From: Chloroflexota bacterium
Lineage (GTDB): Bacteria; Chloroflexota; Limnocylindria; Limnocylindrales; CSP1-4
Direction of reading: 5' to 3'
Assembly: GCA_016191395.1 (NCBI GenBank)
Contig: JACPOS010000009.1
Location: 102,642 to 166,641 of the forward strand
Length of the DNA: 64,000 nt
Part shown: piece after piece, positions 1 through 64,000 of the stretch
How the letters are laid out: every line of letters starts with the position of its first letter
Position numbering within the stretch: the first letter of the stretch is position 1
Notes under the pieces: generated by a model
What the model was told of the DNA's origin: nothing
What the model saw: only the letters and a program-made list of their open reading frames with translations
Database searches by the model: none
Translations under genes and position numbers: made by a program

Positions 1-2
1 CC

Positions 3-524
3 CTCGCCGCGGAGGCGACGTTCATCGCCCGGTCGGTGGACACGTTCACGGAGCACATGCAGGCCACCCTCAACGCGGCCGGCAACCACCATGGCTCCAC
101 GTTCGTGGAGGTCCTCCAGAACTGCAACATCTTCAACGACGGCGCCCATCGCGAGTTCACGGATCGCGAGGTCCGCGAGGATCGCACCGTCGTCCTGGAG
201 CACGGCAAGCCGATGATCTTCGGCAAGGACCGGAACAAGGGCATCCGCCTCGCGGGCCACCAGCCGGAGGTCGTGACAATCGGCGAGAACGGCATCACCG
301 AGGCGGACATCCTCGTCCACGACGAGACCGATCCGCTCATCGCGTTCATGCTCGCGCACATCTACTGGCCGGAGTTCCCGGTGCCAGTGGGCGTGCTCCG
401 TCGCGTCTCGCGCCCCACCCATCACCAGATGCTCGTGGACCAGCTCGCCCAGGCCACCGCGACACGTGGCGCCGGCGACCTCACGAAGCTGCTCAACTCC
501 GGCGAAACCTGGAAGGTCGAATGA
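3..524 (+). CDS. korB: 2-oxoacid:ferredoxin oxidoreductase beta subunit, C-terminal part (5' end outside the window)
   Basis: Open frame from the window edge; motif ATFIARSVD...STFVEVLQNCNIFNDG and C-terminal PVPVGVL typical of OFOR beta subunits. Confidence 0.85.
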   Translation, partial: LAAEATFIARSVDTFTEHMQATLNAAGNHHGSTFVEVLQNCNIFNDGAHREFTDREVREDRTVVLEHGKPMIFGKDRNKGIRLAGHQPEVVTIGENGITEADILVHDETDPLIAFMLAHIYWPEFPVPVGVLRRVSRPTHHQMLVDQLAQATATRGAGDLTKLLNSGETWKVE

Positions 525-564
525 AGACGGACCTCACGGCGCGAACAGGCGGGATGATCGCGCC

Positions 565-1065
565 GTGATCTGCCCTGTTTGCCGCTTCGGCAACTTCCCG
601 GGCGACGACACCTGCGCCAACTGCGGCGCCGACCTCTGGAACGCGGATACGCCGCAGGGCATCACGACGTTCCGGGGGAACCTGCTGGGACTGCACCTGG
701 ACGAGCTCGGCGCGCCGGAGCCACACCTGATCGACGCCGGCGCTTCCGTCGAGGACGCGATCGGACGGATGCGCGCCGAAGGCGTCGACTGCCTGCTGGT
801 CACCGATGCCGGTGTCCTGGTCGGAATCTTCACGGACCGCGACGCGATCCTGAAGGTCGCGGGCCGGCCCATCGAGAACCGGACGGTCCGAGAGGTCATG
901 ACCCAGGACCCGGTCATCCTTCGCAGCGGCGACCCGGTCGCCGTCGCGATCCACAAGATGGCGGTGGGTGGCTTCCGGCACGTCCCGATCGTGAAGGGCG
1001 GCGTTCCCGTCGGCGTCGTGTCGGCGCGAGACGTGTTCCGGCACCTCGCGTCGGACCTTGACTGA
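565..1065 (+). CDS. Zinc-ribbon + CBS-pair protein
   Basis: CPVC...CANC N-terminus; two CBS motifs (LVGIFTDRD; GGFRHVPIV...VGVVSARD); GTG start at 565 inferred. Confidence 0.85.
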   Translation: MICPVCRFGNFPGDDTCANCGADLWNADTPQGITTFRGNLLGLHLDELGAPEPHLIDAGASVEDAIGRMRAEGVDCLLVTDAGVLVGIFTDRDAILKVAGRPIENRTVREVMTQDPVILRSGDPVAVAIHKMAVGGFRHVPIVKGGVPVGVVSARDVFRHLASDLD

Positions 1066-1438
1066 GATCGCCCAGGGCCTTCGCACGGTCGTCATCCTCG
1101 CCGACGACCTGATCTGGGCGTCACGACTCTCCGACGCGATCACCGCAGCGGGCGCAAGCCCTCGGCGTGTGCGCCGGCTCGAGGCCCTGGCGGACCTGCT
1201 CGGGCGGGACGGGGAGCCCGCCCGCCTTGCAATCGTCGACCTGACCGCACGCGCGTATGACGGCGTCGAGGCAATCCGGGTCGCCACCGGTACGGGCGCG
1301 AGGGTCGTCGCGGTGGGACAGCACGACGATGCCGCGCTTCGAGCGGCGGCGCTCGCGGCCGGTGCCGAGCGCGTGTTCACCTATCGGGGGCTGTTCGAGC
1401 ATGGCCCGCGCACCCTGGCGGCATGGCTCGCCCGGTGA
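1058..1438 (+). CDS. Single-domain, atypical response-regulator receiver-like protein
   Basis: VVILADD...LAIVDL...DGVEAIR...ALAAGA receiver pattern; coupled to both neighbours. Confidence 0.65.
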   Translation: MTEIAQGLRTVVILADDLIWASRLSDAITAAGASPRRVRRLEALADLLGRDGEPARLAIVDLTARAYDGVEAIRVATGTGARVVAVGQHDDAALRAAALAAGAERVFTYRGLFEHGPRTLAAWLAR

Positions 1439-2583
1439 CCGAGGAGGCGACGGTGGTCGCCGATCGGCTTGCGCGGACCCAGGCGGCACTCCGGTCGACC
1501 GGGGCGGTCGCGCTGCTGGCGGGTGTCGGCGCGGACCTTCGCTACCTGACCGGCTACTCGGCGCATGCCCTCGAGCGGCTGACCCTGCTGGTCCTCCCCG
1601 CGACTGGTGCCGCGACGCTGGTGGTGCCGCGTCTCGAGGCCATGGCTGCGGAAGCCTGCCCCGCGGCTGTCGCGGGTCTCGTCGACCTCGTGGCGTGGGA
1701 CGAGACCGACGATCCGTATGCGCTCGTGGCGGGTCGCCTCTCCGATGCCGGTGCATCTGGCGCCGCACGCCTGCTCGTGGATCCCGGGCTGCCGGCACGG
1801 CACCTGCTGGCGCTCGAGCGCGTGCTGCCGGGGCGGGCCTTCGGCCTGGCGACGGACGCCACCCGCGCGCTGCGCATCGTGAAGGACGCCGGTGAGATCG
1901 AGCTGCTCCGACGGGCCGCCCGTGCCGCGGATCGGGTCGTCGCGCAGATCGCTGCCGGCCGGCTCATCGGGCGCACGGAGGCGGACGTCAGCCGTGAGGT
2001 TCGCGAGCGTCTCGTGGCGGAGGGGCATGAGGCGGCCTCGTTCGCGATCGTGGGTTCCGGACCGAACTCGGCGTCGCCGCACCACGACCCGGGTGCTCGC
2101 GTGATCCGGCCGGGCGACCCGATCGTCCTGGACATCGGCGGCACGCTCTCCGGCTACGGGTCGGACATCACCCGGATGCTCTGGGTCACGGGCGGGGATC
2201 CGTCCCGCGGGCCAAGCGAGGAGTTCCTGGCCGTGTTCGACCTGGTCCGCCGGGCAAACGAGGCGGCGACGGCGGCGGTCAGGGCCGGCGTTGGGTGCGC
2301 TGCGCTCGACGAGGTGGCGCGGGAAATCATCCGCGCCGGCGGTCACGGCGATGCGTTCATCCACCGGCTGGGGCACGGGATCGGGCTCGACGCCCACGAG
2401 GAGCCGTACCTCGTGGCCGGGAGCGCCGAGGTCCTCGAGCCGGGTCACGCCTTCAGCATCGAGCCCGGGATCTATCTCGCCGGTCGATTCGGTGTGCGCC
2501 TCGAGGACATCGTCGTCTGTGCCGCCGACGGTCCGGACGTCCTCAACCGCGCGCCGCACGACCTCATGGTGGTGGACGGCTAA
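1435..2583 (+). CDS. Xaa-Pro peptidase (M24 family)
   Basis: DIGG...[34 protein letters not shown] motifs. Confidence 0.92.
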
Positions 2584-2819
2584 GCCTTCGGCGACGCGGG
2601 GTATCATCCCGCCACGGGCACCTGCCCTCGCGAAATCCTCTCGTTAGGCCCGCACATGAGCACGATCTTCCAGCGGCGCCTCGGCGCCGCCGCATTCGGC
2701 CGATGAGCCGACGCTGTCATCACGGCTCGCCCAGGCACGTCCCGCTGGGCCGCGTCCCGCGTCGCCCTTCGACGGCAACGCCGGAGCGCCACTCCGCGTC
2801 GGCGTTCACAGGAGAGCCG

Positions 2820-3344
2820 ATGGCTTCGGCGTCGATCGCCCAGCCCGACGTCGAACCCGTCGAGCTCACGGAGGGCCTCGAGGGGGCCGAGCAGGAGGCC
2901 ATCGAAGCGGAAGTCGCCGAGCCCGAGGTCGTCGCGCCGCCCGTGTGGCATCCGGCGGCGGCGCCCGCTGCTCCTCGAGCGCCCGAGCCGAGACCGCCCT
3001 TCCGCCCCGCACCCGCGATGGACTCACCCAGGATCCACGCCGAGGGCGAGGATGCGGCCGCCGAACGGACCGCCACCGCACCGCAGCTCCGACGGTTCAT
3101 CAAGAGTCGCGCCTACGTGCCCATGCACGAGCTGCGTCGGCGCTTCGCGATCAACGGCGGGGACGACGAGGTCACCCAGGTGGATCTGGAGCGCAAGCGC
3201 ATCTTCGTCGGCCTGCCGGAGCGGGAGGGCCGCCTCCTCGGCGAGCTCCTCCGGGCAGGCGACATTGGCTACGAGCTCTCGCTGGACCCCATCAGCCCGA
3301 TCGTGGTCGGCGTCTACCCGATGCGCCCGGTGACGCGCGTCTGA
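2820..3344 (+). CDS. Hypothetical protein (acidic/Pro-rich N-terminus, folded C-terminal domain)
   Basis: AGGAG RBS before ATG 2820; strong GC3 codon bias. Confidence 0.75.
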   Translation: MASASIAQPDVEPVELTEGLEGAEQEAIEAEVAEPEVVAPPVWHPAAAPAAPRAPEPRPPFRPAPAMDSPRIHAEGEDAAAERTATAPQLRRFIKSRAYVPMHELRRRFAINGGDDEVTQVDLERKRIFVGLPEREGRLLGELLRAGDIGYELSLDPISPIVVGVYPMRPVTRV

Positions 3345-3531
3345 GCGCTCGCGCGGCGGAAGTCGGTGCGATCGAGCAACACACGTGGCGCGCAGAGGGT
3401 CCGCAACCTTGACCACGACCTGTCAAACCTGCGACCCTCCGGTTTCGAACTTTCGTCCATACTGCGTCGCACACAGGTACTAGCAGCATCCACAGCACTG
3501 TCGGGCCAGGCCCGATCGGAGGAACCCCCGA

Positions 3532-4467
3532 GTGATCCGCAAGCGTCTCGGCCAGCTGGCCACCGCCGTTACCACCGCAGCCCTGCTCGGAGCCCTCGTG
3601 GTTGCCGCGCCGGTCAGTGCTCAAACTCCCGGCTGGACCATCCTCAACCTGCAGAAGCTTCCGCCTGTGGTCGCCGATGGCGGGGTTGCTGGATACTCCT
3701 TCACGATCAAGAACGGCGGCAAGTCGAATATCTCGGCGCTGTACCTGACCGACACGTACGTCGGCGTTCCCGTCTACTTGTCGAATAGCCGAGGCACCAC
3801 CTGCCAGCTGAGCCCGGATCTGCGGTGCGCGTTCGGCGCGCTGAACGCTGGCGCAACGATCGATGTGGTCATCGCCTACACGGTTGGCACCACGGACTTC
3901 TCGGACACCTTCAAGCTCGACTCGACCGGTGACCCGGCCGGCGGCAACAACAGCCACGGCGACAGCTTCCTGAAGAGCGTGACGACCACCGTCTCGACCA
4001 ACCCGAACTTCGACGGTGGGTTCACGACGTCCAGTTCCCAGGTGCTCTCGACGAACCAGACGCTCGGCAATGGCAACAAGCAGTCAACGAGCCTCGTCTC
4101 GCCCGCGTCCCTCATCCCGGCCACGATCGAGGACGGGATCACCACCGGCGTCCCGTGCTCCATCTCGCAGTGCACGCACCTGATCGGTGAGTGGTCCAAC
4201 CTGAGCGTAAACGGTGGCGCGACCTACGGGATCGCGTTCAAGGTCACGATCATGGTCTGGGGCGGTGCGGTGCCCGGCGGTGTCACGGCGGCGGACATCT
4301 TCGTCCTCCACACCCGCGACAACGGCACCACGTACCCGATCACCACGGCCTGCAACTCGGCGACCGCGCCGACGAACGCCGAGTGCATCACGGTCACCAA
4401 GGTTGGCAACAACTTCAAGATCGTGGCTTGGCTGTTCTCGAACGGGAACCTGCGGGGCGGGTACTAA
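3532..4467 (+). CDS. Secreted beta-rich protein (DUF11/Ig-like N-terminal part)
   Basis: GGAGG RBS; signal peptide ending APVSA-Q; YSFTIKNGG...CAFGALNAGAT pattern; Thr/Ser/Asn-rich. Confidence 0.75.
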   Translation: MIRKRLGQLATAVTTAALLGALVVAAPVSAQTPGWTILNLQKLPPVVADGGVAGYSFTIKNGGKSNISALYLTDTYVGVPVYLSNSRGTTCQLSPDLRCAFGALNAGATIDVVIAYTVGTTDFSDTFKLDSTGDPAGGNNSHGDSFLKSVTTTVSTNPNFDGGFTTSSSQVLSTNQTLGNGNKQSTSLVSPASLIPATIEDGITTGVPCSISQCTHLIGEWSNLSVNGGATYGIAFKVTIMVWGGAVPGGVTAADIFVLHTRDNGTTYPITTACNSATAPTNAECITVTKVGNNFKIVAWLFSNGNLRGGY

Positions 4468-7400
4468 CCGGCGGCAATATGCGACGGCGCGATCCTTCGC
4501 GCCGTCGCACGATCTCCCTTCGCATCCAGAAGCGCGAGCGCGTCCGAGAGGGCCGCTCGCGCTTCTTTGCTCCAGCCCGCACGTGAGCGAACGAACGCGA
4601 GCGCGATGAGCGCGTCGGCGTGGAGGCCCACCTCTTCGGTCATTGCCGCCGCTGCGACGCCCGCCTCGGCAAGCTCGATCGCGGCCGTGATATCGCCGAT
4701 CACCGCCTGGACACGTGCGGCAGTCGCGCGCCACAGCACCTGCGAGACCACGTCGTCCTCGTCTGCCAGCGACCTGGCGATCGCCGAGAAGCGGTCGGCG
4801 TCCTCGAGCTCACCCAACTCCCAATGGGCCTCGCCGAGCATCGCCGCAACGGTCGAGCGCAGATACACCTCGCCGAGCGCCTCGAGCGCGTCGTAGTCCC
4901 GCCGGAGCTCGCGCACCGCGGCGGCTGCGTCGCCGGCAAGGAGCTCAACGGCACCGGAATCGATGGAGGTGGAGCTCGCGTCGATCCCCGAGCCGAGCTC
5001 GTTGAGGATCTCTTGGGCGCGGCGGTAGCTGGTCCGTGCCTCGTCGAATGACTCGTCCATTGCCTGCAGCTGCGCGAGGGCGCCGAGCAGGATTGCCTCG
5101 GTCTTTCGATCACCGGTGACGCCGGCGAGCATCTCGCGCAGCTGCGCCAGCGCCTCATCGACCGGAGCCGGTCCGTGGACCAGGATGTTGGCGATCGGCG
5201 CGACGCTCCGCGAGACGAGGCGCTCGTCGTTCGCCTTCCGCGCGTGGTCGACGATCCGGACGGATGCCGTGGTCGCGTCGGTGAAGTGCCCGAGCATCAC
5301 GTGGCTGTACATCTCCAGCCGTGCGGCTCTGGCCAGCCCGGCATCGTCGCCCGCCTGCTCCAGAACGGGTGTCGCTGCCGCAACGGCCTCGAGCGACCGG
5401 TTCGCGACCCCGGCGCCGCCCACGAACATTGCCCGACCCGCCTCGAGGAGGTCGACGCGCGCCTGCAGCCGAATGTCGCCGATCCCGGTCGCGGCGGCCC
5501 GGGCGTCGTCGAGCACCTGCTTGCAGTCGTCGAACGCACCCTGCTGGAGGAATGCGTCGGCGAGATCGACCAGCAGCTCGATCCTCACGGGCGACGTGTC
5601 GGGCAGCAGCGCGGCGGACCGTCGAAGCAGCCCGGTGGCCGCCGGCAGGTCGCCGCGGGTCAGCGCGCGGCGCCCGGCCGAGGAGAGCTTCTCCGCCGCT
5701 CGCTGGCCCACCTCCTGCGCCTCGGCGTCCATGACCCCGAGGCTCGTCCGGTACTGGTAGGCCTGCTCCAGGTGGAAGCCCAGGATCTCCTCGAACTCCA
5801 GCTCGCGACCGCGCTCGCGGTTCACGCGCTCTGCCCAGGTCACGAAGCGCTCGTGGAGCGCAGCCCGAGCCCGCTTGAGCAGGCTCCCGTAGGCGGTGTC
5901 GCGGATGATCTGGTGGCCGAAGCGATAGATCGTCTCGTCCTCCGGCAGGCGCCGGACGAACTGCTTGGTGACGAGGCCGTTGAGGTCGTCGGCGAGCCGC
6001 GGCCGAACCGGCTCGTCCACGAGCTCCGACACCGCCTCCATCGGGAACGACAGGCCGATGACCGACGCCGGATCGACGACCGCGCGCTCCTCTGCCTGCA
6101 GGGCATCGAGGCGCGACGCCACGAGCGCCTGCACGGTGGGCGGGATCTGCAGCTTGTCCGAGCCCTCCCGGGCGACCCAGCCCTCCATCCCGCGCTGGAT
6201 GGCGCCGGTCTCCACGAGCATGGAGACCATCTGCTCCACGTACAGCGGGTTGCCTTCCGCGGCCTGCGCGATCCGGCGCCGAACGCTCTCGTCCAGCGCA
6301 CCGAGCAGCTCCTCGACGATCTTCCCGGCGTCCGCCTCGCTCAGCGGCTCCAGCTTGATCAGCAGGCCTTCGTGGCCCTCGGACCACTCGGCGTGTCGCT
6401 CGGCGATCTCGTGGCGGGCCGAGCCGAGCACGAGGAGCGACGAGTCCTGCATCGACTCCAGCAGGTAGTCCAGGAAGTCGAGGAACGTGGCCTCCGCCCA
6501 GTGGAGGTCATCGACGAGCATCACCACTGGCCGCTCGGAGGCGAGCACCTCCAGGAACCGGCGCCCACCCCACATCAGCTCGGCGACCGGGAACTGGGCG
6601 GCGCTCAGGTTCATGGCCGCGGCGACGCGCTCCACGATCGCCTCCCGCTCGTGCGCGAGCGGCGACTTCCCGACGAGCAGGTCGATGCGCCGGACGGCGA
6701 TGCGCGGGTTGTCCTCGGCAGTGATCCCGGCCGCCTCGCGGACCACCTCGCCGAGCGGCCAGAACGTGATGCCCTCGCCGTACGGCAGGCATCGGCCGCG
6801 CACGAGCCGGGCCTGCTCCGCCGCCCGGCTCGCGAACTCCCGGATCAGCCTGGACTTGCCGACGCCGGCGTCGCCGACGACGGTGATGAGCTGCGCATGG
6901 TGGTCGCCGATGGCGGAGCTGAGGGCGCCGGAGAGCCGCCCCATCTCCTCCTCGCGACCCACGAACGGCGTCCCGGCTGTCTGGTCCTGGGGCGGCGCCG
7001 TGGAGGCCACGGTCACGAGCCGATACGCCGGGACGGGCTCCGCCTTGCCCTTGAGGTTGAGCGGCGCCATGAACTCGACTTCGATCTTGTCGCGGGCCAG
7101 GCGATAGGTCAGGTCACCGAGGACCACCTCGCCGCTGCCCGCCGCCTGCTCCAGGCGAGCGGCCGTGTTCACCGCGTCGCCGGTCACCATCCGCTGGGCC
7201 GTCGCAGCATCCCCGGCGATGACCTCGCCGCTGTTGACCCCGATGTGGTTGCTGAGCTCGATGCCGTTGTCCGCGCGGAAGGTCGGGTTCAGGCCATCGA
7301 GTGCCGTCTGCATGTCCGCCGCCGCGCGGATCGCGCGAACGGCGTCATCCTCGTGCCGGACCGGCAGGCCGAAGACGGCCATGACGGCGTCACCAATGAA

Positions 7401-8351
7401 CTTCTCCACCGTGCCGCCGTGGCGCTCCAGCGCGATGCGCATGCCGTCGAAGTAGGCGGACATCACGTCCCGCATCGTCTCGGGACCGGGTGCCTCGCCG
7501 CTCAGGGAATGGACCTTGGGCATCGCGAACACGATCGTCACCGTGCGCCGGCTCTCGCGCGCGACGACCGTCGAGAGCGACGCGCCGCAGGTGTTGCAGT
7601 AGCGCATGGAATCCGGTGACTGGTCGCCGCAGCTGGGGCAGATGCGCATGCCCGGCTGCGCGTCGGGGACGACGGCCTCCGCCTCGCCGCTGCGCTCCCG
7701 GACGGAGACGAGCCGGAACGCGTTGAACAGCTCGTCGGAGCCCTTGGGGCTGACGGGCGGGTGGGCCTCGAACTCGGCCGCCTCGCCGACCAGGTCGCGC
7801 GTCGATTCGTGGACGAGGACCTCCATGGGCGGCGAGTTCTGCTCCATCACCGTGGAGGTGTCCACCGGCGGGCCCAGGAGCACGTGCTGGCCGCTCTCCG
7901 CCGCGCCGAACGTGACCTCGCCGGTCGCGACGCCGGTGCGCACGACGAGGCGCACGCCGTAGCCCGCGTCGAGCTCGTCGTTCAGGGTGGACAGCGCCCG
8001 CTGCGATTCGGCGGCGGCCTCCAGGGCGCGCAGCGGATCGTCGTCGTGCCGGAACGGCAGGCCGAACACCGCCACGATGGCGTCGCCGATGATCTTCTCG
8101 ATCGTCCCGCCGTGGGATTCGAACACGGCGCGCATGACGTCGAAGTAGCGGTTCAGGACCTCGCGCAGCGCCTCCGGGTCGAGCCGCTCACCGAGTGCCG
8201 TGGAGCCCTTGAGGTCGGAGGTGACGAGGGTGATGACGCGGCGAACCTCGCCCGCCGCCTCGTCCTGGACGAGCGCCGCGCCGCACATGCCGCACAGGCG
8301 GGCGTCGGCCGGATTCGTCTCGCCGCACGTCCGGCACGCCACCCCATCCAC
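4464..8351 (-). CDS. Class III nucleotide cyclase with two zinc-ribbon+cyclase units, STAND/AAA NTPase and TPR-like tail
   Basis: Two CxxC..CxxC ribbons; two EKxIGDA cyclase cores; Walker A GDAGVGKS; Walker B LVDDLHWA; GNPLYVEQ. Confidence 0.92.
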   Translation of the reverse strand: MDGVACRTCGETNPADARLCGMCGAALVQDEAAGEVRRVITLVTSDLKGSTALGERLDPEALREVLNRYFDVMRAVFESHGGTIEKIIGDAIVAVFGLPFRHDDDPLRALEAAAESQRALSTLNDELDAGYGVRLVVRTGVATGEVTFGAAESGQHVLLGPPVDTSTVMEQNSPPMEVLVHESTRDLVGEAAEFEAHPPVSPKGSDELFNAFRLVSVRERSGEAEAVVPDAQPGMRICPSCGDQSPDSMRYCNTCGASLSTVVARESRRTVTIVFAMPKVHSLSGEAPGPETMRDVMSAYFDGMRIALERHGGTVEKFIGDAVMAVFGLPVRHEDDAVRAIRAAADMQTALDGLNPTFRADNGIELSNHIGVNSGEVIAGDAATAQRMVTGDAVNTAARLEQAAGSGEVVLGDLTYRLARDKIEVEFMAPLNLKGKAEPVPAYRLVTVASTAPPQDQTAGTPFVGREEEMGRLSGALSSAIGDHHAQLITVVGDAGVGKSRLIREFASRAAEQARLVRGRCLPYGEGITFWPLGEVVREAAGITAEDNPRIAVRRIDLLVGKSPLAHEREAIVERVAAAMNLSAAQFPVAELMWGGRRFLEVLASERPVVMLVDDLHWAEATFLDFLDYLLESMQDSSLLVLGSARHEIAERHAEWSEGHEGLLIKLEPLSEADAGKIVEELLGALDESVRRRIAQAAEGNPLYVEQMVSMLVETGAIQRGMEGWVAREGSDKLQIPPTVQALVASRLDALQAEERAVVDPASVIGLSFPMEAVSELVDEPVRPRLADDLNGLVTKQFVRRLPEDETIYRFGHQIIRDTAYGSLLKRARAALHERFVTWAERVNRERGRELEFEEILGFHLEQAYQYRTSLGVMDAEAQEVGQRAAEKLSSAGRRALTRGDLPAATGLLRRSAALLPDTSPVRIELLVDLADAFLQQGAFDDCKQVLDDARAAATGIGDIRLQARVDLLEAGRAMFVGGAGVANRSLEAVAAATPVLEQAGDDAGLARAARLEMYSHVMLGHFTDATTASVRIVDHARKANDERLVSRSVAPIANILVHGPAPVDEALAQLREMLAGVTGDRKTEAILLGALAQLQAMDESFDEARTSYRRAQEILNELGSGIDASSTSIDSGAVELLAGDAAAAVRELRRDYDALEALGEVYLRSTVAAMLGEAHWELGELEDADRFSAIARSLADEDDVVSQVLWRATAARVQAVIGDITAAIELAEAGVAAAAMTEEVGLHADALIALAFVRSRAGWSKEARAALSDALALLDAKGDRATARRIAPSHIAAG

Positions 8352-8393
8352 GGGCTCAGTCTAGCCGGGGGTGCCGGCCGATCAGGCCGAGAC

Positions 8394-10178
8394 TCAGGCC
8401 TTGGCTCCGACGGCACCCTTCGGCCGGCGGCGCCGCAGGTCGCGCAGGTCGCCCTGGTCGGGCCGGGCAAGGCGGACGAGGTCGGTACTGTTCGTCCGGC
8501 CGAGCCGCTCGGTGAGCTTCTCGTTGATGAGGGTGCTGAGCTCCGGCAGCTCCATGAGCGACTTGAGCGTCGAGCTCGGGACCTCGAGCACGTCCGTCGT
8601 CTCGTCGGCGACGACGTTCGCGGTCCGGGCGCTGCCCGTCAGCGCCGCGATCTCGCCGAAGAAGTCGCCGGGACCCATCGACGAGAGGGCGCGATAGCCG
8701 TCCTGGTCGGGCACGCCCGCAACGGCCTTGCCCGCGAGCACGAAGTACGCCCGATCGCCTGGATCGCCGACCTTCAGGATTGCCTCGCCGGGCTCCGCCC
8801 GCGCGACGGTCAGGTCCTTCAGGAACCCTGCCCGGCGGTTCAGGACGATGGCCCCGATCTCGGGCATCACGGACATCAGCTTGTCGAAGTCGAGCATCGT
8901 CGCCGGACGGCCGGCGCCGATGCGGTTCGCCGACGGCGCGGTCGCCAGCAGGCGGAGCGTGCGCCGCCATTCAGCGCCGCGGCGCCCGATGCCCGGCAGC
9001 AGCTGGCCGAGGACGCCTGCCCCGACGAGGATCAGCGAGGCGATGACGATCAGGTCCCGGACCGGGTAGATGTCGGCGAGCGCCGCGCCACCCATGCCCA
9101 CGAGGAACACGACGTCGCGGGCGACGTAGAACGCCGAAAACACGCGGCCGCGCATCTCCCGTGGGATGTTCTTCTGCAGCAGGAGCCGTCGCCCGAGGCC
9201 CATCGGCGAGTTCAGGAAGCCCGTGACGGTGACCAGGACGATCGCGACCTCGATGTTCGGCGAGAGGCCGTAGAGGATCCCGAACACGCCCATCAGGAAC
9301 GTCCCGGCGACCATCCACGTTCCCTCCGCGAGCCGGTCGCCGTACCGCGCCATGACCAGGCTGCCGACCACGAACCCGACCGAGGTCACGCCCTCCTGGA
9401 GGCCGTATTCGAACTCGGTCGCCCCGAGGACGCGGATGGCCATCGGCAGGAGCAGCACGTTCCACAGCCCGAACGACAGCATGATCGGCAGGTTGATGAG
9501 GAACAGGGAGCGGAGGAGCGGCGTGCGCGCGATGTACTTGCCGCCGCTCGTGAGGTTCTCGATGACCACGCCGATGGTCGTCGACTCCTCCTGGGGCGGC
9601 GCCTTCGGCACGCGGACGAGCAGGACGAGCACGAACGAGAAGGCGAACGTGACGGCGTCGATGAAGAACGGCAGGTGGATGTCGATGCCCGCCAGGAGGC
9701 CCGCGAGCGCGAAGCCGACGGCGGTCGACCCGAACGAGCTGATCGACAGGAACGAGTTCGCCTGGGTGAGTTCCTCCTCGGACGCGATCTCGGGGAGGAT
9801 GCTCTCCCACGCGGGATCGAAGAACTGGCGCACGGTCGCCGAGAGGAAGAGGAGGCCGTACATCGCGAGCATCCCGGTGCTGTTGCCCAGCGTGATGAAC
9901 CCGATCGGGATCATCAGCACGATCAGGCCGCGCAGCAGGTCGGAGGCCAGGAGGATGTTCTTGCGGTTGAAGCGGTCGACGAAGACGCCCGCGAAGAGCC
10001 CGACGAACAGCGTGGGCAGCGCCGTCACCATGAGCACGAGGCCGACGTTCAGCGCCGAGTCCGTCAGCTTGAAGACGAGGATGCCCGCGGCAAGGTCGGT
10101 CAGCGCGCTGCCGATCGTCGACACGAGCTGCGCCGACCACATGAGCGAGAAGTCGCGCTTGCGGAAGATCTGGAACAT
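8394..10178 (-). CDS. MFS transporter fused to a C-terminal cyclic-nucleotide-binding domain
   Basis: About 12 hydrophobic segments, motif A GVFVDRFNRK; phosphate-binding cassette FFGEIAALTGSARTANV. Confidence 0.9.
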   Translation of the reverse strand: MFQIFRKRDFSLMWSAQLVSTIGSALTDLAAGILVFKLTDSALNVGLVLMVTALPTLFVGLFAGVFVDRFNRKNILLASDLLRGLIVLMIPIGFITLGNSTGMLAMYGLLFLSATVRQFFDPAWESILPEIASEEELTQANSFLSISSFGSTAVGFALAGLLAGIDIHLPFFIDAVTFAFSFVLVLLVRVPKAPPQEESTTIGVVIENLTSGGKYIARTPLLRSLFLINLPIMLSFGLWNVLLLPMAIRVLGATEFEYGLQEGVTSVGFVVGSLVMARYGDRLAEGTWMVAGTFLMGVFGILYGLSPNIEVAIVLVTVTGFLNSPMGLGRRLLLQKNIPREMRGRVFSAFYVARDVVFLVGMGGAALADIYPVRDLIVIASLILVGAGVLGQLLPGIGRRGAEWRRTLRLLATAPSANRIGAGRPATMLDFDKLMSVMPEIGAIVLNRRAGFLKDLTVARAEPGEAILKVGDPGDRAYFVLAGKAVAGVPDQDGYRALSSMGPGDFFGEIAALTGSARTANVVADETTDVLEVPSSTLKSLMELPELSTLINEKLTERLGRTNSTDLVRLARPDQGDLRDLRRRRPKGAVGAKA

Positions 10179-10211
10179 CCGAGCGAGTCTACCGGGGCCG
10201 GCAGGCGGGTT

Positions 10212-10790
10212 TCACGGCGATCCGCCTGCCGCGCGGACGTGAACGCCCTCGCGGGCGAGCAGCTCCCGCTTCAGGTCGAGGCCGGCCTGACGGCCGCCCC
10301 ACCAGCCGCCGCCGTACCCGCCCAGCGACCCGTCGCCCGCGATGACCCGGTGGCAGGGGATCACGAGCCCGATCGGATTGCGGCTCACCGCCCCGCCGAC
10401 GGCGCGCGCCGCGCCCACGCGGCCGATCATCCGCGCCACCTCGCCATAGCTTGCGGTGGAACCGGGCGCGATGCCGCGGACGCCGCCAAGGACGAGCTGG
10501 TCCCAGACGGGGCGATCCGCGATATCGATAGCCAGGCCCTCGAACGCCAGGAGGTCGCCGGCCAGGAAGGCGCGCACGGCCTGGAGCGCGGCACGGAGGT
10601 GCGCGCCGGCCTTGGACTCGCGCGACGCGTCGTCCAGGTCCACGGGCGTCCAGCCGAAGCGGCGCTCCAGCCGCTCCGTGAATGCCTCGGGCGTCACGAG
10701 CTGATCCAGCGCCGTCAGGCCGCGACTCGTCGCGGCGAGCCGAATCGGTCCCCACGGCGCACCGATCGAGGCACTGACGATCCGCTCCAC
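10212..10790 (-). CDS. ogt: Methylated-DNA--protein-cysteine methyltransferase
   Basis: SYGEVA...ARAVG...NPIGLVIPCHRV active-site motif; GTG start inferred. Confidence 0.92.
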   Translation of the reverse strand: MERIVSASIGAPWGPIRLAATSRGLTALDQLVTPEAFTERLERRFGWTPVDLDDASRESKAGAHLRAALQAVRAFLAGDLLAFEGLAIDIADRPVWDQLVLGGVRGIAPGSTASYGEVARMIGRVGAARAVGGAVSRNPIGLVIPCHRVIAGDGSLGGYGGGWWGGRQAGLDLKRELLAREGVHVRAAGGSP

Positions 10791-10814
10791 GACGATGGAG
10801 GATAGGCTTTGCCC

Positions 10815-11324
10815 ATGCCCGAATCGCGCTCCCGAATCGACGTCCCGGCCGATCCGCGCGACCTGCCCGGCGACTTCGCCCACCGGCACCATGTCGAGGT
10901 CCGCCTCTCCGATACCGACGCCATGGGCCACGTGAACAACGCCCGCTACCTGACCTACGTGGAGATCGCCCGGGTCGCGTACTACGAGCAGGTCACCGGC
11001 AATGCCCTGCCGATCGGCGCACACGGGGCGGAGGAGGGGATGATCCTCGCCGAGATCCGGATGACGTACCGAAGCCCGGCGTTCTACGGCGAGACGCTGA
11101 CAATCGAGACGCGGGTCGATCGCATCGGACGGACGAGCTTTGGCATGGTCCACCGGATGACGGCGCCGGAGAGCCGCTACGGGCCGGCGCGCCTCATCGC
11201 GGTCGCCGATTCGACGCTCGTCGCCTACGACTACCAGGCCGAGTGCCCAATCCCGGTCCCCGACGAATGGCGCGCGGGAATGGCCTCGTACGAGGGGCGG
11301 AGCTTCGAGCCCTCGTCCTCCTAG
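10815..11324 (+). CDS. Acyl-CoA thioesterase (4HBT/FadM hot-dog family)
   Basis: VRLSDTDAMGHVNNARYLTYVE motif. Confidence 0.9.
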   Translation: MPESRSRIDVPADPRDLPGDFAHRHHVEVRLSDTDAMGHVNNARYLTYVEIARVAYYEQVTGNALPIGAHGAEEGMILAEIRMTYRSPAFYGETLTIETRVDRIGRTSFGMVHRMTAPESRYGPARLIAVADSTLVAYDYQAECPIPVPDEWRAGMASYEGRSFEPSSS

Positions 11325-12595
11325 ACCTCGAAGCGCTTGAAGACCGCCACGGCGTTCTGGCCGCCGAAGCCGAAGCCGTTGATCATCGCCGCCTCGACCG
11401 GGACCTGGCGCTTCACGTTGGGCACGTAGTCGAGGTCGCAGTCCGGGTCGGGCTCGTGGTAGTTGATGGTCGGGGCGACCCAGCCGTCGCGGATCGCGCC
11501 CACGGCGGCGATCGCCGACAGCGCACCGGCCGCGCCCAGCGTGTGCCCCACCATCGACTTGGGTGAGGAGATCGGGAGCTTGTAGGCGTAATCGCCGAAG
11601 GCGCGCTTGATGGCCCGGGTCTCGGTGACGTCGTTGAGCGGCGTCGAGGTGCCGTGGGCAACGATGTGGTCGATCTCGTTCGGGGCGAGGCCGGCCTGGC
11701 GCAGCGCCTTGGTCATGGCCATGGAGGCGCCCCGGCCGGTCGGCTCGGGGGCGGAGATGTGGTACGCGTCGGAGGTCAGCGCCGCGCCGACGATCTCGGC
11801 GAGGATGGGCGCGCCGCGCTTGAGGGCGTGCTCGGCCGACTCGACGACGAAGACCCCGGCGCCCTCACCGAAGACGAAGCCGTCGCGGGTGCGATCGAAC
11901 GGGCGCGAGGCGCCCTCCGGGTCATCGTTGCGCTTCGACAGCGCGGTCATGTTGGAAAGCGCGGCGAAGGCCATTGCGAGCAGCGGCGCCTCCGACCCGC
12001 CCGCGAGGACGATGTCGCACTCGCCGGAGGCGATGAGCCGGAGCGCGTCCTGGTAGGCGATCACGCCGGAGGCACAGGCCGCGACCTGGGTGATGACCGG
12101 CCCGGTGATGCCGTACTTCATCGACACCTGCGCCGCGGCCATGCTGCCGGACAGGGCCGGAATCGCGAACGGGCTGACCTGCCCGGGACCCCGATCGCGG
12201 ATCGCATCGGCGCCGTTGATGACCTGCTCCATGCCGCCGCCGCCGGTGTTGATGACGACCGCCGCACGATCGCGCTCCTCGGGCGAGAGCGCCTCGAAGT
12301 CCAGGCCGGAATGGTTGACGGCCTCCGTCGCGGCCGCGACCCCGAAGTGGATGAACCGGCTCATCCGGCGGACCATCTTGCGGTCCATCGTCAGGAGCGG
12401 ATCGAAGTCCTTGACCTCGGCCGCGATCTTCACGTCATGGCCCGTGGTGTCGAACGTGGTGATCGGACCGCCGCCTGGGGTGCCCGCGAGCAGGTTGGAC
12501 CAGTACGTCTCGACGTCGTTGCCGATCGGGGTGACCGCGCCCATGCCGGTCACGACGGCGCGTCGCGCGAGATCAGGACTGGGCACGGATTTCAC
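11321..12595 (-). CDS. fabF: Beta-ketoacyl-ACP synthase II, paralog 1
   Basis: VVTGMGAVTPIG; Cys-His-His residues in AACASG, AHGTST, GHTLGAAG; NGFGFGGQN. Confidence 0.93.
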   Translation of the reverse strand: MKSVPSPDLARRAVVTGMGAVTPIGNDVETYWSNLLAGTPGGGPITTFDTTGHDVKIAAEVKDFDPLLTMDRKMVRRMSRFIHFGVAAATEAVNHSGLDFEALSPEERDRAAVVINTGGGGMEQVINGADAIRDRGPGQVSPFAIPALSGSMAAAQVSMKYGITGPVITQVAACASGVIAYQDALRLIASGECDIVLAGGSEAPLLAMAFAALSNMTALSKRNDDPEGASRPFDRTRDGFVFGEGAGVFVVESAEHALKRGAPILAEIVGAALTSDAYHISAPEPTGRGASMAMTKALRQAGLAPNEIDHIVAHGTSTPLNDVTETRAIKRAFGDYAYKLPISSPKSMVGHTLGAAGALSAIAAVGAIRDGWVAPTINYHEPDPDCDLDYVPNVKRQVPVEAAMINGFGFGGQNAVAVFKRFEV

Positions 12596-12711
12596 CTCGG
12601 CTCAAACGCATGCTGCCGGCCCGCGGATTGTAAGCGCGGCTTGGGTCGCCGCTCGGCGTTCGTGCGGAATTCGAGCACGGGCGCCGGGGGTCTTCTCCCC
12701 ATGGCGGAATC

Positions 12712-12920
12712 TGATGACATTTGTTGCATCAGGCGGGTCAGGGTGGAGGGGAGGGAAGGCGCCAGCCATGGCGGAAGCGCGGGCCATGGCGCGAGGGTCG
12801 GCCAAGCAGGGAGCGCCAGCGACGGCGTAAGCACCAGCGAAGGCAGGCGCAACCATCGGATGACCGCCTCGTGGTGTCCTTGCTCCATGACGATCGACGG
12901 TGATGCACCAAATGTCATCG
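12712..12920. repeat. Inverted pair of 20-bp palindromic boxes (TGATGACATTTGTTGCATCA / TGATGCACCAAATGTCATCG) enclosing short GC-rich degenerate repeats
   Basis: Boxes at 12712-12731 and 12901-12920 are 18/20 identical as reverse complements; related boxes at 41291 and 41371. Confidence 0.8.
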
Positions 12921-13342
12921 ATTTCGGCGCCACGGAGACGGATGCCGGCGCTCTCGAGCACGACATCGACGATTTCGAGCTCGACTGGCGCACCGAACCA
13001 CCGGAACCCGCGGCGTCCGCGCGCCCGAAGTCGACGGTCGAGGAACGGTTTGGCCAGGCCGTGATGCGGCTCCGCCTGTACTACGGTTGGTCGCAGCGGG
13101 ACCTCCAGCGGACGTGTGGCGTCCATCAGTCGCAGATCTCGAGACTGGAATCGGGTCGGCAGCGCGGGCTCTCGAGCCGTCGGATCTTCGCGATCCTGCG
13201 GGCGTTGCGCGTCGGCGAGATCGCGTTCCTGCCGCCGCCAACGGGGCCGCAGACGCCGCTCGAGATCATGTTGTTCGGCGATCCGTGGGAACGAGCTGGT
13301 CGCGCCGTCGAGCGCCGCGTCAGTCGCCGTCGTAGCGCTTGA
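12887..13342 (+). CDS. XRE-family HTH protein inserted antisense between the two fabF genes
   Basis: FGQAVMRLRLYYGWSQRDLQRTCGVHQSQISRLESG HTH_3 pattern; stop overlaps the fabF2 3' end; start uncertain (12860 or 12887). Confidence 0.7.
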   Translation: MTIDGDAPNVIDFGATETDAGALEHDIDDFELDWRTEPPEPAASARPKSTVEERFGQAVMRLRLYYGWSQRDLQRTCGVHQSQISRLESGRQRGLSSRRIFAILRALRVGEIAFLPPPTGPQTPLEIMLFGDPWERAGRAVERRVSRRRSA

Positions 13343-14594
13343 AGATGACGGCGCCGTTGTGCCCGCCGAGGCCGATGTTGTTCGAGAGCGCGTAGCGGAT
13401 CGGCATCCGCGCCGTCTCCGGCATGACCCACAGGTCGCACGCCGGGTCGGCGTCGCGGTAGTTGATCGTGCCGGGCACCGTCTGCTCGGCGACCGACATG
13501 ACCGTCGCGAAGGCCTCGAACGCACCGGCGGCGCCCATCATGTGGCCGGTCATCGACTTCGTGCCCGAGATCGCGAGGGACCGGCGGGCGCCCGCGGCGC
13601 GGTCACCGAAGACCGCCCAGATCGCCTCCGCCTCGCGGGCATCGCCGACCGGCGTGGACGTGCCGTGGGGGTTGATCATGTCGACCTCGTCGGCGGGCAC
13701 GCCGCGGCGATCGAGCGCCATCTTCATCGCCCGGGCCGAGCCGATGCCGCCCTCGATGGGCTGGATCATGTCCCAGCCGTCTGCCGCCGAGCCGTAGCCG
13801 ATGACCTCCGCGTAGATCTTCGCCCCTCGCGCCTTCGCGAGCTCCAGGTCCTCGAGGAAGAGCGAGCCCGCTCCCTCGCCGAGGACGAACCCGTTTCGGG
13901 TCGCGTCGAACGGGCGCGAGACGGTCTGGAGCGGCTCGCCCGGACGCGGGGAGCCCATCCCGCGCATGTTCGTGAAGCCGGCGTGCGCAACCTCCAGCAG
14001 CGGCGCTTCGGTGGAGCCGCTGATCACCGCGATGCAGTCACCTCGGCGGATGGCCTCGGCGGCCTCGCCGACGCTGTGCGTGCCCGTGGAGCAGGCCGAG
14101 ACCACGCAGATGTTGTGGCCGATCGCGCCCGTCTCGATCGCGATCATCCCCGACGTCGAGTCCACGAGGGCGTTGGCGATGAACGTGGGCTGGACCCGGT
14201 TCGGGCCCTTCTCCCTGAGCGTCGTGAAGTTCTCGATCATCAGCTGCTGGCCACCCGCGCCCGATCCGAACACGACCCCGACATCGGTCCGATTCGCGTC
14301 GTCGATCTCGAAGCCGGAATCCGCGACCGCCTGCTTGGCCGCGGAGACCCCGTAATGCATCTCGCGCTCGCTGCGGCGCACGGCCTTCGGATCCATCCAC
14401 GCGGCCGGATCGAAGTCCTTCACCTCGCCGCCAGCCTTGTGCTCGTAGCCGGAGACATCGAACCGCGTCAGCTCGGCGAGGCCGGAGCGGCCCTCGACGA
14501 GGCTGGACCAGGCCGTGGCGACGTCATTGCCGACGGAGCTCACGACACCGAGGCCGGTGACGACGACGCGACGCGTGTGATCTGGACTGCGCAC
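13320..14594 (-). CDS. fabF: Beta-ketoacyl-ACP synthase II, paralog 2
   Basis: RRVVVTGLG; SACSTG, PHGTST, GHMMGAAG; AAGGAG RBS before GTG 14594. Confidence 0.93.
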   Translation of the reverse strand: MRSPDHTRRVVVTGLGVVSSVGNDVATAWSSLVEGRSGLAELTRFDVSGYEHKAGGEVKDFDPAAWMDPKAVRRSEREMHYGVSAAKQAVADSGFEIDDANRTDVGVVFGSGAGGQQLMIENFTTLREKGPNRVQPTFIANALVDSTSGMIAIETGAIGHNICVVSACSTGTHSVGEAAEAIRRGDCIAVISGSTEAPLLEVAHAGFTNMRGMGSPRPGEPLQTVSRPFDATRNGFVLGEGAGSLFLEDLELAKARGAKIYAEVIGYGSAADGWDMIQPIEGGIGSARAMKMALDRRGVPADEVDMINPHGTSTPVGDAREAEAIWAVFGDRAAGARRSLAISGTKSMTGHMMGAAGAFEAFATVMSVAEQTVPGTINYRDADPACDLWVMPETARMPIRYALSNNIGLGGHNGAVIFKRYDGD

Positions 14595-14631
14595 GGGTGG
14601 TGCTCTCCTTGGGTCTGATCGGGCGGGTGGG

Positions 14632-15594
14632 TCAGGCGGGGACGAGGAAGGGAAGGTCGAAGGTGTCGCCGGCGAGGGCGTCCTCGAGCGCGACCGTGGT
14701 CGCGTCAGGAGCAATGCGCTTCACGAGGTTCGTCAGGACCTTGCCCGGGCCGACCTCCACGAAGGTGTCGACGCCGTCGGCGGCCATCTGCTGGACCGCG
14801 CGGACCCAGTCGACGCCTGCCGTGAGGTGCTCGACGAGCTCCGCGCGAGCGCCGTCGGCGGTCGCGATCGCGCGGGCATCCGCATTGGCGAGGAGTGGAA
14901 CAGTCGGGTCGTGGAACTGCACGGTCGCGAGGATCCCGCGCATCGCGGCCGCGGCCTCGGCCATGAGCGGGGAGTGGGCGGCGACGGACACCGGCAGGAC
15001 GATCGCTCGCTTCGCACCGAGGCCCTTGGCGAGCTCCGCTGCCGCGTCGATCGAGGCGCGCTCGCCGGACACCACGACCTGGCCGGGCGAGTTCCGGTTC
15101 GCGACGGCGAAGACGCCGTGTGCCGAGGCCTGCCGGACCAACTCGGGGATCGCCGCGTCGTCGAGGCCCAGGATGGCGGCCATCGCGCCGTCCCGGCCCG
15201 CGCCGCTGGCCTGCATCTGAATGCCGCGTTCGCGAACCAGGCGCACGCCGTCCGCGAGATCCAGGGCGCCGGCCGCGACCATCGCCGAGTACTGCCCCAT
15301 GGAGTGGCCGGCGGCGAAGCGCGGTGCCGGCATGTCCATGCCGATCGACGCGGCGCGTTCACTCGCGGCCACGAGGTACGCGATGGAGGCGGCGAGGAGG
15401 GCGGGCTGCGCGTTCTCGGTGCGGTTCAGCTGCTCGTCCGGGCCTTCCCAGGCAAGGGCCGAGATGGACTCGCCAAGCGCGTCATCGGCCGCCGCGAAGA
15501 TCGCGGCAGCCGCGGGGGACGCAGCCGCGAGGGCTCGGCCCATGCCGACGGACTGCGAGCCCTGGCCGGGGAAGATGAAGGCAACGTTGCTCAT
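14632..15594 (-). CDS. fabD: Malonyl-CoA:ACP transacylase
   Basis: AFIFPGQGSQ, AGHSMG, VSVAAHS, EVGPGKVL motifs. Confidence 0.95.
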   Translation of the reverse strand: MSNVAFIFPGQGSQSVGMGRALAAASPAAAAIFAAADDALGESISALAWEGPDEQLNRTENAQPALLAASIAYLVAASERAASIGMDMPAPRFAAGHSMGQYSAMVAAGALDLADGVRLVRERGIQMQASGAGRDGAMAAILGLDDAAIPELVRQASAHGVFAVANRNSPGQVVVSGERASIDAAAELAKGLGAKRAIVLPVSVAAHSPLMAEAAAAMRGILATVQFHDPTVPLLANADARAIATADGARAELVEHLTAGVDWVRAVQQMAADGVDTFVEVGPGKVLTNLVKRIAPDATTVALEDALAGDTFDLPFLVPA

Positions 15595-15687
15595 GGGGCT
15601 CGCAAAGATTGGCCCATCGTGGACCCCGTGAGCGTGGAATGTGTGCGCGCGTGCACACGATCGCTCTTGCGGGGATACGATCTGGCC

Positions 15688-16248
15688 ATGCCGCCACCAG
15701 CTGCCAGGCCCCGGACCGTCCGCGCCATCGCCCGCCGCTTCGAGGCGGACCTGGGAGCGTCGATTCTCGCCTCCGGCCCGCGGATCCCGAACGTCCGCCA
15801 GATCTCGGAGCGCGTGGCGATGGGCCGCGCGCTGTGGCGTGACCTGGTCGTCGGGTTCGCCCACCAGCTCGGCGACCTGCGGCTCGGGTTCACCCAGCTG
15901 GCGGCGCTGTACGTGCTGGCGGACGGGAGCACGACGACCGTGGGCGAGCTCGCCGAGGCACTCGGCCGGTCGCCGTCGGCGACGAGCCGGCTCGTGGACG
16001 GCCTGGCGAAGCGACGGCTGGTGGAGCGACGGGAGGAGCCTGAGGACCGTCGCCAGCGCTCGGTCGCGCTCACGCAGCGCGGCCAGGCGATCCTCCGCGC
16101 CGTGGACCGGGCAAGGGCAGACCAGTTCCTGACGACGGTCCGGCCCATGCCCACGCCGGAGCGCGCGCTCGTGGCGATGGGCGTCGCCGCGCTGGCGACC
16201 CACGCGATCTCCAGGCGCGGCCGCCTCATCAAGGGACCCGCGCGCTAG
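15688..16248 (+). CDS. MarR-family transcriptional regulator, divergent from fabD
   Basis: TVGELAEALGRSPSATSRLVDGL...EDRRQRSVALT winged-HTH pattern. Confidence 0.9.
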   Translation: MPPPAARPRTVRAIARRFEADLGASILASGPRIPNVRQISERVAMGRALWRDLVVGFAHQLGDLRLGFTQLAALYVLADGSTTTVGELAEALGRSPSATSRLVDGLAKRRLVERREEPEDRRQRSVALTQRGQAILRAVDRARADQFLTTVRPMPTPERALVAMGVAALATHAISRRGRLIKGPAR

Positions 16249-16267
16249 CTTCGGGGCTGACCGCGCG

Positions 16268-16798
16268 TTACGCCGGGTTCATCCGCCGGTAGAGCCACGC
16301 GGCGCCGAACAGCACCACCAGCGTGACGATCAGGATCGCGGCGCCGATGAGCTTGTTCTGGGTGGGGACGCCCTCGTGCGCCTCGCTCGGCGACTGGCCC
16401 GGCGCCAGGACCTCGACCTGACCGGTCATGTCCACGGGGTGCACGACGCAGAAGTACGCGTAGGTGCCGGCCTTGTCGAACGTGACGGAGAAGGTGCCAC
16501 CGACCTCCTTGAGCTTGGTCAGGCTGGCATCGGTCTTCTGCGAATCGAACGCGGCGCCCTTGTCGGCATCGGAGGGCTTGCCCGACGTCACCGTATGCGG
16601 CTCGCCGATCGCCTTCGTGACGGACCAGGTCACCGTGTCGCCCTGCGCGACGACGATCTTGGCCGGGGCGAACGACTTGCCGTCGATGCTCACGTTGATG
16701 GTCGCGGCGAGCACGGGCGAGATCGCCACTGCGGCGAGCAACAGGGTGGCGGCCACGAGGCCGAGTCGCCAGGTTCGGTGCACCAACGTCATCCGCAA
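16268..16798 (-). CDS. Secreted plastocyanin/azurin-type cupredoxin with C-terminal membrane anchor
   Basis: Signal peptide; type-1 Cu ligands in PHTV and YFCVVHPVDM; C-terminal TM helix followed by RR. Confidence 0.85.
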   Translation of the reverse strand: MRMTLVHRTWRLGLVAATLLLAAVAISPVLAATINVSIDGKSFAPAKIVVAQGDTVTWSVTKAIGEPHTVTSGKPSDADKGAAFDSQKTDASLTKLKEVGGTFSVTFDKAGTYAYFCVVHPVDMTGQVEVLAPGQSPSEAHEGVPTQNKLIGAAILIVTLVVLFGAAWLYRRMNPA

Positions 16799-18222
16799 AA
16801 CCTCCGCACGGCATCGTAGAGGACCGGCAGGCCCCAGCGAAGGCCGTCCAGCGACACCCGCTCATCGATCCCGTGATAGCGATCGAGATACGTCTCGCCG
16901 GGCGGCTGGCGCAGCGGCGAGAACCCGAACACAGGGACGCCGAGCTGCTGCAGGTGCTTGGCGTCCGTTCCGAACGGCGCCATGACCGGCAGCGCGACGC
17001 CATCGGGGTCGTGGTCGCGGATCACGGCCTCCAGGACCGGGTAGAGGCCGTTCGGGTCCTCGTACGGGGCCACCACCGCGTCCGTCGCGATGAGCAGCTC
17101 GATCTCCGTCACGGCGGCGAGCTCCGGACCGAGCCTGTCGATGATCCGCGCCTCCAGCTCCGGTTCGGTCGTTCCGGGCAGGCGCCGGCAGTCGATCTCC
17201 AGGACGGCCGTTCCCGGGATCACGTTGTACTTCACGCCGGCGTGGAGCACGTTCGTGGACAGCGTGTCGCGGAGCATTGCGTCCAGCGCACGTCCGTAGA
17301 CGGGCGAAAGCAGGGTTGCGAGGCGGCCCGCGGAGATCCCGGTGGAGCCGGCGACGCACGCCTGGAGGAGCCGGGCGGTCTGTGGTTCGGTGGCCTCGAT
17401 CGCCTCCGCCGCTCCCTCGAGGAAGCGCCTCGTGACCTCGGTCATGCGAATCGGGCCGGGCGTCGCGAGGCGGACCACCGCTCTCGCGGCGAGCACGATC
17501 GCGTTGTCGGTGCGCGGCATGGAGCCATGGCCCCAGGTCCCGTGGAACGTGAGGCGGTACGTCGTGATGCCCTTCTCCGCGACCTGGATCGGGTACAGGC
17601 GGCGACCCCGGATGTCCACCGCGACGCCGCCAGCCTCGTTGATCGCGGCCGCCGCCCGGAGGTGCTCTGAGTGCTCCATCGCCAGCCAGCCGGCGCCCGC
17701 GAGGCCGCCCGCCTCCTCGTCCGCCGTCGAGGCGAAGAGGATGTCGCGCCGGAGGCCCGGGACCGGATCGGTCGCCGGGTCCAGGCCGGCGGCGCGCGTC
17801 TCGTCCGCCAGGAGGCGCATCACCTCCAGCTCCATCGCGACCAGGTTCTTCCTGTCCATGGCGCCGCGGCCGTAGATCCAGCCGTCCTCCACATCGCCGG
17901 CGAACGGGTCGTGCGTCCAGCCGTCGAGCGGGGCGGGCACCACGTCCAGGTGCGACAGGAGGAGCAGGGGCTCCCCTCCGGTGCCATCGCCGCGCAGGCG
18001 TGCCACGACCGAGCCACGGCCCGGGACCGGCTCGTACACGGTCGCCGGGATGCCGACGTCGCGGAGCGCGCCGGCGAGAAATCGGGCGACGTCCAGCTCA
18101 GGGCCGGCCGGGTCGGGCGGGTTGATCGACGGGATCCGGATCAGGTCGCGAAGGGACTCCACCAGCCGGTCATGGGCGAGCGCCCAACGCTCGGGGGAGA
18201 TCCGGCCCGAGCCGAGCGCCAT
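16789..18222 (-). CDS. M20/M25/M40 family metallo-hydrolase
   Basis: SHLDVV, YGRGAMD, ADEEAGG, GHGSMP, YHGIDER motifs. Confidence 0.92.
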   Translation of the reverse strand: MALGSGRISPERWALAHDRLVESLRDLIRIPSINPPDPAGPELDVARFLAGALRDVGIPATVYEPVPGRGSVVARLRGDGTGGEPLLLLSHLDVVPAPLDGWTHDPFAGDVEDGWIYGRGAMDRKNLVAMELEVMRLLADETRAAGLDPATDPVPGLRRDILFASTADEEAGGLAGAGWLAMEHSEHLRAAAAINEAGGVAVDIRGRRLYPIQVAEKGITTYRLTFHGTWGHGSMPRTDNAIVLAARAVVRLATPGPIRMTEVTRRFLEGAAEAIEATEPQTARLLQACVAGSTGISAGRLATLLSPVYGRALDAMLRDTLSTNVLHAGVKYNVIPGTAVLEIDCRRLPGTTEPELEARIIDRLGPELAAVTEIELLIATDAVVAPYEDPNGLYPVLEAVIRDHDPDGVALPVMAPFGTDAKHLQQLGVPVFGFSPLRQPPGETYLDRYHGIDERVSLDGLRWGLPVLYDAVRRFCG

Positions 18223-18497
18223 CAACCCGTTCCGAGCAGGAAGTCGAAGCCAAGGAGCTTGGCGATGATCCCGAGCACGAAGCCGCCGAGGATGACGATC
18301 ACGATCATCGCCACGAGGAGCCGGGCATAGCGCCGTTCGCGCCGCTGCGTCTCCTCCAGCTCGGGGTCCAGGCCGCCTGCGATGTACGGAGCCGCGAGGC
18401 CCCGCGCCCTGGCCTGCGTCGCGCGCGGCGAGTCGTACGCGTCCGGATCAGCGGGCAGCTCGTCGGGCGGGAGCTGCTCGGGCGAGTCCTCCACCAT
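18222..18497 (-). CDS. Small membrane protein, hypothetical
   Basis: 91-aa ORF coupled to the ilvD stop and the M20 start; one C-terminal TM segment. Confidence 0.75.
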   Translation of the reverse strand: MVEDSPEQLPPDELPADPDAYDSPRATQARARGLAAPYIAGGLDPELEETQRRERRYARLLVAMIVIVILGGFVLGIIAKLLGFDFLLGTG

Positions 18498-20227
18498 CAG
18501 CCGCGGGCGAGGGCGTCGGCCATGCGCCGGCCGGTGGTCACGGCCCCGTCGCTGGCGGACGAGACGAGGGCCGCGTACTTGGCCATGACGCCGCCGCTGT
18601 AGCGCGGCGCCGGTGCCCGCCATCCGGCGCGCCGCTCGGCGAGGACGGCTTCGGGGACGTTGAGATCCATTCGGCGTGCCTCGACGTCGATGACGATCTC
18701 GTCTCCCTCCTGGACGAGCGCGATCGGGCCGCCGATCGCCGCCTCGGGCGCAACGTGGCCGATCATCAGTCCATGCGTGCCGCCCGAGAAACGGCCGTCC
18801 GTGAGCAGCGCCACCGATTCACCCAGCCCCTCGCCGACGAGCGCGGCGGTCACGCTCAGCATCTCCTGCATGCCCGGACCCCCGACCGGGCCCTCGTAGC
18901 GGATGACGATGACGTCGCCGGGCACGATCAGCCGGTTCTTCACTGCTTCGAAGCACGCGGTCTCCGAGTCGTACACCCGCGCTGGCCCGCGATGGTGGAG
19001 TCGCTCGTGGCCGGCGAGCTTGACCACGCAGCCCTCGGGCGCGAGGGAGCCGCGCAGGATCGCCAGGCCACCGGTGGGCTTCAACGGGTCCTCGATCGAG
19101 TGGACGACCTTCTGGCCGGGCGTCTCCACGGCGTCCGCGGCGATCTTCGCGAGCGTGCGGCCGTCGACGTTCTTCTCGCCGCCGTGGAGCAGGTCGCGCT
19201 TGAGCAGCTCGCGCATGACGAGCGAGATGCCGCCGGCGTCGTACAGGTCGGACGCCGTGTAGCGGCCGCCGGGCGTCATGTCGGCCACGATCGGCGTCCG
19301 GGCGGCGATGGTGTCGAACTCGTCGATCGCCAGGGGGATGCCCAGCTCGTGTGCCAGGGCGAGCAGATGGAGGACCGCGTTGGTGGAGCCGCCGGTCGCC
19401 GCGACCGCCGCGATGGAGTTCTCGATCGCGGCGCGGGTGACGATGGACGACGGCCGGACGTCGTGCCGGACCAAGGTCATCGCCAGCTCGCCGGCCGCTC
19501 GCGCCGCCGCGTCCTTGTCCGGATCCTCGGCCGGAATGCCGTTCAGGCCCGCGGGCGAGAGGCCCAGGAACTCCATGACCATGGACATGGTGTTCGCCGT
19601 GAACTGCCCGCCGCACGCGCCCGCGCCGGGACACGCCGCGCTCTCGATCTCGTACAGCTCCTCCAGGCTCATCTTGCCGGCGCGGTACGCGCCAACCGCC
19701 TCGAAGACGGACACCACCGTCAGGTCGCGGCCCTTGTAGTGGCCCGGGTAGATCGTGCCGTTGTAGAGGACCAGCCCCGGGACATCCAGGCGAGCCATCG
19801 CCATTGCCGCGCCCGGGATGGTCTTGTCGCAGCCGACGAGGCAGACCACGCCGTCGAGCAGGTGGCCGCGCACGACCAGCTCGATGGAGTCGGCGATGAC
19901 ATCGCGGCTGATGAGGCTCGCCTTCATGCCCTCGGTGCCCATCGAGACGCCATCGGAAACGGCGATCGTGTTGAACTCCATCGGCGTGCCGCCGCCGGCC
20001 CTGATGCCCTCCTTCACGAACTCGGCGAGGCGCCGCTGGTTGTACGTGCAGGGCATGGTCTCGATCCACGTCGTCGCCACGCCGACCAGGGGCCTCGCGA
20101 GGTCGTCGTCGGTGAACCCGATGGCCTTGAGCATCGCCCGCGCCGGGGCGCGGTCGGGCCCGTCGGTGAGGGCGTGCGAATGGCGCTTGGCGCCATCGGT
20201 CGGTCGGCCATACGGCAGGTTGGTCAT
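18497..20227 (-). CDS. ilvD: Dihydroxy-acid dehydratase
   Basis: [53 protein letters not shown]. Confidence 0.97.
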
Positions 20228-20240
20228 GTCGCGGCCAAGT

Positions 20241-21947
20241 TTAGGCATGCAGGGTCGGCGCGGCGTCCCGCGGGACGCCCGCCGCGGCGCGCCGCAGGTT
20301 CGCGGCCGCGATGCGCTCGGTGGCGGCTGCCGCTGCCGGTCCCGAGACAGCGGCAACGAAGGCGAAGCACGGGATGGCATACGCGGTCACCGACGTGAGG
20401 GCCGTCACCGTGGCGGTCCGAGGGGAGCGGCGCAGGAGGGAGATCTCCCCCACGCCGGCACCGTGTCCCAGCCGGCCAATCGGCTGGCCGTCCGCGGTCA
20501 CCTGGACCTCGCCCGTGTCGATCACGATGAATCGATCGCCCGCCTCGCCCTCGCGCATCAGGGTCGCGCCCGCCTCGAACACGAGCGGCTCCAGGCTCCG
20601 CTCCAGCCGCTCGAACGCCGTCAGCGGGAGGTCCGCGAAGGCGTGCACCTCGCGCAGCAGCCCGAGGGTGGTCTCGTCCACCACGCTCAGCTTGTCGACG
20701 CGGCCGATGCGGCTGTAGATGACGAGCGCAACGATCGGCAGGACCGCGCCCGTTACGCCCAGGGCGCCGCGCTCGCCAAAGGCACTGAGCAGGACTGGGG
20801 CGAGCAGGCTCCCCGTGACCGCGCCCAGGCCGACCACCCCTTCGAACACCGAGAACACCGGCGCCCGTTCCTCGTTCGCCGTGCCGCGCTGGAAGATCGT
20901 GAACAGGGCAACGTCGAACACAGCGTTCGCGATGCCGACGACGACCATCGCTGCGAACGCGACGCCCGGGAGCGGCAGCAATCCGATGACCGCGATCGGG
21001 GCGCCCCAGTACGCGAGCGCGGCCATGCCCGATCGGATCAGCCGGTCCGAGCGGGTCAGGCTGAGCGCGAACACCGCCCCGACGAGCCCACCGAAGCCCA
21101 GCGCGGCGTTCAGGATCCCCACGCCCGCCTCCCCGATCAGCAGCAGCTCGATCGCCGCGACCACGATCAAAGGTGTGAGCAGGAAGCGCGTCATCACCTG
21201 GGTGAACACGGCGAGCATCGTCCAGCCGACGACCGGCCGGCGTCGCAGCGCGCGAACGCCGTCGAGCAGGCGCAACCCGCCGGCGGCCTCGCCGGCGCCC
21301 CCAGTCGCGTCGGCGGCATGCTCGAAGCGAAGACGCGCGACGACGACGGCGCCGGCCAGGAACGTCACGGCCGCCGCAAATGCCCCGAGCTCCGGACGTC
21401 CTGCCGCAGCCAGCAGCCCGGCGACGAACGGCCCGAGCATGCTGCCCAGGCCCTCGCCGGTGCTCCACGCCATGTTCGCGGCAACCAGCTCGTGCGGGCT
21501 GCGGGCGACCGCGGGCATGAGCGTCGCCTGGGTGGGCCGAACGGGGGCGCCGGCGGCGGCTGCGATCGCGGCGAGGACGATGAGCCAGAGCGTAGGCCCC
21601 CCGGTCGCGATCACGAGGGCGCACGCGCCCGCCGAACCGGCCCGGATCAGCCCGACCGCAAGCAGCACGCGTTCGCCCCGGAACCGTTCGAGCGTCGCGC
21701 CGGCGAGCATTCCGGACAGGACGGCCGGCACCATGCGCGCGGCGCCGAGGACGCCGGCCGCGACGACGCCGTCGCGCAGGTAGACCACCACCATCAGCAC
21801 GACGAGCAGCCCCGTGTCGGCGGCGATGCCGAGCGCCCACGAGACCTCGAGACGCCGGATCCCCTCGTTCGCCATCGCGTCGCGAAGCGAGCCGAGCAGC
21901 GACCGGACCGGGCGCACGAGGGCCTGCATCTCCGGCAAGGATGGCAT
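20241..21947 (-). CDS. MFS transporter fused to a C-terminal cyclic-nucleotide-binding domain (second copy)
   Basis: About 12 TM segments; REGEAGDRF...[17 protein letters not shown]; start 21947 or 21929. Confidence 0.85.
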
Positions 21948-21992
21948 GCGCGGCCCCTCGCCCCGCTCGGGCGCCTCGCTATGCTCTCGCTC

Positions 21993-22406
21993 GTGAGCGA
22001 CAAGGTGGAGATCCTGCGCGCGGTCCCGCTGTTCGCGGACCTCGACGAGCGCAGCCTTCAGGCCGTCGCGGTCCTCGCCCACGAGGTCGCGTTCAACGCC
22101 GGAGAGGTGCTCATGCTCGAGGGCGAGCCGGGCGACACGTTCGAGGTGATCGTGGACGGCACCGTCCGCATCGATCGCGGCGACCGGGCAATCCGATCCA
22201 TGACGGCCGGCGGCTTCATCGGCGAGATCGCGCTCCTCGACCAGCGACCGCGGACGGCGACGGTCACGTGCGTCACCGACGTGCGTGCCCTGGAGATCCG
22301 CGCCCACGAGTTCGAGCGCCTGATCGACACGCTGCCCGCGGTCCACCGCCGGATCCGTGCGGCGGTCGACCGCCGTTCGCGCGGCCGCGACTGGGATTCG
22401 TTCTAG
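21993..22406 (+). CDS. Stand-alone cyclic-nucleotide-binding domain protein
   Basis: LRAVPLFADL...EGEPGD...FIGEIALLDQRPRTATV; no HTH. Confidence 0.88.
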   Translation: MSDKVEILRAVPLFADLDERSLQAVAVLAHEVAFNAGEVLMLEGEPGDTFEVIVDGTVRIDRGDRAIRSMTAGGFIGEIALLDQRPRTATVTCVTDVRALEIRAHEFERLIDTLPAVHRRIRAAVDRRSRGRDWDSF

Positions 22407-22424
22407 CCCCGTTCGATCGGCCGT

Positions 22425-22601
22425 CCATACCGCACAGGGACAGGAATCTGTGCCCTCGCATCGCGTCTATCCCCCGGAGGGATGGCGAGGACTGGCCAGG
22501 GGCGCGAATGAGGCCTCGACCGCTTCTGGATCGGTCGCGCGTATCCCGGCCAGGGATAGGGGCGCGCATTCGACGTCGAAACCCATCCCTGGGAGGGATA
22601 G
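22425..22601. repeat. Array of four ATCCC-N5-GGGAT-type palindromes (spacing 42/74/42 bp) between convergent genes
   Basis: CCATACCGCACAGGGACAG 22425 (degenerate), CTATCCCCCGGAGGGATGG 22467, GTATCCCGGCCAGGGATAG 22541, CCATCCCTGGGAGGGATAG 22583. Confidence 0.8.
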
Positions 22602-22619
22602 CCGCCCGGGATTCGCGCG

Positions 22620-24329
22620 CTAGCCGAGGCCCTCGAGCCACTCGGCAACTCGGCCCCGGAGGGCGGGCAGGCTGATCGCGCCGGCGCCGAGCACGGTGTC
22701 GTGGAAGGCCTTGATGTCGAACCTCGCGCCGAGCCGCGCCTTCGCCTCCGCGCGAAGGCGAAGGATCTCCAGCTGGCCTGTCTTGTAGGCGAGCGCCTGG
22801 CCCGGCCAGACGATGTAGCGATCCACCTCGTTGACGATGTTGTTCTCGCCCAGGGCTGAGTGCAGCTTCAGGAAGTCGATCGCCTCCTGGCGCGTCCAGC
22901 CCAGCGCGTGCATGCCCGTGTCCACGACGAGCCGTCCGGCCCTCCAGGCGTCGAACGACAGGATCCCGAAGCGATCCATGTCCGAGGTGTACAGGCCCAT
23001 CTCGTCCGAGAGGCGCTCCGTGTACAGGCCCCAGCCCTCGGCAAATGCGGTCGAGCCGAGCATCCGCTGGAACGCGGGTAGTCCCTCCAGCTCCTGCGCG
23101 ATCGCGATCTGGAGGTGGTGGCCTGGCACGGCCTCGTGGAACGCGAGCGCCTCGGCCTCGTATCGAGGGCGGGTCTCCGGCGCGTACTGGTTGATGTAGT
23201 ACCGGCCCGGCCGGCTCCCATCCATCGCCGGCCACGAGTAGTAGGCGATGGTCTGGTGGACCTCCGAGTGGCTCGGGACGGGGACCACGACGCACGCCGC
23301 GCCGGGGACGCGCCCGAACCAGTCCGTGACCGCGGCGGTGGCGCGTGCCAGGGAGCGCTTCGCCGTCGCGAACACCTCGTCGGCGGACTCGAAGTAGAGG
23401 CGCTTGTCGCCCCGCAGCGCCGCGAGCGTGGATTGCAGGTCCTTCGTGCCCAGCACGCGGCCGCCGAGCTCCACGAACTCCCGGTCGATGCGCTCGATCT
23501 CCGCGATGCCTGTCGCGTGGATCTCCTCGGGCGTCAGGTCGAGGGTCGTGTGGACGCGGATGCAGTCGCGGTAGGCCTCCGCGCCGCCCGGCAGGTGCCC
23601 CAGGCCCGGCTTGTCCTCCGGGCGCGCCACGGGCAGCACCGCCCGCTGCAGCGTCTCGCGGTAGCGGCGGAACCCGGGGATCGCGATCTCGCGCACCGCT
23701 TCGTCCACGGCCTCCCGGAAGCGCCGCAGGTCGGCCTCCGACCAGTCCGCATGGTCCTCCGCCGCCGGGGCCATGAGCTTCCAGTCCTCCGGCGGCATTG
23801 CCTCGAGGTGCGTGAGCACGTCCAGGACCCGCTCGACCGGCTTGCCGACGGCCACCAGGCCGTCCGCCGCGGCCTCGCGCAGGTTCGCGCCCATCTGGTC
23901 CAGGTGGCGCCCGATCCCGCGCCAGCGCTCCACGAGCGCAGCGCCGTCCGCCGGTGTTCGGATGGTCTGGTAATCGACGAGATCAAGGAGGCTCACCGTT
24001 GGGCCCCCGAGCGGATCGACGGTCCACTCGTGCATGCGCGTCCGGAGCCCCGCCGCGTTGCCGGCGCATTCGTCGATGAGCATCTGGCGGGTGACCCGCT
24101 CCATCGGGGAGAGGCCATCACCGGGGATCGCGCCCGCCTCGGCCGCAACGGAATCCAGCCAGCGGATGCGGGCGTCGATCGCTGCCGGCGACTCGTTGTC
24201 GAGCTCGCCGTCGAACCGGCGATCGCCGATGACCGTGGCCCACGTGGGATTGGCCTCCAGGAAGCCGTCCCAGAACCGGCCTGACAGCGCGCGCAGCGCC
24301 TCGCCTGCCGTCGTCGCCTCGGTGGTCAT
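22620..24329 (-). CDS. DUF885 family protein (putative metallopeptidase)
   Basis: [45 protein letters not shown] motifs. Confidence 0.92.
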
Positions 24330-24346
24330 CCGCGGGATCCCAGCGG

Positions 24347-25522
24347 CTAGCGGATGCAGGGTCCGGTCGGGACCGCGGCGTTCAGGCCGATGGCAGGTGC
24401 CAGCCGGTTCAGCACCTCGGTCGGCGAGAGTGCGTAGCCAACAGCCGGGTCCACCTTGGACTGGGCGAAGACGACGCCGCCGACCGTGCCGTCCTGCAGG
24501 ACGAACGGGCCGCCGCTGTCACCGGGGATGACTCGCGCCCTGAGCTCGATGATCCGGCGGGTGACGCGCGCGGCACCGGTCACGTCCAGGCCCGTCGCGT
24601 TGTACGTGGCAGCCACGGTCGCCGGCTCCACGGTCTCGTTGCCGCCGCCCGGATAGCCCACGGTGGCACCGAGCGCGCCACGGCCGGGATCGGCGGTCGT
24701 GAAGCTGAGCGCCTGCGCGCGGACCCCGGGGGCGAAGAGCAGTGCCACGTCCAGCTCCAGGTCCACGAGTACTGGCACCGCCTTGAACGACTCGCCCGAT
24801 GTCTGGACGATCACGCTCCGCGCGCCGACGACGACGTGAGCGTTCGTCACGAGGTAGCCCGGCGCGATCACGAACGACGAGCCACTCGCGCGCTGGTCGC
24901 AGCCATCGGCGATGACGCGGAGCACGGACGGCGCGGCGCGGGCGCCGATCTGGCGCGCGAGGGCATCGGACGGCAGCTCGATCGCCGGCGCCGGGAGCTG
25001 CTCCAGCCCGATGAACACGTTCCCGAGCCCGCTGTTGTCGAGGATCTGCCCGAGACCGAGGACGATCTCGGTGGGGGGCGGGAAGAACGCGTCGACGACC
25101 CGCAGGGCCGTCGACTTCTGGGCGATCTGGCTCAGGTTGGGAAACGGTCCTGCCGCGATGACGCCGCCAGCGAGCCACAGGATGAGGATCGCCTGCGCCG
25201 CTCCGACGATCGCGCCGCTGACCTGGTCCAGCGCGCCGAGCAGCCCGTTTCCCAGGGCCCGCGATGCGTGGCGGCCGGCGCTTGCACCGAGGGCCTCGCC
25301 CAGCCCGACGAGGCCGAGGAGCACGGAAAGCACCACGATCGCGCGAATGGCCGGGTTCAGGCCATCGAGCAATGGCCCGGCCGCGGGCAGGATCGCGAGC
25401 CCGGCGAGGGCCGCGGCGGCTGCGCCCGAAAGGCCCAGCAGCTGTGGGAGTGCCCCCGATCGGACTCCGAGGATCACCGCGATCACCAGGAGGGCGATCG
25501 CGATCAGGTCCATTGGATTCAC
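24347..25522 (-). CDS. MarP-like membrane serine protease (CvpA-like TM region + trypsin-like domain)
   Basis: Four N-terminal TM segments; TNAHVV, DVALL, GDSGGP catalytic motifs. Confidence 0.88.
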   Translation of the reverse strand: MNPMDLIAIALLVIAVILGVRSGALPQLLGLSGAAAAALAGLAILPAAGPLLDGLNPAIRAIVVLSVLLGLVGLGEALGASAGRHASRALGNGLLGALDQVSGAIVGAAQAILILWLAGGVIAAGPFPNLSQIAQKSTALRVVDAFFPPPTEIVLGLGQILDNSGLGNVFIGLEQLPAPAIELPSDALARQIGARAAPSVLRVIADGCDQRASGSSFVIAPGYLVTNAHVVVGARSVIVQTSGESFKAVPVLVDLELDVALLFAPGVRAQALSFTTADPGRGALGATVGYPGGGNETVEPATVAATYNATGLDVTGAARVTRRIIELRARVIPGDSGGPFVLQDGTVGGVVFAQSKVDPAVGYALSPTEVLNRLAPAIGLNAAVPTGPCIR

Positions 25523-25612
25523 CGCAGGATCGTGACACAGGCCGTCCGTTCGGGCCTCTCGCGCGCCTCGCGGCGCGATCCGGAACGGCTGCTGACGCCT
25601 TGCAGTCCCCGG

Positions 25613-26176
25613 TTACGGCACCTCCAGCTTGATCGCCGGCGCGTCGCCCTCGGCGGAGATCGCCCACGTCCCGGACGCGAGCGCGCCCAGGTCCACGGTG
25701 GTGGCGCTGAGCTGCGCGATGTCGATGCAGGCGACGTCGCCGGCGCCGGAGCCCTCGACCACTTTGATGCGGATCGACTTCGTGGCGTCGTCGCGGACGA
25801 GCTCGACGTGGTCGAGCGCGTTGCAGGGCGCGATCCCGCTCCACCAGCGCAGGTCCGCGGTCACGGTGCCGTCCGCGTTCACCACGGCGCGAACCAGCTG
25901 GACGTTGACGGTCCGCGGGTTGACGAGGCCCTGGGTCGGCTTCACGTACGTCGCTGCGCCCAGGAGCGGGTTGCCGTTGGCGCCGCCGCCGGGGACAGGG
26001 ATCACGATCCCGCCGCCGGGAGCGGATCCGGAGCCACCGCCAGTGCCGGGATTGCCGGGCACGGCCGTGGGGGTCGGGCGCGGGGTGGTTGCGGCGCCGG
26101 GCTTCGAGGCGGGTGTCGCGGCGCCCCCGCACGCGGCGAGGCCGAACGCGAGCAGGAGCGAGGCGAGAGGCTTCAC
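25613..26176 (-). CDS. Lipoprotein, hypothetical
   Basis: Lipobox LAAC; Pro/Gly linker; WSGIAPC...ACIDIA domain. Confidence 0.8.
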   Translation of the reverse strand: MKPLASLLLAFGLAACGGAATPASKPGAATTPRPTPTAVPGNPGTGGGSGSAPGGGIVIPVPGGGANGNPLLGAATYVKPTQGLVNPRTVNVQLVRAVVNADGTVTADLRWWSGIAPCNALDHVELVRDDATKSIRIKVVEGSGAGDVACIDIAQLSATTVDLGALASGTWAISAEGDAPAIKLEVP

Positions 26177-26204
26177 CGTGGCCGCGAGACGCGCGCCCGG
26201 CGCG

Positions 26205-26831
26205 TCAGGTTCCGGCGTCGAGCCGCGTGTCGATGCGGGCAGGGTGGCGACGCTCCCAGGCCTCGATCTCGGGCGCCTTGTCGAGCAGGTAGCCGAGCTC
26301 GTCGGTGCCCTTCAGGAGCATGAGCTTCGAGAACGGGTCGACGTCGAACGGCAGGTCCTCGTCGCCGGGCAGGTGCACGACCTGGGACTCGAGGTCGACG
26401 GTGAGCTCGACGTCGGGCTCGCGGGCGACCAGCTCGAAGAGCTGGCGCTGGGTCTCGGCGTCGACGATGATCGGGAGCAGGCCGTTCTTCAGCGAGTTGC
26501 CGCGGAAGATGTCGGCGCAGCTGCTCGTGATCACCGCGCGGATGCCCCAGGCGACGAGCGCCCACGGCGCGTGCTCGCGCGACGAGCCGCAGCCGAAGTT
26601 GTCGCCGGCGAGGAGGATCTGGCGCCCCGCCATGCCGGGCTTGTCGAGGACGAAGGTCGGCTCCTTCAGGCCGCCGTCCGCCTCGTACCGCCAGTCGCGG
26701 AACAGGGCGTCGGCGAGGCCCTCCTTGTCGGTGACCTTGAGGAAGCGCGCCGGCACGATCTGGTCGGTGTCGACGTTCTCCGCCGGCAGGGGGATGACCT
26801 TGCTGGAGAAGCTCGCATACGGTTTGGCCAC
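26205..26831 (-). CDS. leuD: 3-isopropylmalate dehydratase small subunit
   Basis: NVDTDQIVPARFL, NFGCGSSREHAPWAL. Confidence 0.96.
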   Translation of the reverse strand: MAKPYASFSSKVIPLPAENVDTDQIVPARFLKVTDKEGLADALFRDWRYEADGGLKEPTFVLDKPGMAGRQILLAGDNFGCGSSREHAPWALVAWGIRAVITSSCADIFRGNSLKNGLLPIIVDAETQRQLFELVAREPDVELTVDLESQVVHLPGDEDLPFDVDPFSKLMLLKGTDELGYLLDKAPEIEAWERRHPARIDTRLDAGT

Positions 26832-26833
26832 GA

Positions 26834-28285
26834 CTAACGGCCCCCGACCGCGGCGAGGGCTTCGATGCCGGGCAGGCGGCGAGGGTCCGCGACGACGCCG
26901 GCGACCGCCGATGCCGCTGCGGTGAGCGGCGACGCGAGGAACGTCCGGCCGCCCTTGCCCTGGCGGCCCTCGAAGTTCCGATTGGACGTGCTCACGGCGT
27001 ACTGGCCGGGGGTGAGCTGATCGCCGTTCATGGCGATGCACATGGAGCAGCCGGCCTCGCGCCAGTCGGCGCCCGCAGCGCGGAAGATCTCGTGCAGGCC
27101 CTCGCGCTCAGCCTCGCGCTTCACCTCGTCGGAGCCGGGGACGACCATGAGGCGCAGCCCGTCGGCGATCTTCCGGCCCTTGAGCGCGGCGGCTGCCAGC
27201 CTGAGGTCGCTGATCCGGCCGTTCGTGCAGCTGCCGATGAAGACGACGTCCACCTTCTGGCCGAGGATCGGCTGGCCTGGCTGGAGGTCCATGTACGCGA
27301 GCGCGGACTCGAGCGCGCGCCGGCCCGGGCCATCCTCGGTTGCCGCGGGATCCGGCACGGCGGCCGAGATCGGCAGGCCCATGCCGGGGTTCGTGCCGTA
27401 GGTGATCATCGGCTCCAGCGCGGAGGCGTCGATGGAGATCGTCCGGTCGAACGCCGCGTCGGGGTCACTCGGAAGCGCGCGCCACCGCTCCACTGCGGAA
27501 TCCCACTCGCGGCCCTTTGGGGCATGCGCGCGGCCTGCGAGGTACTCGAACGTCGTGTCGTCAGGGGCGATGAGACCGGCGCGCGCCCCGCCCTCGATCG
27601 ACATGTTGCAGATCGTCATGCGCTGCTCCATCGACAGCGCCTCGATCGCGGATCCGCGGTACTCGAACACGTGCCCTGTCCCGCCGCCAACGCCGATGCG
27701 CGAGAGCAGGTTGAGGATCACGTCCTTTGCGCTGACGCCCGGCGCAAGGCGGCCGTCGACGCGGACCTCGTAGCTCCTGGGCCGCCGCTGGAGCAGGCAC
27801 TGCGTCGCGAGGACCATCTCCACCTCGGACGTGCCGATCCCGAACGCGAGCGCCCCGAACGCGCCGTGGGTGGAGGTATGCGAGTCGCCGCACACGATCG
27901 TCATGCCCGGCTGCGTGAGGCCCAATTGAGGTCCGATTACGTGGACGATGCCCTGGCTCGGCGAACCAAGACCATGCAGTGGGATCCCGAACTCCGTGCA
28001 GTTCGTGGTGAGCTGGTCCACCTGCGCCGCGGCCATCGCGTCGAGGATCGGCAGGTTTCGTGGCGTCGTGGGCACCGAGTGGTCCGCGGTCGCGACCGTC
28101 CGCTCGGGATGCGCGACCTTCAGCCCGCGCCGCCGCAAGCCCGTGAACGCCTGGGGACTCGTGACCTCGTGGACAAGGTGCAGGTCGATCGCGAGCACGC
28201 TCGGGGCGCCCTTGCCATCGAGGACCACATGGTCGTCCCAGATCTTGTCGACGAGCGTGCGCGGGTGACGAGGTGCGGCATCCAT
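26834..28285 (-). CDS. leuC: 3-isopropylmalate dehydratase large subunit
   Basis: [52 protein letters not shown]. Confidence 0.97.
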
Positions 28286-28355
28286 GTTCGGCGCATTCTG
28301 CCCGACGCGGTGGATTCGACGATCCATCGATCGTCCGCCCGTCCAGGCAGGGTCG

Positions 28356-29093
28356 CTACGGTCGCGCGACGAGCCTGTAGGGAGCTTCGCTGGATCCTCC
28401 TCCGGCCGCCCACAAGATCGCGCGCCCTGGCCAGGGATCGGATCCGCGAAGGGCATCCAGCGCGTCCCGCGGATCAGCCGGGTACGCCGTTCGGAGAAGG
28501 CGGCGATGCTCATCGGCGACGCCACGGGTCGTCCGCGTTTCTCGCACGACCACCAGCTGCGAGATCGCTGGCTCAGGTTCGAGACGAGCCCAGCCCTCCC
28601 ACGATGGCAAGGCCGCCGCCTTGGCCTCCGCCCAGCGGATCTGCTGCTCCAGGCGCCGAAGCCCGGATTCGATCTCGATGGCCAAGAACACCGCGGCCTT
28701 CGCGTCATGGAATCCGAGGTCGATCCAGCCGCGCGACGGCCGCGTGACCGCGATCTCGGTGAACCGTGCCCATCGCGGATGCACGATGCCCAGGAGTGCT
28801 TCGGCGATGGCGGACTGATGGCGATCTCGAATCGTTGCCCCGGTAGTCGGGTACAACCGCAGGCTCATATCGGCACCCAGCACCATCGCGAGCCTGGCGT
28901 ACGTATCGAGAGAGGCACTCTGCGCGCCCGCCTCGATGCGCCTGATGAAGCTCGCATCGACGCCGGACGCGCGCGCCAGCTCGGCCACAGTCAGCCCAGC
29001 GTCCTCACGCTGCCGGAGGACGTCCGCGCCGGCGCTCGCGCGGGCATGGCCTGCCGCCCGCCTCGCCGCACGCTCCCGTGCAAGGTTCGTCAT
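28356..29093 (-). CDS. XRE-HTH protein fused to a restriction-endonuclease-like (PD-(D/E)XK/DUF559-like) domain
   Basis: [31 protein letters not shown]; C-terminal E...GWIDL...LAIEIES; start 29093 or 29102. Confidence 0.75.
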
Positions 29094-29213
29094 CGTTCCC
29101 ATTGAACCCGAACGCGCTTATCTGTCGGTCAACCGTGTCGGGCCGTGGATCTGCGGCCGCTCGCCGCCCTGCGGCCGGTGGCGGCTGCCGAGCGACTCGC
29201 ACAGCGGACTGCC

Positions 29214-29370
29214 GCACGCAGCGTCCGGAATGTTGGGCCGGCGTGTCGCCAGCCGGACCTGCAATCCGGTCTGACGCGGTTCCCGGGTCATTCGCGCGCG
29301 AAAGACGGCGATCTTTGGACAACGCGTCCGATTCGCTGCACGGGACGCCCGGATCTCGGACTGGGAGTCC
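29214..29370. repeat. Array of four GGAC-N5-GTCC palindromes (spacing 41/62/41 bp) upstream of the HTH-nuclease gene
   Basis: GCACGCAGCGTCC 29214, GGACCTGCAATCC 29255, GGACAACGCGTCC 29317, GGACTGGGAGTCC 29358. Confidence 0.8.
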
Positions 29371-29433
29371 TGAGCTTGCCCACCCGGCGGCGAACCGGGG
29401 GCCGTGAACCCGGCCCTGGTCGCTGGCGCCGAC

Positions 29434-30390
29434 CTACGCGGCGCGAGCCCTGACGCGGAGGACCGCGAGCACGCGCGGGTCGACCCAGCCGGGCGCGGCG
29501 GTTCGCTCCTCGAGGTTCTCGACGCCCATCCAGTCCCAGAGCGCGTCCTGCCAGGCGTCGTCCCAGTTGGATGGCGTCGGTCCGGGCGTTCCGGTCATGG
29601 GTCGATCCGCCTTGTCGCCGCCGGCGGCTGCGGCGGCATCGGGGTTCATCGGCTGGTAGACGTTGCCGAAGCGGCCGCCCGGCTCCGCGCCGATCTTCGT
29701 CAGCAGCTTGCGCATCTCGGCGGCGAGCGTGGCGTCGACCGGCAGGAGGTCGCCGACGGCAGGCCGGTCCAGGTACAGCCGCTGCAGGTCCAGCAGCCGG
29801 CCCAGCTCGCCGATTGGGTCATCGTGATGGTCCACGCGAAGGTCGACCCAGCGATCGTTCGCACCGCCGTACCCGCCGCCCGCGCGCACGATCAGGAGCG
29901 AGGCGGACTCACGCCCGCGGCGGTCGCCGCCCTGCGCGTCGGCGGCGGCCAGGCAGGCGACGAGCAGCTCGGGGAACGGCCGGCCACCGCCCACGAGCGT
30001 GTCCACGAGGCCGTCGACCACCGCGGGGCCGGCGAGGATGTTGCCCTGGGCCGCGAACCCGGGACCGGTGAGGCCGCCGGCCCATGCGAAGCACGACCCG
30101 CCGGTGTGCGTCGCCGCGCCGCCGCGGGCGTCCACCATCCCGACCTGGCGCTGGCTTCGGAGTGGGTCCGCATTCACCAGGCGCTCCAGCGCCTGGTGCG
30201 CCGGCATCCCGCTGGCCATGCGGGCGAGGCCGCCTGGCCCGAACGTGACGTTCGCGAACGACTGCGTCGCGACCGCTCCCACGCCTGCCTGGGCCCACGG
30301 CACGACCGCTCCGACGGCGAGGAACTTGGACTGGACCGCGACCCCGAGGTCGCCGGTCGCGGGGTCGAGCGCGACGATCGAATAGGTCAT
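29434..30390 (-). CDS. DUF1028 domain protein (Ntn-hydrolase-like)
   Basis: MTYSIVA...GVAVQSKFLAVG...GGDRRGRESA...DLRVDHH...ENLEER. Confidence 0.92.
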   Translation of the reverse strand: MTYSIVALDPATGDLGVAVQSKFLAVGAVVPWAQAGVGAVATQSFANVTFGPGGLARMASGMPAHQALERLVNADPLRSQRQVGMVDARGGAATHTGGSCFAWAGGLTGPGFAAQGNILAGPAVVDGLVDTLVGGGRPFPELLVACLAAADAQGGDRRGRESASLLIVRAGGGYGGANDRWVDLRVDHHDDPIGELGRLLDLQRLYLDRPAVGDLLPVDATLAAEMRKLLTKIGAEPGGRFGNVYQPMNPDAAAAAGGDKADRPMTGTPGPTPSNWDDAWQDALWDWMGVENLEERTAAPGWVDPRVLAVLRVRARAA

Positions 30391-30524
30391 GCGGCCGAGG
30401 GTACGACGGGAATCAAGACGCCGGACCGGGATTGCCGCGTGGCGACCATCCCGTTCCGGCGTTGATCCGGGCGCGCGGCCCGGGCGCAGATCAAGGCACG
30501 AAGCCCGGCGCGCACCATTCGCGA

Positions 30525-30797
30525 TCAGCTCATCCGGCGTCCCATTCGACCCTTGCCGGTGGCGAAGTTCGCGATGAAGACCACAAGGATCGCCCCGAGC
30601 GTGGCGATGAAGATGCTCTCGATGTTGATGCCGTCAACGCTGCCCATCTTGAACACGTTGGCCGCGAGCCAGCCGCCGACGAGGCCGCCGACGATGCCCA
30701 GGATGACCATCATGATCAGGCCCTCACGCGAGCCCATGATCTGGTTGGCGATGAAGCCGGCGATGGCGCCGACCACGATCCATGCGATGAAACCCAT
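30525..30797 (-). CDS. GlsB/YeaQ/YmgE (transglycosylase-associated) stress membrane protein
   Basis: MGFIAWIVVGAIAG...ILGIVGGLVGG...ATLGAILV; AAGGA RBS. Confidence 0.92.
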   Translation of the reverse strand: MGFIAWIVVGAIAGFIANQIMGSREGLIMMVILGIVGGLVGGWLAANVFKMGSVDGINIESIFIATLGAILVVFIANFATGKGRMGRRMS

Positions 30798-30840
30798 CGG
30801 GTCAATGTCCTTTCGCTATCCCTTGCGGGAGGTATGAGGC

Positions 30841-31281
30841 CTAGACTTTCTCGCGGCGGAAGATCCCGATGGCCCAGATCACGATCAGCTCCAGGATGGT
30901 CCAGCCGACGATGGCGACGATCGCCGCGACATCGAACACGGAGCCGCCGGAGCGGAGCGCATTGGTCCGAAGGATCCCTTCGAACGGCGCGACGAAGATC
31001 TGGCTGAGGTTGAGGATCCCGGACACGAGGCCGTTGGCCTCGCGCGCATCGAGCAGCAGCAGGACGATGCGTGCGCCGATGACGATCTGGATCAGGCCGA
31101 AGACCAGGACGACGATTCGCCGTCCGAGCTCCGAGCCGCCGGGGGTCGACGTGGTCGAATGGCTCGCCGTCGTGACGGTCTCACGCGAGGCGATGGCCGG
31201 AGTAGCGGGGGAGACGGTCTGCGCGACGCCGGGCGTGGGCCCGGTCGTGGTGACGGTTCGATCGATGTTCTCGACGGTCAT
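30841..31281 (-). CDS. YggT-like membrane protein
   Basis: RIVLLLLDA...NLSQIFVAPFEGI...DVAAIVAIVGW; GGAG RBS. Confidence 0.8.
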   Translation of the reverse strand: MTVENIDRTVTTTGPTPGVAQTVSPATPAIASRETVTTASHSTTSTPGGSELGRRIVVLVFGLIQIVIGARIVLLLLDAREANGLVSGILNLSQIFVAPFEGILRTNALRSGGSVFDVAAIVAIVGWTILELIVIWAIGIFRREKV

Positions 31282-31321
31282 GGTTGCTCCAATTCGCGAT
31301 GGATGGTTGATGTGGTGGGCC

Positions 31322-31525
31322 TCAGCCCACGAACGTCGCCTGGGCGGCGACCAGTGCGGGGAGGAGGACGAGGATCGCCAGCGTGGCGAGGACGAGGAGA
31401 ACGGTCGTGCGCAACGCGACGACCATCGGGCTCCGCTGCGCGCTCGGCCGAGTCTCGGCCGGTTTGGCGGCGTTGGCGTCCTCGAGCATGGCTTCCCATG
31501 CGGTGGTGGTCTGATCCACGGTCAT
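31322..31525 (-). CDS. Small membrane protein, hypothetical
   Basis: GGAG RBS, ATG 31525, 67 aa with one TM helix; first gene after a TTGACA promoter. Confidence 0.6.
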   Translation of the reverse strand: MTVDQTTTAWEAMLEDANAAKPAETRPSAQRSPMVVALRTTVLLVLATLAILVLLPALVAAQATFVG

Positions 31526-31615
31526 GCGTTCTCCCGATTGCCTAATCAGGCATCCGGGGAAGCGGGGGCCTGTGGACCTCCGCCGGCTTGCGCTCCGGCC
31601 ACTGCTGTCACTTGC

Positions 31616-31669
31616 AGTAGAGCACACGTCCGTGCTATTGTCAACTGTAGTCTTATATATCAACTGTAG
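31616..31669. promoter_or_regulatory. Divergent promoter region with direct repeat TCAACTGTAG x2 (putative XRE operator)
   Basis: TCAACTGTAG at 31641-31650 and 31660-31669; minus-strand TTGACA-17 nt-TCTACT overlaps the first copy; conspicuously AT-rich patch. Confidence 0.65.
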
Positions 31670-31682
31670 GAATGAGGACGAC

Positions 31683-32063
31683 ATGGCACCAGCGATCGGG
31701 CGACTGCTGAAGCGGACCCGCCAGGTGCGCGCGCTCTCCGCGACGGAGGTCGCGCGCGCCGCCGGGATCTCCGCTGCCTACCTCAGCAAGCTGGAGCACG
31801 ACGCGGTCAAGAAGCCGTCGCCGCCGGTCCTGCACCAGCTCAGCGAGGCGCTTGACGTTCCCTATGCAGAGCTCATGCGGCTCAGCGGCTACCCGGTGCC
31901 GGGCGAGGTCGCCGCCAAGCCTGCGGACACGATCGGGGCGGCACTGTTCGCGGACATCACCGAGGACGAGCGAGATGAGTTGCTGGAATACCTCGCCTGG
32001 TATCGCACCCGGAACCGCTCGCCGCGAGCCTCGAAGATGCGCGTCGCACCGAGCCCTGCCTGA
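31683..32063 (+). CDS. XRE-family transcriptional regulator
   Basis: IGRLLKRTRQVRALSATEVARAAGISAAYLSKLE...PSPPVLHQLSEALDV; GAGG RBS. Confidence 0.9.
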   Translation: MAPAIGRLLKRTRQVRALSATEVARAAGISAAYLSKLEHDAVKKPSPPVLHQLSEALDVPYAELMRLSGYPVPGEVAAKPADTIGAALFADITEDERDELLEYLAWYRTRNRSPRASKMRVAPSPA

Positions 32064-32167
32064 GCGATGGGCGTGGGCGCAGAGCCGGGCAGTACTGACC
32101 GCTCCCATGGGCACCAAACCGTACCGGTTGCGCATTCAACCATCGGCCCCGTAGACTGCGCGCACCA

Positions 32168-32374
32168 ATGAGCTTCTCGAACCAGCCCGATCGCCGCCCC
32201 GTGGCCGTCGCCGTGACGTCCGACGGTCGCCGTGTGCAGCTGCCCGTCGAGAACGCCGAGGTACCCGTCCTCTCCCTTATCCGCTCGATCCTGGTCGGGA
32301 TCGAGGAGCTCGTCCTCCTCATTACCGGCGCTCGGCGGGAGCACGGAGGGACGCGGAGGAACGATCGCAGCTAG
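32168..32374 (+). CDS. Putative ilv-leu operon leader peptide (68 aa)
   Basis: Leu/Ile/Val cluster VPVLSLIRSILVGIEELVLLI just upstream of an antiterminator arm; TAGACT -10 box upstream. Confidence 0.7.
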   Translation: MSFSNQPDRRPVAVAVTSDGRRVQLPVENAEVPVLSLIRSILVGIEELVLLITGARREHGGTRRNDRS

Positions 32375-32401
32375 CGATCACCACCACCGACAACCAACCG
32401 G

Positions 32402-32426
32402 ACCCCCGCCGAGAGGCGGGGGTTTT
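32402..32426 (+). terminator. Intrinsic terminator/attenuator upstream of ilvB
   Basis: CCCCCGCC-GAGA-GGCGGGGG-TTTT; CCCGCCGAG (32405-32413) is complementary to CTCGGCGGG (32331-32339). Confidence 0.85.
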
Positions 32427-32475
32427 GATTTCTCAGCGTGGAGGCCGACGTGACCGAACCGATGGGCGAACGATC

Positions 32476-34341
32476 GTGACCCTGACCAAGGGCGACCGCG
32501 CCCGCCGGAGCCACATGCCGGCCGAGGGCACCGAGCACGCGGCCGCGGTGGAGCGGGCCCAGCGCGAGATGCTCCACGAAGGTTCGGCGAGCTCGTCCGT
32601 GCCGGCTGGTGAGCGCGCGGCGCGCCCTCGCATCGGCGCCGATGTCCTCTGCGAGGCGCTGCTGCGCCAGGGCGTCGAGGTCATGTTCAGCTACCCCGGC
32701 GGCGTGATCCTGCCGCTGTACGACATCCTGGGTGACTACCCGCAGCTCCGGCATGTCCTCGTGCGCCACGAGCAGGGCGGCGCGCACGCCGCGGACGGCT
32801 ATGCCCGTGCGACGGGCAAGGTGGGCGTGTGCGTGGGGACCTCCGGCCCTGGCGCGACGAACCTCGTCACCGGCATCGGCACGGCGATGCTGGACTCCAT
32901 CCCGATGGTCGCGATCACCGGCAACGTGCCCTCCGCCCTGATCGGCAAGGACGCGTTCCAGGAGATCGACATCAACGGCATCACGCTGCCGATGACCAAG
33001 CACAACTACCTCGTCCGCGACGCGAACGAGCTGCCGCGCGTGATCGCGGAGGCGTTCCACATCGCCCGCAGCGGTCGGCCCGGGCCCGTCCACGTGGACA
33101 TCACCAAGGACGCGCTCCAGCAGGAGACCGCGGCCACCCATCCGTCGGACGAGGAGGTCGTGGCCGGGCTGCCCGGCTTCCGCCCCACGATGGACGGCAA
33201 CTACAAGCAGCTCAAGGTCGCGGCAGCGGAGCTGGCCGCCGCCGAGCGGCCGGTGATCCTCGCCGGCCACGGGATCCTCCACGCCGGTGCCGAGGCGGAG
33301 CTCCAGGCGTTCGCCGAGCGCATCAACGCGCCCATCGCGTGGACCCTGCTGGGCATCGGCGCGATCGACGAGCGGCATCCGCTCGCCTACGGCTTCATGG
33401 GCATGCACGGCTGGAAGCACGTCAACCGGGCGATCCAGTCGGCGGACCTGCTGTTCGCGGTCGGGATGCGCTTCGACGACCGGGTCACGGGCAACGTCCG
33501 CACGTACGCGCCGTACGCGCGGATCATCCACGTGGACATCGACCCGGCGGAGATCGGCAAGAACGTTGCCGTCGAGGTGCCGATCGTGGGCGACGCGAAG
33601 CGCGTGCTCGCGACGCTCACGCCGATGGTGGAGGCGGTGCCGGCGGAGCGGCGCGCCCCGTACCTGGAGCAGCTCGCCGAGTGGAAGCGCGAATCGGAAG
33701 GGAGCTCCTGGCACGGCTCCGGCGCGTGGCGGGACGGCATGCTGTCGGCGGACTACGTCGTCGAGCGGATCGGCGAGCTGACCGATCACGAGGGCATCTA
33801 CGTCGGCGACGTGGGCCAGAACCAGATGTGGCTCGCTCGCTACGCGGGCTTCCGCCACCCGAACACGCACCTCTCCTCCGGGGGGCTCGGGACGATGGGC
33901 TACGCCGTCCCGGCCGCGATGGGCGCCGCGCTCGGCGTCCCGGAGCGCGAGGTCTGGGCGATCGTCGGCGACGGCGGCTTCCAGATGACCTCGCAGGAGC
34001 TGATGACCCTCGTCCAGGACGAGATCCCGGTGAAGATCGCCCTCTTCGACAACAAGAAGCTCGGGATGATCCGGCAGTGGCAGGAGATCATCTACGCGGG
34101 CAACTTCCACTCCGCCCACCTCATGGGCCCGGACTACCTGAAGCTGGCGGAGGCCTACGGCATCCCGTCGATCAAGGCATCGACGCCGGCCGACGTCGAC
34201 GAGGCGATCCGGTTCGCGCAGGCCGTGGATGGCCCGGCGCTGGTCTGGTTCGAGATCACCGGCGAGCAGAACGTCTTCCCGATGATGCCGGCCGGCAAGG
34301 GCCTGTCCGACCTCATCGAGGAGTGGGGGACGCCCGAATGA
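32476..34341 (+). CDS. ilvB: Acetolactate synthase large subunit, biosynthetic
   Basis: [42 protein letters not shown]...GMIRQWQ; start uncertain. Confidence 0.96.
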
Positions 34342-34919
34342 GCGCCGAGGGCAACGCGGCCCGGCCCGCGCACACGGCCCCGCCGCCGCGGTCGCTGCCC
34401 GGCGGCGGCGAGCGGCGCTTGCACCGGCTCGTGGCGATCGTCGCCGACCGGCCCGGTGTCCTGAACCGCGTGTCCAGCCTGATGCGCGCTCGGAACTTCA
34501 ACATCGACTCGCTCGCGGTCAGCCGCACCGATCGCGAGGGCTTCTCGCGGATGACGATCAGCCTCCACGGCGACGACATCGCGGTGGAGCAGGCCGCCAA
34601 GCAGCTGTACCGGCTCATCGACGTGCTCAAGGTCCAGGACGTCACCGCCGAGCCGACGGTGGAGCACGAGCTCGCGCTGATCAAGCTTCGGGTCACCGAG
34701 GCCAATCGCGGCGAAATCCTGAAGGTCATCGAGCTGGCGCGCGGACGCGTGCTGGACGTCGCGCCCGACGCGGTCATCGCCGAGGTGAGCGGCAGCGAGG
34801 CCGAGGTCGACGCGTTCGTCGCCGTCGTCCGCGGGTTCGGCATCAAGGAGCTGGTTCGAACGGGAGCCGTCGTCATGGCGCGCGGCGCCGGATCCATCGA
34901 GGAGGCAGTCAAGAAGTGA
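34338..34919 (+). CDS. ilvN: Acetolactate synthase small (regulatory) subunit
   Basis: [12 protein letters not shown]...FNIDSLAV...[12 protein letters not shown]...ELVRTG. Confidence 0.95.
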
Positions 34920-35986
34920 CAGCGCGCATGTACTACGACAACGACGTCGACGCGACGGCCCTTGCGGGCCAGACGGTCGCGATCATCGGCTACGGCAGCC
35001 AGGGGCACGCGCACGCCCTCAACCTGCGCGACTCCGGGGTGAACGTGATCGTGGGCCTGGCGGAGGCCTCCAAGAGCCGGCCGCTCGCGGCAGAGGCGGG
35101 GCTCCGGGTCGCGAACGTGGCCGATGCGGTTCGCGAGGCGGATGTCGTGATGATCCTCGTGCCGGACACGGCGCAGAAGGCCGTCTACGACACGGAGATC
35201 GAGCCGAACCTGAAGCCCGGCGCGCTCCTGATGTTCGCCCACGGCTTCAACATCCGGTTCGGGCGGATCAAGCCCGGCGCGGGCATCGACGTCGGGATGG
35301 TCGCGCCCAAGGGCCCCGGCCATCTCCTGCGCAGCGTGTACAGCGCCGGTGGCGGCGTGCCTGCGCTCTTCGCCGTGGAGCAGGACGCGAGCGGGACCGC
35401 CCGCGCGCGGACGCTCGCCTACGCGCGGGCGATCGGCGCGACGCGCGCGGGCGTGCTCGAGACCACGTTCAAGGAAGAGACCGAGACGGACCTGTTCGGC
35501 GAGCAGGCGCTGCTCTGCGGCGGCGTGTCGGCGCTCATCAAGGCCGCGTTCGAGACGCTCGTCGAGGCCGGCTACCAGCCGGAGCTCGCGTACTTCGAGA
35601 CGATGCACGAGCTGAAGCTGATCGTGGACCTCATGTACCGCGGCGGCCTCAACTTCATGCGCTTCAGCGTCAGCGACACGGCCGAGTACGGCGACTACGT
35701 GTCCGGCCCGCGCGTCGCGGAGGGCGTGAAGGCGACGATGAAGGACGTCCTGGGCGACATCCAGAGCGGCGCGTTCGCCAATCGCTGGATCGCCGTCCAG
35801 GAGGCGGGCGGGGCAGAGTTCCGCGAGCTTCGCCAGCGCGACCGCGATCACCAGATCGAGAAGGTCGGCGCGGAGCTGCGGGCCCAGATGCCGTTCCTCA
35901 ACCCGGTCGTGGTCCACGCCGGCGAGGCGCAGGCCACGGCCACCTCCGCCGCCAAGCCCGCGGCACCGAGCGGAACCGCGAGCTGA
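34916..35986 (+). CDS. ilvC: Ketol-acid reductoisomerase
   Basis: [43 protein letters not shown]. Confidence 0.97.
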
Positions 35987-37650
35987 TGGCTCGCGCCGCG
36001 CGCTCCCGCCCCTCCGGCCCGCTCGCCCCCACCGATCGCGTCCGCGTCTTCGACACGACGCTGCGCGACGGGGAGCAGGCACCCGGTGCCGGGCTGACCG
36101 CGGCCGAGAAGCTGGAGGTCGCCCGCCAGCTCGCGCGGCTCAAGGTCGACGTCATCGAGGCTGGCTTTCCAGCCGCATCGAACGGCGACTTCGAGGCGGT
36201 CCAGCGGATCGCGCGCGAGACGAAAGGTGGGATTGCCGTGGCGGCGCTCGCGCGCTGCCGGGACGGCGATCCGCAGCGGGCGATCGAGGCGATCCGGGTC
36301 GCCGAGCGCCCGCACCTCCACGTGTTCATCGCGACGAGCGACATCCACCTGAAGCACAAGCTCCGGATCGACCGCGAGACCGCACTTGCCGAGGCGGTGA
36401 AGTGGGTCGCGTTCGGCCGCGAGCAGCTGGGCCGCGACGTCGAGATCGAGTTCAGCGCGGAGGACGCCTCGCGCACGGACCCCGAGTTCCTGCTCAAGGT
36501 CTACGAGGCCGTCGTGGCGGCGGGCGCGTCCACGATCAACATCCCGGACACGGTTGGCTACGCGATCCCGTCGGAGTTCGCGGCGCTCGTCGGCCGGACC
36601 GTGGACCTGCTCGGGAGCCAGGCGACGATCTCCGTCCACTGCCACAACGACCTGGGCCTCGCCACCGCGAACACGCTCGCAGCGGTACAGGCGGGCGCGC
36701 GCCAGGTGGAGGTCACGATCAACGGCCTGGGCGAGCGCGCCGGCAACGCGTCGCTGGAGGAGGTCGTGATGGCCCTCCGGACGCGCCCGACGCAGTTCAC
36801 GTCCGGCGCCTCCGGCGCGGGCGGGCCTGCCCTCACTCATGGCGTCCAGACGGAGCACCTGACCGCCGCGTCGCGGCTCGTCAGCTACCTCACGGGCTTC
36901 GCGATCCAGCCGAACAAGGCGGTCGTCGGCGGGAATGCCTTCGCGCACGAATCGGGCATCCACCAGGACGGCGTGATCAAGAATCCGCTGACCTACGAGA
37001 TCATGACCCCCCAGTCGGTGGGCCTGTCCGGCAACTCGATCACGATCGGCAAGCTCTCCGGTCGCAAGGGCCTTGCGAATCGGCTGGTCTCCCTGGGCTA
37101 CGACCTGGAGGGCGAGGCGCTCGACTCCATCTACCGCCAGGCGATGGCCCTCGCGGACGAGAAGAAGGACGTCACCGACGACGACCTCATCGCGCTGGTC
37201 GAGCAGCGCGTCGCCGAGGTGCCGCAGGCCGTCCGCCTCGAGGGCTGGAACGTGACCTCGTCGCACGGCGGCAAGGCAACCGGCATGGTCGCGCTCTCGG
37301 TCGGCGACGAGGATCACGCGAAGGCCGCGATCGGCAACGGGCCGGTGGACGCGCTCTTCGAGGCCGTGGATGCGGCGCTCCAGCCGGTGTTCGGCTGGCA
37401 TCCCGTGCTGGAGGCGTACGAGATCAAGGCGGTGTCCGGCGGCGAGGACGCCCAGGGCCGCGTGCTCGTGCGTTGCCGGCGCTCCAGCGACGAGGGCCCC
37501 GGCGCGCTCGTGGTCTCCGGCCACGGGTTGAGCACGAACATCATCGAGGCGTCCATCGAGGCGTACCTCGTCGCGGTCAACAAGCTGCACGGCGCCAGCG
37601 GGGCGTCGTCGTCGGCGTTCGTCGGCGCGCGGACCACCGAGCTGCCCTGA
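35986..37650 (+). CDS. leuA: 2-isopropylmalate synthase
   Basis: [36 protein letters not shown], regulatory GNGPVDA. Confidence 0.96.
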
Positions 37651-37654
37651 CATC

Positions 37655-38821
37655 GTGACGACGTATCGACTCGCGTCCATCGGGGGCGATGGGGTTGGCC
37701 CCGAGGTCACCGCGGCCGCGCGCACCGTGCTCGACGCGGTCGCGCGGCGTGACGGCTTCGGGGTCGAGTGGCTGGACGTCGTCGCCGGCGGCGCGGCGAT
37801 CGACGCGTATGGCACGGCGTTCCGGCCGGAGGACCTCGACGCGGTCGCCGCGTGCGACGCGATCCTGCTCGGCGCCGTCGGCGGCCCGCGCTGGGACGAT
37901 CCCGCCGCGCGCGTCCGGCCGGAGCAGGCACTGTTCGCGCTTCGCGGCGGCCTTGAGCTATTCGCCAACCTCCGCCCCGTCACGATTCTGCCCGCGCTCG
38001 TGCCGTCGTCGCCGGTCCGGCCGGAGGTCCTCGAGGGCGTGGACCTCCTCATCGTTCGCGAGCTCACGTCCGGGCTGTACTTCGGGCGGCCATCCGAGCA
38101 GCGCGAGACGCCGGAGGGTCGCGTCGGCATCGACACGCTCTGGTACACGGAGGGCGAGATCCGCCGGGTCGTCCGGCTCGCCTTCGAGCTGGCGCGGGGC
38201 CGGCGGCGCCGCCTGACGAGCGTGGACAAGGCCAACGTCCTTGCCACATCACGCCTGTGGCGCACGGTCGTCGACGAGCTTCGCGGCGAGTACGCGGATG
38301 TGGAGGTCAATCACCAGCTCGTCGATTCGTGCGCGATGCTGCTCGTCCGCCGTCCCGCGTCCTTCGACGTCCTCGTGACCGAGAACCTGTTCGGCGACAT
38401 CCTCTCGGACGAGGCCGCGGTCCTTGCCGGCAGCCTGGGCATGCTGCCCTCGGCCTCGCTCGGGGAGCGGCGAACCGCGCACGGCCGCTTCGGCCTGTAC
38501 GAGCCCATCCACGGCTCCGCCCCGGACATCGCCGGTCATGACCTGGCGAATCCCGCCGGCACCATCCTGTCCGCGGCCATGCTCCTCCGCTGGTCGCTCG
38601 GGCTCGAGGCGGCCGCAGCCGGCGTCGAGGCGGCCGTCGGCGCCGCGATCGCGGATGGCTATCGGACCGCAGACCTCGTTCCACCCGATGGCGACCGCGC
38701 TGGCCTCCACGTGGTCGGGACGCGCGAGATGACCGCGGCGATCGTGGAGCGGCTCGACGCGCACCGGGACGCGCGCCTCGACGCGCGTCCCGGCCCGCGC
38801 GTAGGTTCGGGAGCCGCCTGA
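37655..38821 (+). CDS. leuB: 3-isopropylmalate dehydrogenase
   Basis: GDGVGPEV, FANLRP, DKANVL, NLFGDILSD, EPIHGSAPDIAG. Confidence 0.97.
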   Translation: MTTYRLASIGGDGVGPEVTAAARTVLDAVARRDGFGVEWLDVVAGGAAIDAYGTAFRPEDLDAVAACDAILLGAVGGPRWDDPAARVRPEQALFALRGGLELFANLRPVTILPALVPSSPVRPEVLEGVDLLIVRELTSGLYFGRPSEQRETPEGRVGIDTLWYTEGEIRRVVRLAFELARGRRRRLTSVDKANVLATSRLWRTVVDELRGEYADVEVNHQLVDSCAMLLVRRPASFDVLVTENLFGDILSDEAAVLAGSLGMLPSASLGERRTAHGRFGLYEPIHGSAPDIAGHDLANPAGTILSAAMLLRWSLGLEAAAAGVEAAVGAAIADGYRTADLVPPDGDRAGLHVVGTREMTAAIVERLDAHRDARLDARPGPRVGSGAA

Positions 38822-38859
38822 TGGTCGTGGGTCCGTTCGGGCATTCCGCCACCGTGGAA

Positions 38860-39017
38860 GGACCACCAGTCCGCGATTCGGTGCGCGCCTGCTTGAACAT
38901 GGACTCGTGGTCCCGTTTCCGACGCGAAACCGAGGGTCATGACCCCGGATCGAGTCGCGAACAGGCTCGGCAGTCCATTTCGGGACATGTCGACGCGAAT
39001 TCGAGGACTCGCAGTCC
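38860..39017. repeat. Gene-less array of four GGAC-N5-GTCC palindromes (spacing 41/63/41 bp) between leuB and cimA
   Basis: GGACCACCAGTCC 38860, GGACTCGTGGTCC 38901, GGCTCGGCAGTCC 38964, GGACTCGCAGTCC 39005. Confidence 0.82.
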
Positions 39018-39056
39018 ACTCGCGCGGCCGGCCCGCCCATCCCAGGGAGCGGCATC

Positions 39057-40709
39057 GTGAGCGAGACGCCGGTCGTGCTCTACGACACGACGCTCCGCGA
39101 TGGCACCCAGGGCGAGAACATCACCCTGTCGCTCGCCGACAAGCTGCGGATCGCGCGCATCCTTGACGAGTACGGCATGCCCTACGTGGAGGGTGGGTGG
39201 CCGGGCTCCAACCCCAAGGACGTGGAGTTCTTTCGCGCCGCGAAGGACCTCACCTGGGGGTCGGCGAAGCTGGCCGCATTCGGGTCGACCCGGCACCGGT
39301 CGAACAGCGCGAAGGACGATCCGAACCTGACCGAGCTCCTCCGAGCCGAGACGCCGGTCGTCACCATCTTCGGGAAGAGCTGGGAGCTGCACGTCACCGA
39401 GGTCCTCGGCGCGACCCTCGCGCAGAACCTGGAGATGATCGCCGACAGCGTCCGGCTCATCGTGGACGAGGGCCGCGAGCTGGTCTACGACGCGGAGCAC
39501 TTCTTCGACGGCTACAAGGCGAACGCCGCCTACGCGATCTCCACGCTGCGCGCCGCCCTGGACGGCGGCGCCCGCACCCTCGTCCTGTGCGATACGAACG
39601 GCGGCACGCTCACGGGTGAGCTGCTGGACATCCTGGGCGCCACGCGCGCTGCGCTCACTGCCGCGGACGGGACGGCACCGACCTTCGGCATCCACACCCA
39701 CAACGACGCAGAGCTCGCGGTCGCGAACTCGCTGGCCGCCGTGGGCGCAGGCGTCCGCCATGTCCAGGCCACGATCAACGGCTACGGCGAGCGGACGGGC
39801 AACGCGAACATGGTCAGCGTCCTCGCCGGCCTCGCGCTCAAGACGTCGTACCCGCTCCTCCCGCCGGGCGGCGGCGACCTCACCGGGCTGACGGAGCTCT
39901 CGCGGTCGGTCGCGGAGATCGCGAACCAGGCGCCCAACGACTACCAGCCGTACGTCGGGCGATCGGCGTTCGCGCACAAGGGCGGCGTGCACGGCGCGGC
40001 GGTGGCGAAAGTGGAGCGGAGCTACCAGCACATCGACCCGACCGCGGTCGGTAACGAGGGCCGGCTCGTCGTCTCCGAGCTCGGCGGCAAGGCGAACACG
40101 GAGATCCGCGCGCGCCAGCTCGGCCACCAGCTGGACGGCGTGGTGGAGCCGGCAGTCCTCTCCACGCTGATCAAGAAGCTCGAGAGCGAGGGCCTCTCGT
40201 TCGAGGGCGCCGAGGCGTCGTTCGAGCTCCTGATCCGGCGTCACCAGGCGGGCTACGCACCGCCCTTCCGCGTCATCGACTACACGTGCCTGGTGGAGCA
40301 GCGAGCCGACGCCGCCCTCCGCGCCGAGGCGACGGTCAAGGTGGAGGTCGATGGGGAGCTGCTGCACACGGCCGCCGAGGGCAACGGTCCGGTGAACGCA
40401 CTCGACGCCGCGCTCCGCAAGGCGCTCCGTGCCTTCTACCCGGTGCTCGACACCGTCCACCTGTACGACTACAAGGTGCGCATCATCGATTCCGGCTCCG
40501 CGACCGGGGCGCGCACCCGCGTGACCATCGAATCGACCGACGGCGCGCTGGAATGGTCGACCATGGGCTCCGACACGAACATCATCGCGGCCTCCGCGAC
40601 CGCCCTCGGCGACTCGCTGGAGTACGCGATCTGGAAGCGGGGCGCCGAGCTTCGGCGCCGCGATGAGCGACACTTCACGACCGTGATCGCAGGAGATGCA
40701 GCGAGATGA
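39057..40709 (+). CDS. cimA: Citramalate synthase
   Basis: YDTTLRDGTQGE, EGGWPGSNPKD, YDAEHFFDGY, AFAHKGGVH, DYKVRI typical of the CimA clade. Confidence 0.92.
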   Translation: MSETPVVLYDTTLRDGTQGENITLSLADKLRIARILDEYGMPYVEGGWPGSNPKDVEFFRAAKDLTWGSAKLAAFGSTRHRSNSAKDDPNLTELLRAETPVVTIFGKSWELHVTEVLGATLAQNLEMIADSVRLIVDEGRELVYDAEHFFDGYKANAAYAISTLRAALDGGARTLVLCDTNGGTLTGELLDILGATRAALTAADGTAPTFGIHTHNDAELAVANSLAAVGAGVRHVQATINGYGERTGNANMVSVLAGLALKTSYPLLPPGGGDLTGLTELSRSVAEIANQAPNDYQPYVGRSAFAHKGGVHGAAVAKVERSYQHIDPTAVGNEGRLVVSELGGKANTEIRARQLGHQLDGVVEPAVLSTLIKKLESEGLSFEGAEASFELLIRRHQAGYAPPFRVIDYTCLVEQRADAALRAEATVKVEVDGELLHTAAEGNGPVNALDAALRKALRAFYPVLDTVHLYDYKVRIIDSGSATGARTRVTIESTDGALEWSTMGSDTNIIAASATALGDSLEYAIWKRGAELRRRDERHFTTVIAGDAAR

Positions 40710-41242
40710 CCCCAGCGCAACCGCAGGCCGCCGCAACCCCCACGCTCCAGCTGACGCGCTGGACGGTGACCTCCGGCAGCAACGTCCAGAGCCGCGGCGC
40801 GGTGGTCATCGAGGCCGGGTCCCACCACTGGCGCGCGTCCGCCGAGGGCAACGGCGCGGTCGACGCGCTGTTCCAGGCGGTCGATGCGGCCCTCGTGGAC
40901 GTCCTGCAGGGCCACCCCAAGCTCGTCGGCTACGACGTCCACGCGCTGGCGCAGGGGCCCGAGGCGGAGGGTCTCGTCATCGTCGCCATCGAGCCGCCCG
41001 CCGGCCTCGAGGGCGCGCGATCGACCGGGCTCTACCAGGGCCGGTCGCGCAGCACGAACATCATCGCCGCCTCCATCGAGGGCTACGTCGATGCGCTCAA
41101 CGCGATGCTCGCCGAGGCGCACTGGGCCGGGGCGGCCGAGTCCGCCGGAAAGAGCCGCCGCGCCGCGCCCGAGACCCACGGCCGACGGGCCGAGATGGAT
41201 CCGGATGCAACCGACGACGGCGCCCCCTGGTTCGACCGGTAG
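40706..41242 (+). CDS. Stand-alone alpha-isopropylmalate synthase regulatory (LeuA dimer) domain protein
   Basis: EGNGAVDALFQAVD...YDVHAL...STNIIAASIEGY matches the C-termini of LeuA and CimA in this window. Confidence 0.85.
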   Translation: MTPAQPQAAATPTLQLTRWTVTSGSNVQSRGAVVIEAGSHHWRASAEGNGAVDALFQAVDAALVDVLQGHPKLVGYDVHALAQGPEAEGLVIVAIEPPAGLEGARSTGLYQGRSRSTNIIAASIEGYVDALNAMLAEAHWAGAAESAGKSRRAAPETHGRRAEMDPDATDDGAPWFDR

Positions 41243-41446
41243 CTACTTCGCGAGCGACCCCGGCGGGTCGTCTCTCATTTCGCGCCGATTCGATGACATT
41301 CGCTGCATCACTTGCGGCGAACGACGCGACGATCCTGCCAATTCGTGGGCCCCGAGCCGGGCGCCCGTCTTGATGCAACGACGATCATCAATTCGCGCCG
41401 AAACGAAGAAGGAGCGGCGCGGACCGGCGCTCCGCTACTTCGCGAG
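41242..41446. mobile_element. Small non-coding insert flanked by a perfect 13-bp direct repeat and carrying TGATG..CATCA boxes
   Basis: GCTACTTCGCGAG at 41242-41254 and 41434-41446; boxes CGATGACATTCGCTGCATCA 41291 and TGATGCAACGACGATCATCA 41371. Confidence 0.65.
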
Positions 41447-42316
41447 TGACAGCACCATCGTCTTGATCTCGGTGGCCGACGGCGCGTAGGCGACCACGAG
41501 GGTTGTCACGCCGCCGGTGACGCTGGCCTTCACGCCGCTGAGCGTCGGCGTGGTGGTGCAGCTCGGGAAGTCGCCCACCGGCGACGGGTGGAACGAGAGC
41601 GTGTAGTCGCCCGGGGCAAGTCCGTAGCGGGTGCCGTCGCCCGGCCACGCGGCGTCCAGGGTGAACTCGTCATTGCCGATCGCCTTCGTGCAGCCATTGC
41701 CGGTGCTCATGAACCAGCTGCCGCCGTCCGCCGGCTTGGCCACCGCCGGCGAGAGGCCGTGCATGTTGACCAGGATCACGCCGTTGCCGGGCTGCGGCGT
41801 GGCGCTCAGGATCCCGCCGGTGGATCCGTGGAAGAGCGACTGGAGGTAGAGCTTCGGCGTGCCGTCGTCGCGCATCTCGGCGTCGCTCATCAGCACGTAG
41901 GTGATGACCTCGCCGCCCTTCAGCGTCTCCGTCTGGCTCATGACCTCGGTGCCGTTGCCGGTCTCGCCGTGCCGGTAGAAGCTCAGGAACATGTCGCCCG
42001 CCTCGTCGGCGACGGTGGGATCGAAGAAGTCCGTCGCTGTCCCATAGGGGACGGTCAGCAACGGCTTCGCGCCGGCGAGGACCCACGGCGCGGCATACAC
42101 GTCGATCGACGCGGCGGTGGGGCCGCCGTTGTAGACGTTGACGATCCGGACCTTCGCGCCGCTGGCGCGTCCGCCGCCCGCGCCGCCCCCGCCCGCATCG
42201 GTTGGCGAGCCGGGACCCGCGGTCGCCGGACCGGCGGTGTTGCCGCTGCTTCCCGTCGAGCTCCCGCACGCCGCAACGAACGCGCCAACAACCACCAGTG
42301 AGAGGAACCGCCGCAT
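41435..42316 (-). CDS. Lipoprotein, hypothetical (DUF4397-like)
   Basis: Lipobox VAAC; Gly-rich linker; AKVRIVNVY...SIDVY pattern; GAGGT RBS. Confidence 0.75.
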   Translation of the reverse strand: MRRFLSLVVVGAFVAACGSSTGSSGNTAGPATAGPGSPTDAGGGGAGGGRASGAKVRIVNVYNGGPTAASIDVYAAPWVLAGAKPLLTVPYGTATDFFDPTVADEAGDMFLSFYRHGETGNGTEVMSQTETLKGGEVITYVLMSDAEMRDDGTPKLYLQSLFHGSTGGILSATPQPGNGVILVNMHGLSPAVAKPADGGSWFMSTGNGCTKAIGNDEFTLDAAWPGDGTRYGLAPGDYTLSFHPSPVGDFPSCTTTPTLSGVKASVTGGVTTLVVAYAPSATEIKTMVLSLAK

Positions 42317-42419
42317 CGTGACCTCGAGATAGCCGCCCAACCGGCAACCTCGTGGCACCGGAACGGTGACGGTAGCAGCGCTTGCCGGGACGCGGGTTGG
42401 GGTCGGCTACGATCAGCCG

Positions 42420-43286
42420 GTGACGAGCCTGGGTCCATCTGTCGCGTACTCGGGCGAGCCCGGCGCGTTCGCCGAGGACGCGGTCCTGCGCTGGTTCGAA
42501 GCGCCGGTCGCACGGCCCATGCCGTCGTTCCGGACCGTCTTCGAGGCGGTCCGCGGCGGAGCCGTCGACGCGGGTGTCGTGCCGGTCGAGAGCTCGCAGC
42601 TCGGGACGATCCGGGAGACGCTGGACCTGCTCTTCGAGTTCGACCTCGTGATCGCCGGCGAGGTGTCGGTCCCGGTCCGCCTGGCTCTGCTGGCGCTGCC
42701 CGGCGAGCACCTGGAGACGATCCGCACGGTCCATTCGATCGCGGCTGCGCTGGCCCAGGCGGACGAGTTCCTGCACGCCGGCTCGTGGACCGTCCAGACG
42801 ACCTGGAACACAGCCGGCGCGGCGCGACAGATCGCGGAGGCCGGCGAGCGGGGTGCGGCTGCCGTCGCCTCCGCGCGGGTCGCGAGCCTGTACGGGCTCG
42901 AGGTCATCGCCGACGACATCCAGACCGGGAACGACAACCGGACGCGATTCGCCGTGCTTGCGCGGCGCGAGGAAGCGACGCGCGTCCGGGCCGCGGCCGG
43001 CGCGACGGCAGGCGCCGGCGGCCCGAAGACGACCCTGGTCTTCGGTGTCCGGAACGTCCCGGGCTCGCTCGGTCGATCCCTCGAGGCGTTCGCGTCGCGC
43101 GGCATCAACCTGTCGCGGCTGGAGTCCAGGCCGTGGACCGGCCGCGGCTCGCGGTGGGAGTACCTGTTCTGGGTGGACCTCGACGCGGATTCGATGGAGC
43201 CTGCATGCTCCGCCGCGCTGGCGGACCTGGGGCGCGAGGCCGAGATGGTGCGGATCCTGGGCACGTACGCGCGTGCGGAGGACTGA
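42420..43286 (+). CDS. pheA: Prephenate dehydratase
   Basis: VAYSGEPGAFAE, GVVPVESS, NRTRFAV, INLSRLESRP...WEYLFWVD. Confidence 0.93.
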   Translation: MTSLGPSVAYSGEPGAFAEDAVLRWFEAPVARPMPSFRTVFEAVRGGAVDAGVVPVESSQLGTIRETLDLLFEFDLVIAGEVSVPVRLALLALPGEHLETIRTVHSIAAALAQADEFLHAGSWTVQTTWNTAGAARQIAEAGERGAAAVASARVASLYGLEVIADDIQTGNDNRTRFAVLARREEATRVRAAAGATAGAGGPKTTLVFGVRNVPGSLGRSLEAFASRGINLSRLESRPWTGRGSRWEYLFWVDLDADSMEPACSAALADLGREAEMVRILGTYARAED

Positions 43287-43343
43287 CGACAAGCGGGGAT
43301 CGGCCGCGACGCCGATGATGGGGGACGACTGCGGGAGGTAGAC

Positions 43344-45020
43344 GTGAACAAGGGCTTCCAGTCCGATATGGCCGACGGCTACCGGCTCGACGAGCCGGCG
43401 ATCACCCTGGGCTCGCCGATGCTCGGCGACGAGGTCCTGACAGACGTCCGCGTGCAGATCGCCCTCTCCCGGATCAACCGGCACGGCCTGGTCGCCGGTG
43501 CCACCGGTACAGGCAAGACGAAGACGCTCCAGATCCTCGCGGGCCAGCTGTCGGCGCTCGGCGTCCCGGTCTTCGCCGTCGACGTGAAGGGCGACGTCTC
43601 GGGCATCGGCGCTCCGGGCGACCCGGCTGATCCGAAGGTCACCGCGCGCTGCGAATCGCTCCGTTGGACGTTCCAGGCTGCCGGGCACCCGCTCGAGGTG
43701 CTGTCGCTGTCGGGCAAGTCCGGCGCGCACGTGCGGGCCAGCATCTCGTCATTCGGACCGCTGCTCCTGGGCAAGGTCCTGGACCTGAACGAGACCCAGA
43801 CCTCCATCCTCTCGCTCGTCTTCCGCTACTGCGACGACCAGCAGCTGCCGCTGCTCGATCTCGCGGACCTGCGCACGACCCTGAAGTTCCTCGGATCGGA
43901 CGACGGCAAGGCCGTCCTCGAGGACCTCGGTGGCATCAGCTCCGCGTCGCTCGGCGTGATCCTCCGCTCCATCGTGACGATCGAGGAGGAGGGCGCCGAC
44001 ATCTTCTTCGGCGAGCCGGAGTTCGACGTCCACGACCTGCTCCGGACGACCCTCGACGGCCGGGGCATCGTCACGCTCCTCGAGGTCGCGGACGTCATGG
44101 ACCGGCCGCGCCTGTACTCGACGTTCGTGCTGTGGATGCTCGCCCAGCTGTACGAGAGCCTGCCCGAGGTGGGTGACATCCCGAAGCCCAAGCTGGCCTT
44201 CTTCTTCGATGAGGCGCACCTGCTGTTCAACGACGCGTCGGAGGCCCTCCTGGAGCAGATCGAGCGCACCGCGCGGCTCATCCGCTCCAAGGGCGTCGGC
44301 GTGTACTTCGTCACCCAGGCGCCCACGGACGTCCCGTCGTCCGTGCTATCCCAGCTGGGCAACCGGATCCAGCATGCCCTGCGCGCCTTCACCCCGGACG
44401 ACGCCGACGCGCTCCGCAAGGCCGCGCGGACGTTCCCCGTGACCACCCATTACGACGTCGAGCGAACGATCACCTCGCTCGGCATCGGCGAGGCGCTGGT
44501 CACGGTCCTCTCGCCGAAGGGCGTCCCCACGCCGCTCGCCGCGACCCGGCTCATCCCGCCGGACTCGCGCATGGCGCCCCTCACGGACCAGGAGCTCTCG
44601 CAGCTGATCGCCGGCTCGCAGCTGTTCGGGCGGTACGGGACGGCGGTCGATCGTGAGAGCGCACACGAGATCATCACGGCCCGTCTCGCCGTCGCGCACC
44701 AGGCCGCCCAGGGAGCCGCCGGTGCCGCGGGCGCCCCCGCCGGAGCACCCGGCGCGAGTCCATACGGCGGCATGACGCCGGCGCAGTACGAGCGGGAGAT
44801 CAGGCGCCAGGCCACGCAGGCCGAGCGGGACCGTCAGCGCGAGATCCGCGATGCCGAACGCGAGCGGAAGGCCCAGGCACGTGAGATGCGCGCTGCGGAG
44901 CGAGCTCGCCAGCGCACGCTCAACACGAGCATCCGCACGGTCGGCCGCGTCGCGGGCTCGCGACTCGGCCAGTCGATCATCCGCGGGGTCTTCAGCACGA
45001 TCTTCGGGCGCGGCCGCTGA
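43344..45020 (+). CDS. DUF853 / HerA-like ATPase (YjgR family)
   Basis: NRHGLVAGATGTGKTKTLQ, FFFDEAHLLF, RSKGVGVYF, QLGNRIQHALRAFTP. Confidence 0.93.
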   Translation: MNKGFQSDMADGYRLDEPAITLGSPMLGDEVLTDVRVQIALSRINRHGLVAGATGTGKTKTLQILAGQLSALGVPVFAVDVKGDVSGIGAPGDPADPKVTARCESLRWTFQAAGHPLEVLSLSGKSGAHVRASISSFGPLLLGKVLDLNETQTSILSLVFRYCDDQQLPLLDLADLRTTLKFLGSDDGKAVLEDLGGISSASLGVILRSIVTIEEEGADIFFGEPEFDVHDLLRTTLDGRGIVTLLEVADVMDRPRLYSTFVLWMLAQLYESLPEVGDIPKPKLAFFFDEAHLLFNDASEALLEQIERTARLIRSKGVGVYFVTQAPTDVPSSVLSQLGNRIQHALRAFTPDDADALRKAARTFPVTTHYDVERTITSLGIGEALVTVLSPKGVPTPLAATRLIPPDSRMAPLTDQELSQLIAGSQLFGRYGTAVDRESAHEIITARLAVAHQAAQGAAGAAGAPAGAPGASPYGGMTPAQYEREIRRQATQAERDRQREIRDAERERKAQAREMRAAERARQRTLNTSIRTVGRVAGSRLGQSIIRGVFSTIFGRGR

Positions 45021-45078
45021 GGCCCCGCCGATCCGGCAGCGGTACGATGACCTCGACCACGCTCCAGGAGCCCCGCCG

Positions 45079-46521
45079 ATGACGCTCACCGGTACCAAGC
45101 CCCATCCGATCTACCTCGCCGGCAGGTGGGTGGAATCGCCCGATCGGCTCGACGTCGACAATCCGGCCGACCCGTCCATGCCCGCCGGTGCAACGTACAA
45201 CGCGACCGAGGCGCAGTACGAGGAGGCGGTGACCGCCGCCGTCGCCGCGTTCCGCGAGACGCGCGCGCTCCCGGTGTACGAACGGAGCCGGGCCCTGCGC
45301 GAGATCTCCGCGGGGATCAAGGAACGGCGCGAGGAGCTCGGGCGGATCCTGAGCATGGAGGCAGGCAAGCCGCTTCGAGACGCCCTCGTCGAGGTCGACC
45401 GCTCGGTGTTCACCTTCCGGCTCGCCGCGGAGGAGGCCGAGCGGATGCTCGGTGAGGTGATTCCACTGGATCTCGTCGCGGCGTCGCGTGGGCGCTTTGG
45501 CATCACCCGGCGCTTCCCGGTGGGGCCCGTCGCCGGCATCAGCCCCTTCAACGTCCCGCTCAACCTTGCGGCGCACAAGATCGCCCCCGCGATCGCGGCC
45601 GGCTGCTCGATCGTGCTGAAGCCGGCGACGAAGGATCCCCTGACGATCCTCACGGTCGGCGAGATCATCGACTCCGTCGGACTCCCGGCCGGCGCCGTGA
45701 GCATCCTGCCGATGACACGCGAGCTGGGCGATCGGATGGTCTCCGACCCGCGCTTCAAGCTCCTCACCTTCACCGGCAGCCCGTCCGTCGGGTGGCGGAT
45801 GAAGGAGCGGGCCGGGAAGAAGAAGGTCGTCCTTGAGCTGGGTGGCAACGCCGCGGTGATCATCGACGCGACCGCCGACATCGACTGGGCGGTCAAGCGG
45901 ATCCTCGTCGGCGGGTTCAGCTACGCCGGCCAGTCGTGCATCAGCGTCCAGCGCATCTACGTCCACGAGTCCGTCGCCGAGGCATTCCGGGAGAAGCTCC
46001 TTGCCGGCGTTCGCCTGCTCAAGGTTGGCGACCCGCTGGATCCCACGACGGACCTTGGCCCGATGGTCGACGAGCCGAACGCCGAGCGGGTCCGGCGCTG
46101 GGTCAGCGAGGCGGTCTCGATGGGCGGCACCGTGCTGGCAGGCGGGACGGCAGACGGCGCGTTCTTCCAGCCCACCGTCCTCGCGGACGTCCCGAACAAC
46201 GCCCAGGTGTGCAGCAACGAGGCCTTCGCGCCGCTCGTGGTCCTGTCGACGTTCTCGGATTTCGGTGCGGCTATCGAGCAGGTCAACGACAGCGCATTCG
46301 GGCTCCAGACGGGCGTGTTCACGAACGACCTGGGCCACGCCTGGCAGGCGTTCAACGAGCTCGAGGTCGGCGGCGTCGTGATGAACGACATCTCGAGCTA
46401 CCGCGTGGATCACATGCCCTACGGCGGCGTCAAGGACTCCGGCCTGGGGCGCGAGGGCCTGCGCTGGTCGATCGAGGACATGACCGAGCTCAAGATCATG
46501 GTCGTCGCCCAGCCGCAGTAG
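45079..46521 (+). CDS. Aldehyde dehydrogenase family protein
   Basis: SPFNVP, FTGS, LELGGN, AGQSCIS, EAFAP, PYGGVKDSG. Confidence 0.95.
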   Translation: MTLTGTKPHPIYLAGRWVESPDRLDVDNPADPSMPAGATYNATEAQYEEAVTAAVAAFRETRALPVYERSRALREISAGIKERREELGRILSMEAGKPLRDALVEVDRSVFTFRLAAEEAERMLGEVIPLDLVAASRGRFGITRRFPVGPVAGISPFNVPLNLAAHKIAPAIAAGCSIVLKPATKDPLTILTVGEIIDSVGLPAGAVSILPMTRELGDRMVSDPRFKLLTFTGSPSVGWRMKERAGKKKVVLELGGNAAVIIDATADIDWAVKRILVGGFSYAGQSCISVQRIYVHESVAEAFREKLLAGVRLLKVGDPLDPTTDLGPMVDEPNAERVRRWVSEAVSMGGTVLAGGTADGAFFQPTVLADVPNNAQVCSNEAFAPLVVLSTFSDFGAAIEQVNDSAFGLQTGVFTNDLGHAWQAFNELEVGGVVMNDISSYRVDHMPYGGVKDSGLGREGLRWSIEDMTELKIMVVAQPQ

Positions 46522-46602
46522 GTTCGACGAGAGGCTCGGTCCTGGCCGACATCCAGGCGAAGCCCATACGGTTCGGGGGCGAGTCCGAGCCGGAGGCCGG
46601 AA

Positions 46603-47592
46603 TCAGCGGATAGCGCCGGCAGTTCGCCGCCTGGCAGTGATGAGTGTCAGCGGGGGTGCGGCTGAGAGGTCGAATCGCTCGATTGCCTCGAAGCCTGCAG
46701 CTCGAAGCCACTCGACATAGGTTGAGAACGGATAGACGCGCCCGGCCCTCGTGCGCAGGAGGAGGCCGAGGGCGTAAAGGACGACGCCTCGGGGTCCCTC
46801 GAGCCGCTCATCCGGGACCGCGTCCATGATCGCCACCCGTCCGCCCACCCGAACCGCCTCGCCAAGTCGGCCGAGCAGGCGGCGGTTGGTGGCCCCGTCG
46901 AACAGGTGGCAGACGTTGCCCGCGATCGCCAGGTCGTACTCGTCCCGGCCGAGGTCGATGGTGAAGAGGTCGCCGGCCCGCATCTCGAACCGGGTGTCAA
47001 GGCCGGCGTCCGCGACCGCGCGGCGAGTCGCCGGGATCACGCCGGGCAGGTCAACGGCGGTCACCCGACAGGCCGGGTCTCGGGTGGCGAGCGCCAGGCT
47101 CCATGGCGCGGCCCCGGCGCCGAGATCGAGGATCCGGAGGCCCGACCCGGCCAGCTGGTCCGCGGCCCGCGCGGCGACCGGCGCGAAGAGTTCCGCGAGG
47201 AACCCGACCGCGTTCGGGTAGAGCTTCTCGGCCGCACCGCGATCGTCCACGGCGACCGCGGGACGATCGCTCCGGATTGCTTCGGCCAGACCCTCCCACG
47301 GAGTGCGCAACGATGCCAGCCGTTCCGGGTCCAGGCTCGTCGCCCGGTAGCGTCCGTCGGCGGTCCGGTCCACGAGGCCCAGCCCGGCCAATGCGGCAAC
47401 GAGCAGGCGGCTGCCGCGCTCGCCGATGGAACATTCGGTTGCGAGCGTGGACGGGTCGATGGGCCCGGCCGCCAGCCGGGCGAGGACGCCGAGTCGGTCT
47501 GCAGCCGCAAGTGCCGCCGAGGCGGCGACCGCCTCCTGGAGGAAGGTCACGCGTTCGGCGGCCACTTCTCGTCCGTCTCGCGGCCCGGTCAT
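46603..47592 (-). CDS. SAM-dependent small-molecule O-methyltransferase with dimerisation domain
   Basis: N-terminal wHTH-like dimerisation region; ILDLGAGAA, VDLPGV, AGDLF, GNVCH. Confidence 0.88.
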   Translation of the reverse strand: MTGPRDGREVAAERVTFLQEAVAASAALAAADRLGVLARLAAGPIDPSTLATECSIGERGSRLLVAALAGLGLVDRTADGRYRATSLDPERLASLRTPWEGLAEAIRSDRPAVAVDDRGAAEKLYPNAVGFLAELFAPVAARAADQLAGSGLRILDLGAGAAPWSLALATRDPACRVTAVDLPGVIPATRRAVADAGLDTRFEMRAGDLFTIDLGRDEYDLAIAGNVCHLFDGATNRRLLGRLGEAVRVGGRVAIMDAVPDERLEGPRGVVLYALGLLLRTRAGRVYPFSTYVEWLRAAGFEAIERFDLSAAPPLTLITARRRTAGAIR

Positions 47593-49898
47593 GACCCCGG
47601 CTGGACAATTCCTGCGGCTCCGTCGACCGTGACGATCTGCCCATCACGGAGGCGGCTCGTGGCGTCGCCGGTGCCCACGACGGCAGGAATTCCGTACTCC
47701 CGGGCGACGACGGAGGAGTGTGAGGCCACGCCTCCGGTGTCCGTCACGACGGCGACCGCTGTCGCGAACAGGGGCGTCCAGGCGGGTGTCGTGATCGGTG
47801 CCACGAGTACGTCGCCCGGCTGGAGCCGGTCGAATTCCGAGGCCGAGCGGATGACGCGTACCGGGCCGGTGGCACGGCCCGGGCTGGCGGCGATCCCGCG
47901 CAGGCCCGACGCATTGCCGGAGCCCGGCATTCGAACCGCCTCCTCGGCCGCGCCAAGGAATCGCTTCAATATCGGTGCCATCTCGCCGATGATGAGAGGC
48001 GGTACCAGCCGACGCTGCCCGTCCCAGGCAGCACGCCGGCGCACCGCTTCACTACCCAGCTCCCGGTTGTCCTCCGACCCGCCGAGGGCAACGAGCAGCT
48101 CATGGTGGGTGATGAAGAACACCTGATCCGGATCGGCCAGCTGGCCCCGCTCGTACAGCAGCTCGCCGAGCCGGCGAACGGCCCGGCGCATGAGTGGCCA
48201 GCCCAACGTGAACCAGAACACCTGCTCCTCGCGCAGCGGCTGGAACCGCTGGGCCGTCGTCACGACCTTGTCGAACCTGGCCAGCAGCTTCGGCTCGCTG
48301 GCGAGCGCGGATCGGGCGTCCTGCTCGACGGCCATGCGCTCGGCCTCCAGCCGCGAGCGCCGTTCGGATGCAACGGCGGCGTCCGAGGGTGCAGCGCCGC
48401 GCTCTCCCAGGGTCGGGAAGACCCAGTCGAGCCCCTCCACGGCATGCCCGTATGCCTCGATCGACGGTGCGAACAGGCCTCGGAGCAACCAGAGGTGACT
48501 TCCGCCGATCCGCGGATGAAGATGGCGTCGATAGAAGGCAGCCAGCGGGATCTCTGCCTTCGTCGCGAACCCAGCGACGCCCATGATCGAGAAGAAGTAC
48601 TCGCCCGCATCGTCGGCCAGCCCGTCGATGAGCTCGACGAGTCCTTCGGCCTGGAGGCGCTCCATTTGCTCGTCGCCACGGGCGACAAGCGCCCGGTGGC
48701 GCGGCAGGACCGACTCCCGCCACTCCCGCACGAAGAGCTCGACTCCGAACCGGGCCGTCTGGGGAATCATCATCACCGCCCGGCGAGGTCGAACGAGGAG
48801 CGAGGGAAGGAAGTACCGGAGCATGATCCAGGCCATCGACCGGAGGCTCGTGGGGAACGTGCTCAGCGAGTAGAAATACCAGCCATTGACCACGGCATGC
48901 AACGGACGAGGCAACGGGATCGGGACGCTCGCCCGCATGCCTTCGTGGAACCGATCCTCAAGCCGTGCCAGCAGCCATGATTCAAAGAGCGGCGTGACCG
49001 GGTCACCCAGCCATTCGCCAAGCCTCAGGTTGCGGGCCCAACCGCCCGGCAGGGGCGGTCGCCAGTCGACCGGCTCCGGCAGGGCCGTCATCGGGCGGGC
49101 CTGAAGCAGGAACACGATGCCGTCGGCGATCGCCCACTCGATGTCCTGAGGTGTTCCGAAATGCGCTTCGACGCGTCGCGCCAGATCGGCCACTGCACGG
49201 GCCTGGTCCGTGTCGATCGAGCCCTCGCCGGCCCGCTGACAGACGACCGCGCCGGCCCGCACGATCCACTCGTCGGGGGTCGCCTCGCCGGCGACGAGCC
49301 GTTCGCCAAGACCCCGGACCGCGCTCACGACCGTCTCGCCCCGATCGCCGGTCACGGGGTTGGCGGTAAAGGCGACGCCGGCCGCCACGGCCGGGACAAG
49401 GCGCTGGATGAGGACGGCCATGCTCGCCCCGCCGCCGTCCCCTAGAGCCGCCCCGTACGCGGCGACCCTTGAGCTGAACGCGGACGCCCAGCAATGCCGC
49501 GCGGCGTCGACGATGGCATCGGCGCCCCTGACGTCGAGGACGCTCTCGTACTGCCCGGCGAACGATGCGCCGGGCAGGTCTTCGGCCACGCCTGAGGAGC
49601 GGACCGCCAGCGGGACTCCCTCGAAGCGATCGGCGACGGCTCGCAGGACACGCTCGACGTCGGCCGGAAGGGGCGCAGACTCGATCTCGGCGGGGGTCGA
49701 ATCGCCGGCGAAGCCATTGGCGGCCATGAACGCATCGAATGCGTCGACGGTCAGGACCACGCCCTCGGGGACAGGGAAGCCTGACCTGAGCATCTCCCCA
49801 AGGGTCGCCGCCTTGTTGCCGACCCGGGGCCGGTCCTCACGGGACAGGTCGTCCAGGTCGATCAGGCAGGAGCCACTGGCCACGTCAACGGCTTTCAT
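47589..49898 (-). CDS. PEP-synthase/dikinase-like phosphotransferase (ATP-grasp, central domain, C-terminal phospho-His swivel; rifampin-phosphotransferase-like order)
   Basis: VGNKAATL, AVRSSGVAED..ASFAGQY, QDIEWA, LQARP, GGVASHSSVVAREYGIP. Confidence 0.88.
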   Translation of the reverse strand: MKAVDVASGSCLIDLDDLSREDRPRVGNKAATLGEMLRSGFPVPEGVVLTVDAFDAFMAANGFAGDSTPAEIESAPLPADVERVLRAVADRFEGVPLAVRSSGVAEDLPGASFAGQYESVLDVRGADAIVDAARHCWASAFSSRVAAYGAALGDGGGASMAVLIQRLVPAVAAGVAFTANPVTGDRGETVVSAVRGLGERLVAGEATPDEWIVRAGAVVCQRAGEGSIDTDQARAVADLARRVEAHFGTPQDIEWAIADGIVFLLQARPMTALPEPVDWRPPLPGGWARNLRLGEWLGDPVTPLFESWLLARLEDRFHEGMRASVPIPLPRPLHAVVNGWYFYSLSTFPTSLRSMAWIMLRYFLPSLLVRPRRAVMMIPQTARFGVELFVREWRESVLPRHRALVARGDEQMERLQAEGLVELIDGLADDAGEYFFSIMGVAGFATKAEIPLAAFYRRHLHPRIGGSHLWLLRGLFAPSIEAYGHAVEGLDWVFPTLGERGAAPSDAAVASERRSRLEAERMAVEQDARSALASEPKLLARFDKVVTTAQRFQPLREEQVFWFTLGWPLMRRAVRRLGELLYERGQLADPDQVFFITHHELLVALGGSEDNRELGSEAVRRRAAWDGQRRLVPPLIIGEMAPILKRFLGAAEEAVRMPGSGNASGLRGIAASPGRATGPVRVIRSASEFDRLQPGDVLVAPITTPAWTPLFATAVAVVTDTGGVASHSSVVAREYGIPAVVGTGDATSRLRDGQIVTVDGAAGIVQPGS

Positions 49899-49916
49899 TG
49901 ACGCTACCTGGTTCCC

Positions 49917-50708
49917 TCACCTGACCGCGATCATCCCGACCATGCCGGCCTCCTTGTGACCGGGAACGGCGCAGTAGAACTCGAGGGTGCCGGCGGAGGT
50001 TGGCTTGATTGCGACGGCGGTCGTGGAGTTCGCCGCCAACTGGATGTTGATCTTCAGGGCATCGATCGTGAAGGAATGACCGAAGCCGTCCCTGTTGATC
50101 ACGAACAGGCCCAGGACCTCGCCGTTCTTCATCTCCAGCCTCGTCTCCAGGAACTTCGTGTTCTCGGCCGTGACGACGCCGGTCGTGGTTGGTGCCTCGG
50201 CCACGCCACCCCCGGCTGACCCGACGGCGGCTCCCACGAATGACGTCGCGATCGCTCCTGCGACGGCGGCCCAGACCACCGCCGTGAGGATGCGCCCCCG
50301 AACCCCGACGCGGTCGATCCCACCGGTCCGGGCCTCGCGGAAGGCCGAGATCCCGGCGATCACCAGGACCGTGACCCCAGCCACGAGCGGCAGCGCCACG
50401 GTGAAGCCGGGATCGATCGGATGACTGAGCGAGTAGGGCAGGAACGTAGCATTCAGGAGCAGGAACAGGATCCCGGGAACGAGGGCGACGAGCCAGAACC
50501 GCGGCCGTGCCGGCGCGGCAGGCCAGAACGTGGCGAGAGCCGCCGCGACCGCGAAGGCGATGGAGAATCCAGCCAGGATGGGCAGGAACGCCGCGGCTTC
50601 CGGCGAGTCGAGCTCGGGCAGGATGAACAGGATGATCGAGTACACGAACGCCGCGACAAGCACCCAGTACGTCGCCGCGTACAGCCGCATCGAGAACGTG
50701 CGTGCCAT
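49917..50708 (-). CDS. Membrane protein with C-terminal cupredoxin domain
   Basis: About 5 TM segments; HSFTID...FYCAVPGHKEAGM Cu ligands; GGAGG RBS. Confidence 0.82.
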   Translation of the reverse strand: MARTFSMRLYAATYWVLVAAFVYSIILFILPELDSPEAAAFLPILAGFSIAFAVAAALATFWPAAPARPRFWLVALVPGILFLLLNATFLPYSLSHPIDPGFTVALPLVAGVTVLVIAGISAFREARTGGIDRVGVRGRILTAVVWAAVAGAIATSFVGAAVGSAGGGVAEAPTTTGVVTAENTKFLETRLEMKNGEVLGLFVINRDGFGHSFTIDALKINIQLAANSTTAVAIKPTSAGTLEFYCAVPGHKEAGMVGMIAVR

Positions 50709-50711
50709 GAC

Positions 50712-51491
50712 CTACCTCCCTGTGTTGTCGCCTTCGATCCCGCGCTGACCCCGCTGGTCCCGGTCCCCCCGGTGCTCCCGGTCCTCCCGGTCCTCCTGCG
50801 CCGAGGCGTTCCACCACCGGCGCGAGATCAGCAGGCCGGTGGCCGCAAGCAGGAAGATGTGCAGGAGGAGGATCGGGAAGAGGAAGACGCCGAGGAAGAC
50901 ATCGCCTGCCAGCAGACCGAGCGACGTGAAGGCAAGCAGGGTGAGGAGCCAGGCGATCGAGCGAGGCATCCAGGGCATCGCGAGCGCGGCCGTGCCGAGC
51001 GCAAGGAACCCGAGGCCCTGGGTCAGCTGGCCGGCCTCGAAGAAGGCGCTGATGATCCCGGCGACCGTCCGGGCGAGGGCCACGATCGCCGGCTGGTCGG
51101 CACCGGCCGCCGCAAACTGCGCGCCGAGGCCCCCGACGACGGTCATTCGGACGAAGGCGCCGATGATCCCGGTGACCGCCGTTACCCCGAGCGCCGCACC
51201 GAGCCTGCCGCGGACGGGGGCGTCCCGAGACAGCGCGAGCCCGGCGATGACGAGCAGGCCGCCCATCCCGAGCCAGCCGAGAGCATCGAAGACCATCGAC
51301 AGCCGGTACAGGCCCGGGGCATAGGCGGCCATGATCAGCTCGTCGTAGTCGCCGCCGATGCCCGGCCGCGACGCGACGGTCCCGAGCGCGGCGAAGAAGG
51401 TCGTAAACAGGCCGACGAGCGTGACGGCAACGACGAGTCCCCAGCGGGCAAGAATCGAGAGCCACACGTCCCGAGCACCGCGAGTAGTCAC
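50712..51491 (-). CDS. Multi-pass membrane protein (DUF4386-like)
   Basis: About 6 TM segments; GGAGGA RBS before GTG 51491. Confidence 0.7.
   Translation of the reverse strand: MTTRGARDVWLSILARWGLVVAVTLVGLFTTFFAALGTVASRPGIGGDYDELIMAAYAPGLYRLSMVFDALGWLGMGGLLVIAGLALSRDAPVRGRLGAALGVTAVTGIIGAFVRMTVVGGLGAQFAAAGADQPAIVALARTVAGIISAFFEAGQLTQGLGFLALGTAALAMPWMPRSIAWLLTLLAFTSLGLLAGDVFLGVFLFPILLLHIFLLAATGLLISRRWWNASAQEDREDREHRGDRDQRGQRGIEGDNTGR
50743..50796. repeat. Degenerate 9-bp tandem repeat x6 in the 3' end of the membrane-protein gene
   Basis: CGCTGACCC CGCTGGTCC CGGTCCCCC CGGTGCTCC CGGTCCTCC CGGTCCTCC. Confidence 0.75.
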
Positions 51492-51546
51492 GTCATCCTC
51501 CGACCATCTGCACGCGGCCACCCTAGGCCTGGCGTCGGGTCCCCTC

Positions 51547-54500
51547 CTATCCGTCGAATGACGTAATCGGCGTCGTTCGCGTACGTGGATGACCGGCTCG
51601 TCGCTCGTCGGTCGGGAGATCCCGGCCCGGTTCCGCCCCCTGCTCGGTGACGTAGCGCGCCAGCGCCGCCCTGGACGCCAGGCCGAGCCGCTCATACATC
51701 CGGTCCAGGTGGGTGCCGACGGTCCTGGGGCTGATGACCAACCGTGCGGCGATCTGGCCGTTGGTCAGTCCTTCTGCGACGAGCCGGGCGACTTCCAGTT
51801 CACGCTGGCTGAGCTGGCCTCCGTCCCGACGGCGAGCCGGCGAACTCGGGCGGACGCCGAGTTCCCGCATGAGCGCTCGGGCGCGGGCCGCATGCCGTCG
51901 AACGCGGAGGCCGTCGAACGTGCTCAGCGCCGCCTGTGCCGCCGAAACCGCTTCGACGGGCTGGTCTTCCCTGATCGTGTGCGCCCATTCGAGGCGCGTC
52001 CGCGCAAGCTCGAACGGGAGATCGAGTACCTCGAATCGCCGGCGCGCTGCCGCCAACTCGGAGGACGCGGCCGCCGCATCACCGAGGGCCTGGTGGGCGA
52101 GGCCCTCCACCCAGACGGCCAGCGCGGCGGCAAGGGGGTTGTCGCCGTGGCCGTCTTGCGCGATCTCCCGGGCGGTCGCCAGTGCCCCCACCGCATTCGA
52201 CGCCGCGACCTGTGCCTCGCCGAGCAAGGCGAGCGTCTGCGGCCGCAGGCCGGTCAGCGCTACGGACGACGACCGCGCCAGGACCAGGGCGAGTTCCGAA
52301 GCACGGACCGGCTGGCCGATCTCGAGGGCCAGCATGGCTTCGGCCAGGCTCGTGATGTTGAAGATGTTGCGGTCGGACAGGTCGCCTCCACCGTACGCGG
52401 AGACGGCCTGCTCGAGGGACGTCTTCGCCTCCTTGACGTCGCCTCGAAGCGTGAGGATGACGGCTCGGACACTGAGCGCGCCAGCGACCTGCCGCGGAAT
52501 GCCGAGTCGCCGAGCCAGCGCGAGCGCACCGGCGCTGCCCGAAAGGGCGTCGTCCCATGCCCCCGCCCGGAGGTCCGCGAGGATGAGCTGCGTTCGCGGA
52601 TAGAGCTCCAGGGTCGGCGCCCCCAGGCGTCGAGCCAGCTCCATACCGGCCGTGGCATGGCGACGTTGGGCGCGGTGATCGCCCACGGCATAGGCGGACA
52701 TGGCCAGCGCGCCATTTGCCCGCTGGGCGAGCAGGAACTCCCCAGCCGCCTCGGCCGCAGCCAGCACGCCGGACAGGCGATCCCGTGCATCGGCGTATCG
52801 ACCGGGCGCGACTTCGAGGAACGCCGCCGCCAGGTCCGCCTCGATCGAGGCACGGGCGGATCCAAGCTGCGTGGCCAGGATCTTGAGATCCGCGGCCGCC
52901 GCCGCGAACCCGTCCAGATCGCCCAGGCGGCCGGCCACGACAAGCCGGGCGTGCTGGAGATCCGCCACCTCCTGGGAGGGCTCGCTGCCGGCGAGGGTGG
53001 CCAGGCCTGCCGACAGCTGCGATCCGGCGATCTCGAAGTGGCCGCGGTCCCACTCCGCCATCGCCAGGAGTCGATGGACGCGGCCGACACCGTCCAGGGC
53101 GCCAGCCCGCGCATACTCGACATTCGCCTCGGTCCAGACGCTGATCGCGGCGGCGCCTTCGCCGATCCGTTCCCATGCTTCCCCCAGGCGCTCCAGCAAC
53201 CAGGGCAGGAGGTCACCGCGCCGGCCGTCGCGGACGATCGCAAGCGCCGCGCCGAAGTGCCCGGCGGCAGCATCGTGGGCACCCAGCGCGATGGCTCGCT
53301 CCCCTGCGCCGATGGCGACCTCGAGCGCCCGATCCGGGTCGAGGAGCGAACCGGCTCCACGGTAGTGGGGGGCCAGTTCCTCGAATGCGTCCGGGCGGTC
53401 GCGCTCGATCGCCCCCGCGAGGGCGGCGTGGATGCGCCGGCGGTGCGCGTCAGCCATCGAGCGATCGACCACTTCGCCGATCATCGGGTGGGTGATCCGG
53501 TACGTCACGTCCCGCCCAGTGCCTTCTTCGGCTGCGATCCCGGCAGCGCGCAGGCGGTCCAGCGCTTCGTCGAGGTGCTTGTCGTCCAGGCCGGCGGTCG
53601 CGCGGAGCAGCGGGTCGGAGATCGAATCACCGGCAACCGCGATCGTCTCGAGCACCCGCCGGTCCGATCCGTCGAACCGATCGACGCGTCTCAGGATCAG
53701 GTCCTGGATCGATGTCGGGGGAGTCACCGCGGACCCCGACCGCATCACCCAGACGCCACCCGCACTCCGGAGCTGGCCGGCATCCACGAACGCCTGGAGG
53801 AGCAGCCCGACGAACAGGGGCGTGCCGCCGGTTCGCTCCTGGAGCTGCACCAGCAACCCCGGCGGCGCCTCGGCACCGAGCATGGCCTCGGCGAGTGTCA
53901 CGGTCTCCTCGGCTGTGAGCCGCGACACGGCAACCCGCTGGGCAATCTCATTCCGCTCCAGGGACGCGACAAGGGCTTCCACGTGGGAGTTTGCCGACGC
54001 TTCGTCCGGGCTGTACGCCGCCAGGATCAGGACACGCTGCGCGGCGACGCCACGGGCCAGGTAATGGAGCAGCTCAAGCGACGCGGGATCCGCCCACTGG
54101 AGGTCGTCGAGAAACAAGAGCACCGGCGACTCGCGCGCCATCCGCTCGCACAACCGGGCCACGGCCTCGAACATCCGGGTCTTCTCCAGGCCGGCGTCGC
54201 CGAGGTGCTCGGATTCGGGCAGCGGCATACCCCCGATCATGCGGCCCAGGTGGGGCAATCCGGCAACCAGCGGCGCCAGGTGGCGCCGGTCGAGACCTCG
54301 CAGATGTGATCCGAACGCATCGACGAGCGGGCCGTACGCGAGTGACCGCTCGAGCGGATAGGCGCGGCCCTGAAGGACGCAGACGCCCTCGCTCCGCGCT
54401 GCGTCCATGACCTCGTGGGCGAGCCGGGACTTCCCCACGCCAGGCTCCCCGAAAAGAAAGACCGTCGCCCCATGGCCGCCAACGGCTTGAGCCATGGCAC

Positions 54501-54558
54501 CCTTCAGGCGAGTCAGTTCTTCCTGGCGGCCGACCAGGGCGGGCTTTCGCAGGCGCAT
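51547..54558 (-). CDS. Large ATP-binding LuxR-family regulator (AAA + TPR + LuxR HTH)
   Basis: GEPGVGKS, LDDLQWAD, LSQRELEVARLVAEGLTNGQIA...ISPRTVGTH. Confidence 0.92.
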   Translation of the reverse strand: MRLRKPALVGRQEELTRLKGAMAQAVGGHGATVFLFGEPGVGKSRLAHEVMDAARSEGVCVLQGRAYPLERSLAYGPLVDAFGSHLRGLDRRHLAPLVAGLPHLGRMIGGMPLPESEHLGDAGLEKTRMFEAVARLCERMARESPVLLFLDDLQWADPASLELLHYLARGVAAQRVLILAAYSPDEASANSHVEALVASLERNEIAQRVAVSRLTAEETVTLAEAMLGAEAPPGLLVQLQERTGGTPLFVGLLLQAFVDAGQLRSAGGVWVMRSGSAVTPPTSIQDLILRRVDRFDGSDRRVLETIAVAGDSISDPLLRATAGLDDKHLDEALDRLRAAGIAAEEGTGRDVTYRITHPMIGEVVDRSMADAHRRRIHAALAGAIERDRPDAFEELAPHYRGAGSLLDPDRALEVAIGAGERAIALGAHDAAAGHFGAALAIVRDGRRGDLLPWLLERLGEAWERIGEGAAAISVWTEANVEYARAGALDGVGRVHRLLAMAEWDRGHFEIAGSQLSAGLATLAGSEPSQEVADLQHARLVVAGRLGDLDGFAAAAADLKILATQLGSARASIEADLAAAFLEVAPGRYADARDRLSGVLAAAEAAGEFLLAQRANGALAMSAYAVGDHRAQRRHATAGMELARRLGAPTLELYPRTQLILADLRAGAWDDALSGSAGALALARRLGIPRQVAGALSVRAVILTLRGDVKEAKTSLEQAVSAYGGGDLSDRNIFNITSLAEAMLALEIGQPVRASELALVLARSSSVALTGLRPQTLALLGEAQVAASNAVGALATAREIAQDGHGDNPLAAALAVWVEGLAHQALGDAAAASSELAAARRRFEVLDLPFELARTRLEWAHTIREDQPVEAVSAAQAALSTFDGLRVRRHAARARALMRELGVRPSSPARRRDGGQLSQRELEVARLVAEGLTNGQIAARLVISPRTVGTHLDRMYERLGLASRAALARYVTEQGAEPGRDLPTDERRAGHPRTRTTPITSFDG

Positions 54559-54754
54559 CTCGATGCCCTCTGGGACGGTGGGAGCACCAGGCTCTGTCTG
54601 CCGCTGACACCGTACCAGAGGAATAATTCCCGCTCAGCACAGCCCCGGCGATGAGGAACACGGACCGTTCGTCGTCGCCCGTGTCGGGGCTAGGTCCGCC
54701 ACGGGCACATCATGGCCGCGTCACCCGAGCCTCGTACACTGCGACCCCTTGGCC

Positions 54755-56452
54755 ATGACCACCCGAACCGCGGCGGACCTGCTCGTCGCCTGCCTGGAGG
54801 CGGAGGGCTGCGAGTACGTCTTCTCCGTTCCCGGCGAGGAGACGATGGACATCCTGGAGTCGCTGTCGCACACCGACGCGATCCGACACATCACCACGCG
54901 CCACGAGCAGGGCGCGGCGTTCATGGCGGACGTCTACGGGCGGCTCACGGGGCGGGCGGCCGTGGCGATGGCAACGCTGGGGCCCGGCGCGACCAACCTC
55001 CTGACCGGCATCGCGGACGCCTACCTCGATCGGGCGCCGGTCGTCGCGATCACCGGCCAGGCGTCGTCGGAGAAGCTCCACAAGGAGGCCCACCAGGTCG
55101 TCGACGTCGTCGACATGTTCAAGCCCGTCACCAAATGGAATGCCCGGATCGAGCGCGCCGGGGTGATCCCGGAGATCGTGCGCAAGGCGTTCCGCGTGGC
55201 GATGCTCTCGAAACCGGGTCCCACCCATATCGAGCTGCCGGAGAACGTGGCGGGCAGCGCCCTCGACCCTGCCGACCGCAACAGGCCGCTCAGGCCCGGC
55301 AAGACGTACTTCCCCGAGCCGGCGCACGCCGCGATCAGGCACGCCGCGCGCCTCATCAACCGGGCCCAGCGGCCCATCGTCCTGGCGGGCAACGGCGTCC
55401 TGCGACGTACCGCGTCGGGCCAGCTGCGCGCGTTCGCGAAGGGCCTGCACGTACCGGTCGCGGCCACGTTCATGGGCAAGGGTGCCATCGACGATCGCTC
55501 GCACCTGTCGCTGATGGCGGTGGGGCTCCAGGCGCGCGATCACGTGCTCACGGGCTTCGACCGCGCCGACCTCGTGATCGCCGTGGGCTACGACCTGGTG
55601 GAGTACGCGCCGGCCCACTGGAATCCGGACGGGTCCAAGCGGATCATCCACATCGATACCCAGCCCGCCGAGGTCGATGCCGACTACCAGCCCGAGGTGG
55701 AGCTCATCGGGGACATCGGCGGGGCGCTGGAGGAGCTGCTCGCCGCCACGCTGCCCGGTGGCGTGGGCGGACGGAGCGCGGGCCAGCGTCACGAATCGCG
55801 CGAGACGCTGGTGCACTCGGACCTGCGGACCGCGCTCCTCGCCGACCTCCAGGCGGGCGAATCGAGCGACGGCTACCCGATCACGCCGCAGCGCGCGATC
55901 TTCGACCTCCGCCGCGCCCTGGGCCCGAGCGACATCGTGGTCAGCGACGTCGGCGCGCACAAGGTGTGGATCGCGCGCATGTACCAGGCGTACGAGCCCA
56001 ACACCGTGATCATCTCCAACGGCTTCGCGTCGATGGGCATCGCGCTCCCGGGTGCGATCGCGGCGAAGCTCGTCCACCCGGACCGGAAGGTCGTCGCCCT
56101 GTGCGGCGACGGCGGCTTCCTGATGAATGCGCAGGAGCTGGAGACGGCGAAGCGGATCGGCGCCGGCATCGTCGTCGTGATCTGGCGCGACAACGGCTAC
56201 GGCCTGATCGACTGGAAGCAGCGCAACGCGTTCGGGCGGCCGTTCGGCGTGGAGTTCGACAACCCGGACTTCGTGGCCTTTGCTGAGTCCTTCGGGATCC
56301 CGGGCTTTCGTCCGGCCTCGGCGGACGAGCTCTACCCCACGCTGATGCGCGCCCTGGAGCTGTCCGGCCCATCCGTCATCGACGTCCCGATCGACTACGC
56401 CGAGAACGTCCGCCTGACCGAACGACTGGGGGCGCTCTCCGGCCTCGTCTGA
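54755..56452 (+). CDS. Acetolactate synthase large-subunit-like ThDP enzyme (second, non-IlvB clade)
   Basis: FSVPGEE, RHEQG, TLGPGATN, DVGAHKVW, SNGFASMG, GDGGFLMN. Confidence 0.9.
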   Translation: MTTRTAADLLVACLEAEGCEYVFSVPGEETMDILESLSHTDAIRHITTRHEQGAAFMADVYGRLTGRAAVAMATLGPGATNLLTGIADAYLDRAPVVAITGQASSEKLHKEAHQVVDVVDMFKPVTKWNARIERAGVIPEIVRKAFRVAMLSKPGPTHIELPENVAGSALDPADRNRPLRPGKTYFPEPAHAAIRHAARLINRAQRPIVLAGNGVLRRTASGQLRAFAKGLHVPVAATFMGKGAIDDRSHLSLMAVGLQARDHVLTGFDRADLVIAVGYDLVEYAPAHWNPDGSKRIIHIDTQPAEVDADYQPEVELIGDIGGALEELLAATLPGGVGGRSAGQRHESRETLVHSDLRTALLADLQAGESSDGYPITPQRAIFDLRRALGPSDIVVSDVGAHKVWIARMYQAYEPNTVIISNGFASMGIALPGAIAAKLVHPDRKVVALCGDGGFLMNAQELETAKRIGAGIVVVIWRDNGYGLIDWKQRNAFGRPFGVEFDNPDFVAFAESFGIPGFRPASADELYPTLMRALELSGPSVIDVPIDYAENVRLTERLGALSGLV

Positions 56453-56473
56453 TCGCGCGCCGGCCGCCGGAGC

Positions 56474-58918
56474 TCAGTCCTCGACGCGGCGGCTCGCCTT
56501 CAGGAACGTCACCGAACGACGGCGCATCGACGCGAGCGGGCCGCGACCCCCGGTTGGGACCGGCTCGGCCTCCAGGGGCGGGATGGGGTCCCAGCGGACG
56601 GGTTCCGTCCGCAGGTCGGACAGGTCGGCGGTCACCGCGATCGGCACCTCGTCGCGCTGCTCCAGCGCGGCGATGTCCACCCACGGCAGGTCTCGATCCG
56701 GCCCGGGGCGCCCGAGCAGGTAGCCCTGGCCCGCCGTGATCCCGAGGCGGCGTGCGGTCCGGAGCTGGCTCGACGTCTCGACGCCCTCCGCGATCGTGGT
56801 CGCGCCGAGCCGGTCGGCCATCTCCACGATGGAGCGCAGGACGGAGTGCGTCTTGTCCTCGCCGGCGCGCTGGACCAGGGACAGGTCGATCTTCACGACG
56901 TCGAACCGGAACTGGCTGAGGAGGCGCAGCCCGGCGTTGCCGGCCCCGACGTCGTCCGCGGCGATCCGGACGCCGGCGTTCTGGACGCCGAGGAGGGCCC
57001 GCCGCAGGCGCTCCGGGTCGCGGATCGCCTCGCGCTCGGTCAGCTCCAGGATCACCCGCCCGGGCGCCATGCCGTGCCGGCGCAGGATCGACAGGAACGC
57101 GGTGAAGCTGAACTCGGCCGATTCCAATGTCCGCGGGGAGACGTTGACGCTCAGGGTCACCGATTCGTCGAGGTCCCGGGCACCATGGAGCACGACGTCC
57201 AGCGCGGCGCGATCCAGGTCGTGCACGCGCCCGGCGACCTCGGCGGCGTCGAAAAGGGCACCCGCGTGCGCAAACGTGGACTGCTTCGGAACGCGAACCA
57301 GCCCCTCGTAGCCGATGACGCGACCGCTGGCGAGGTCCACGATCGGCTGGTAGACGGGCCTGAGCGAGCGGCCCTCGATCACGGCGGTGATCGCGCTCGA
57401 CAGCTCCGCGCGCATTCCCTCGTCGACATGGCCGTGGTCCTTCTCGGGGTCGTAGATCGTGACCACCGTTCGACCCGTCCGCTTGCCCCGGTAGAGCGCC
57501 GCGTCCGCCTGCGCGGTGATCTCGAGGCGGGTGGTGCCGAACTCCGGACAGGCCGTCACCCCGGCCGAGAACGAGATCGGGGCGCGGTACTCGCCGTGCA
57601 CCCGATCCTCCAGGCCACGGGCGAGCAGCCGGCGGGTCAGGATGATCGCGCCACCCACGTCCGTGTGGGGCAGGAGCAGTGCGAACTCGTCGCCGCCGAC
57701 GCGGAACGCGGCGTCGCTGTGGCGGATCGTGGCGCCGATGAGCGAGCCGACCTCGGCCAGGAGCTGGTCGCCGACCGCGTGACCGCGGGTGTCGTTGATG
57801 CGCTTGAACTCGTCGATGTCGATGAGCACCAGCGAGAAGGACGTGCCATAGCGCCGTGCCCCATCGACCATCCGGGCCACCGCCTCCTGGAACGCACGGT
57901 GGTTGCCAAGGCCGGTGAGGCTGTCGCGCAGGGCGGCTTCGCGCGCACTCTCGTAGAGCTCGCGGAGCCGCGACCGCGATGCCTCGAGGTTTGCGGCAGG
58001 CCGGAGGATCTGCCGCGCCATCCAGATCGTGAAGACGATGAGAAGGAGCAGCATCGCGCCGAGCGCGGCGAGCGCCTGGATCGGCAGGGCGACCAGGGGG
58101 ATCGGCGCGGAGACCACGATCTGCCAGCCCTCGATGCCGGGCAGGTCGATCGTCGCGCGGCCGTCGGAGTCATGGGTGGCCATCGTCGCGAGGTCGAACA
58201 CCTCGCCCGGAAGCGCGCCCGGGTCGAACGGGCCCTCGGACTCCGCGAGCACGGCGCCGGTGGGGTCGGTGATGCGCATGACGCGCCCCGCCATGTCGAC
58301 GTCGGGCGTGGTCGCGGCGAGCAGGGTCGGCACGGACACGGCGCTGACGATCGTCCGTGGCGGCTTGCTGCCCGCGCCGGCGGTCTCGACGACGAGGAGC
58401 CGAAGGCCCGCGTCGCTCTTGACCGAGACCAGGCCGTTGACGATCACGCCCGCGGGCAGCGACTTGAGGTCGAGCGGCGGCCCGAAGCCGGCGATCATGC
58501 CGTCGCCCGTGACCAGGCTGGCACCCACGACCGAGCCATCCACCATCGAGCGATCCGGCCCGGCGACGAGCTCCTCGATGCGCTGCGAGGCGGCCTCGCG
58601 AGCGGCAACGGAGGCGCCTACGGCCGACGCGGCGACGATCGCAGGATCGTTCAGCATCGCCTGGCCGGCCGTCCGGATCCGGACGATCTCCCGCTGCAGC
58701 TGGGCCACCGCGGTCGAGGCCTGGTCGGCGAGTCGCTCGTGGTGGGCGACGCGCGCCTCCTCGGCCACCGCGCGGACGAGCGGCGATACCGCGGCGATGG
58801 GCAGCACCGCCACGGCGATCAGGGTCAGCGCGAGGCGCAGCTTGACCAGCCGGAGGCTGTCGCGGCCGTCCAGGATCGGATCGCGTGAGGCGTCGTGATG
58901 CTGGGGCTCCGGGTGCAT
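56474..58918 (-). CDS. Membrane-anchored GGDEF-EAL diguanylate cyclase/phosphodiesterase
   Basis: Two TM segments; DSLTGLGN, RxxD I-site RHSD, GGDEF; EGLVR, DDVGAG, KIDLS, AEGVE, GQGY. Confidence 0.93.
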   Translation of the reverse strand: MHPEPQHHDASRDPILDGRDSLRLVKLRLALTLIAVAVLPIAAVSPLVRAVAEEARVAHHERLADQASTAVAQLQREIVRIRTAGQAMLNDPAIVAASAVGASVAAREAASQRIEELVAGPDRSMVDGSVVGASLVTGDGMIAGFGPPLDLKSLPAGVIVNGLVSVKSDAGLRLLVVETAGAGSKPPRTIVSAVSVPTLLAATTPDVDMAGRVMRITDPTGAVLAESEGPFDPGALPGEVFDLATMATHDSDGRATIDLPGIEGWQIVVSAPIPLVALPIQALAALGAMLLLLIVFTIWMARQILRPAANLEASRSRLRELYESAREAALRDSLTGLGNHRAFQEAVARMVDGARRYGTSFSLVLIDIDEFKRINDTRGHAVGDQLLAEVGSLIGATIRHSDAAFRVGGDEFALLLPHTDVGGAIILTRRLLARGLEDRVHGEYRAPISFSAGVTACPEFGTTRLEITAQADAALYRGKRTGRTVVTIYDPEKDHGHVDEGMRAELSSAITAVIEGRSLRPVYQPIVDLASGRVIGYEGLVRVPKQSTFAHAGALFDAAEVAGRVHDLDRAALDVVLHGARDLDESVTLSVNVSPRTLESAEFSFTAFLSILRRHGMAPGRVILELTEREAIRDPERLRRALLGVQNAGVRIAADDVGAGNAGLRLLSQFRFDVVKIDLSLVQRAGEDKTHSVLRSIVEMADRLGATTIAEGVETSSQLRTARRLGITAGQGYLLGRPGPDRDLPWVDIAALEQRDEVPIAVTADLSDLRTEPVRWDPIPPLEAEPVPTGGRGPLASMRRRSVTFLKASRRVED

Positions 58919-59063
58919 GCGTCCTCTGAGCGTGGTGGTGGTGCCATCAGGCCCCAGCCGCCCGCCCGGTTCACCTACCCGTTCGTCCCGCGCTGACCCT
59001 GACGCTCGGGTCAGCCGGCTCCGCCGATCGGCGGGGCCCCCGGCGCGCCGCGCTCAACCCGGA

Positions 59064-59795
59064 TCAGCGCCGGATCGTCTGGCCCGGCTGCAGTGCGTGG
59101 ACGACGACGTCGCCCAGCGAGCGGTCGGCGAGCTCGTCGAGGAGCTGGCCGGGCGTGCCGGCGAGGATCGGGAAGGTCCCGTAGTGGATCGGCAGGACCT
59201 CGCGAACGCCGAGCAGGTCCACCGCGAGGGCGGCCTCGCGCGGGCCCATCGTGTAGTGCCCGCCGATGGGCAGGATCGCGATGTCCGGCCGGTACAGCTC
59301 GCCGATGAGCCGCATGTCGCCGAAGACGTTCGTATCGCCGGCGAAGTAGATGCGGCTGCCGTCCTCCAGCTCCACCACGAAGCCGGCAGGCTCCCCCAGG
59401 TACCGCGGCATCCCGGCGTCGTTGTCCCAGTCTCCCGCCGAGTGGTCCGCCGAGGTCATGGTCACGCGCAGCCCGCAGGTCTCCACGGTGCCGCCCTTGT
59501 TCATGCCGATGAGGTCGTCCGGCGCCGCGTAGACGCTGCTCAGCCAGAGGGTCATCTCGTGCATCGCCGGCCAGGCGGGCCGGGTCCGGCTGGCGATCGG
59601 GATCGCGTTGCCCATGTGGTCGGCGTGACCGTGGCTCACGAGCATCAGGTCGCACCGATCGACCGTCTCGGGCGCCCTCGGGCTGGCGGGATTGGCGAAC
59701 CATGGGTCGAACAGGACCGTCATGCCGCCGGGCGTCACGAGCTCGACGCATGCGTGGCCGTACCAGGTGATCGCGGTTGCTCCACCGGAATCCAT
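59064..59795 (-). CDS. Metal-dependent hydrolase, metallo-beta-lactamase fold (UPF0173-like)
   Basis: TWYGHA, SHGHADH, YFAGDT, LPIGGHYTM, PIHYGTF; GGAGG RBS. Confidence 0.92.
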   Translation of the reverse strand: MDSGGATAITWYGHACVELVTPGGMTVLFDPWFANPASPRAPETVDRCDLMLVSHGHADHMGNAIPIASRTRPAWPAMHEMTLWLSSVYAAPDDLIGMNKGGTVETCGLRVTMTSADHSAGDWDNDAGMPRYLGEPAGFVVELEDGSRIYFAGDTNVFGDMRLIGELYRPDIAILPIGGHYTMGPREAALAVDLLGVREVLPIHYGTFPILAGTPGQLLDELADRSLGDVVVHALQPGQTIRR

Positions 59796-60075
59796 GGCGC
59801 ACCTCCGGGAGCAATCGTATCGGCCCGGACGATTGCAGATTCCTGACAGGATCGCCGTCTGCTGCCACAATGCGCGGCGACCTCCGATCCTCACCACCCA
59901 GGTCCCGCGTCGCTGCGGCGCCGGTGGGGGGTCTCCAAGCAACCCCTGTCGCGGTGACGCGCCGCGTTTAGCTGCGCGCGCGCCCCGGGATGGGCCATCC
60001 GTTCGTTGCCCCTCAGAGATGGGGGCTCCAGGCAGAAAGGAGCTCGGGTAGCGCCTCGGCGTGCCCAACAGATCC

Positions 60076-60555
60076 ATGCGCAAGTCCATCCGCGCACTCG
60101 TGGCGGCCGCGGCCGCCACCCTCATCCTGCCGGCAGCGGTCTTCGCTTACTGGCCCGTTGCCAACACCGGCTCGTACGTCAGCCAGGGCTACAGCAGCCG
60201 CCACCGCGCCTACGACATCGCGTCGTACTCCGGCACCCCCGTGGTCCCGGTCCGCTCCGGGCGAGTTGCCTTCGCGGGCTGGAAGGCCAACTGTGGTGGC
60301 TACCAGGTCTACGTGTCGCACGGCAACGGCCTGTACTCGGCCTACTTCCACCTTCGCGCCGAATACGCGTGGAAGGGCGAATGGGTCACGGCGCAATCGA
60401 CCATGCTCGGCCGGGTAGGCCGGACCGGCTGCGCCACGGGGTCGCACCTGCACGTGGAGATCTGGCGCGGCTATCCGTGGGCCAGTGGTTCGTACCGTGT
60501 CAGCCCCTGGTCCTACATCAGCTCCGGCAAGTACCTGCCCTCCCGCTACCGCTGA
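60076..60555 (+). CDS. Secreted M23 metallopeptidase
   Basis: Signal peptide; HRAYD (HxxxD) and HLH zinc motifs; start 60061 or 60076. Confidence 0.9.
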   Translation: MRKSIRALVAAAAATLILPAAVFAYWPVANTGSYVSQGYSSRHRAYDIASYSGTPVVPVRSGRVAFAGWKANCGGYQVYVSHGNGLYSAYFHLRAEYAWKGEWVTAQSTMLGRVGRTGCATGSHLHVEIWRGYPWASGSYRVSPWSYISSGKYLPSRYR

Positions 60556-60604
60556 GCCGGCCCTCTCGGCGGTTCGGCCGGGGCCCGCGGCTACACTCGC
60601 CGAC

Positions 60605-61441
60605 GTGCCCGCGGAGCGGATCGCCGAGAGCCTCGCCTTCATCAACTGGACCGTCCTGACCGCCCTGGGCGTCGGGTCGTTCGCGGCCGTCGTGGCCGGC
60701 CGGTTCCGCACCGGCGCGACCCGTGGCTACCTGGGCTTCACGGCCTTCAGCGCCGCGGCGTTCGCGCTCCTCGCCTACCTCACGGACGGTGGCCTGCCCA
60801 CCCTCTCCCCGGATCTCGCCGTCCGACTGGATCCGGCGTGGGAGACGCCCCGCAGGCTCGCGCTCGCGGCGCTGCCCGTGCTCGCCGCCGTCTACGGCGT
60901 GGCGCTCTGGCGCGGCTCGCGCGCCGTGCCCGTTGCCATCGCCGGGCTGGCCGCCGCCGCGCTCGTCCTCGTGGCCGGCGCGCTGTCATGGGGCGGCGGC
61001 GGCGTGGCGAGCCTGCTCCTGCTCGTGGAGCTTGCCGGCCTGTCCGTCGCGCTCGGCGGCGTGTGGGCGGCAATGATCCTTGGCCACTGGTACCTCGTGA
61101 CCCCGAAGCTCCCTGAGGCGCCGTTGATCCGCTTCTCGCGCTGGCTCGGCGCCGCGCTCGCGCTCCAGCTGGGGCTGTTCGTCCTGTGGCTCGCGGTGGG
61201 CGCGGGACCAGAGGGGGCGCCCGCGTTCGGTTCGCTGGTTGGGCCGTGGGCGCTGTTCGTCTGGCTGCGCCTCCTCGTGGGGCTCGTGTTCCCGCTCGTC
61301 GTCAGCTGGGCGGCCGTGCAGACCGCGCGCTCGCGCTCGATGGAATCGGCGACCGGGCTGCTGTACATCAACGTCGGCACGATCGCGGCCGGCACCATCC
61401 TCGCCGCCGGGTTGTACTTCGGCGCGGGGCTCCTCGTCTGA
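60605..61441 (+). CDS. Membrane protein with GHWYL motif (redox-anchor-like), hypothetical
   Basis: About 8 TM segments; AMILGHWYLV..P and SATGLLY motifs. Confidence 0.75.
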   Translation: MPAERIAESLAFINWTVLTALGVGSFAAVVAGRFRTGATRGYLGFTAFSAAAFALLAYLTDGGLPTLSPDLAVRLDPAWETPRRLALAALPVLAAVYGVALWRGSRAVPVAIAGLAAAALVLVAGALSWGGGGVASLLLLVELAGLSVALGGVWAAMILGHWYLVTPKLPEAPLIRFSRWLGAALALQLGLFVLWLAVGAGPEGAPAFGSLVGPWALFVWLRLLVGLVFPLVVSWAAVQTARSRSMESATGLLYINVGTIAAGTILAAGLYFGAGLLV

Positions 61442-61471
61442 GCGCCGACCGGCGCTGAAGGAGGCATCGCC

Positions 61472-62137
61472 ATGGTCCGCTCCGACCGCACCTGGTCGCC
61501 GACGTCCATCGATCTCGACTGGATCGAGGCGACGGGGCGCCCGCTGCATCCGGTCCTCATCGAGATGGAATCCGTGGCGGATCCGGAGGGCATCCCGATC
61601 CTGAGCCGCGACAGTGGCCGGATGCTCGCCGTGCTCGCCGCGAACCGGCGGCGGGTGCTCGAGGTGGGAACCGCGATCGGCTACTCGACGCTGTGGATGG
61701 CGCTCGCCCTGCCGCCGGACGGCACCGTCGTGACGATCGACCCGGATCGGGCACGCACCGATCGGGCGCGAGCGTTCTGGCGCCGTGCGGGCCTGCCCGA
61801 TACACGGATCTCCGTCGTCAACGAGCCGGCGCTCGACGCCTTCGAGGGCGCTGCGCCGGAGCTGCGCGGTCCGTTCGACATGGTCTTCATCGATGCCCTG
61901 AAGGACGAGTACCTCGCGTACCTCGCCGCGCTCATGGATCGCCTTGTGCCGGGAGCGGTCGTGGTGGCCGACAACGTCCTGTGGAGCGGTCGGACGTCCG
62001 GCGCGCGGCCGTCCCGGCCCGGGGATGGCAGCGATGCCCTTCGCGAGTTCTGCGCGCGCGTCTCCGCCGATCCGGCGTTCGAGACGGCCATCCTTCCGAT
62101 CGGCGACGGGCTGCTCGTGGCCACGCTCCGGCCGTGA
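61472..62137 (+). CDS. O-methyltransferase (CCoAOMT/YrrM-like)
   Basis: VLEVGTAIGYSTLW, FDMVFIDA, ADNVLW, GDGLLV; AAGGAGG RBS. Confidence 0.92.
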   Translation: MVRSDRTWSPTSIDLDWIEATGRPLHPVLIEMESVADPEGIPILSRDSGRMLAVLAANRRRVLEVGTAIGYSTLWMALALPPDGTVVTIDPDRARTDRARAFWRRAGLPDTRISVVNEPALDAFEGAAPELRGPFDMVFIDALKDEYLAYLAALMDRLVPGAVVVADNVLWSGRTSGARPSRPGDGSDALREFCARVSADPAFETAILPIGDGLLVATLRP

Positions 62138-62895
62138 CCGAGCCCGCGTTGCGCATCCGCGTCCGGCTGTTCGCGATGCAGCGCGAGCTGGCAGGGACGC
62201 GCCAGGTGGAGCTGGACCTGCGTGACGGCGCCACGATCGAGGACGCATGGCTCGCGCTCGTGGAGCGCGTGCCCGGGCTCGCACCGGGGCGCGCCTCGGT
62301 CCGCTTCGCGCACAACGGCGGCTACGCGCCCGCCGACACCCGGCTCGCCGACGGCGACGAGGTCGCGATGATCCCGCCGGTGAGCGGCGGCGCGGGCGCC
62401 GCGCTGCGCATCCTGGAGCTCAGGGAGACACCGATCGCTGCCGAGGTGCTGTCCGAGCTGAGCGCGCGGCTCGCGAGCCCGGACGACGGGGCGGTCGTCG
62501 GGTTCCTCGGCGTGACGCGCAGGTCACCGGGCACGCCGGCACCGGGGCAGGAGGCGGAGGCCGCGCGCCACGCGGGTCGGAGCGTCGAGTCGCTGGAGTA
62601 CGAGGCGCTCCCGGAGATGGCGCTGCGGGTCATGGCGGAGATCGCCGACGAGATCGAGGCGCGCTTCGGGGTCACGCGGCTCGCGATCGTGCACCGAACG
62701 GGCGACGTGCCGCTCGGCGAGGCGTCGGTCGCGATCGTGGCGTGCGCGCCACATCGCGAAGCGGCGTTCGACGCGGCACGCTATGCCATCGACGAGACCA
62801 AGGGCCGCGCCCCGATCTGGAAGGCCGAGCGCTTCACGGACGGCAAGGTCTGGATCGGGGAGCCGGCACGGGAATCTCCGAGGGCCGAGGTCTAG
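62134..62895 (+). CDS. moaE: Fused molybdopterin synthase MoaD-MoaE
   Basis: Ubiquitin-like part ending DEVAMIPPVSGG, then GAVVGFLG..LEYEA..HRTG..HREAAF..PIWKAE. Confidence 0.9.
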   Translation: MTEPALRIRVRLFAMQRELAGTRQVELDLRDGATIEDAWLALVERVPGLAPGRASVRFAHNGGYAPADTRLADGDEVAMIPPVSGGAGAALRILELRETPIAAEVLSELSARLASPDDGAVVGFLGVTRRSPGTPAPGQEAEAARHAGRSVESLEYEALPEMALRVMAEIADEIEARFGVTRLAIVHRTGDVPLGEASVAIVACAPHREAAFDAARYAIDETKGRAPIWKAERFTDGKVWIGEPARESPRAEV

Positions 62896-62971
62896 CTCCT
62901 GCGGGCCCTCGGCCCGAGGATTCGGCGAGCCCGCGCGGGACGGACCCCGGAACCATAGGGCCCGCGGCTGT

Positions 62972-63724
62972 TCAGCCGATGGTTGCCGGTGCCACCCGCG
63001 CAGGGACGTCGGCGGCCGGCTCGCGGCGCGGCGCGGCCTCGACGTCGAGGAGGTAGCCGATCCCCTGGAACGTCCGGATGCGGCCGGGCTCGCCCGGCGC
63101 CGCGCCGAGCTTGCGGCGTACTCGACTCACCCAGACGCGCAGGTACTGGAGATCGTCGCGGTACTCCGGGCCCCAGACCTTGGTCAGGAGCTCCGTGTGC
63201 AGGACGACCTTGCCGGCGTTCGCGGCGAGATGCTGGAGAAGCAGCCACTCCGTGCGCGACAGCTGCACGAGCTCGGCGTTGCGCGTGACCATGCGGCGCT
63301 CGAGGTCGATCTCGACGTCGTCGAACTTGATCACGCCGGCGCCCGGCTCCGCGCCGCCCGAGCGGCGGATGACGGCCCGCACGCGAGCCGCGAGCTCGTC
63401 CGGGTGGAACGGCTTGGCGATGTAGTCATCCGCGCCCAGGTCCAGGCCCTTGGACTTGTCCGCCGTGCTGCCCTTCGCGGTCAGCAGGATGACCGGCACC
63501 GGCCGCCGCTCGCGCAGCTGGCGCATCACCTCGATGCCGTCGAGATCCGGCATGACGATGTCCAGGAGGACGATGTCCGGCCGAACCTCCTCGGCCTTCT
63601 GGAGCGCCTCTTCGCCGCCATTCGCGGTGACGACGCGGAAGCCCTCCTCGGACAGCGCGATCTGCACCAGCTTGGTGATGCGCGGCTCGTCGTCGGCGAC
63701 GAGGACCAATGGCTGGGTCGACAC
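62972..63724 (-). CDS. OmpR/PhoB-family response regulator (KdpE-like)
   Basis: VADDE, LLDIVMPDLDG, GADDYIAKPF, VWGPEY...YLRVWVSRVRRKL...GIGY; AAGGAGG RBS. Confidence 0.93.
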   Translation of the reverse strand: MSTQPLVLVADDEPRITKLVQIALSEEGFRVVTANGGEEALQKAEEVRPDIVLLDIVMPDLDGIEVMRQLRERRPVPVILLTAKGSTADKSKGLDLGADDYIAKPFHPDELAARVRAVIRRSGGAEPGAGVIKFDDVEIDLERRMVTRNAELVQLSRTEWLLLQHLAANAGKVVLHTELLTKVWGPEYRDDLQYLRVWVSRVRRKLGAAPGEPGRIRTFQGIGYLLDVEAAPRREPAADVPARVAPATIG

Positions 63725-63819
63725 GGGAGCCTCCTTGGCTGGTTCCGGCTTGCACATCAGTGCTTAGGTGTGAGGGCCTGATTCTCGCGAGTGACCCGTG
63801 GCGCCCGGCCCGGCGAGAC

Positions 63820-63846
63820 ATTGCAGAACCGTTACGTGCGCATTAC
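63820..63846. promoter_or_regulatory. Three pentamers phased at 11 bp, putative OmpR-family binding site
   Basis: ATTGC 63820, GTTAC 63831, ATTAC 63842, upstream of the response regulator. Confidence 0.45.
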
Positions 63847-64000
63847 AGCGTACGACCGTCACGCGCCTGCGAGGTCCGGCGACCACCCCGAAACCGGGGC
63901 GAGGACCTGTTCGGCCTACGCTGGCGCCACATGACCGCCCGAACCCTTCGAATCGCGCAGGTGGCGCCTCCGCTGGAGCGTGTCCCACCGCTGGCCTATG

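Follow-up and report, generated by a model that had tools for sequence, protein, structure and literature searches.

We analysed a window of 64,000 nucleotides from a Limnocylindria-like Chloroflexota MAG of 2.4 Mb and 70% GC, the assembly of which is 90% complete and has contigs that end in repeats. Five inserts interrupt the tight packing of the genes in this window, and the positions that a preliminary description, made from the letters alone, had assigned to them are all confirmed. The inserts and associated features are listed below, with gene contexts taken from Pfam.

12671..12962, no strand assigned: type-2 element at the 5' end of a small XRE gene, in the order fabF, type 2 and XRE, KAS gene
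12887..13342, + strand: P0002, small XRE-family protein of 151 aa, HTH_3 at residues 61-110 (E=1.9e-10, Pfam)
22407..22619, no strand assigned: gene-less type-3 array between a cNMP-binding gene and a DUF885 gene, at convergent stop codons
28356..29102, - strand: P0001, XRE-HTH plus PD-(D/E)XK-like protein of 248 aa (245 aa from the alternative start at 29093)
29116..29122, - strand: GATAAGC motif, presumed core-promoter element
29213..29371, no strand assigned: type-1 array between a DUF1028 gene and the XRE-nuclease-like gene, followed by leuC and leuD
31684..32063, strand not given: third XRE gene
38822..39056, no strand assigned: gene-less type-1 array between leuB and cimA
41255..41433 (41242..41446 with duplications), no strand assigned: gene-less type-2 element between a LeuA_dimer gene and a DUF4397 gene, which are convergent

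The third XRE gene and a fourth palindrome class had been overlooked, and the placement of all five inserts at a host stop codon has to be amended for the 12.7-kb element, which abuts the start of fabF as well as the stop of the KAS gene. The window was also described as free of transposases and integrases, and none of the 48 ORFs that we scanned in it matches a transposase or integrase family.

Type 1 (GGAC-N5-GTCC) forms two arrays, one with sites at 29213, 29254, 29316 and 29357 (spacing 41/62/41; two sites exact, two degenerate) and one with sites at 38859, 38900, 38963 and 39004 (41/63/41; third site degenerate), while type 3 (ATMCC-N5-GGGAT) has sites at 22427, 22469, 22543 and 22585 (42/74/42; first site degenerate). 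The four-site spacings first reported for these two types stand. Type 2 consists of inverted 20-bp boxes, at 12712-12731 and 12901-12920 and again at 41291-41310 and 41371-41390, and the fourth class, GTCGC-N5-GCGAC, has five copies, all outside the window. The elements are non-coding and ~160-200 bp in size, with a palindrome of 13-17 bp present four times or, in type 2, of 20 bp present twice. The sites of the four-site arrays form two inverted halves with half-sites of 4-6 bp, and their spacings of 41-42, 62-74 and 41-42 bp correspond to about 4, 6-7 and 4 helical turns, which would place the sites on one face of the DNA. A G[AG]W{2,4}C (GAWTC-like) motif occupies the inner flanks of the outer sites in 25/46 and 22/46 arrays, versus 1/46 for each of the outer flanks. 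The palindromes and this inner A/T motif are conserved and share a dyad symmetry; spacers and termini vary, with no conserved termini. Within one array the four sites are alike and between arrays they differ, a pattern that demands a single binding protein for each array.

When the whole host genome is scanned for arrays scoring at least 35/40 with A/T in the half-site, 12 are found at an outer spacing of 40-43 bp versus none at any of the control spacings tried (30-33, 35-38, 46-49 and 51-54 bp), which argues against the spaced motifs being a product of chance. In all, the genome, window included, contains at least 12 four-site arrays of at least three sequence classes (outer spacing 41-42 bp, inner 62-74 bp) and seven inverted pairs of the type-2 box. 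Six of these pairs are gene-less, another three boxes stand solo, and the type-2 arms, each ~35-40 nt plus the box, are conserved across 17 arms. Each class has 3-7 copies in the host genome (4 for type 3, 5 for type 4), and no XRE gene adjoins any copy of types 3 and 4 in this 90%-complete assembly. The GGAC-N5-GTCC site is not avoided (110 sites versus ~100 expected from base composition), and exact paired sites occur in 6/36 genomes within the genus and 0/24 in the neighbouring family, a count for which the reversed-pattern control matched one genome. The arrays are real, multi-copy and multi-type, well beyond chance.

For four of the five window inserts, those at 22.5, 29.2, 38.9 and 41.3 kb, close relatives provide empty alleles, as the corresponding gene junctions there lack the insert. 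The gap between leuB and cimA is at most 64 nt in 20/23 relatives, often with a GTGA overlap, versus 235 nt with the array in the host; two other genomes have gaps of 225 and 283 nt with TGGCT-N5-AGCCA and GGGCT-N3-AGCCC palindromes, such that three different array types are found at this junction across three genomes. In addition, 38756 and 39046 are joined in a metagenome contig of ~90% identity, which lacks the 38.9-kb array. The junction of the 22.5-kb type-3 array is empty in 5/5 closest relatives, and neither G084 nor G061 has the 41.3-kb element. At 29.2 kb, the array is missing from 3/3 syntenic loci inspected (G084, G005 and G071), where the gap between the DUF1028 and XRE genes is ~40-80 nt versus 331 nt in the host. 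The P0001 orthologue is syntenic next to leuCD in at least six relatives, and the three inspected all lack the upstream array, which indicates that the gene is resident, that the array is the newcomer and that the gene can dispense with it.

Flanking duplications had been reported for all five inserts, perfect in one case and short or degenerate in the others. Compared with 300 shuffles, the one at 41.3 kb holds (p<0.003) and that at 38.9 kb is marginal (p~0.04), with the remaining three (12.7, 22.5 and 29.2 kb) no better than chance. The duplication at 41.3 kb is a perfect 13-mer, GCTACTTCGCGAG, at 41242-41254 and 41434-41446, and the empty allele of G084 holds the homologous 13-mer in single copy. 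At 38.9 kb the 3' end of leuB is imperfectly repeated (38782-38798 and 39021-39036), and at 12.7 kb the 9-bp sequence TCGAGCACG stands at 12671-12679 and 12954-12962, as chance would allow. An imperfect GGGATTCG..CTAGCC flanking repeat is noted by eye at 22.5 kb. Direct flanking repeats are significant at 3/20 elements, with lengths of 12, 13(-17) and ~16 nt, and 12-13 bp duplications are significant at 2/7 type-2 pairs. Their rarity and unequal length give no indication of a transposase of the classical cut-and-paste or copy-and-paste kind.

P0001 has an HTH_3 domain at residues 30-78 (E=4.5e-9, Pfam), for which the closest structures are the restriction-modification (R-M) controller proteins C.BclI (Z 11.6) and C.AhdI (Z 11.2); ClgR is also among the closest for the XRE HTHs. 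Outside the HTH we find no Pfam, NCBIfam or PADLOC match, and the C-terminal domain has no Pfam match even at E<=10. In the structural model (pLDDT 88), this domain is predicted to adopt a PD-(D/E)XK-like alpha-beta-beta-beta-alpha-beta core (H94-106, E112-119, E125-133, E138-145, H151-163 and E179-187), in agreement with the earlier view that the protein has a fold other than HUH. The best structural matches to residues 92-248, which have no counterpart at the sequence level, are XisH (2okf, Z 9.3), NucS (2vld, Z 8.8) and SfsA (4dap, Z 8.5), with 103-119 residues aligned and Z-scores that are middling. XisH, the fdxN-element excision factor of the 2okf title, acts in the excision of a DNA element. 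Residues D128, E143 and K161 are invariant in 44 P0001 homologues and E101 is nearly so; position 145, that of the (D/E)xK lysine, is Q or E, and the invariant K161 is on the next helix. The domain as a whole is more strongly conserved than the recognition helix. The fusion of XRE-HTH and PD-(D/E)XK-like domains has 286 representatives in 1.84 billion proteins, nearly all of ~250 aa, and is specific to the P0001 family. Three genomes that have GGAC arrays (G003, G007 and G025; 58-83% complete) contain no P0001 homologue at E<=1e-20.

For P0002, only HTH families are matched and no catalytic domain is found; the protein presumably binds the type-2 boxes. The 12.7-kb element has inverted arms of ~35-40 nt, the second box lies inside codons 5-11 of the ORF, and the core is presumed to hold the promoter. 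The gene and its boxes are located between KAS and fabF in only 5/60 relatives, with KAS and fabF abutting in most others. At P0002 orthologues the two-box layout recurs in G084 and G030, while G022, G068 and G061 show it with different box sequences, and the boxes bracket the presumed promoter and start codon in 6/6 orthologues. An ACC-N4-GATRA box had been proposed upstream of both HTH genes; a shared box is indeed present, and it is better described as RTAAGC (GATAAGC), which is found 20-35 nt upstream of the XRE-nuclease paralogues inspected by eye and also precedes the small-XRE orthologues of G084 and G030.

The association of arrays with P0001 homologues is strongly one-sided. An array scoring at least 33/40 lies upstream of 33/79 homologues (species) versus downstream of 4/77, and upstream of 10/27 in an overlapping genus set, for which the best of 81 shuffles scores 28. 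These arrays stop 50-270 nt short of the start codon and immediately precede the conserved GATAAGC motif, and they combine a constant geometry with at least 15 different half-sites in one bacterial class. Half-sites of the form xxGAC accompany 13/14 'RIE' recognition helices, including TTGAC in 3/3 with the helix PGFLCRIE, whereas 12/16 non-RIE helices are found with other half-sites, the four exceptions all being TCGAC with helix AYLYRIL; these counts, drawn from related sequences, are not independent. Among the small XRE proteins, HQSQ occurs with GATGA..GCATC, DQTT/SQST with CATGCC..TGCATA, and DQSM with GATGCC..GCATAT. The suggestion that each HTH variant co-varies with its palindrome is therefore borne out in both protein families. 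Lack of further copies, of empty alleles or of co-variation, and chance occurrence of the spacing, had been named beforehand as refuting; all four were run, and the finding survived.

Our preferred reading, to which we assign a probability of about 0.5, is that these are operator-like arrays that are, or have become, mobile, each with a cognate XRE protein as its partner in the way that REP has RAYT. Literature searches returned no earlier description of such an array-XRE partnership. The palindromes would be the binding sites of the cognate XRE, either the ~245-aa XRE-PD-(D/E)XK-like protein or the ~150-aa XRE protein, and dimers on the array upstream of their own core promoter may join into a higher-order complex that, in turn, could autoregulate the gene. 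Extra gene-less arrays would have been inserted at gene junctions, where harm is least. Features of an autoregulated XRE factor are present, namely an HTH_3 / Cro-C1 domain and palindromic predicted operators at the gene's own promoter.

Only tentatively do we extend this by analogy to a PD-(D/E)XK-like domain that cuts DNA and drives the copying of arrays, as RAYT does for REP/REPIN. A resident HTH-PD-(D/E)XK enzyme might then assemble on the four phased palindromes and copy the ~170-bp array into junctions, which would make this a new type of mobile DNA in prokaryotes, with the nuclease-less XRE lineage sharing the machinery via the GAWTC-like motif, a scheme that we consider conceivable though doubtful. 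Equally speculative is the corollary of a REPIN/RAYT-like symbiosis with another enzyme fold, double-stranded operator-like DNA and fast-diversifying specificities. The original proposal that the nuclease-like protein spreads the arrays gains no support; the gene is resident without an array in relatives, and the type-2 partner is nuclease-less, yet its boxes have multiplied.

A purely regulatory explanation has perhaps a modest chance of being correct. It holds that the arrays are ordinary XRE operators, that the gene-less ones are regulon or decoy sites arising by local turnover or recombination, and that the nuclease-like domain is catalytically dead and serves oligomerisation or ligand binding. 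The location of arrays upstream of GATAAGC would suit such operators, as would the bracketing boxes of the small XRE genes, which resemble a classical looping layout, but no promoter is expected between convergent stop codons, where arrays lie at 22.5 kb, at 41.3 kb and at C20 13039. Although the XRE-nuclease-like gene is resident and syntenic and its catalytic lysine position is variable, regulation does not account for an array that splits leuB and cimA, which overlap by GTGA in many relatives, or for the filling of that junction by three array types. Target duplication is inconsistent, as regulation would allow, but the perfect 13-bp duplication is in single copy in the empty allele. The ~35-40 nt of arm that type-2 copies share beyond the boxes implies mutual copies rather than convergent sites, and at least 15 specificity changes within one class would be unusual for orthologous transcription factors.

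We regard it as improbable that an unrecognised conventional transposase or recombinase moves the arrays in trans as MITE-like elements, with the XRE proteins being repressors by which the host or the element silences or exploits the arrays. In favour, type 2 combines true inverted arms with the significant duplications described above, and the host genome, incompletely assembled and broken at repeats, encodes two rve-type transposase genes and three tyrosine recombinases (Phage_integrase); however, it has no Y1_Tnp or DDE_Tnp_1 match, and a non-exhaustive search found no IS with array termini. Variable duplication length and the conservation of palindromes and inner A/T motif, rather than spacers and termini, also speak against it, and the arrays upstream of 33/79 XRE-nuclease-like genes, with matching specificity classes, are left unexplained. 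We give very little credence to the arrays acting as RNA (small hairpins, terminators or mRNA stabilisers at gene ends, as proposed for REP/BIME), an alternative for which every copy lies at gene ends, the 41.3-kb type-2 arms each show by eye a hairpin rich in G+C and then a T-rich run that faces the convergent genes, and that element folds as a long imperfect hairpin (z -1.86), but the stems would be just 4-6 bp, the fold z-scores are unremarkable (-1.93, -0.09 and -1.86, matched by 7, 85 and 10 of 200 shuffles), four stems of equal sequence with variable loops suit a DNA-binding dimer and not RNA, and 10000-44000 has no Rfam match at E<=1, barring a chance snoRNA match.

Among known systems, REP/RAYT/REPIN comprise several classes per lineage, each matched to a resident single-copy gene flanked by the repeat, and the REP unit is a hairpin-forming imperfect palindrome of ~20-40 nt. 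REP/BIME with RAYT are presented as short palindromic intergenic repeats with many copies at gene ends (PMC2817692). The arrays are similar in being short, multi-copy palindromic repeats at gene ends with classes matched to a cognate protein, and in lying by the cognate gene with a class that tracks the helix, although they lie on one side only. They differ in their protein, which is XRE-HTH plus PD-(D/E)XK-like or XRE alone rather than HUH/Y1 (Y1_Tnp, PF01797, has 0 matches in the 90%-complete host genome and is matched in control genomes), in having four phased double-stranded dimer-type sites of 13-20 bp with fold z-scores of -0.09 to -1.93, and in their low copy number of 3-7 per class. 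MITEs, such as Correia, ERIC and Nezha, are likewise small, non-coding and multi-copy; presence or absence at orthologous sites and the type-2 inverted arms, two with target duplications, are reminiscent of them, but here we find no fixed-length duplication and, in the non-exhaustive search, no matching autonomous IS, and the four-site arrays conserve sites, phasing and inner A/T motif, not the whole sequence. The IR/DR ends of Sleeping Beauty/Tc3-type transposons have two binding sites per inverted repeat, comparable to four predicted HTH-protein sites in two inverted pairs, but the 'ends' here are ~60-75 bp apart with no gene enclosed and no DDE domain, and the sites are palindromic, unlike IR/DR ends, and so suit dimers. 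The HTH resembles R-M controller proteins in structure, and the relatives' outer type-1 site GGACTGNCAGTCC contains GACT-N3-AGTC, the C-box half-operator; here, however, sites are 41 bp apart rather than adjacent, and no R-M genes lie nearby. In Xre-RES, an XRE-type complex that has at least two dimeric DNA-binding units represses its own promoter via repeated palindromes; as described, it is a toxin-antitoxin at a single promoter, without dispersed gene-less copies or a phased four-site array (PMC12204516).

Such arrays would add a second, independent partnership of a dispersed repeat with a cognate chromosomal protein, for which REP/RAYT has so far been the textbook case, in an uncultured lineage that is abundant in soil and groundwater. 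Their matched HTH/operator pairs, of one fixed geometry but many specificities, would constitute a natural library suited to the study of how recognition helices are re-targeted, and may be usable as orthogonal repressor/operator parts. For annotation, the arrays account for the odd long gaps that these MAGs show in otherwise compact operons. Should the nuclease-like domain prove active, a new route of DNA mobility would be defined.

The window spans C31:102642-166641 of the source genome (G000), a 2.42-Mb assembly of 31 contigs with 70% G+C that is 89.9% complete; like every genome compared here, it is a MAG. The labels of homologous proteins and of matching contigs assign it to Chloroflexota, among MAGs of the "Candidatus Limnocylindrales" type. 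In a map based on Pfam searches of 48 chosen ORFs, the genes of the window are tightly packed, and the five inserts of the preliminary description lie among them, with their motifs, at the places that it gave, some of the sites being degenerate. Types 1 and 3 are four-site arrays, i.e., four spaced copies (sites A-D) of one palindrome, while type 2 consists of inverted 20-bp boxes. Genes below are Pfam assignments, and inserts are named by their place in the window.

11321-12595, - strand: fabF
12712 and 12901: type-2 20-bp boxes (12.7-kb insert)
12887-13342, + strand: small XRE gene (P0002)
13320-14714, - strand: second KAS gene
end at 22406, + strand: cNMP-binding gene
22427/22469/22543/22585: type-3 array, ATMCC-N5-GGGAT (22.5-kb insert)
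22620-24329, - strand: DUF885 gene
between the DUF885 gene and the next XRE gene in map order: leuD, leuC
28356-29102, - strand: XRE gene whose C-terminal half has no family (P0001)
29213/29254/29316/29357: type-1 array, GGAC-N5-GTCC (29.2-kb insert)
29434-30390, - strand: DUF1028 gene
leuB end at 38821: ilvBNC-leuA-leuB
38859/38900/38963/39004: type-1 array, GGAC-N5-GTCC (38.9-kb insert)
39057-40709: cimA
to 41242: LeuA_dimer gene
41291 and 41371: type-2 20-bp boxes (41.3-kb insert)
41435-42358, - strand: DUF4397 gene

In a codon-usage model built from long G000 genes, those at 12887-13342 and 28356-29102 both score poorly and miss the threshold for calling (the P0001 gene scores 8.1), which hints at an atypical composition. 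A third XRE-family gene (likeliest start 31684, in the region 31600-32063) is outside the array family; it is preceded by unusually A/T-rich DNA with two copies of the direct repeat TCAACTGTAG, and three genes for small membrane proteins (30525-31525) run divergently from it. Just upstream of ilvB, a G+C hairpin and T-run (~32400-32432) come after a short Ile/Leu/Val-rich ORF (32168-32374, ..SLIRSILVGIEELVLLITG..), and the stretch 32168-32432 resembles a leader-peptide attenuator for the ilv-leu operon.

To score arrays across the whole G000 genome, the eight half-sites of each were compared with their own consensus (maximum 40); this four-site score was used instead of an earlier all-distance scan for same-stem 4-N5-4 palindrome pairs, which had drowned in G+C-only palindromes and codon periodicity. 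At outer spacings of 40-43 bp, 12 arrays with A/T in the half-site score at least 35, and each of four control spacings yields 0 at the same cut. The preliminary description had called for a search for further copies, and these exist outside the window for types 1, 2, and 3, together with a class beyond its view.

C28 22097: type-1 array
C31 141500 (the 38.9-kb array of the window, score 33) and C29 73494 (score 32): weaker type-1 arrays, below the cut of 35
C29 81127, C20 13039, C26 44101: type-3 arrays
C25 48910, C2 9360, C8 46447, C9 17723, C9 56657: GTCGC-N5-GCGAC arrays

Spacing is constant within a class: 41/62-63/41 or 42/72-74/42, apart from a single case of 42/63/42. Type 2 comprises 17 boxes in G000 (7 inverted pairs and 3 solos), each bordered on the outside by a conserved arm of ~35-40 nt. 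All arrays are intergenic, in co-directional, divergent, and convergent contexts. The A/T-containing motif G[AG]W{2,4}C borders site A on its inner side in 25/46 arrays and site D in 22/46, compared with 1/46 for each outer flank; by eye, a GAATT/GATTT motif resembling it is found next to the type-2 boxes. One relative has a type-1 array between thrS and infC (L007, G007:C32), and another such array lies between MttB-family and MTHFR-like genes in both G000 (C28 22097-22255) and G014 (L005, G014:C10), so that this insertion is either shared or recurrent. Elsewhere in G000, a separate intergenic family of 18 members with a REP-like hairpin core (..CGCTCACGCAC-N6-8-GTGCGCTCGC..; e.g., C26:11288-11426, C5:8304-8433, C13:16296-16435, C31:58192-58608) often follows tRNA genes or occurs at the ends of genes; it has no relationship to the palindrome arrays. 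We found no published description of the arrays in open-access text.

The arrays are insertions. Empty sites in relatives, which the preliminary description had proposed to look for, were found at leuB/cimA and at the 22.5-, 29.2-, and 41.3-kb positions. The leuB|cimA gap is at most 64 nt in 20 of the 23 relatives in which a single locus carries both genes, many overlapping as GTGA, versus 235 nt in G000, 225 nt in G005, 283 nt in G071, and 114 nt in G070. By eye, the inserts of G005 (L052) and G071 (L054) carry other palindromes (TGGCT-N5-AGCCA and GGGCT-N3-AGCCC), which makes this junction a repeated landing place; the G070 gap holds two CCGGGC-type palindromes and was not counted as an array. 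To the right of the 38.9-kb array of G000, the former leuB 3' end is still discernible, and the array is flanked by an imperfect 16-17 nt repeat (p~0.04 vs shuffles). The same array recurs with one difference on contigs of two other studies, and on a contig of ~90% identity, from a fourth run, 11 other letters replace the stretch between positions 38756 and 39046. At the 22.5-kb junction, the two stop codons are just ~15-30 nt apart in all 5 of the closest relatives. The DUF1028|XRE gap, 331 nt in G000, is ~40-80 nt and array-free in G084, G005, and G071. The 41.3-kb element is absent from G061 and from G084, where the stop codons overlap and a single copy of the homologous 13-mer GCTAGTAGCCGAG is present. 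Between the KAS and fabF genes, the small XRE gene and its boxes occur in 5/60 relatives, the two genes being mostly 0-130 nt apart in the others.

In P0001, residues 30-78 form an HTH_3 domain, outside of which there is no Pfam, NCBIfam, or PADLOC match. In an AlphaFold model built with 44 homologues as input (pLDDT 88), the best matches of the HTH are two controller proteins, C.BclI and C.AhdI, and the structures aligning with residues 92-248 are XisH (Z 9.3 over 119 residues), NucS (Z 8.8), and SfsA (Z 8.5). As these are all PD-(D/E)XK folds, the C-terminal domain is predicted to be PD-(D/E)XK-like. Across the 44 homologues, D128, E143, and K161 are invariant, and position 145 is Q or E. 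In a set of 1.84 billion proteins, this domain is represented just 286 times, almost always at the C-terminus of a protein of ~250 aa; the family is narrow and of fixed architecture. We found no description in the open-access literature of an XRE plus PD-(D/E)XK family tied to repeats. A defence-system reading was rejected, the PADLOC matches being only HTH-level, as was a restriction-enzyme reading, GGAC-N5-GTCC being undepleted (110 sites vs ~100 expected).

G000 has four clear P0001 paralogues, at least one homologue occurs in 34/61 genomes of the genus, and synteny of the leuCD-linked copy extends to at least 6 relatives. Between FdhD and DUF4260, the C9 paralogue and a 202-aa gene lacking a Pfam match make up a 1.7-kb cassette (positions 1398-3097 of L196, G000:C9:98300-101900) that is missing in G069, G080, and G013. 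The cassette and the host genes overlap at their start and stop codons, and two TGAC-N5-GTCA-like sites ~82 nt apart lie upstream of the XRE gene of the cassette. Several relatives have G+C-rich tandem repeats of ~20-62 nt between the array region and the gene (L018 in G033, L020 in G066, L025 in G031). Close homologues also appear on a few contigs labelled Gemmatimonadales, Gaiellaceae, Actinomycetota, Galbitalea, and Binatia (L123, L148, L158, L178, L186), reflecting either mis-binning or transfer.

Among the genus loci, 10/27 have a four-site array scoring at least 33 within 450 nt upstream of the P0001 homologue, the maximum of 81 shuffles being 28. In species-representative loci, taken from the best 80 of 226 homologues and overlapping the genus set, such arrays lie upstream in 33/79 (24 at 35 or more) and downstream in 4/77 (2 at 35 or more). 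The geometry upstream is always 41-42/62-74/41-42, whereas the half-sites are diverse: TGGAC, CGGAC, TTGAC, TCGAC, GAGAC, TGGCA, ATCCC, GTGCC, CTCGC, ATCGG, ATGCG, GTGCG, GCCCC, TCCCC, AGACC, and others. That four sites are alike within an array while arrays differ is difficult to account for unless there is one cognate binder. The preliminary description's proposal that each HTH variant has its own palindrome is supported by co-variation, in that half-sites follow the recognition helix: in counts drawn from related sequences, 13/14 'RIE' helices pair with xxGAC half-sites and 12/16 non-RIE helices with other half-sites (the four exceptions all pair TCGAC with AYLYRIL), and PGFLCRIE pairs with TTGAC in 3/3. 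The same holds for P0002, a 151-aa XRE protein with no further domain. In six orthologues the order is unchanged (box 1, the promoter, the ATG, then box 2 within codons ~5-11), and the box sequence varies together with the helix.

The predicted PD-(D/E)XK-like domain is a candidate for cutting DNA and spreading the arrays. Four points count against this role: the type-2 partner lacks a nuclease domain, the duplications are irregular, the gene is resident, and no homologue was detected in three array-bearing relatives whose genomes are incomplete. A rival reading is that the arrays are purely regulatory. Another is that a conventional but hidden transposase moves them. The 48 chosen ORFs of the window gave zero Pfam matches to transposase or integrase families, and the flanking duplications first described hold up in part: that at 41.3 kb is a perfect 13 bp (41242-41254/41434-41446), but direct repeats beat shuffles at only 3/20 elements and differ in length, which counts against a classical transposon. 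A role as RNA is a weak alternative, with zero Rfam matches and unremarkable array folds. The best account of the sequence evidence is an array resembling an operator, mobile now or in the past and tied to a cognate XRE protein, which most likely would bind the array as dimers along one face of the DNA and control its own gene.

Follow-up and report, generated by a model that had tools for sequence, protein, structure and literature searches.

A gene-less four-operator repeat between leuB and cimA in a Limnocylindria genome and its candidate nuclease partner

The leu operon studied here is tightly packed. From ilvN through the gene after cimA, the junctions measure −4, −1, +4 and −4 nt, with a single exception: 235 nt separate the leuB stop codon from the cimA start codon. 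What fills this gap, how did it arrive, and how is it kept inside an operon? We addressed these questions in a 64,000-nt stretch of DNA (the window) from one genome of the class Limnocylindria, here called G000, and in its relatives. A sequence-only reading of the window had singled out the gap amid tight junctions, correctly as it proved, and had taken it for a gene-less, putatively non-autonomous copy of an array of GGAC-N5-GTCC boxes.

The leuB-cimA gap and its four boxes

The locus contains the following features, given in window positions.

37655..38821, plus strand: leuB, the upstream gene (TIGR00169 above the NCBIfam cut-off)
38809..38817, plus strand: left GGGAGCCGC, likely a duplicated leuB end and a possible target duplication
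38821..39060, plus strand: bridging ORF of 79 codons, from the leuB stop to the cimA start
38859..39018, no strand: four-box array (consensus and A/T profile over 54 arrays)
38934..38945, no strand: central palindrome GGGTCATGACCC on the dyad of the array, not conserved in the family
39045..39060, plus strand: right GGGAGCGGCATCGTGA, ancestral leuB 3' end with the stop overlapping the cimA start (empty alleles G220, G208, G195 and G018)
39057..40709, plus strand: cimA, citramalate synthase, the downstream gene (TIGR00977 above the NCBIfam cut-off)

The array consists of 15-bp palindromic boxes, each with 6-bp arms and a 3-bp centre, that start at 38859, 38900, 38963 and 39004. The box letters are GGACCACCAGTCC at 38860, GGACTCGTGGTCC at 38901, GGCTCGGCAGTCC at 38964 and GGACTCGCAGTCC at 39005, spaced by 41/63/41 bp. 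This spacing had been matched from sequence alone to a 41/62/41 array elsewhere in the window, and the match holds; box 3 (GGCTCGGCAGTCC, 38964) carries two mismatches that had gone unflagged. Each box is edged by short A/T-rich stretches, as in the family consensus. The spacings correspond arithmetically to about 4, 6 and 4 helical turns, and the four boxes would face one side of the DNA helix.

The single GGAC-N5-GTCC box is not enriched in the window (60 one-mismatch matches against 66.8 expected). The geometry is above chance: five arrays with at most three mismatches occur at 41/61–64/41 in the 2.4-Mb genome and none at nine other outer spacings, and the four-box score of the gap was reached by none of 300 shuffles of the gap. 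The central perfect palindrome reported earlier is indeed present at 38934–38945. It was rejected as a defining part of the element, since a central palindrome of at least 10 bp occurs in only 6 of 56 arrays and some perfect 12-bp palindrome in 40 of 300 gap shuffles.

A structured RNA or single-stranded DNA hairpin in the gap was ruled out (fold z −0.38, no Rfam match over the gap). A scan for internal sigma-70 promoters and terminators, of a kind that would miss leaderless promoters with a −10 element only, found none. The leuB tail contains a perfect 10-bp inverted repeat at 38767–38792.

Array copies, junction alleles and the bridging frame

Eight four-box arrays were found in G000, five with the box pattern and three more with a box-agnostic scan. 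Two lie upstream of XRE-family genes (window position 29214 and C19:263901). The other six are gene-less and occupy the leuB-cimA, fabZ-phosphoesterase, mttB-MTHFR, gnd-zwf and uvrC-secD junctions and a junction of two aldehyde dehydrogenase genes; the gnd-zwf array has a different box, GTCGCT. A match at C31:58659 (score 56.9) was taken as codon periodicity and a match inside a gene (L154) was left out, so that neither enters the array counts. The strict GGAC pattern was found in none of 150 family genomes apart from G000. The relaxed four-box pattern matched 17 of 66 genus genomes, with up to 11 copies per genome and no match in the reversed control, and 8 of 251 genomes at the family level. 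A GGCY-type pattern matched 5 of 66 genomes with two control matches and was therefore used as a lead only. The other genomic copies anticipated from the sequence alone thus exist, both within G000 and among its relatives.

In total 57 arrays were collected, of which four adjoin a family gene. Tandem genes flank 26 of the others, convergent genes 11 and divergent genes 8, and 7 are close to the edge of a contig; the median distance is 86 nt to a flanking stop and 152 nt to a flanking start. The geometry of 15-bp palindromes at 41–42/62–63/41–42 bp is common to the family. Boxes and spacing had been read earlier as retained under a constraint on geometry; in the collected loci the geometry alone is shared throughout the family, and the box letters are specific to lineage and protein. 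Spacer identity is 0.45 among the G000 copies (0.37–0.53 within single genomes), compared to 0.41 between genomes and 0.26 for shuffled spacers. The spacers give no sign of recent copying or of a near-identical donor, and the copies are either old or fast-diverging. Orthologous copies differ at 4 of 128 box-core positions and 51 of 416 spacer positions, a comparison biased by the choice of both members by box pattern. Element ends are not conserved between copies, and no fixed-length target duplication was found.

One array has expanded in tandem with a 103-bp period (41+62), similar to MIRU-VNTR loci (L147, G197:C38:3201-3460). Several arrays in long gaps (L149, L161, L185, L187, L193 and the one on contig C29 of G000) are followed by a gene with a TANNNT hexamer 6–7 nt before its start, as judged by eye; these hexamers suggest that leaderless transcripts are frequent in the genus.

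The comparison of the leuB-cimA junction covered 36 genus genomes in which one contig carries both genes; incomplete loci were left out of the junction counts. Script calls were wrong for two loci (L013 and L030), of which L013 is an overlap by eye. As predicted for an empty site, the genes overlap or lie less than 50 nt apart in 32 genomes (24 overlaps and eight gaps of 33–49 nt). One genome has a 111-nt insert, and three carry a four-box array: G000, and G005 and G210 with GGGCT-type boxes. A contig from a sequencing run of another study has the leuB-cimA array with one difference. The gap is therefore an inserted array copy, for which empty and filled alleles exist. With 32 of 36 junctions empty and copies located elsewhere, the array does not behave as a universal promoter or operator of cimA, the explanation that had been set against a mobile copy.

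The empty alleles also point to the ends of the insert. In G220, G208 and G195, leuB ends in Gly-Ala-Ala-Ser-stop overlapping the cimA start, and this end equals the sequence at 39045–39060 of the window; on the best reading, the right GGGAGCGGC is thus ancestral and the left copy is a duplicate. The motif GGGAGC(C/G)GC had been noted at both edges of the gap (38809 and 39045). Both copies are present, and their roles are now distinguished, the right one being the ancestral leuB end and the left one likely its duplicate. A contig joint from 38756 to 39046 in an unrelated run, X3, agrees with a duplicated leuB end. Compared to the closest empty alleles, leuB has about 10 extra residues at its tail, and the left edge of the insert may therefore fall inside the present end of leuB.

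Inserts of at least 100 nt were found at three other junctions in 11/28, 8/28 and 6/29 other genomes; these junctions were chosen because they are filled in G000. The corresponding numbers for five neighbouring junctions are 0/21, 0/28, 3/27, 1/9 and 0/17. Four-box alleles require 2/2, 2/2, 7/7 and 4/4 changes on the four junction trees and are thus scattered; the well-supported branches force 1–3 origins only. Empty alleles retain exact −4/−1 overlaps, and unrelated inserts occupy the same junctions as four-box arrays. Many inserts have NTGA or CTGATG at both ends, as seen by eye; the length of these repeats varies, and their presence is inseparable from selection for coupling. A half-box near the target stop was considered as a targeting signal and found unconvincing (GGAC/GTCC in 6 of 31 gene ends compared to 11.6% genome-wide).

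Gene-less arrays could instead be remnants of gene-plus-array insertions after loss of the gene, or old ancestral inserts lost many times, and not self-moving copies. Highly diverged spacers, arrays at some loci of distant genomes and trees that force no more than 1–3 origins on well-supported branches agree with this explanation. It is difficult to reconcile with the lack of gene fragments beside 53 of the 57 arrays, with the exact overlaps of the empty alleles, with a single junction filled by different box types and unrelated repeats, and with the G005 inserts, which at three junctions match each other and the array of the G005 gene. We consider it highly improbable.

The gap has an open frame that spans it. 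This bridging ORF of 79 codons begins with an ATG that lies within TGATG at the leuB stop (−1) and ends with a TGA within GTGA at the cimA start (−4). The left GGGAGCCGC (38809..38817) is placed as a predicted ribosome-binding site for this ORF. The right GGGAGCGGCATCGTGA (39045..39060) forms its present end and is likely the ribosome-binding site of cimA. The description of the gap as a gene-less, non-autonomous copy is supported, except that it is not strictly gene-less, being spanned by a doubly coupled frame, and its mobilisation by a partner would be an additional step. A conserved peptide as the product of the ORF was ruled out: the peptide has no Pfam match, and the frame takes three different positions relative to the boxes among the G000 copies. 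The ORF probably hands ribosomes on to cimA.

Five of the six gene-less copies in G000 are bridged by one ORF, compared to 15 of 167 other co-oriented gaps of 150–400 nt, several of which resemble small real genes or other repeats. At uvrC-secD, the one unbridged copy, a TATCAT hexamer precedes the start of the downstream gene by 7 nt, by eye a leaderless promoter. Among inserts of 50–400 nt at the four junctions, 26 of 32 are bridged; the expectation is 14.3 when ends and length are fixed (p 2e-7) and 5.8 when the phase is free. For four-box inserts the count is 12 of 15, against 5.8 (fixed) and 2.7 (phase free). Without the four inserts of G000 by which the junctions were chosen, 22 of 28 inserts and 8 of 11 four-box inserts are bridged. 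Kin are not independent in these counts, and a 1287-nt gene insertion (L276) was left out. Two unbridged inserts, one of them four-box, are crossed by two chained ORFs. Among the pattern-found arrays between co-oriented genes of other genomes, most of which lie in long gaps, only 4 of 20 are bridged; the frame would therefore be a condition of survival at tight junctions and not a built-in part of the element.

Other sequences at these junctions are worth recording. Chained ORF pairs with −1/−4 overlaps cross the mttB-MTHFR inserts of L236 (G018) and L247 (G220). A second, unrelated repeat family of 70–90 nt has at least 15 copies in G000 that are 80–93% alike (C13:18992-19060, C30:43678-43763, C26:11318-11387, C21:99516-99602, C19:255693-255764 and others). 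In four other genomes this second family occupies the fabZ-phosphoesterase junction, in one orientation or the other and with an ORF that bridges it. Further insert types of 160–290 nt, all bridged by coupled ORFs, were found at the fabZ junction (L207, L208, L217, L218 and L219) and the aldehyde dehydrogenase junction (L268 and L273), some of them with long terminal inverted repeats. They may be repeats of more distant XRE-nuclease subfamilies, as suggested by a blastn match of L207 near one of these (L306). A 298-nt gap of G000 (C26:47760-48062) has inverted-repeat-like ends and a bridging ORF (−1/−4) and is not of the four-box type.

The linked XRE-nuclease gene and box recognition

One of the two gene-linked arrays lies in the window, together with its gene, about 10 kb from the leuB-cimA gap.

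28356..29102, minus strand: P0001, a protein with an XRE helix-turn-helix and a PD-(D/E)XK fold, candidate binder and mobiliser (sequence and predicted structure)
29213..29371, no strand: four-box array upstream of P0001, CGGACT type, spacing 41/62/41

The boxes of this array are at 29214, 29255, 29317 and 29358. The gene and its array begin right after the stop codon of a DUF1028 gene; the DUF1028-leuC junction of G013 lacks both. Genes of the family are found repeatedly at a small number of loci, most commonly at leuC and ilvB, and their neighbours include leuC, ilvB and DUF1028. Searches with the single protein returned two loci (one weak) or none, whereas an alignment returned 80. A box-agnostic four-palindrome score of at least 42 was found upstream of 48 of 80 homologues, in a set of loci that was not de-duplicated and includes the P0001 locus itself, and just downstream of 8 of 83. 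The controls gave 0/111 inside the gene and 1/48 and 1/52 in the far flanks. Among more distant homologues, seven from a second family (f3) and two from f1 lack a four-box array at the same geometry (scores at most 44) and one from f1 has it.

At E 1e-20, 16 of 251 genomes of the phylum have close homologues of P0001, all of them from two families within its class. The family is annotated only as ‘XRE transcriptional regulator’, and an Atlas look-up with a homologue returned only Chloroflexota HTH clusters. Seven further paralogues in G000 lack a four-box array at the same geometry (C29:86267, C9:100440, C20:72434, C16:40077, C21:61379, C21:6917 and C3:82170). Most of these have a GATAAG-like motif, often doubled, 15–40 nt before the start, possibly a promoter or an element end. 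In G213, the P0001 orthologue is in two pieces (C2:3042-3700) and the genome still has five gene-less arrays.

P0001 has 248 residues, with the XRE helix-turn-helix at approximately residues 30–80. Its C-terminal domain, modelled with a pLDDT of 95, is predicted to have a PD-(D/E)XK restriction-endonuclease-like fold. The best structure matches are XisH (Z 9.2, rmsd 3.4, 118 aligned residues, 11% identity), NucS (Z 8.8) and SfsA (Z 8.2); the match list contains mostly enzymes of this fold, and a Z near 9 is modest. Foldseek returned no match for the domain at E 0.001 or better, the XisH Pfam match is absent from P0001, and PADLOC gave HTH-type matches and none for the C-terminal domain alone. 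Residues E116, D128 and E143 are invariant in all 72 aligned sequences. Residue 145 is Q in 38, H in 18, E in 14, N in one and M in one of these sequences and never the canonical lysine, so that the predicted site may be atypical or dead. BamHI and BglII are active enzymes with E or Q at the lysine position.

These features of the domain bear on a further alternative, in which the arrays are true sites of the XRE protein and have been spread by something else, be it recombination or repair in the host or a transposase that the assembly lacks. In that case the PD-(D/E)XK domain would serve to bind DNA or to oligomerise and would be inactive, which may also be true of XisH. The missing lysine at residue 145 agrees with such a role, as does the best fold match itself, XisH being an excision-controlling factor and not a recombinase in the passages cited (PMC3424549); conserved termini were not found, and the same junctions also take up, in both orientations, repeats of an unrelated family. 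Against it stand the three acidic residues, invariant in 72/72 sequences, and the gene with its array, which itself occupies a junction directly behind a stop codon in some genomes and not in others. A Y1 transposase is not at hand as another agent either, as Y1/RAYT proteins (PF01797) have no match in G000, whose assembly is 89.9% complete. We regard the spread by another agent as unlikely.

The box letters vary among loci (TGGAC, TTGAC, ATCCC, GTGCC, TCCCC and others). In 41 distinct gene-array pairs, the top protein columns for box positions 1, 2 and 3 were residues 50, 51 and 49, respectively (column numbers in the covariation alignment are 3 lower than those of P0001). Residues 49–51 are the start of the predicted recognition helix. 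Gly51 is paired with T at box position 2 in 15 of 19 pairs compared to 1 of 22 otherwise, and Gln50 with A at box position 1 in 4 of 4 pairs compared to none of 37. When kinship was controlled, on a tree built without the HTH, the covariation was not significant, with two independent pairs on well-supported branches (seven on all branches; sign test p 0.5); it is thus a strong lead and not a proof.

Cognate pairing was also seen within genomes. All three G005 junction inserts have their best blastn match among family loci in the gene-flanking array of G005 itself. For 7 of 11 inserts, the array of their own genome is among the four best of 53 (third for the leuB-cimA insert); for the remaining four its ranks are 15, 20, 39 and 42. 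In some genomes the pairing breaks down: G205 has 11 and G225 has 5 GGAC-type arrays, which mismatch the TTGAC/GTG-type array next to the one close family gene found in either genome. P0001 likely binds the boxes.

The HTH of P0001 resembles C.AhdI (Z 11.2), a C protein of restriction-modification systems. C proteins share with P0001 an XRE-type HTH, a GACT-N3-AGTC-like box upstream of their own gene and a correlation between helix residues and bases, the C-box being GACT-N3-AGTC in the sections cited (PMC3488213). They differ in being stand-alone proteins, co-transcribed with a restriction-modification system and bound to two adjacent operators, whereas in P0001 the HTH is fused to a nuclease fold and the operators lie 41–63 bp apart. 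A methyltransferase is not among the nameable recurrent neighbours of the P0001 family, and its arrays have dispersed gene-less copies.

In another alternative, the arrays are host-useful operator blocks or chromosome-organising sites. The protein would regulate itself from the array beside its gene and would serve as a roadblock or a looping factor at scattered loci, movement being rare and incidental. The resemblance of the GGAC box to the C-box (PMC3488213, as far as its cited sections go) and of the HTH to C.AhdI fits this explanation, and so do box cores that are better kept than spacers (4/128 against 51/416, under the bias of selection by box pattern). The genes flanking the six gene-less arrays have no common pathway, though; 11 of 45 callable array contexts are convergent genes, presence is patchy among close relatives, and the leuB-cimA gap lacks a promoter-like site. 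This explanation seems quite improbable.

Relation to known systems and a proposed mechanism

Several other known systems resemble the four-box repeat or its candidate partner. In REPIN-RAYT systems, repeats flank a resident enzyme gene and non-autonomous copies are dispersed in extragenic DNA; these systems share with four-box arrays the two-part layout, conserved palindromes, variable spacers and lineage-specific letters, according to the excerpts cited (bioRxiv 10.1101/2021.07.10.451892). Their partner is an HUH (Y1) tyrosine transposase, whereas that of the four-box arrays would be an XRE-HTH/PD-(D/E)XK protein. A REPIN is a pair of inverted REP hairpins; the four-box unit has four phased duplex operators over about 160 bp, and its single-strand fold is not significant (z −0.38).

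MIRUs are units of 40–100 bp with 40–50 similar copies in mycobacteria, as outlined in two articles that summarise Supply et al. 1997 (PMC12548453, PMC3184786). By the same outlines they share with four-box arrays the insertion at stop/start overlaps in operons, a small ORF overlapping both neighbours, short duplications, and empty and filled alleles. One four-box copy, in G197, has also expanded in tandem, as MIRUs do. Four-box elements are longer (170–290 nt with a core of about 160 bp) and have eight diverged copies in a Chloroflexota genome. The frame through a four-box array varies from copy to copy, and most copies outside tight junctions lack one. Filled MIRU sites have a tetranucleotide direct repeat, and the cited passages name no enzyme for them (PMC12548453, PMC3184786), whereas the four-box repeat has a candidate partner. 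MITEs, as sketched in one of these articles (PMC3184786), are likewise short, gene-less and loosely self-symmetric, with an apparent gene-carrying full form and empty and filled alleles; the four-box repeat lacks their conserved terminal inverted repeats, fixed target duplication, near-identical copies and known transposase family. XisH, the excision factor of the fdxN element (PDB 2okf), shares with P0001 the PD-(D/E)XK fold (Z 9.2) and a link to a mobile element, and is separated from it by 11% identity, the HTH fusion of P0001, the absent XisH Pfam match and the lack of any recombinase partner seen for P0001. On these features the four-box repeat falls outside the REPIN-RAYT, MIRU and MITE classes; it appears to work like REPIN-RAYT and to land like MIRU.

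Taken together, the gap is best explained as an inserted array without a gene, a copy of a four-operator repeat. P0001 would likely bind this repeat and probably mobilise it in trans, and coupling would keep it in place, a reading to which we assign a probability of about 55%. The insertion, the linkage to the gene family and the relay frame are well supported; catalysis and mobilisation by P0001 would be the weak steps. In the proposed mechanism, four protein dimers would read the four boxes through the recognition helix of the HTH and, located on one face of the helix, would form a wrapped or looped complex. The nuclease domains would then nick or cut, and a copy would be inserted at a stop codon or directly behind it. 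A short piece of the stop/start overlap would be duplicated in the process, 4–7 nt by eye at most junctions and perhaps about 15 nt at leuB-cimA. Gene-less arrays would move to gene ends in this way at a low rate. At tight operon junctions only copies with an open in-phase frame would survive, the frame being a filter on survivors and not a coded product. That the array persists in the leu operon is likely due to the open frame across it, by which translation of cimA would stay coupled to that of leuB. Once in place, the boxes would stay under selection while spacers drift, as in REPINs.

On our best reading by analogy, this would be a two-part, REPIN/RAYT-like system of the class Limnocylindria with an operator-binding nuclease instead of an HUH transposase. 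A literature search, with subscription journals mostly out of its reach, found no account of a four-operator, nuclease-paired repeat or of its gene family. We tentatively put forward, as a somewhat doubtful extension, that the system represents an undescribed class of domesticated mobile elements, in which an HTH-addressed PD-(D/E)XK nuclease on four phased operators copies the array to gene ends, a three-residue code gives rise to lineage dialects and coupling filters the insertions.

Small intergenic repeats are common, and their mobilisers are mostly unnamed apart from the RAYT-REPIN and transposase-MITE pairs. Here the repeat comes with a candidate protein, with four sites in a fixed geometry and with dozens of natural variants in box and helix, which make binding, cutting and movement directly testable. 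If the reading is true, MIRU-like junction repeats would have their first candidate enzyme in P0001, which, at 248 residues, would also be a small DNA-insertion enzyme that can be re-addressed. A mobiliser of this type would also give a role to a large family, so far found in one class of Chloroflexota, that is known only as ‘XRE transcriptional regulator’.
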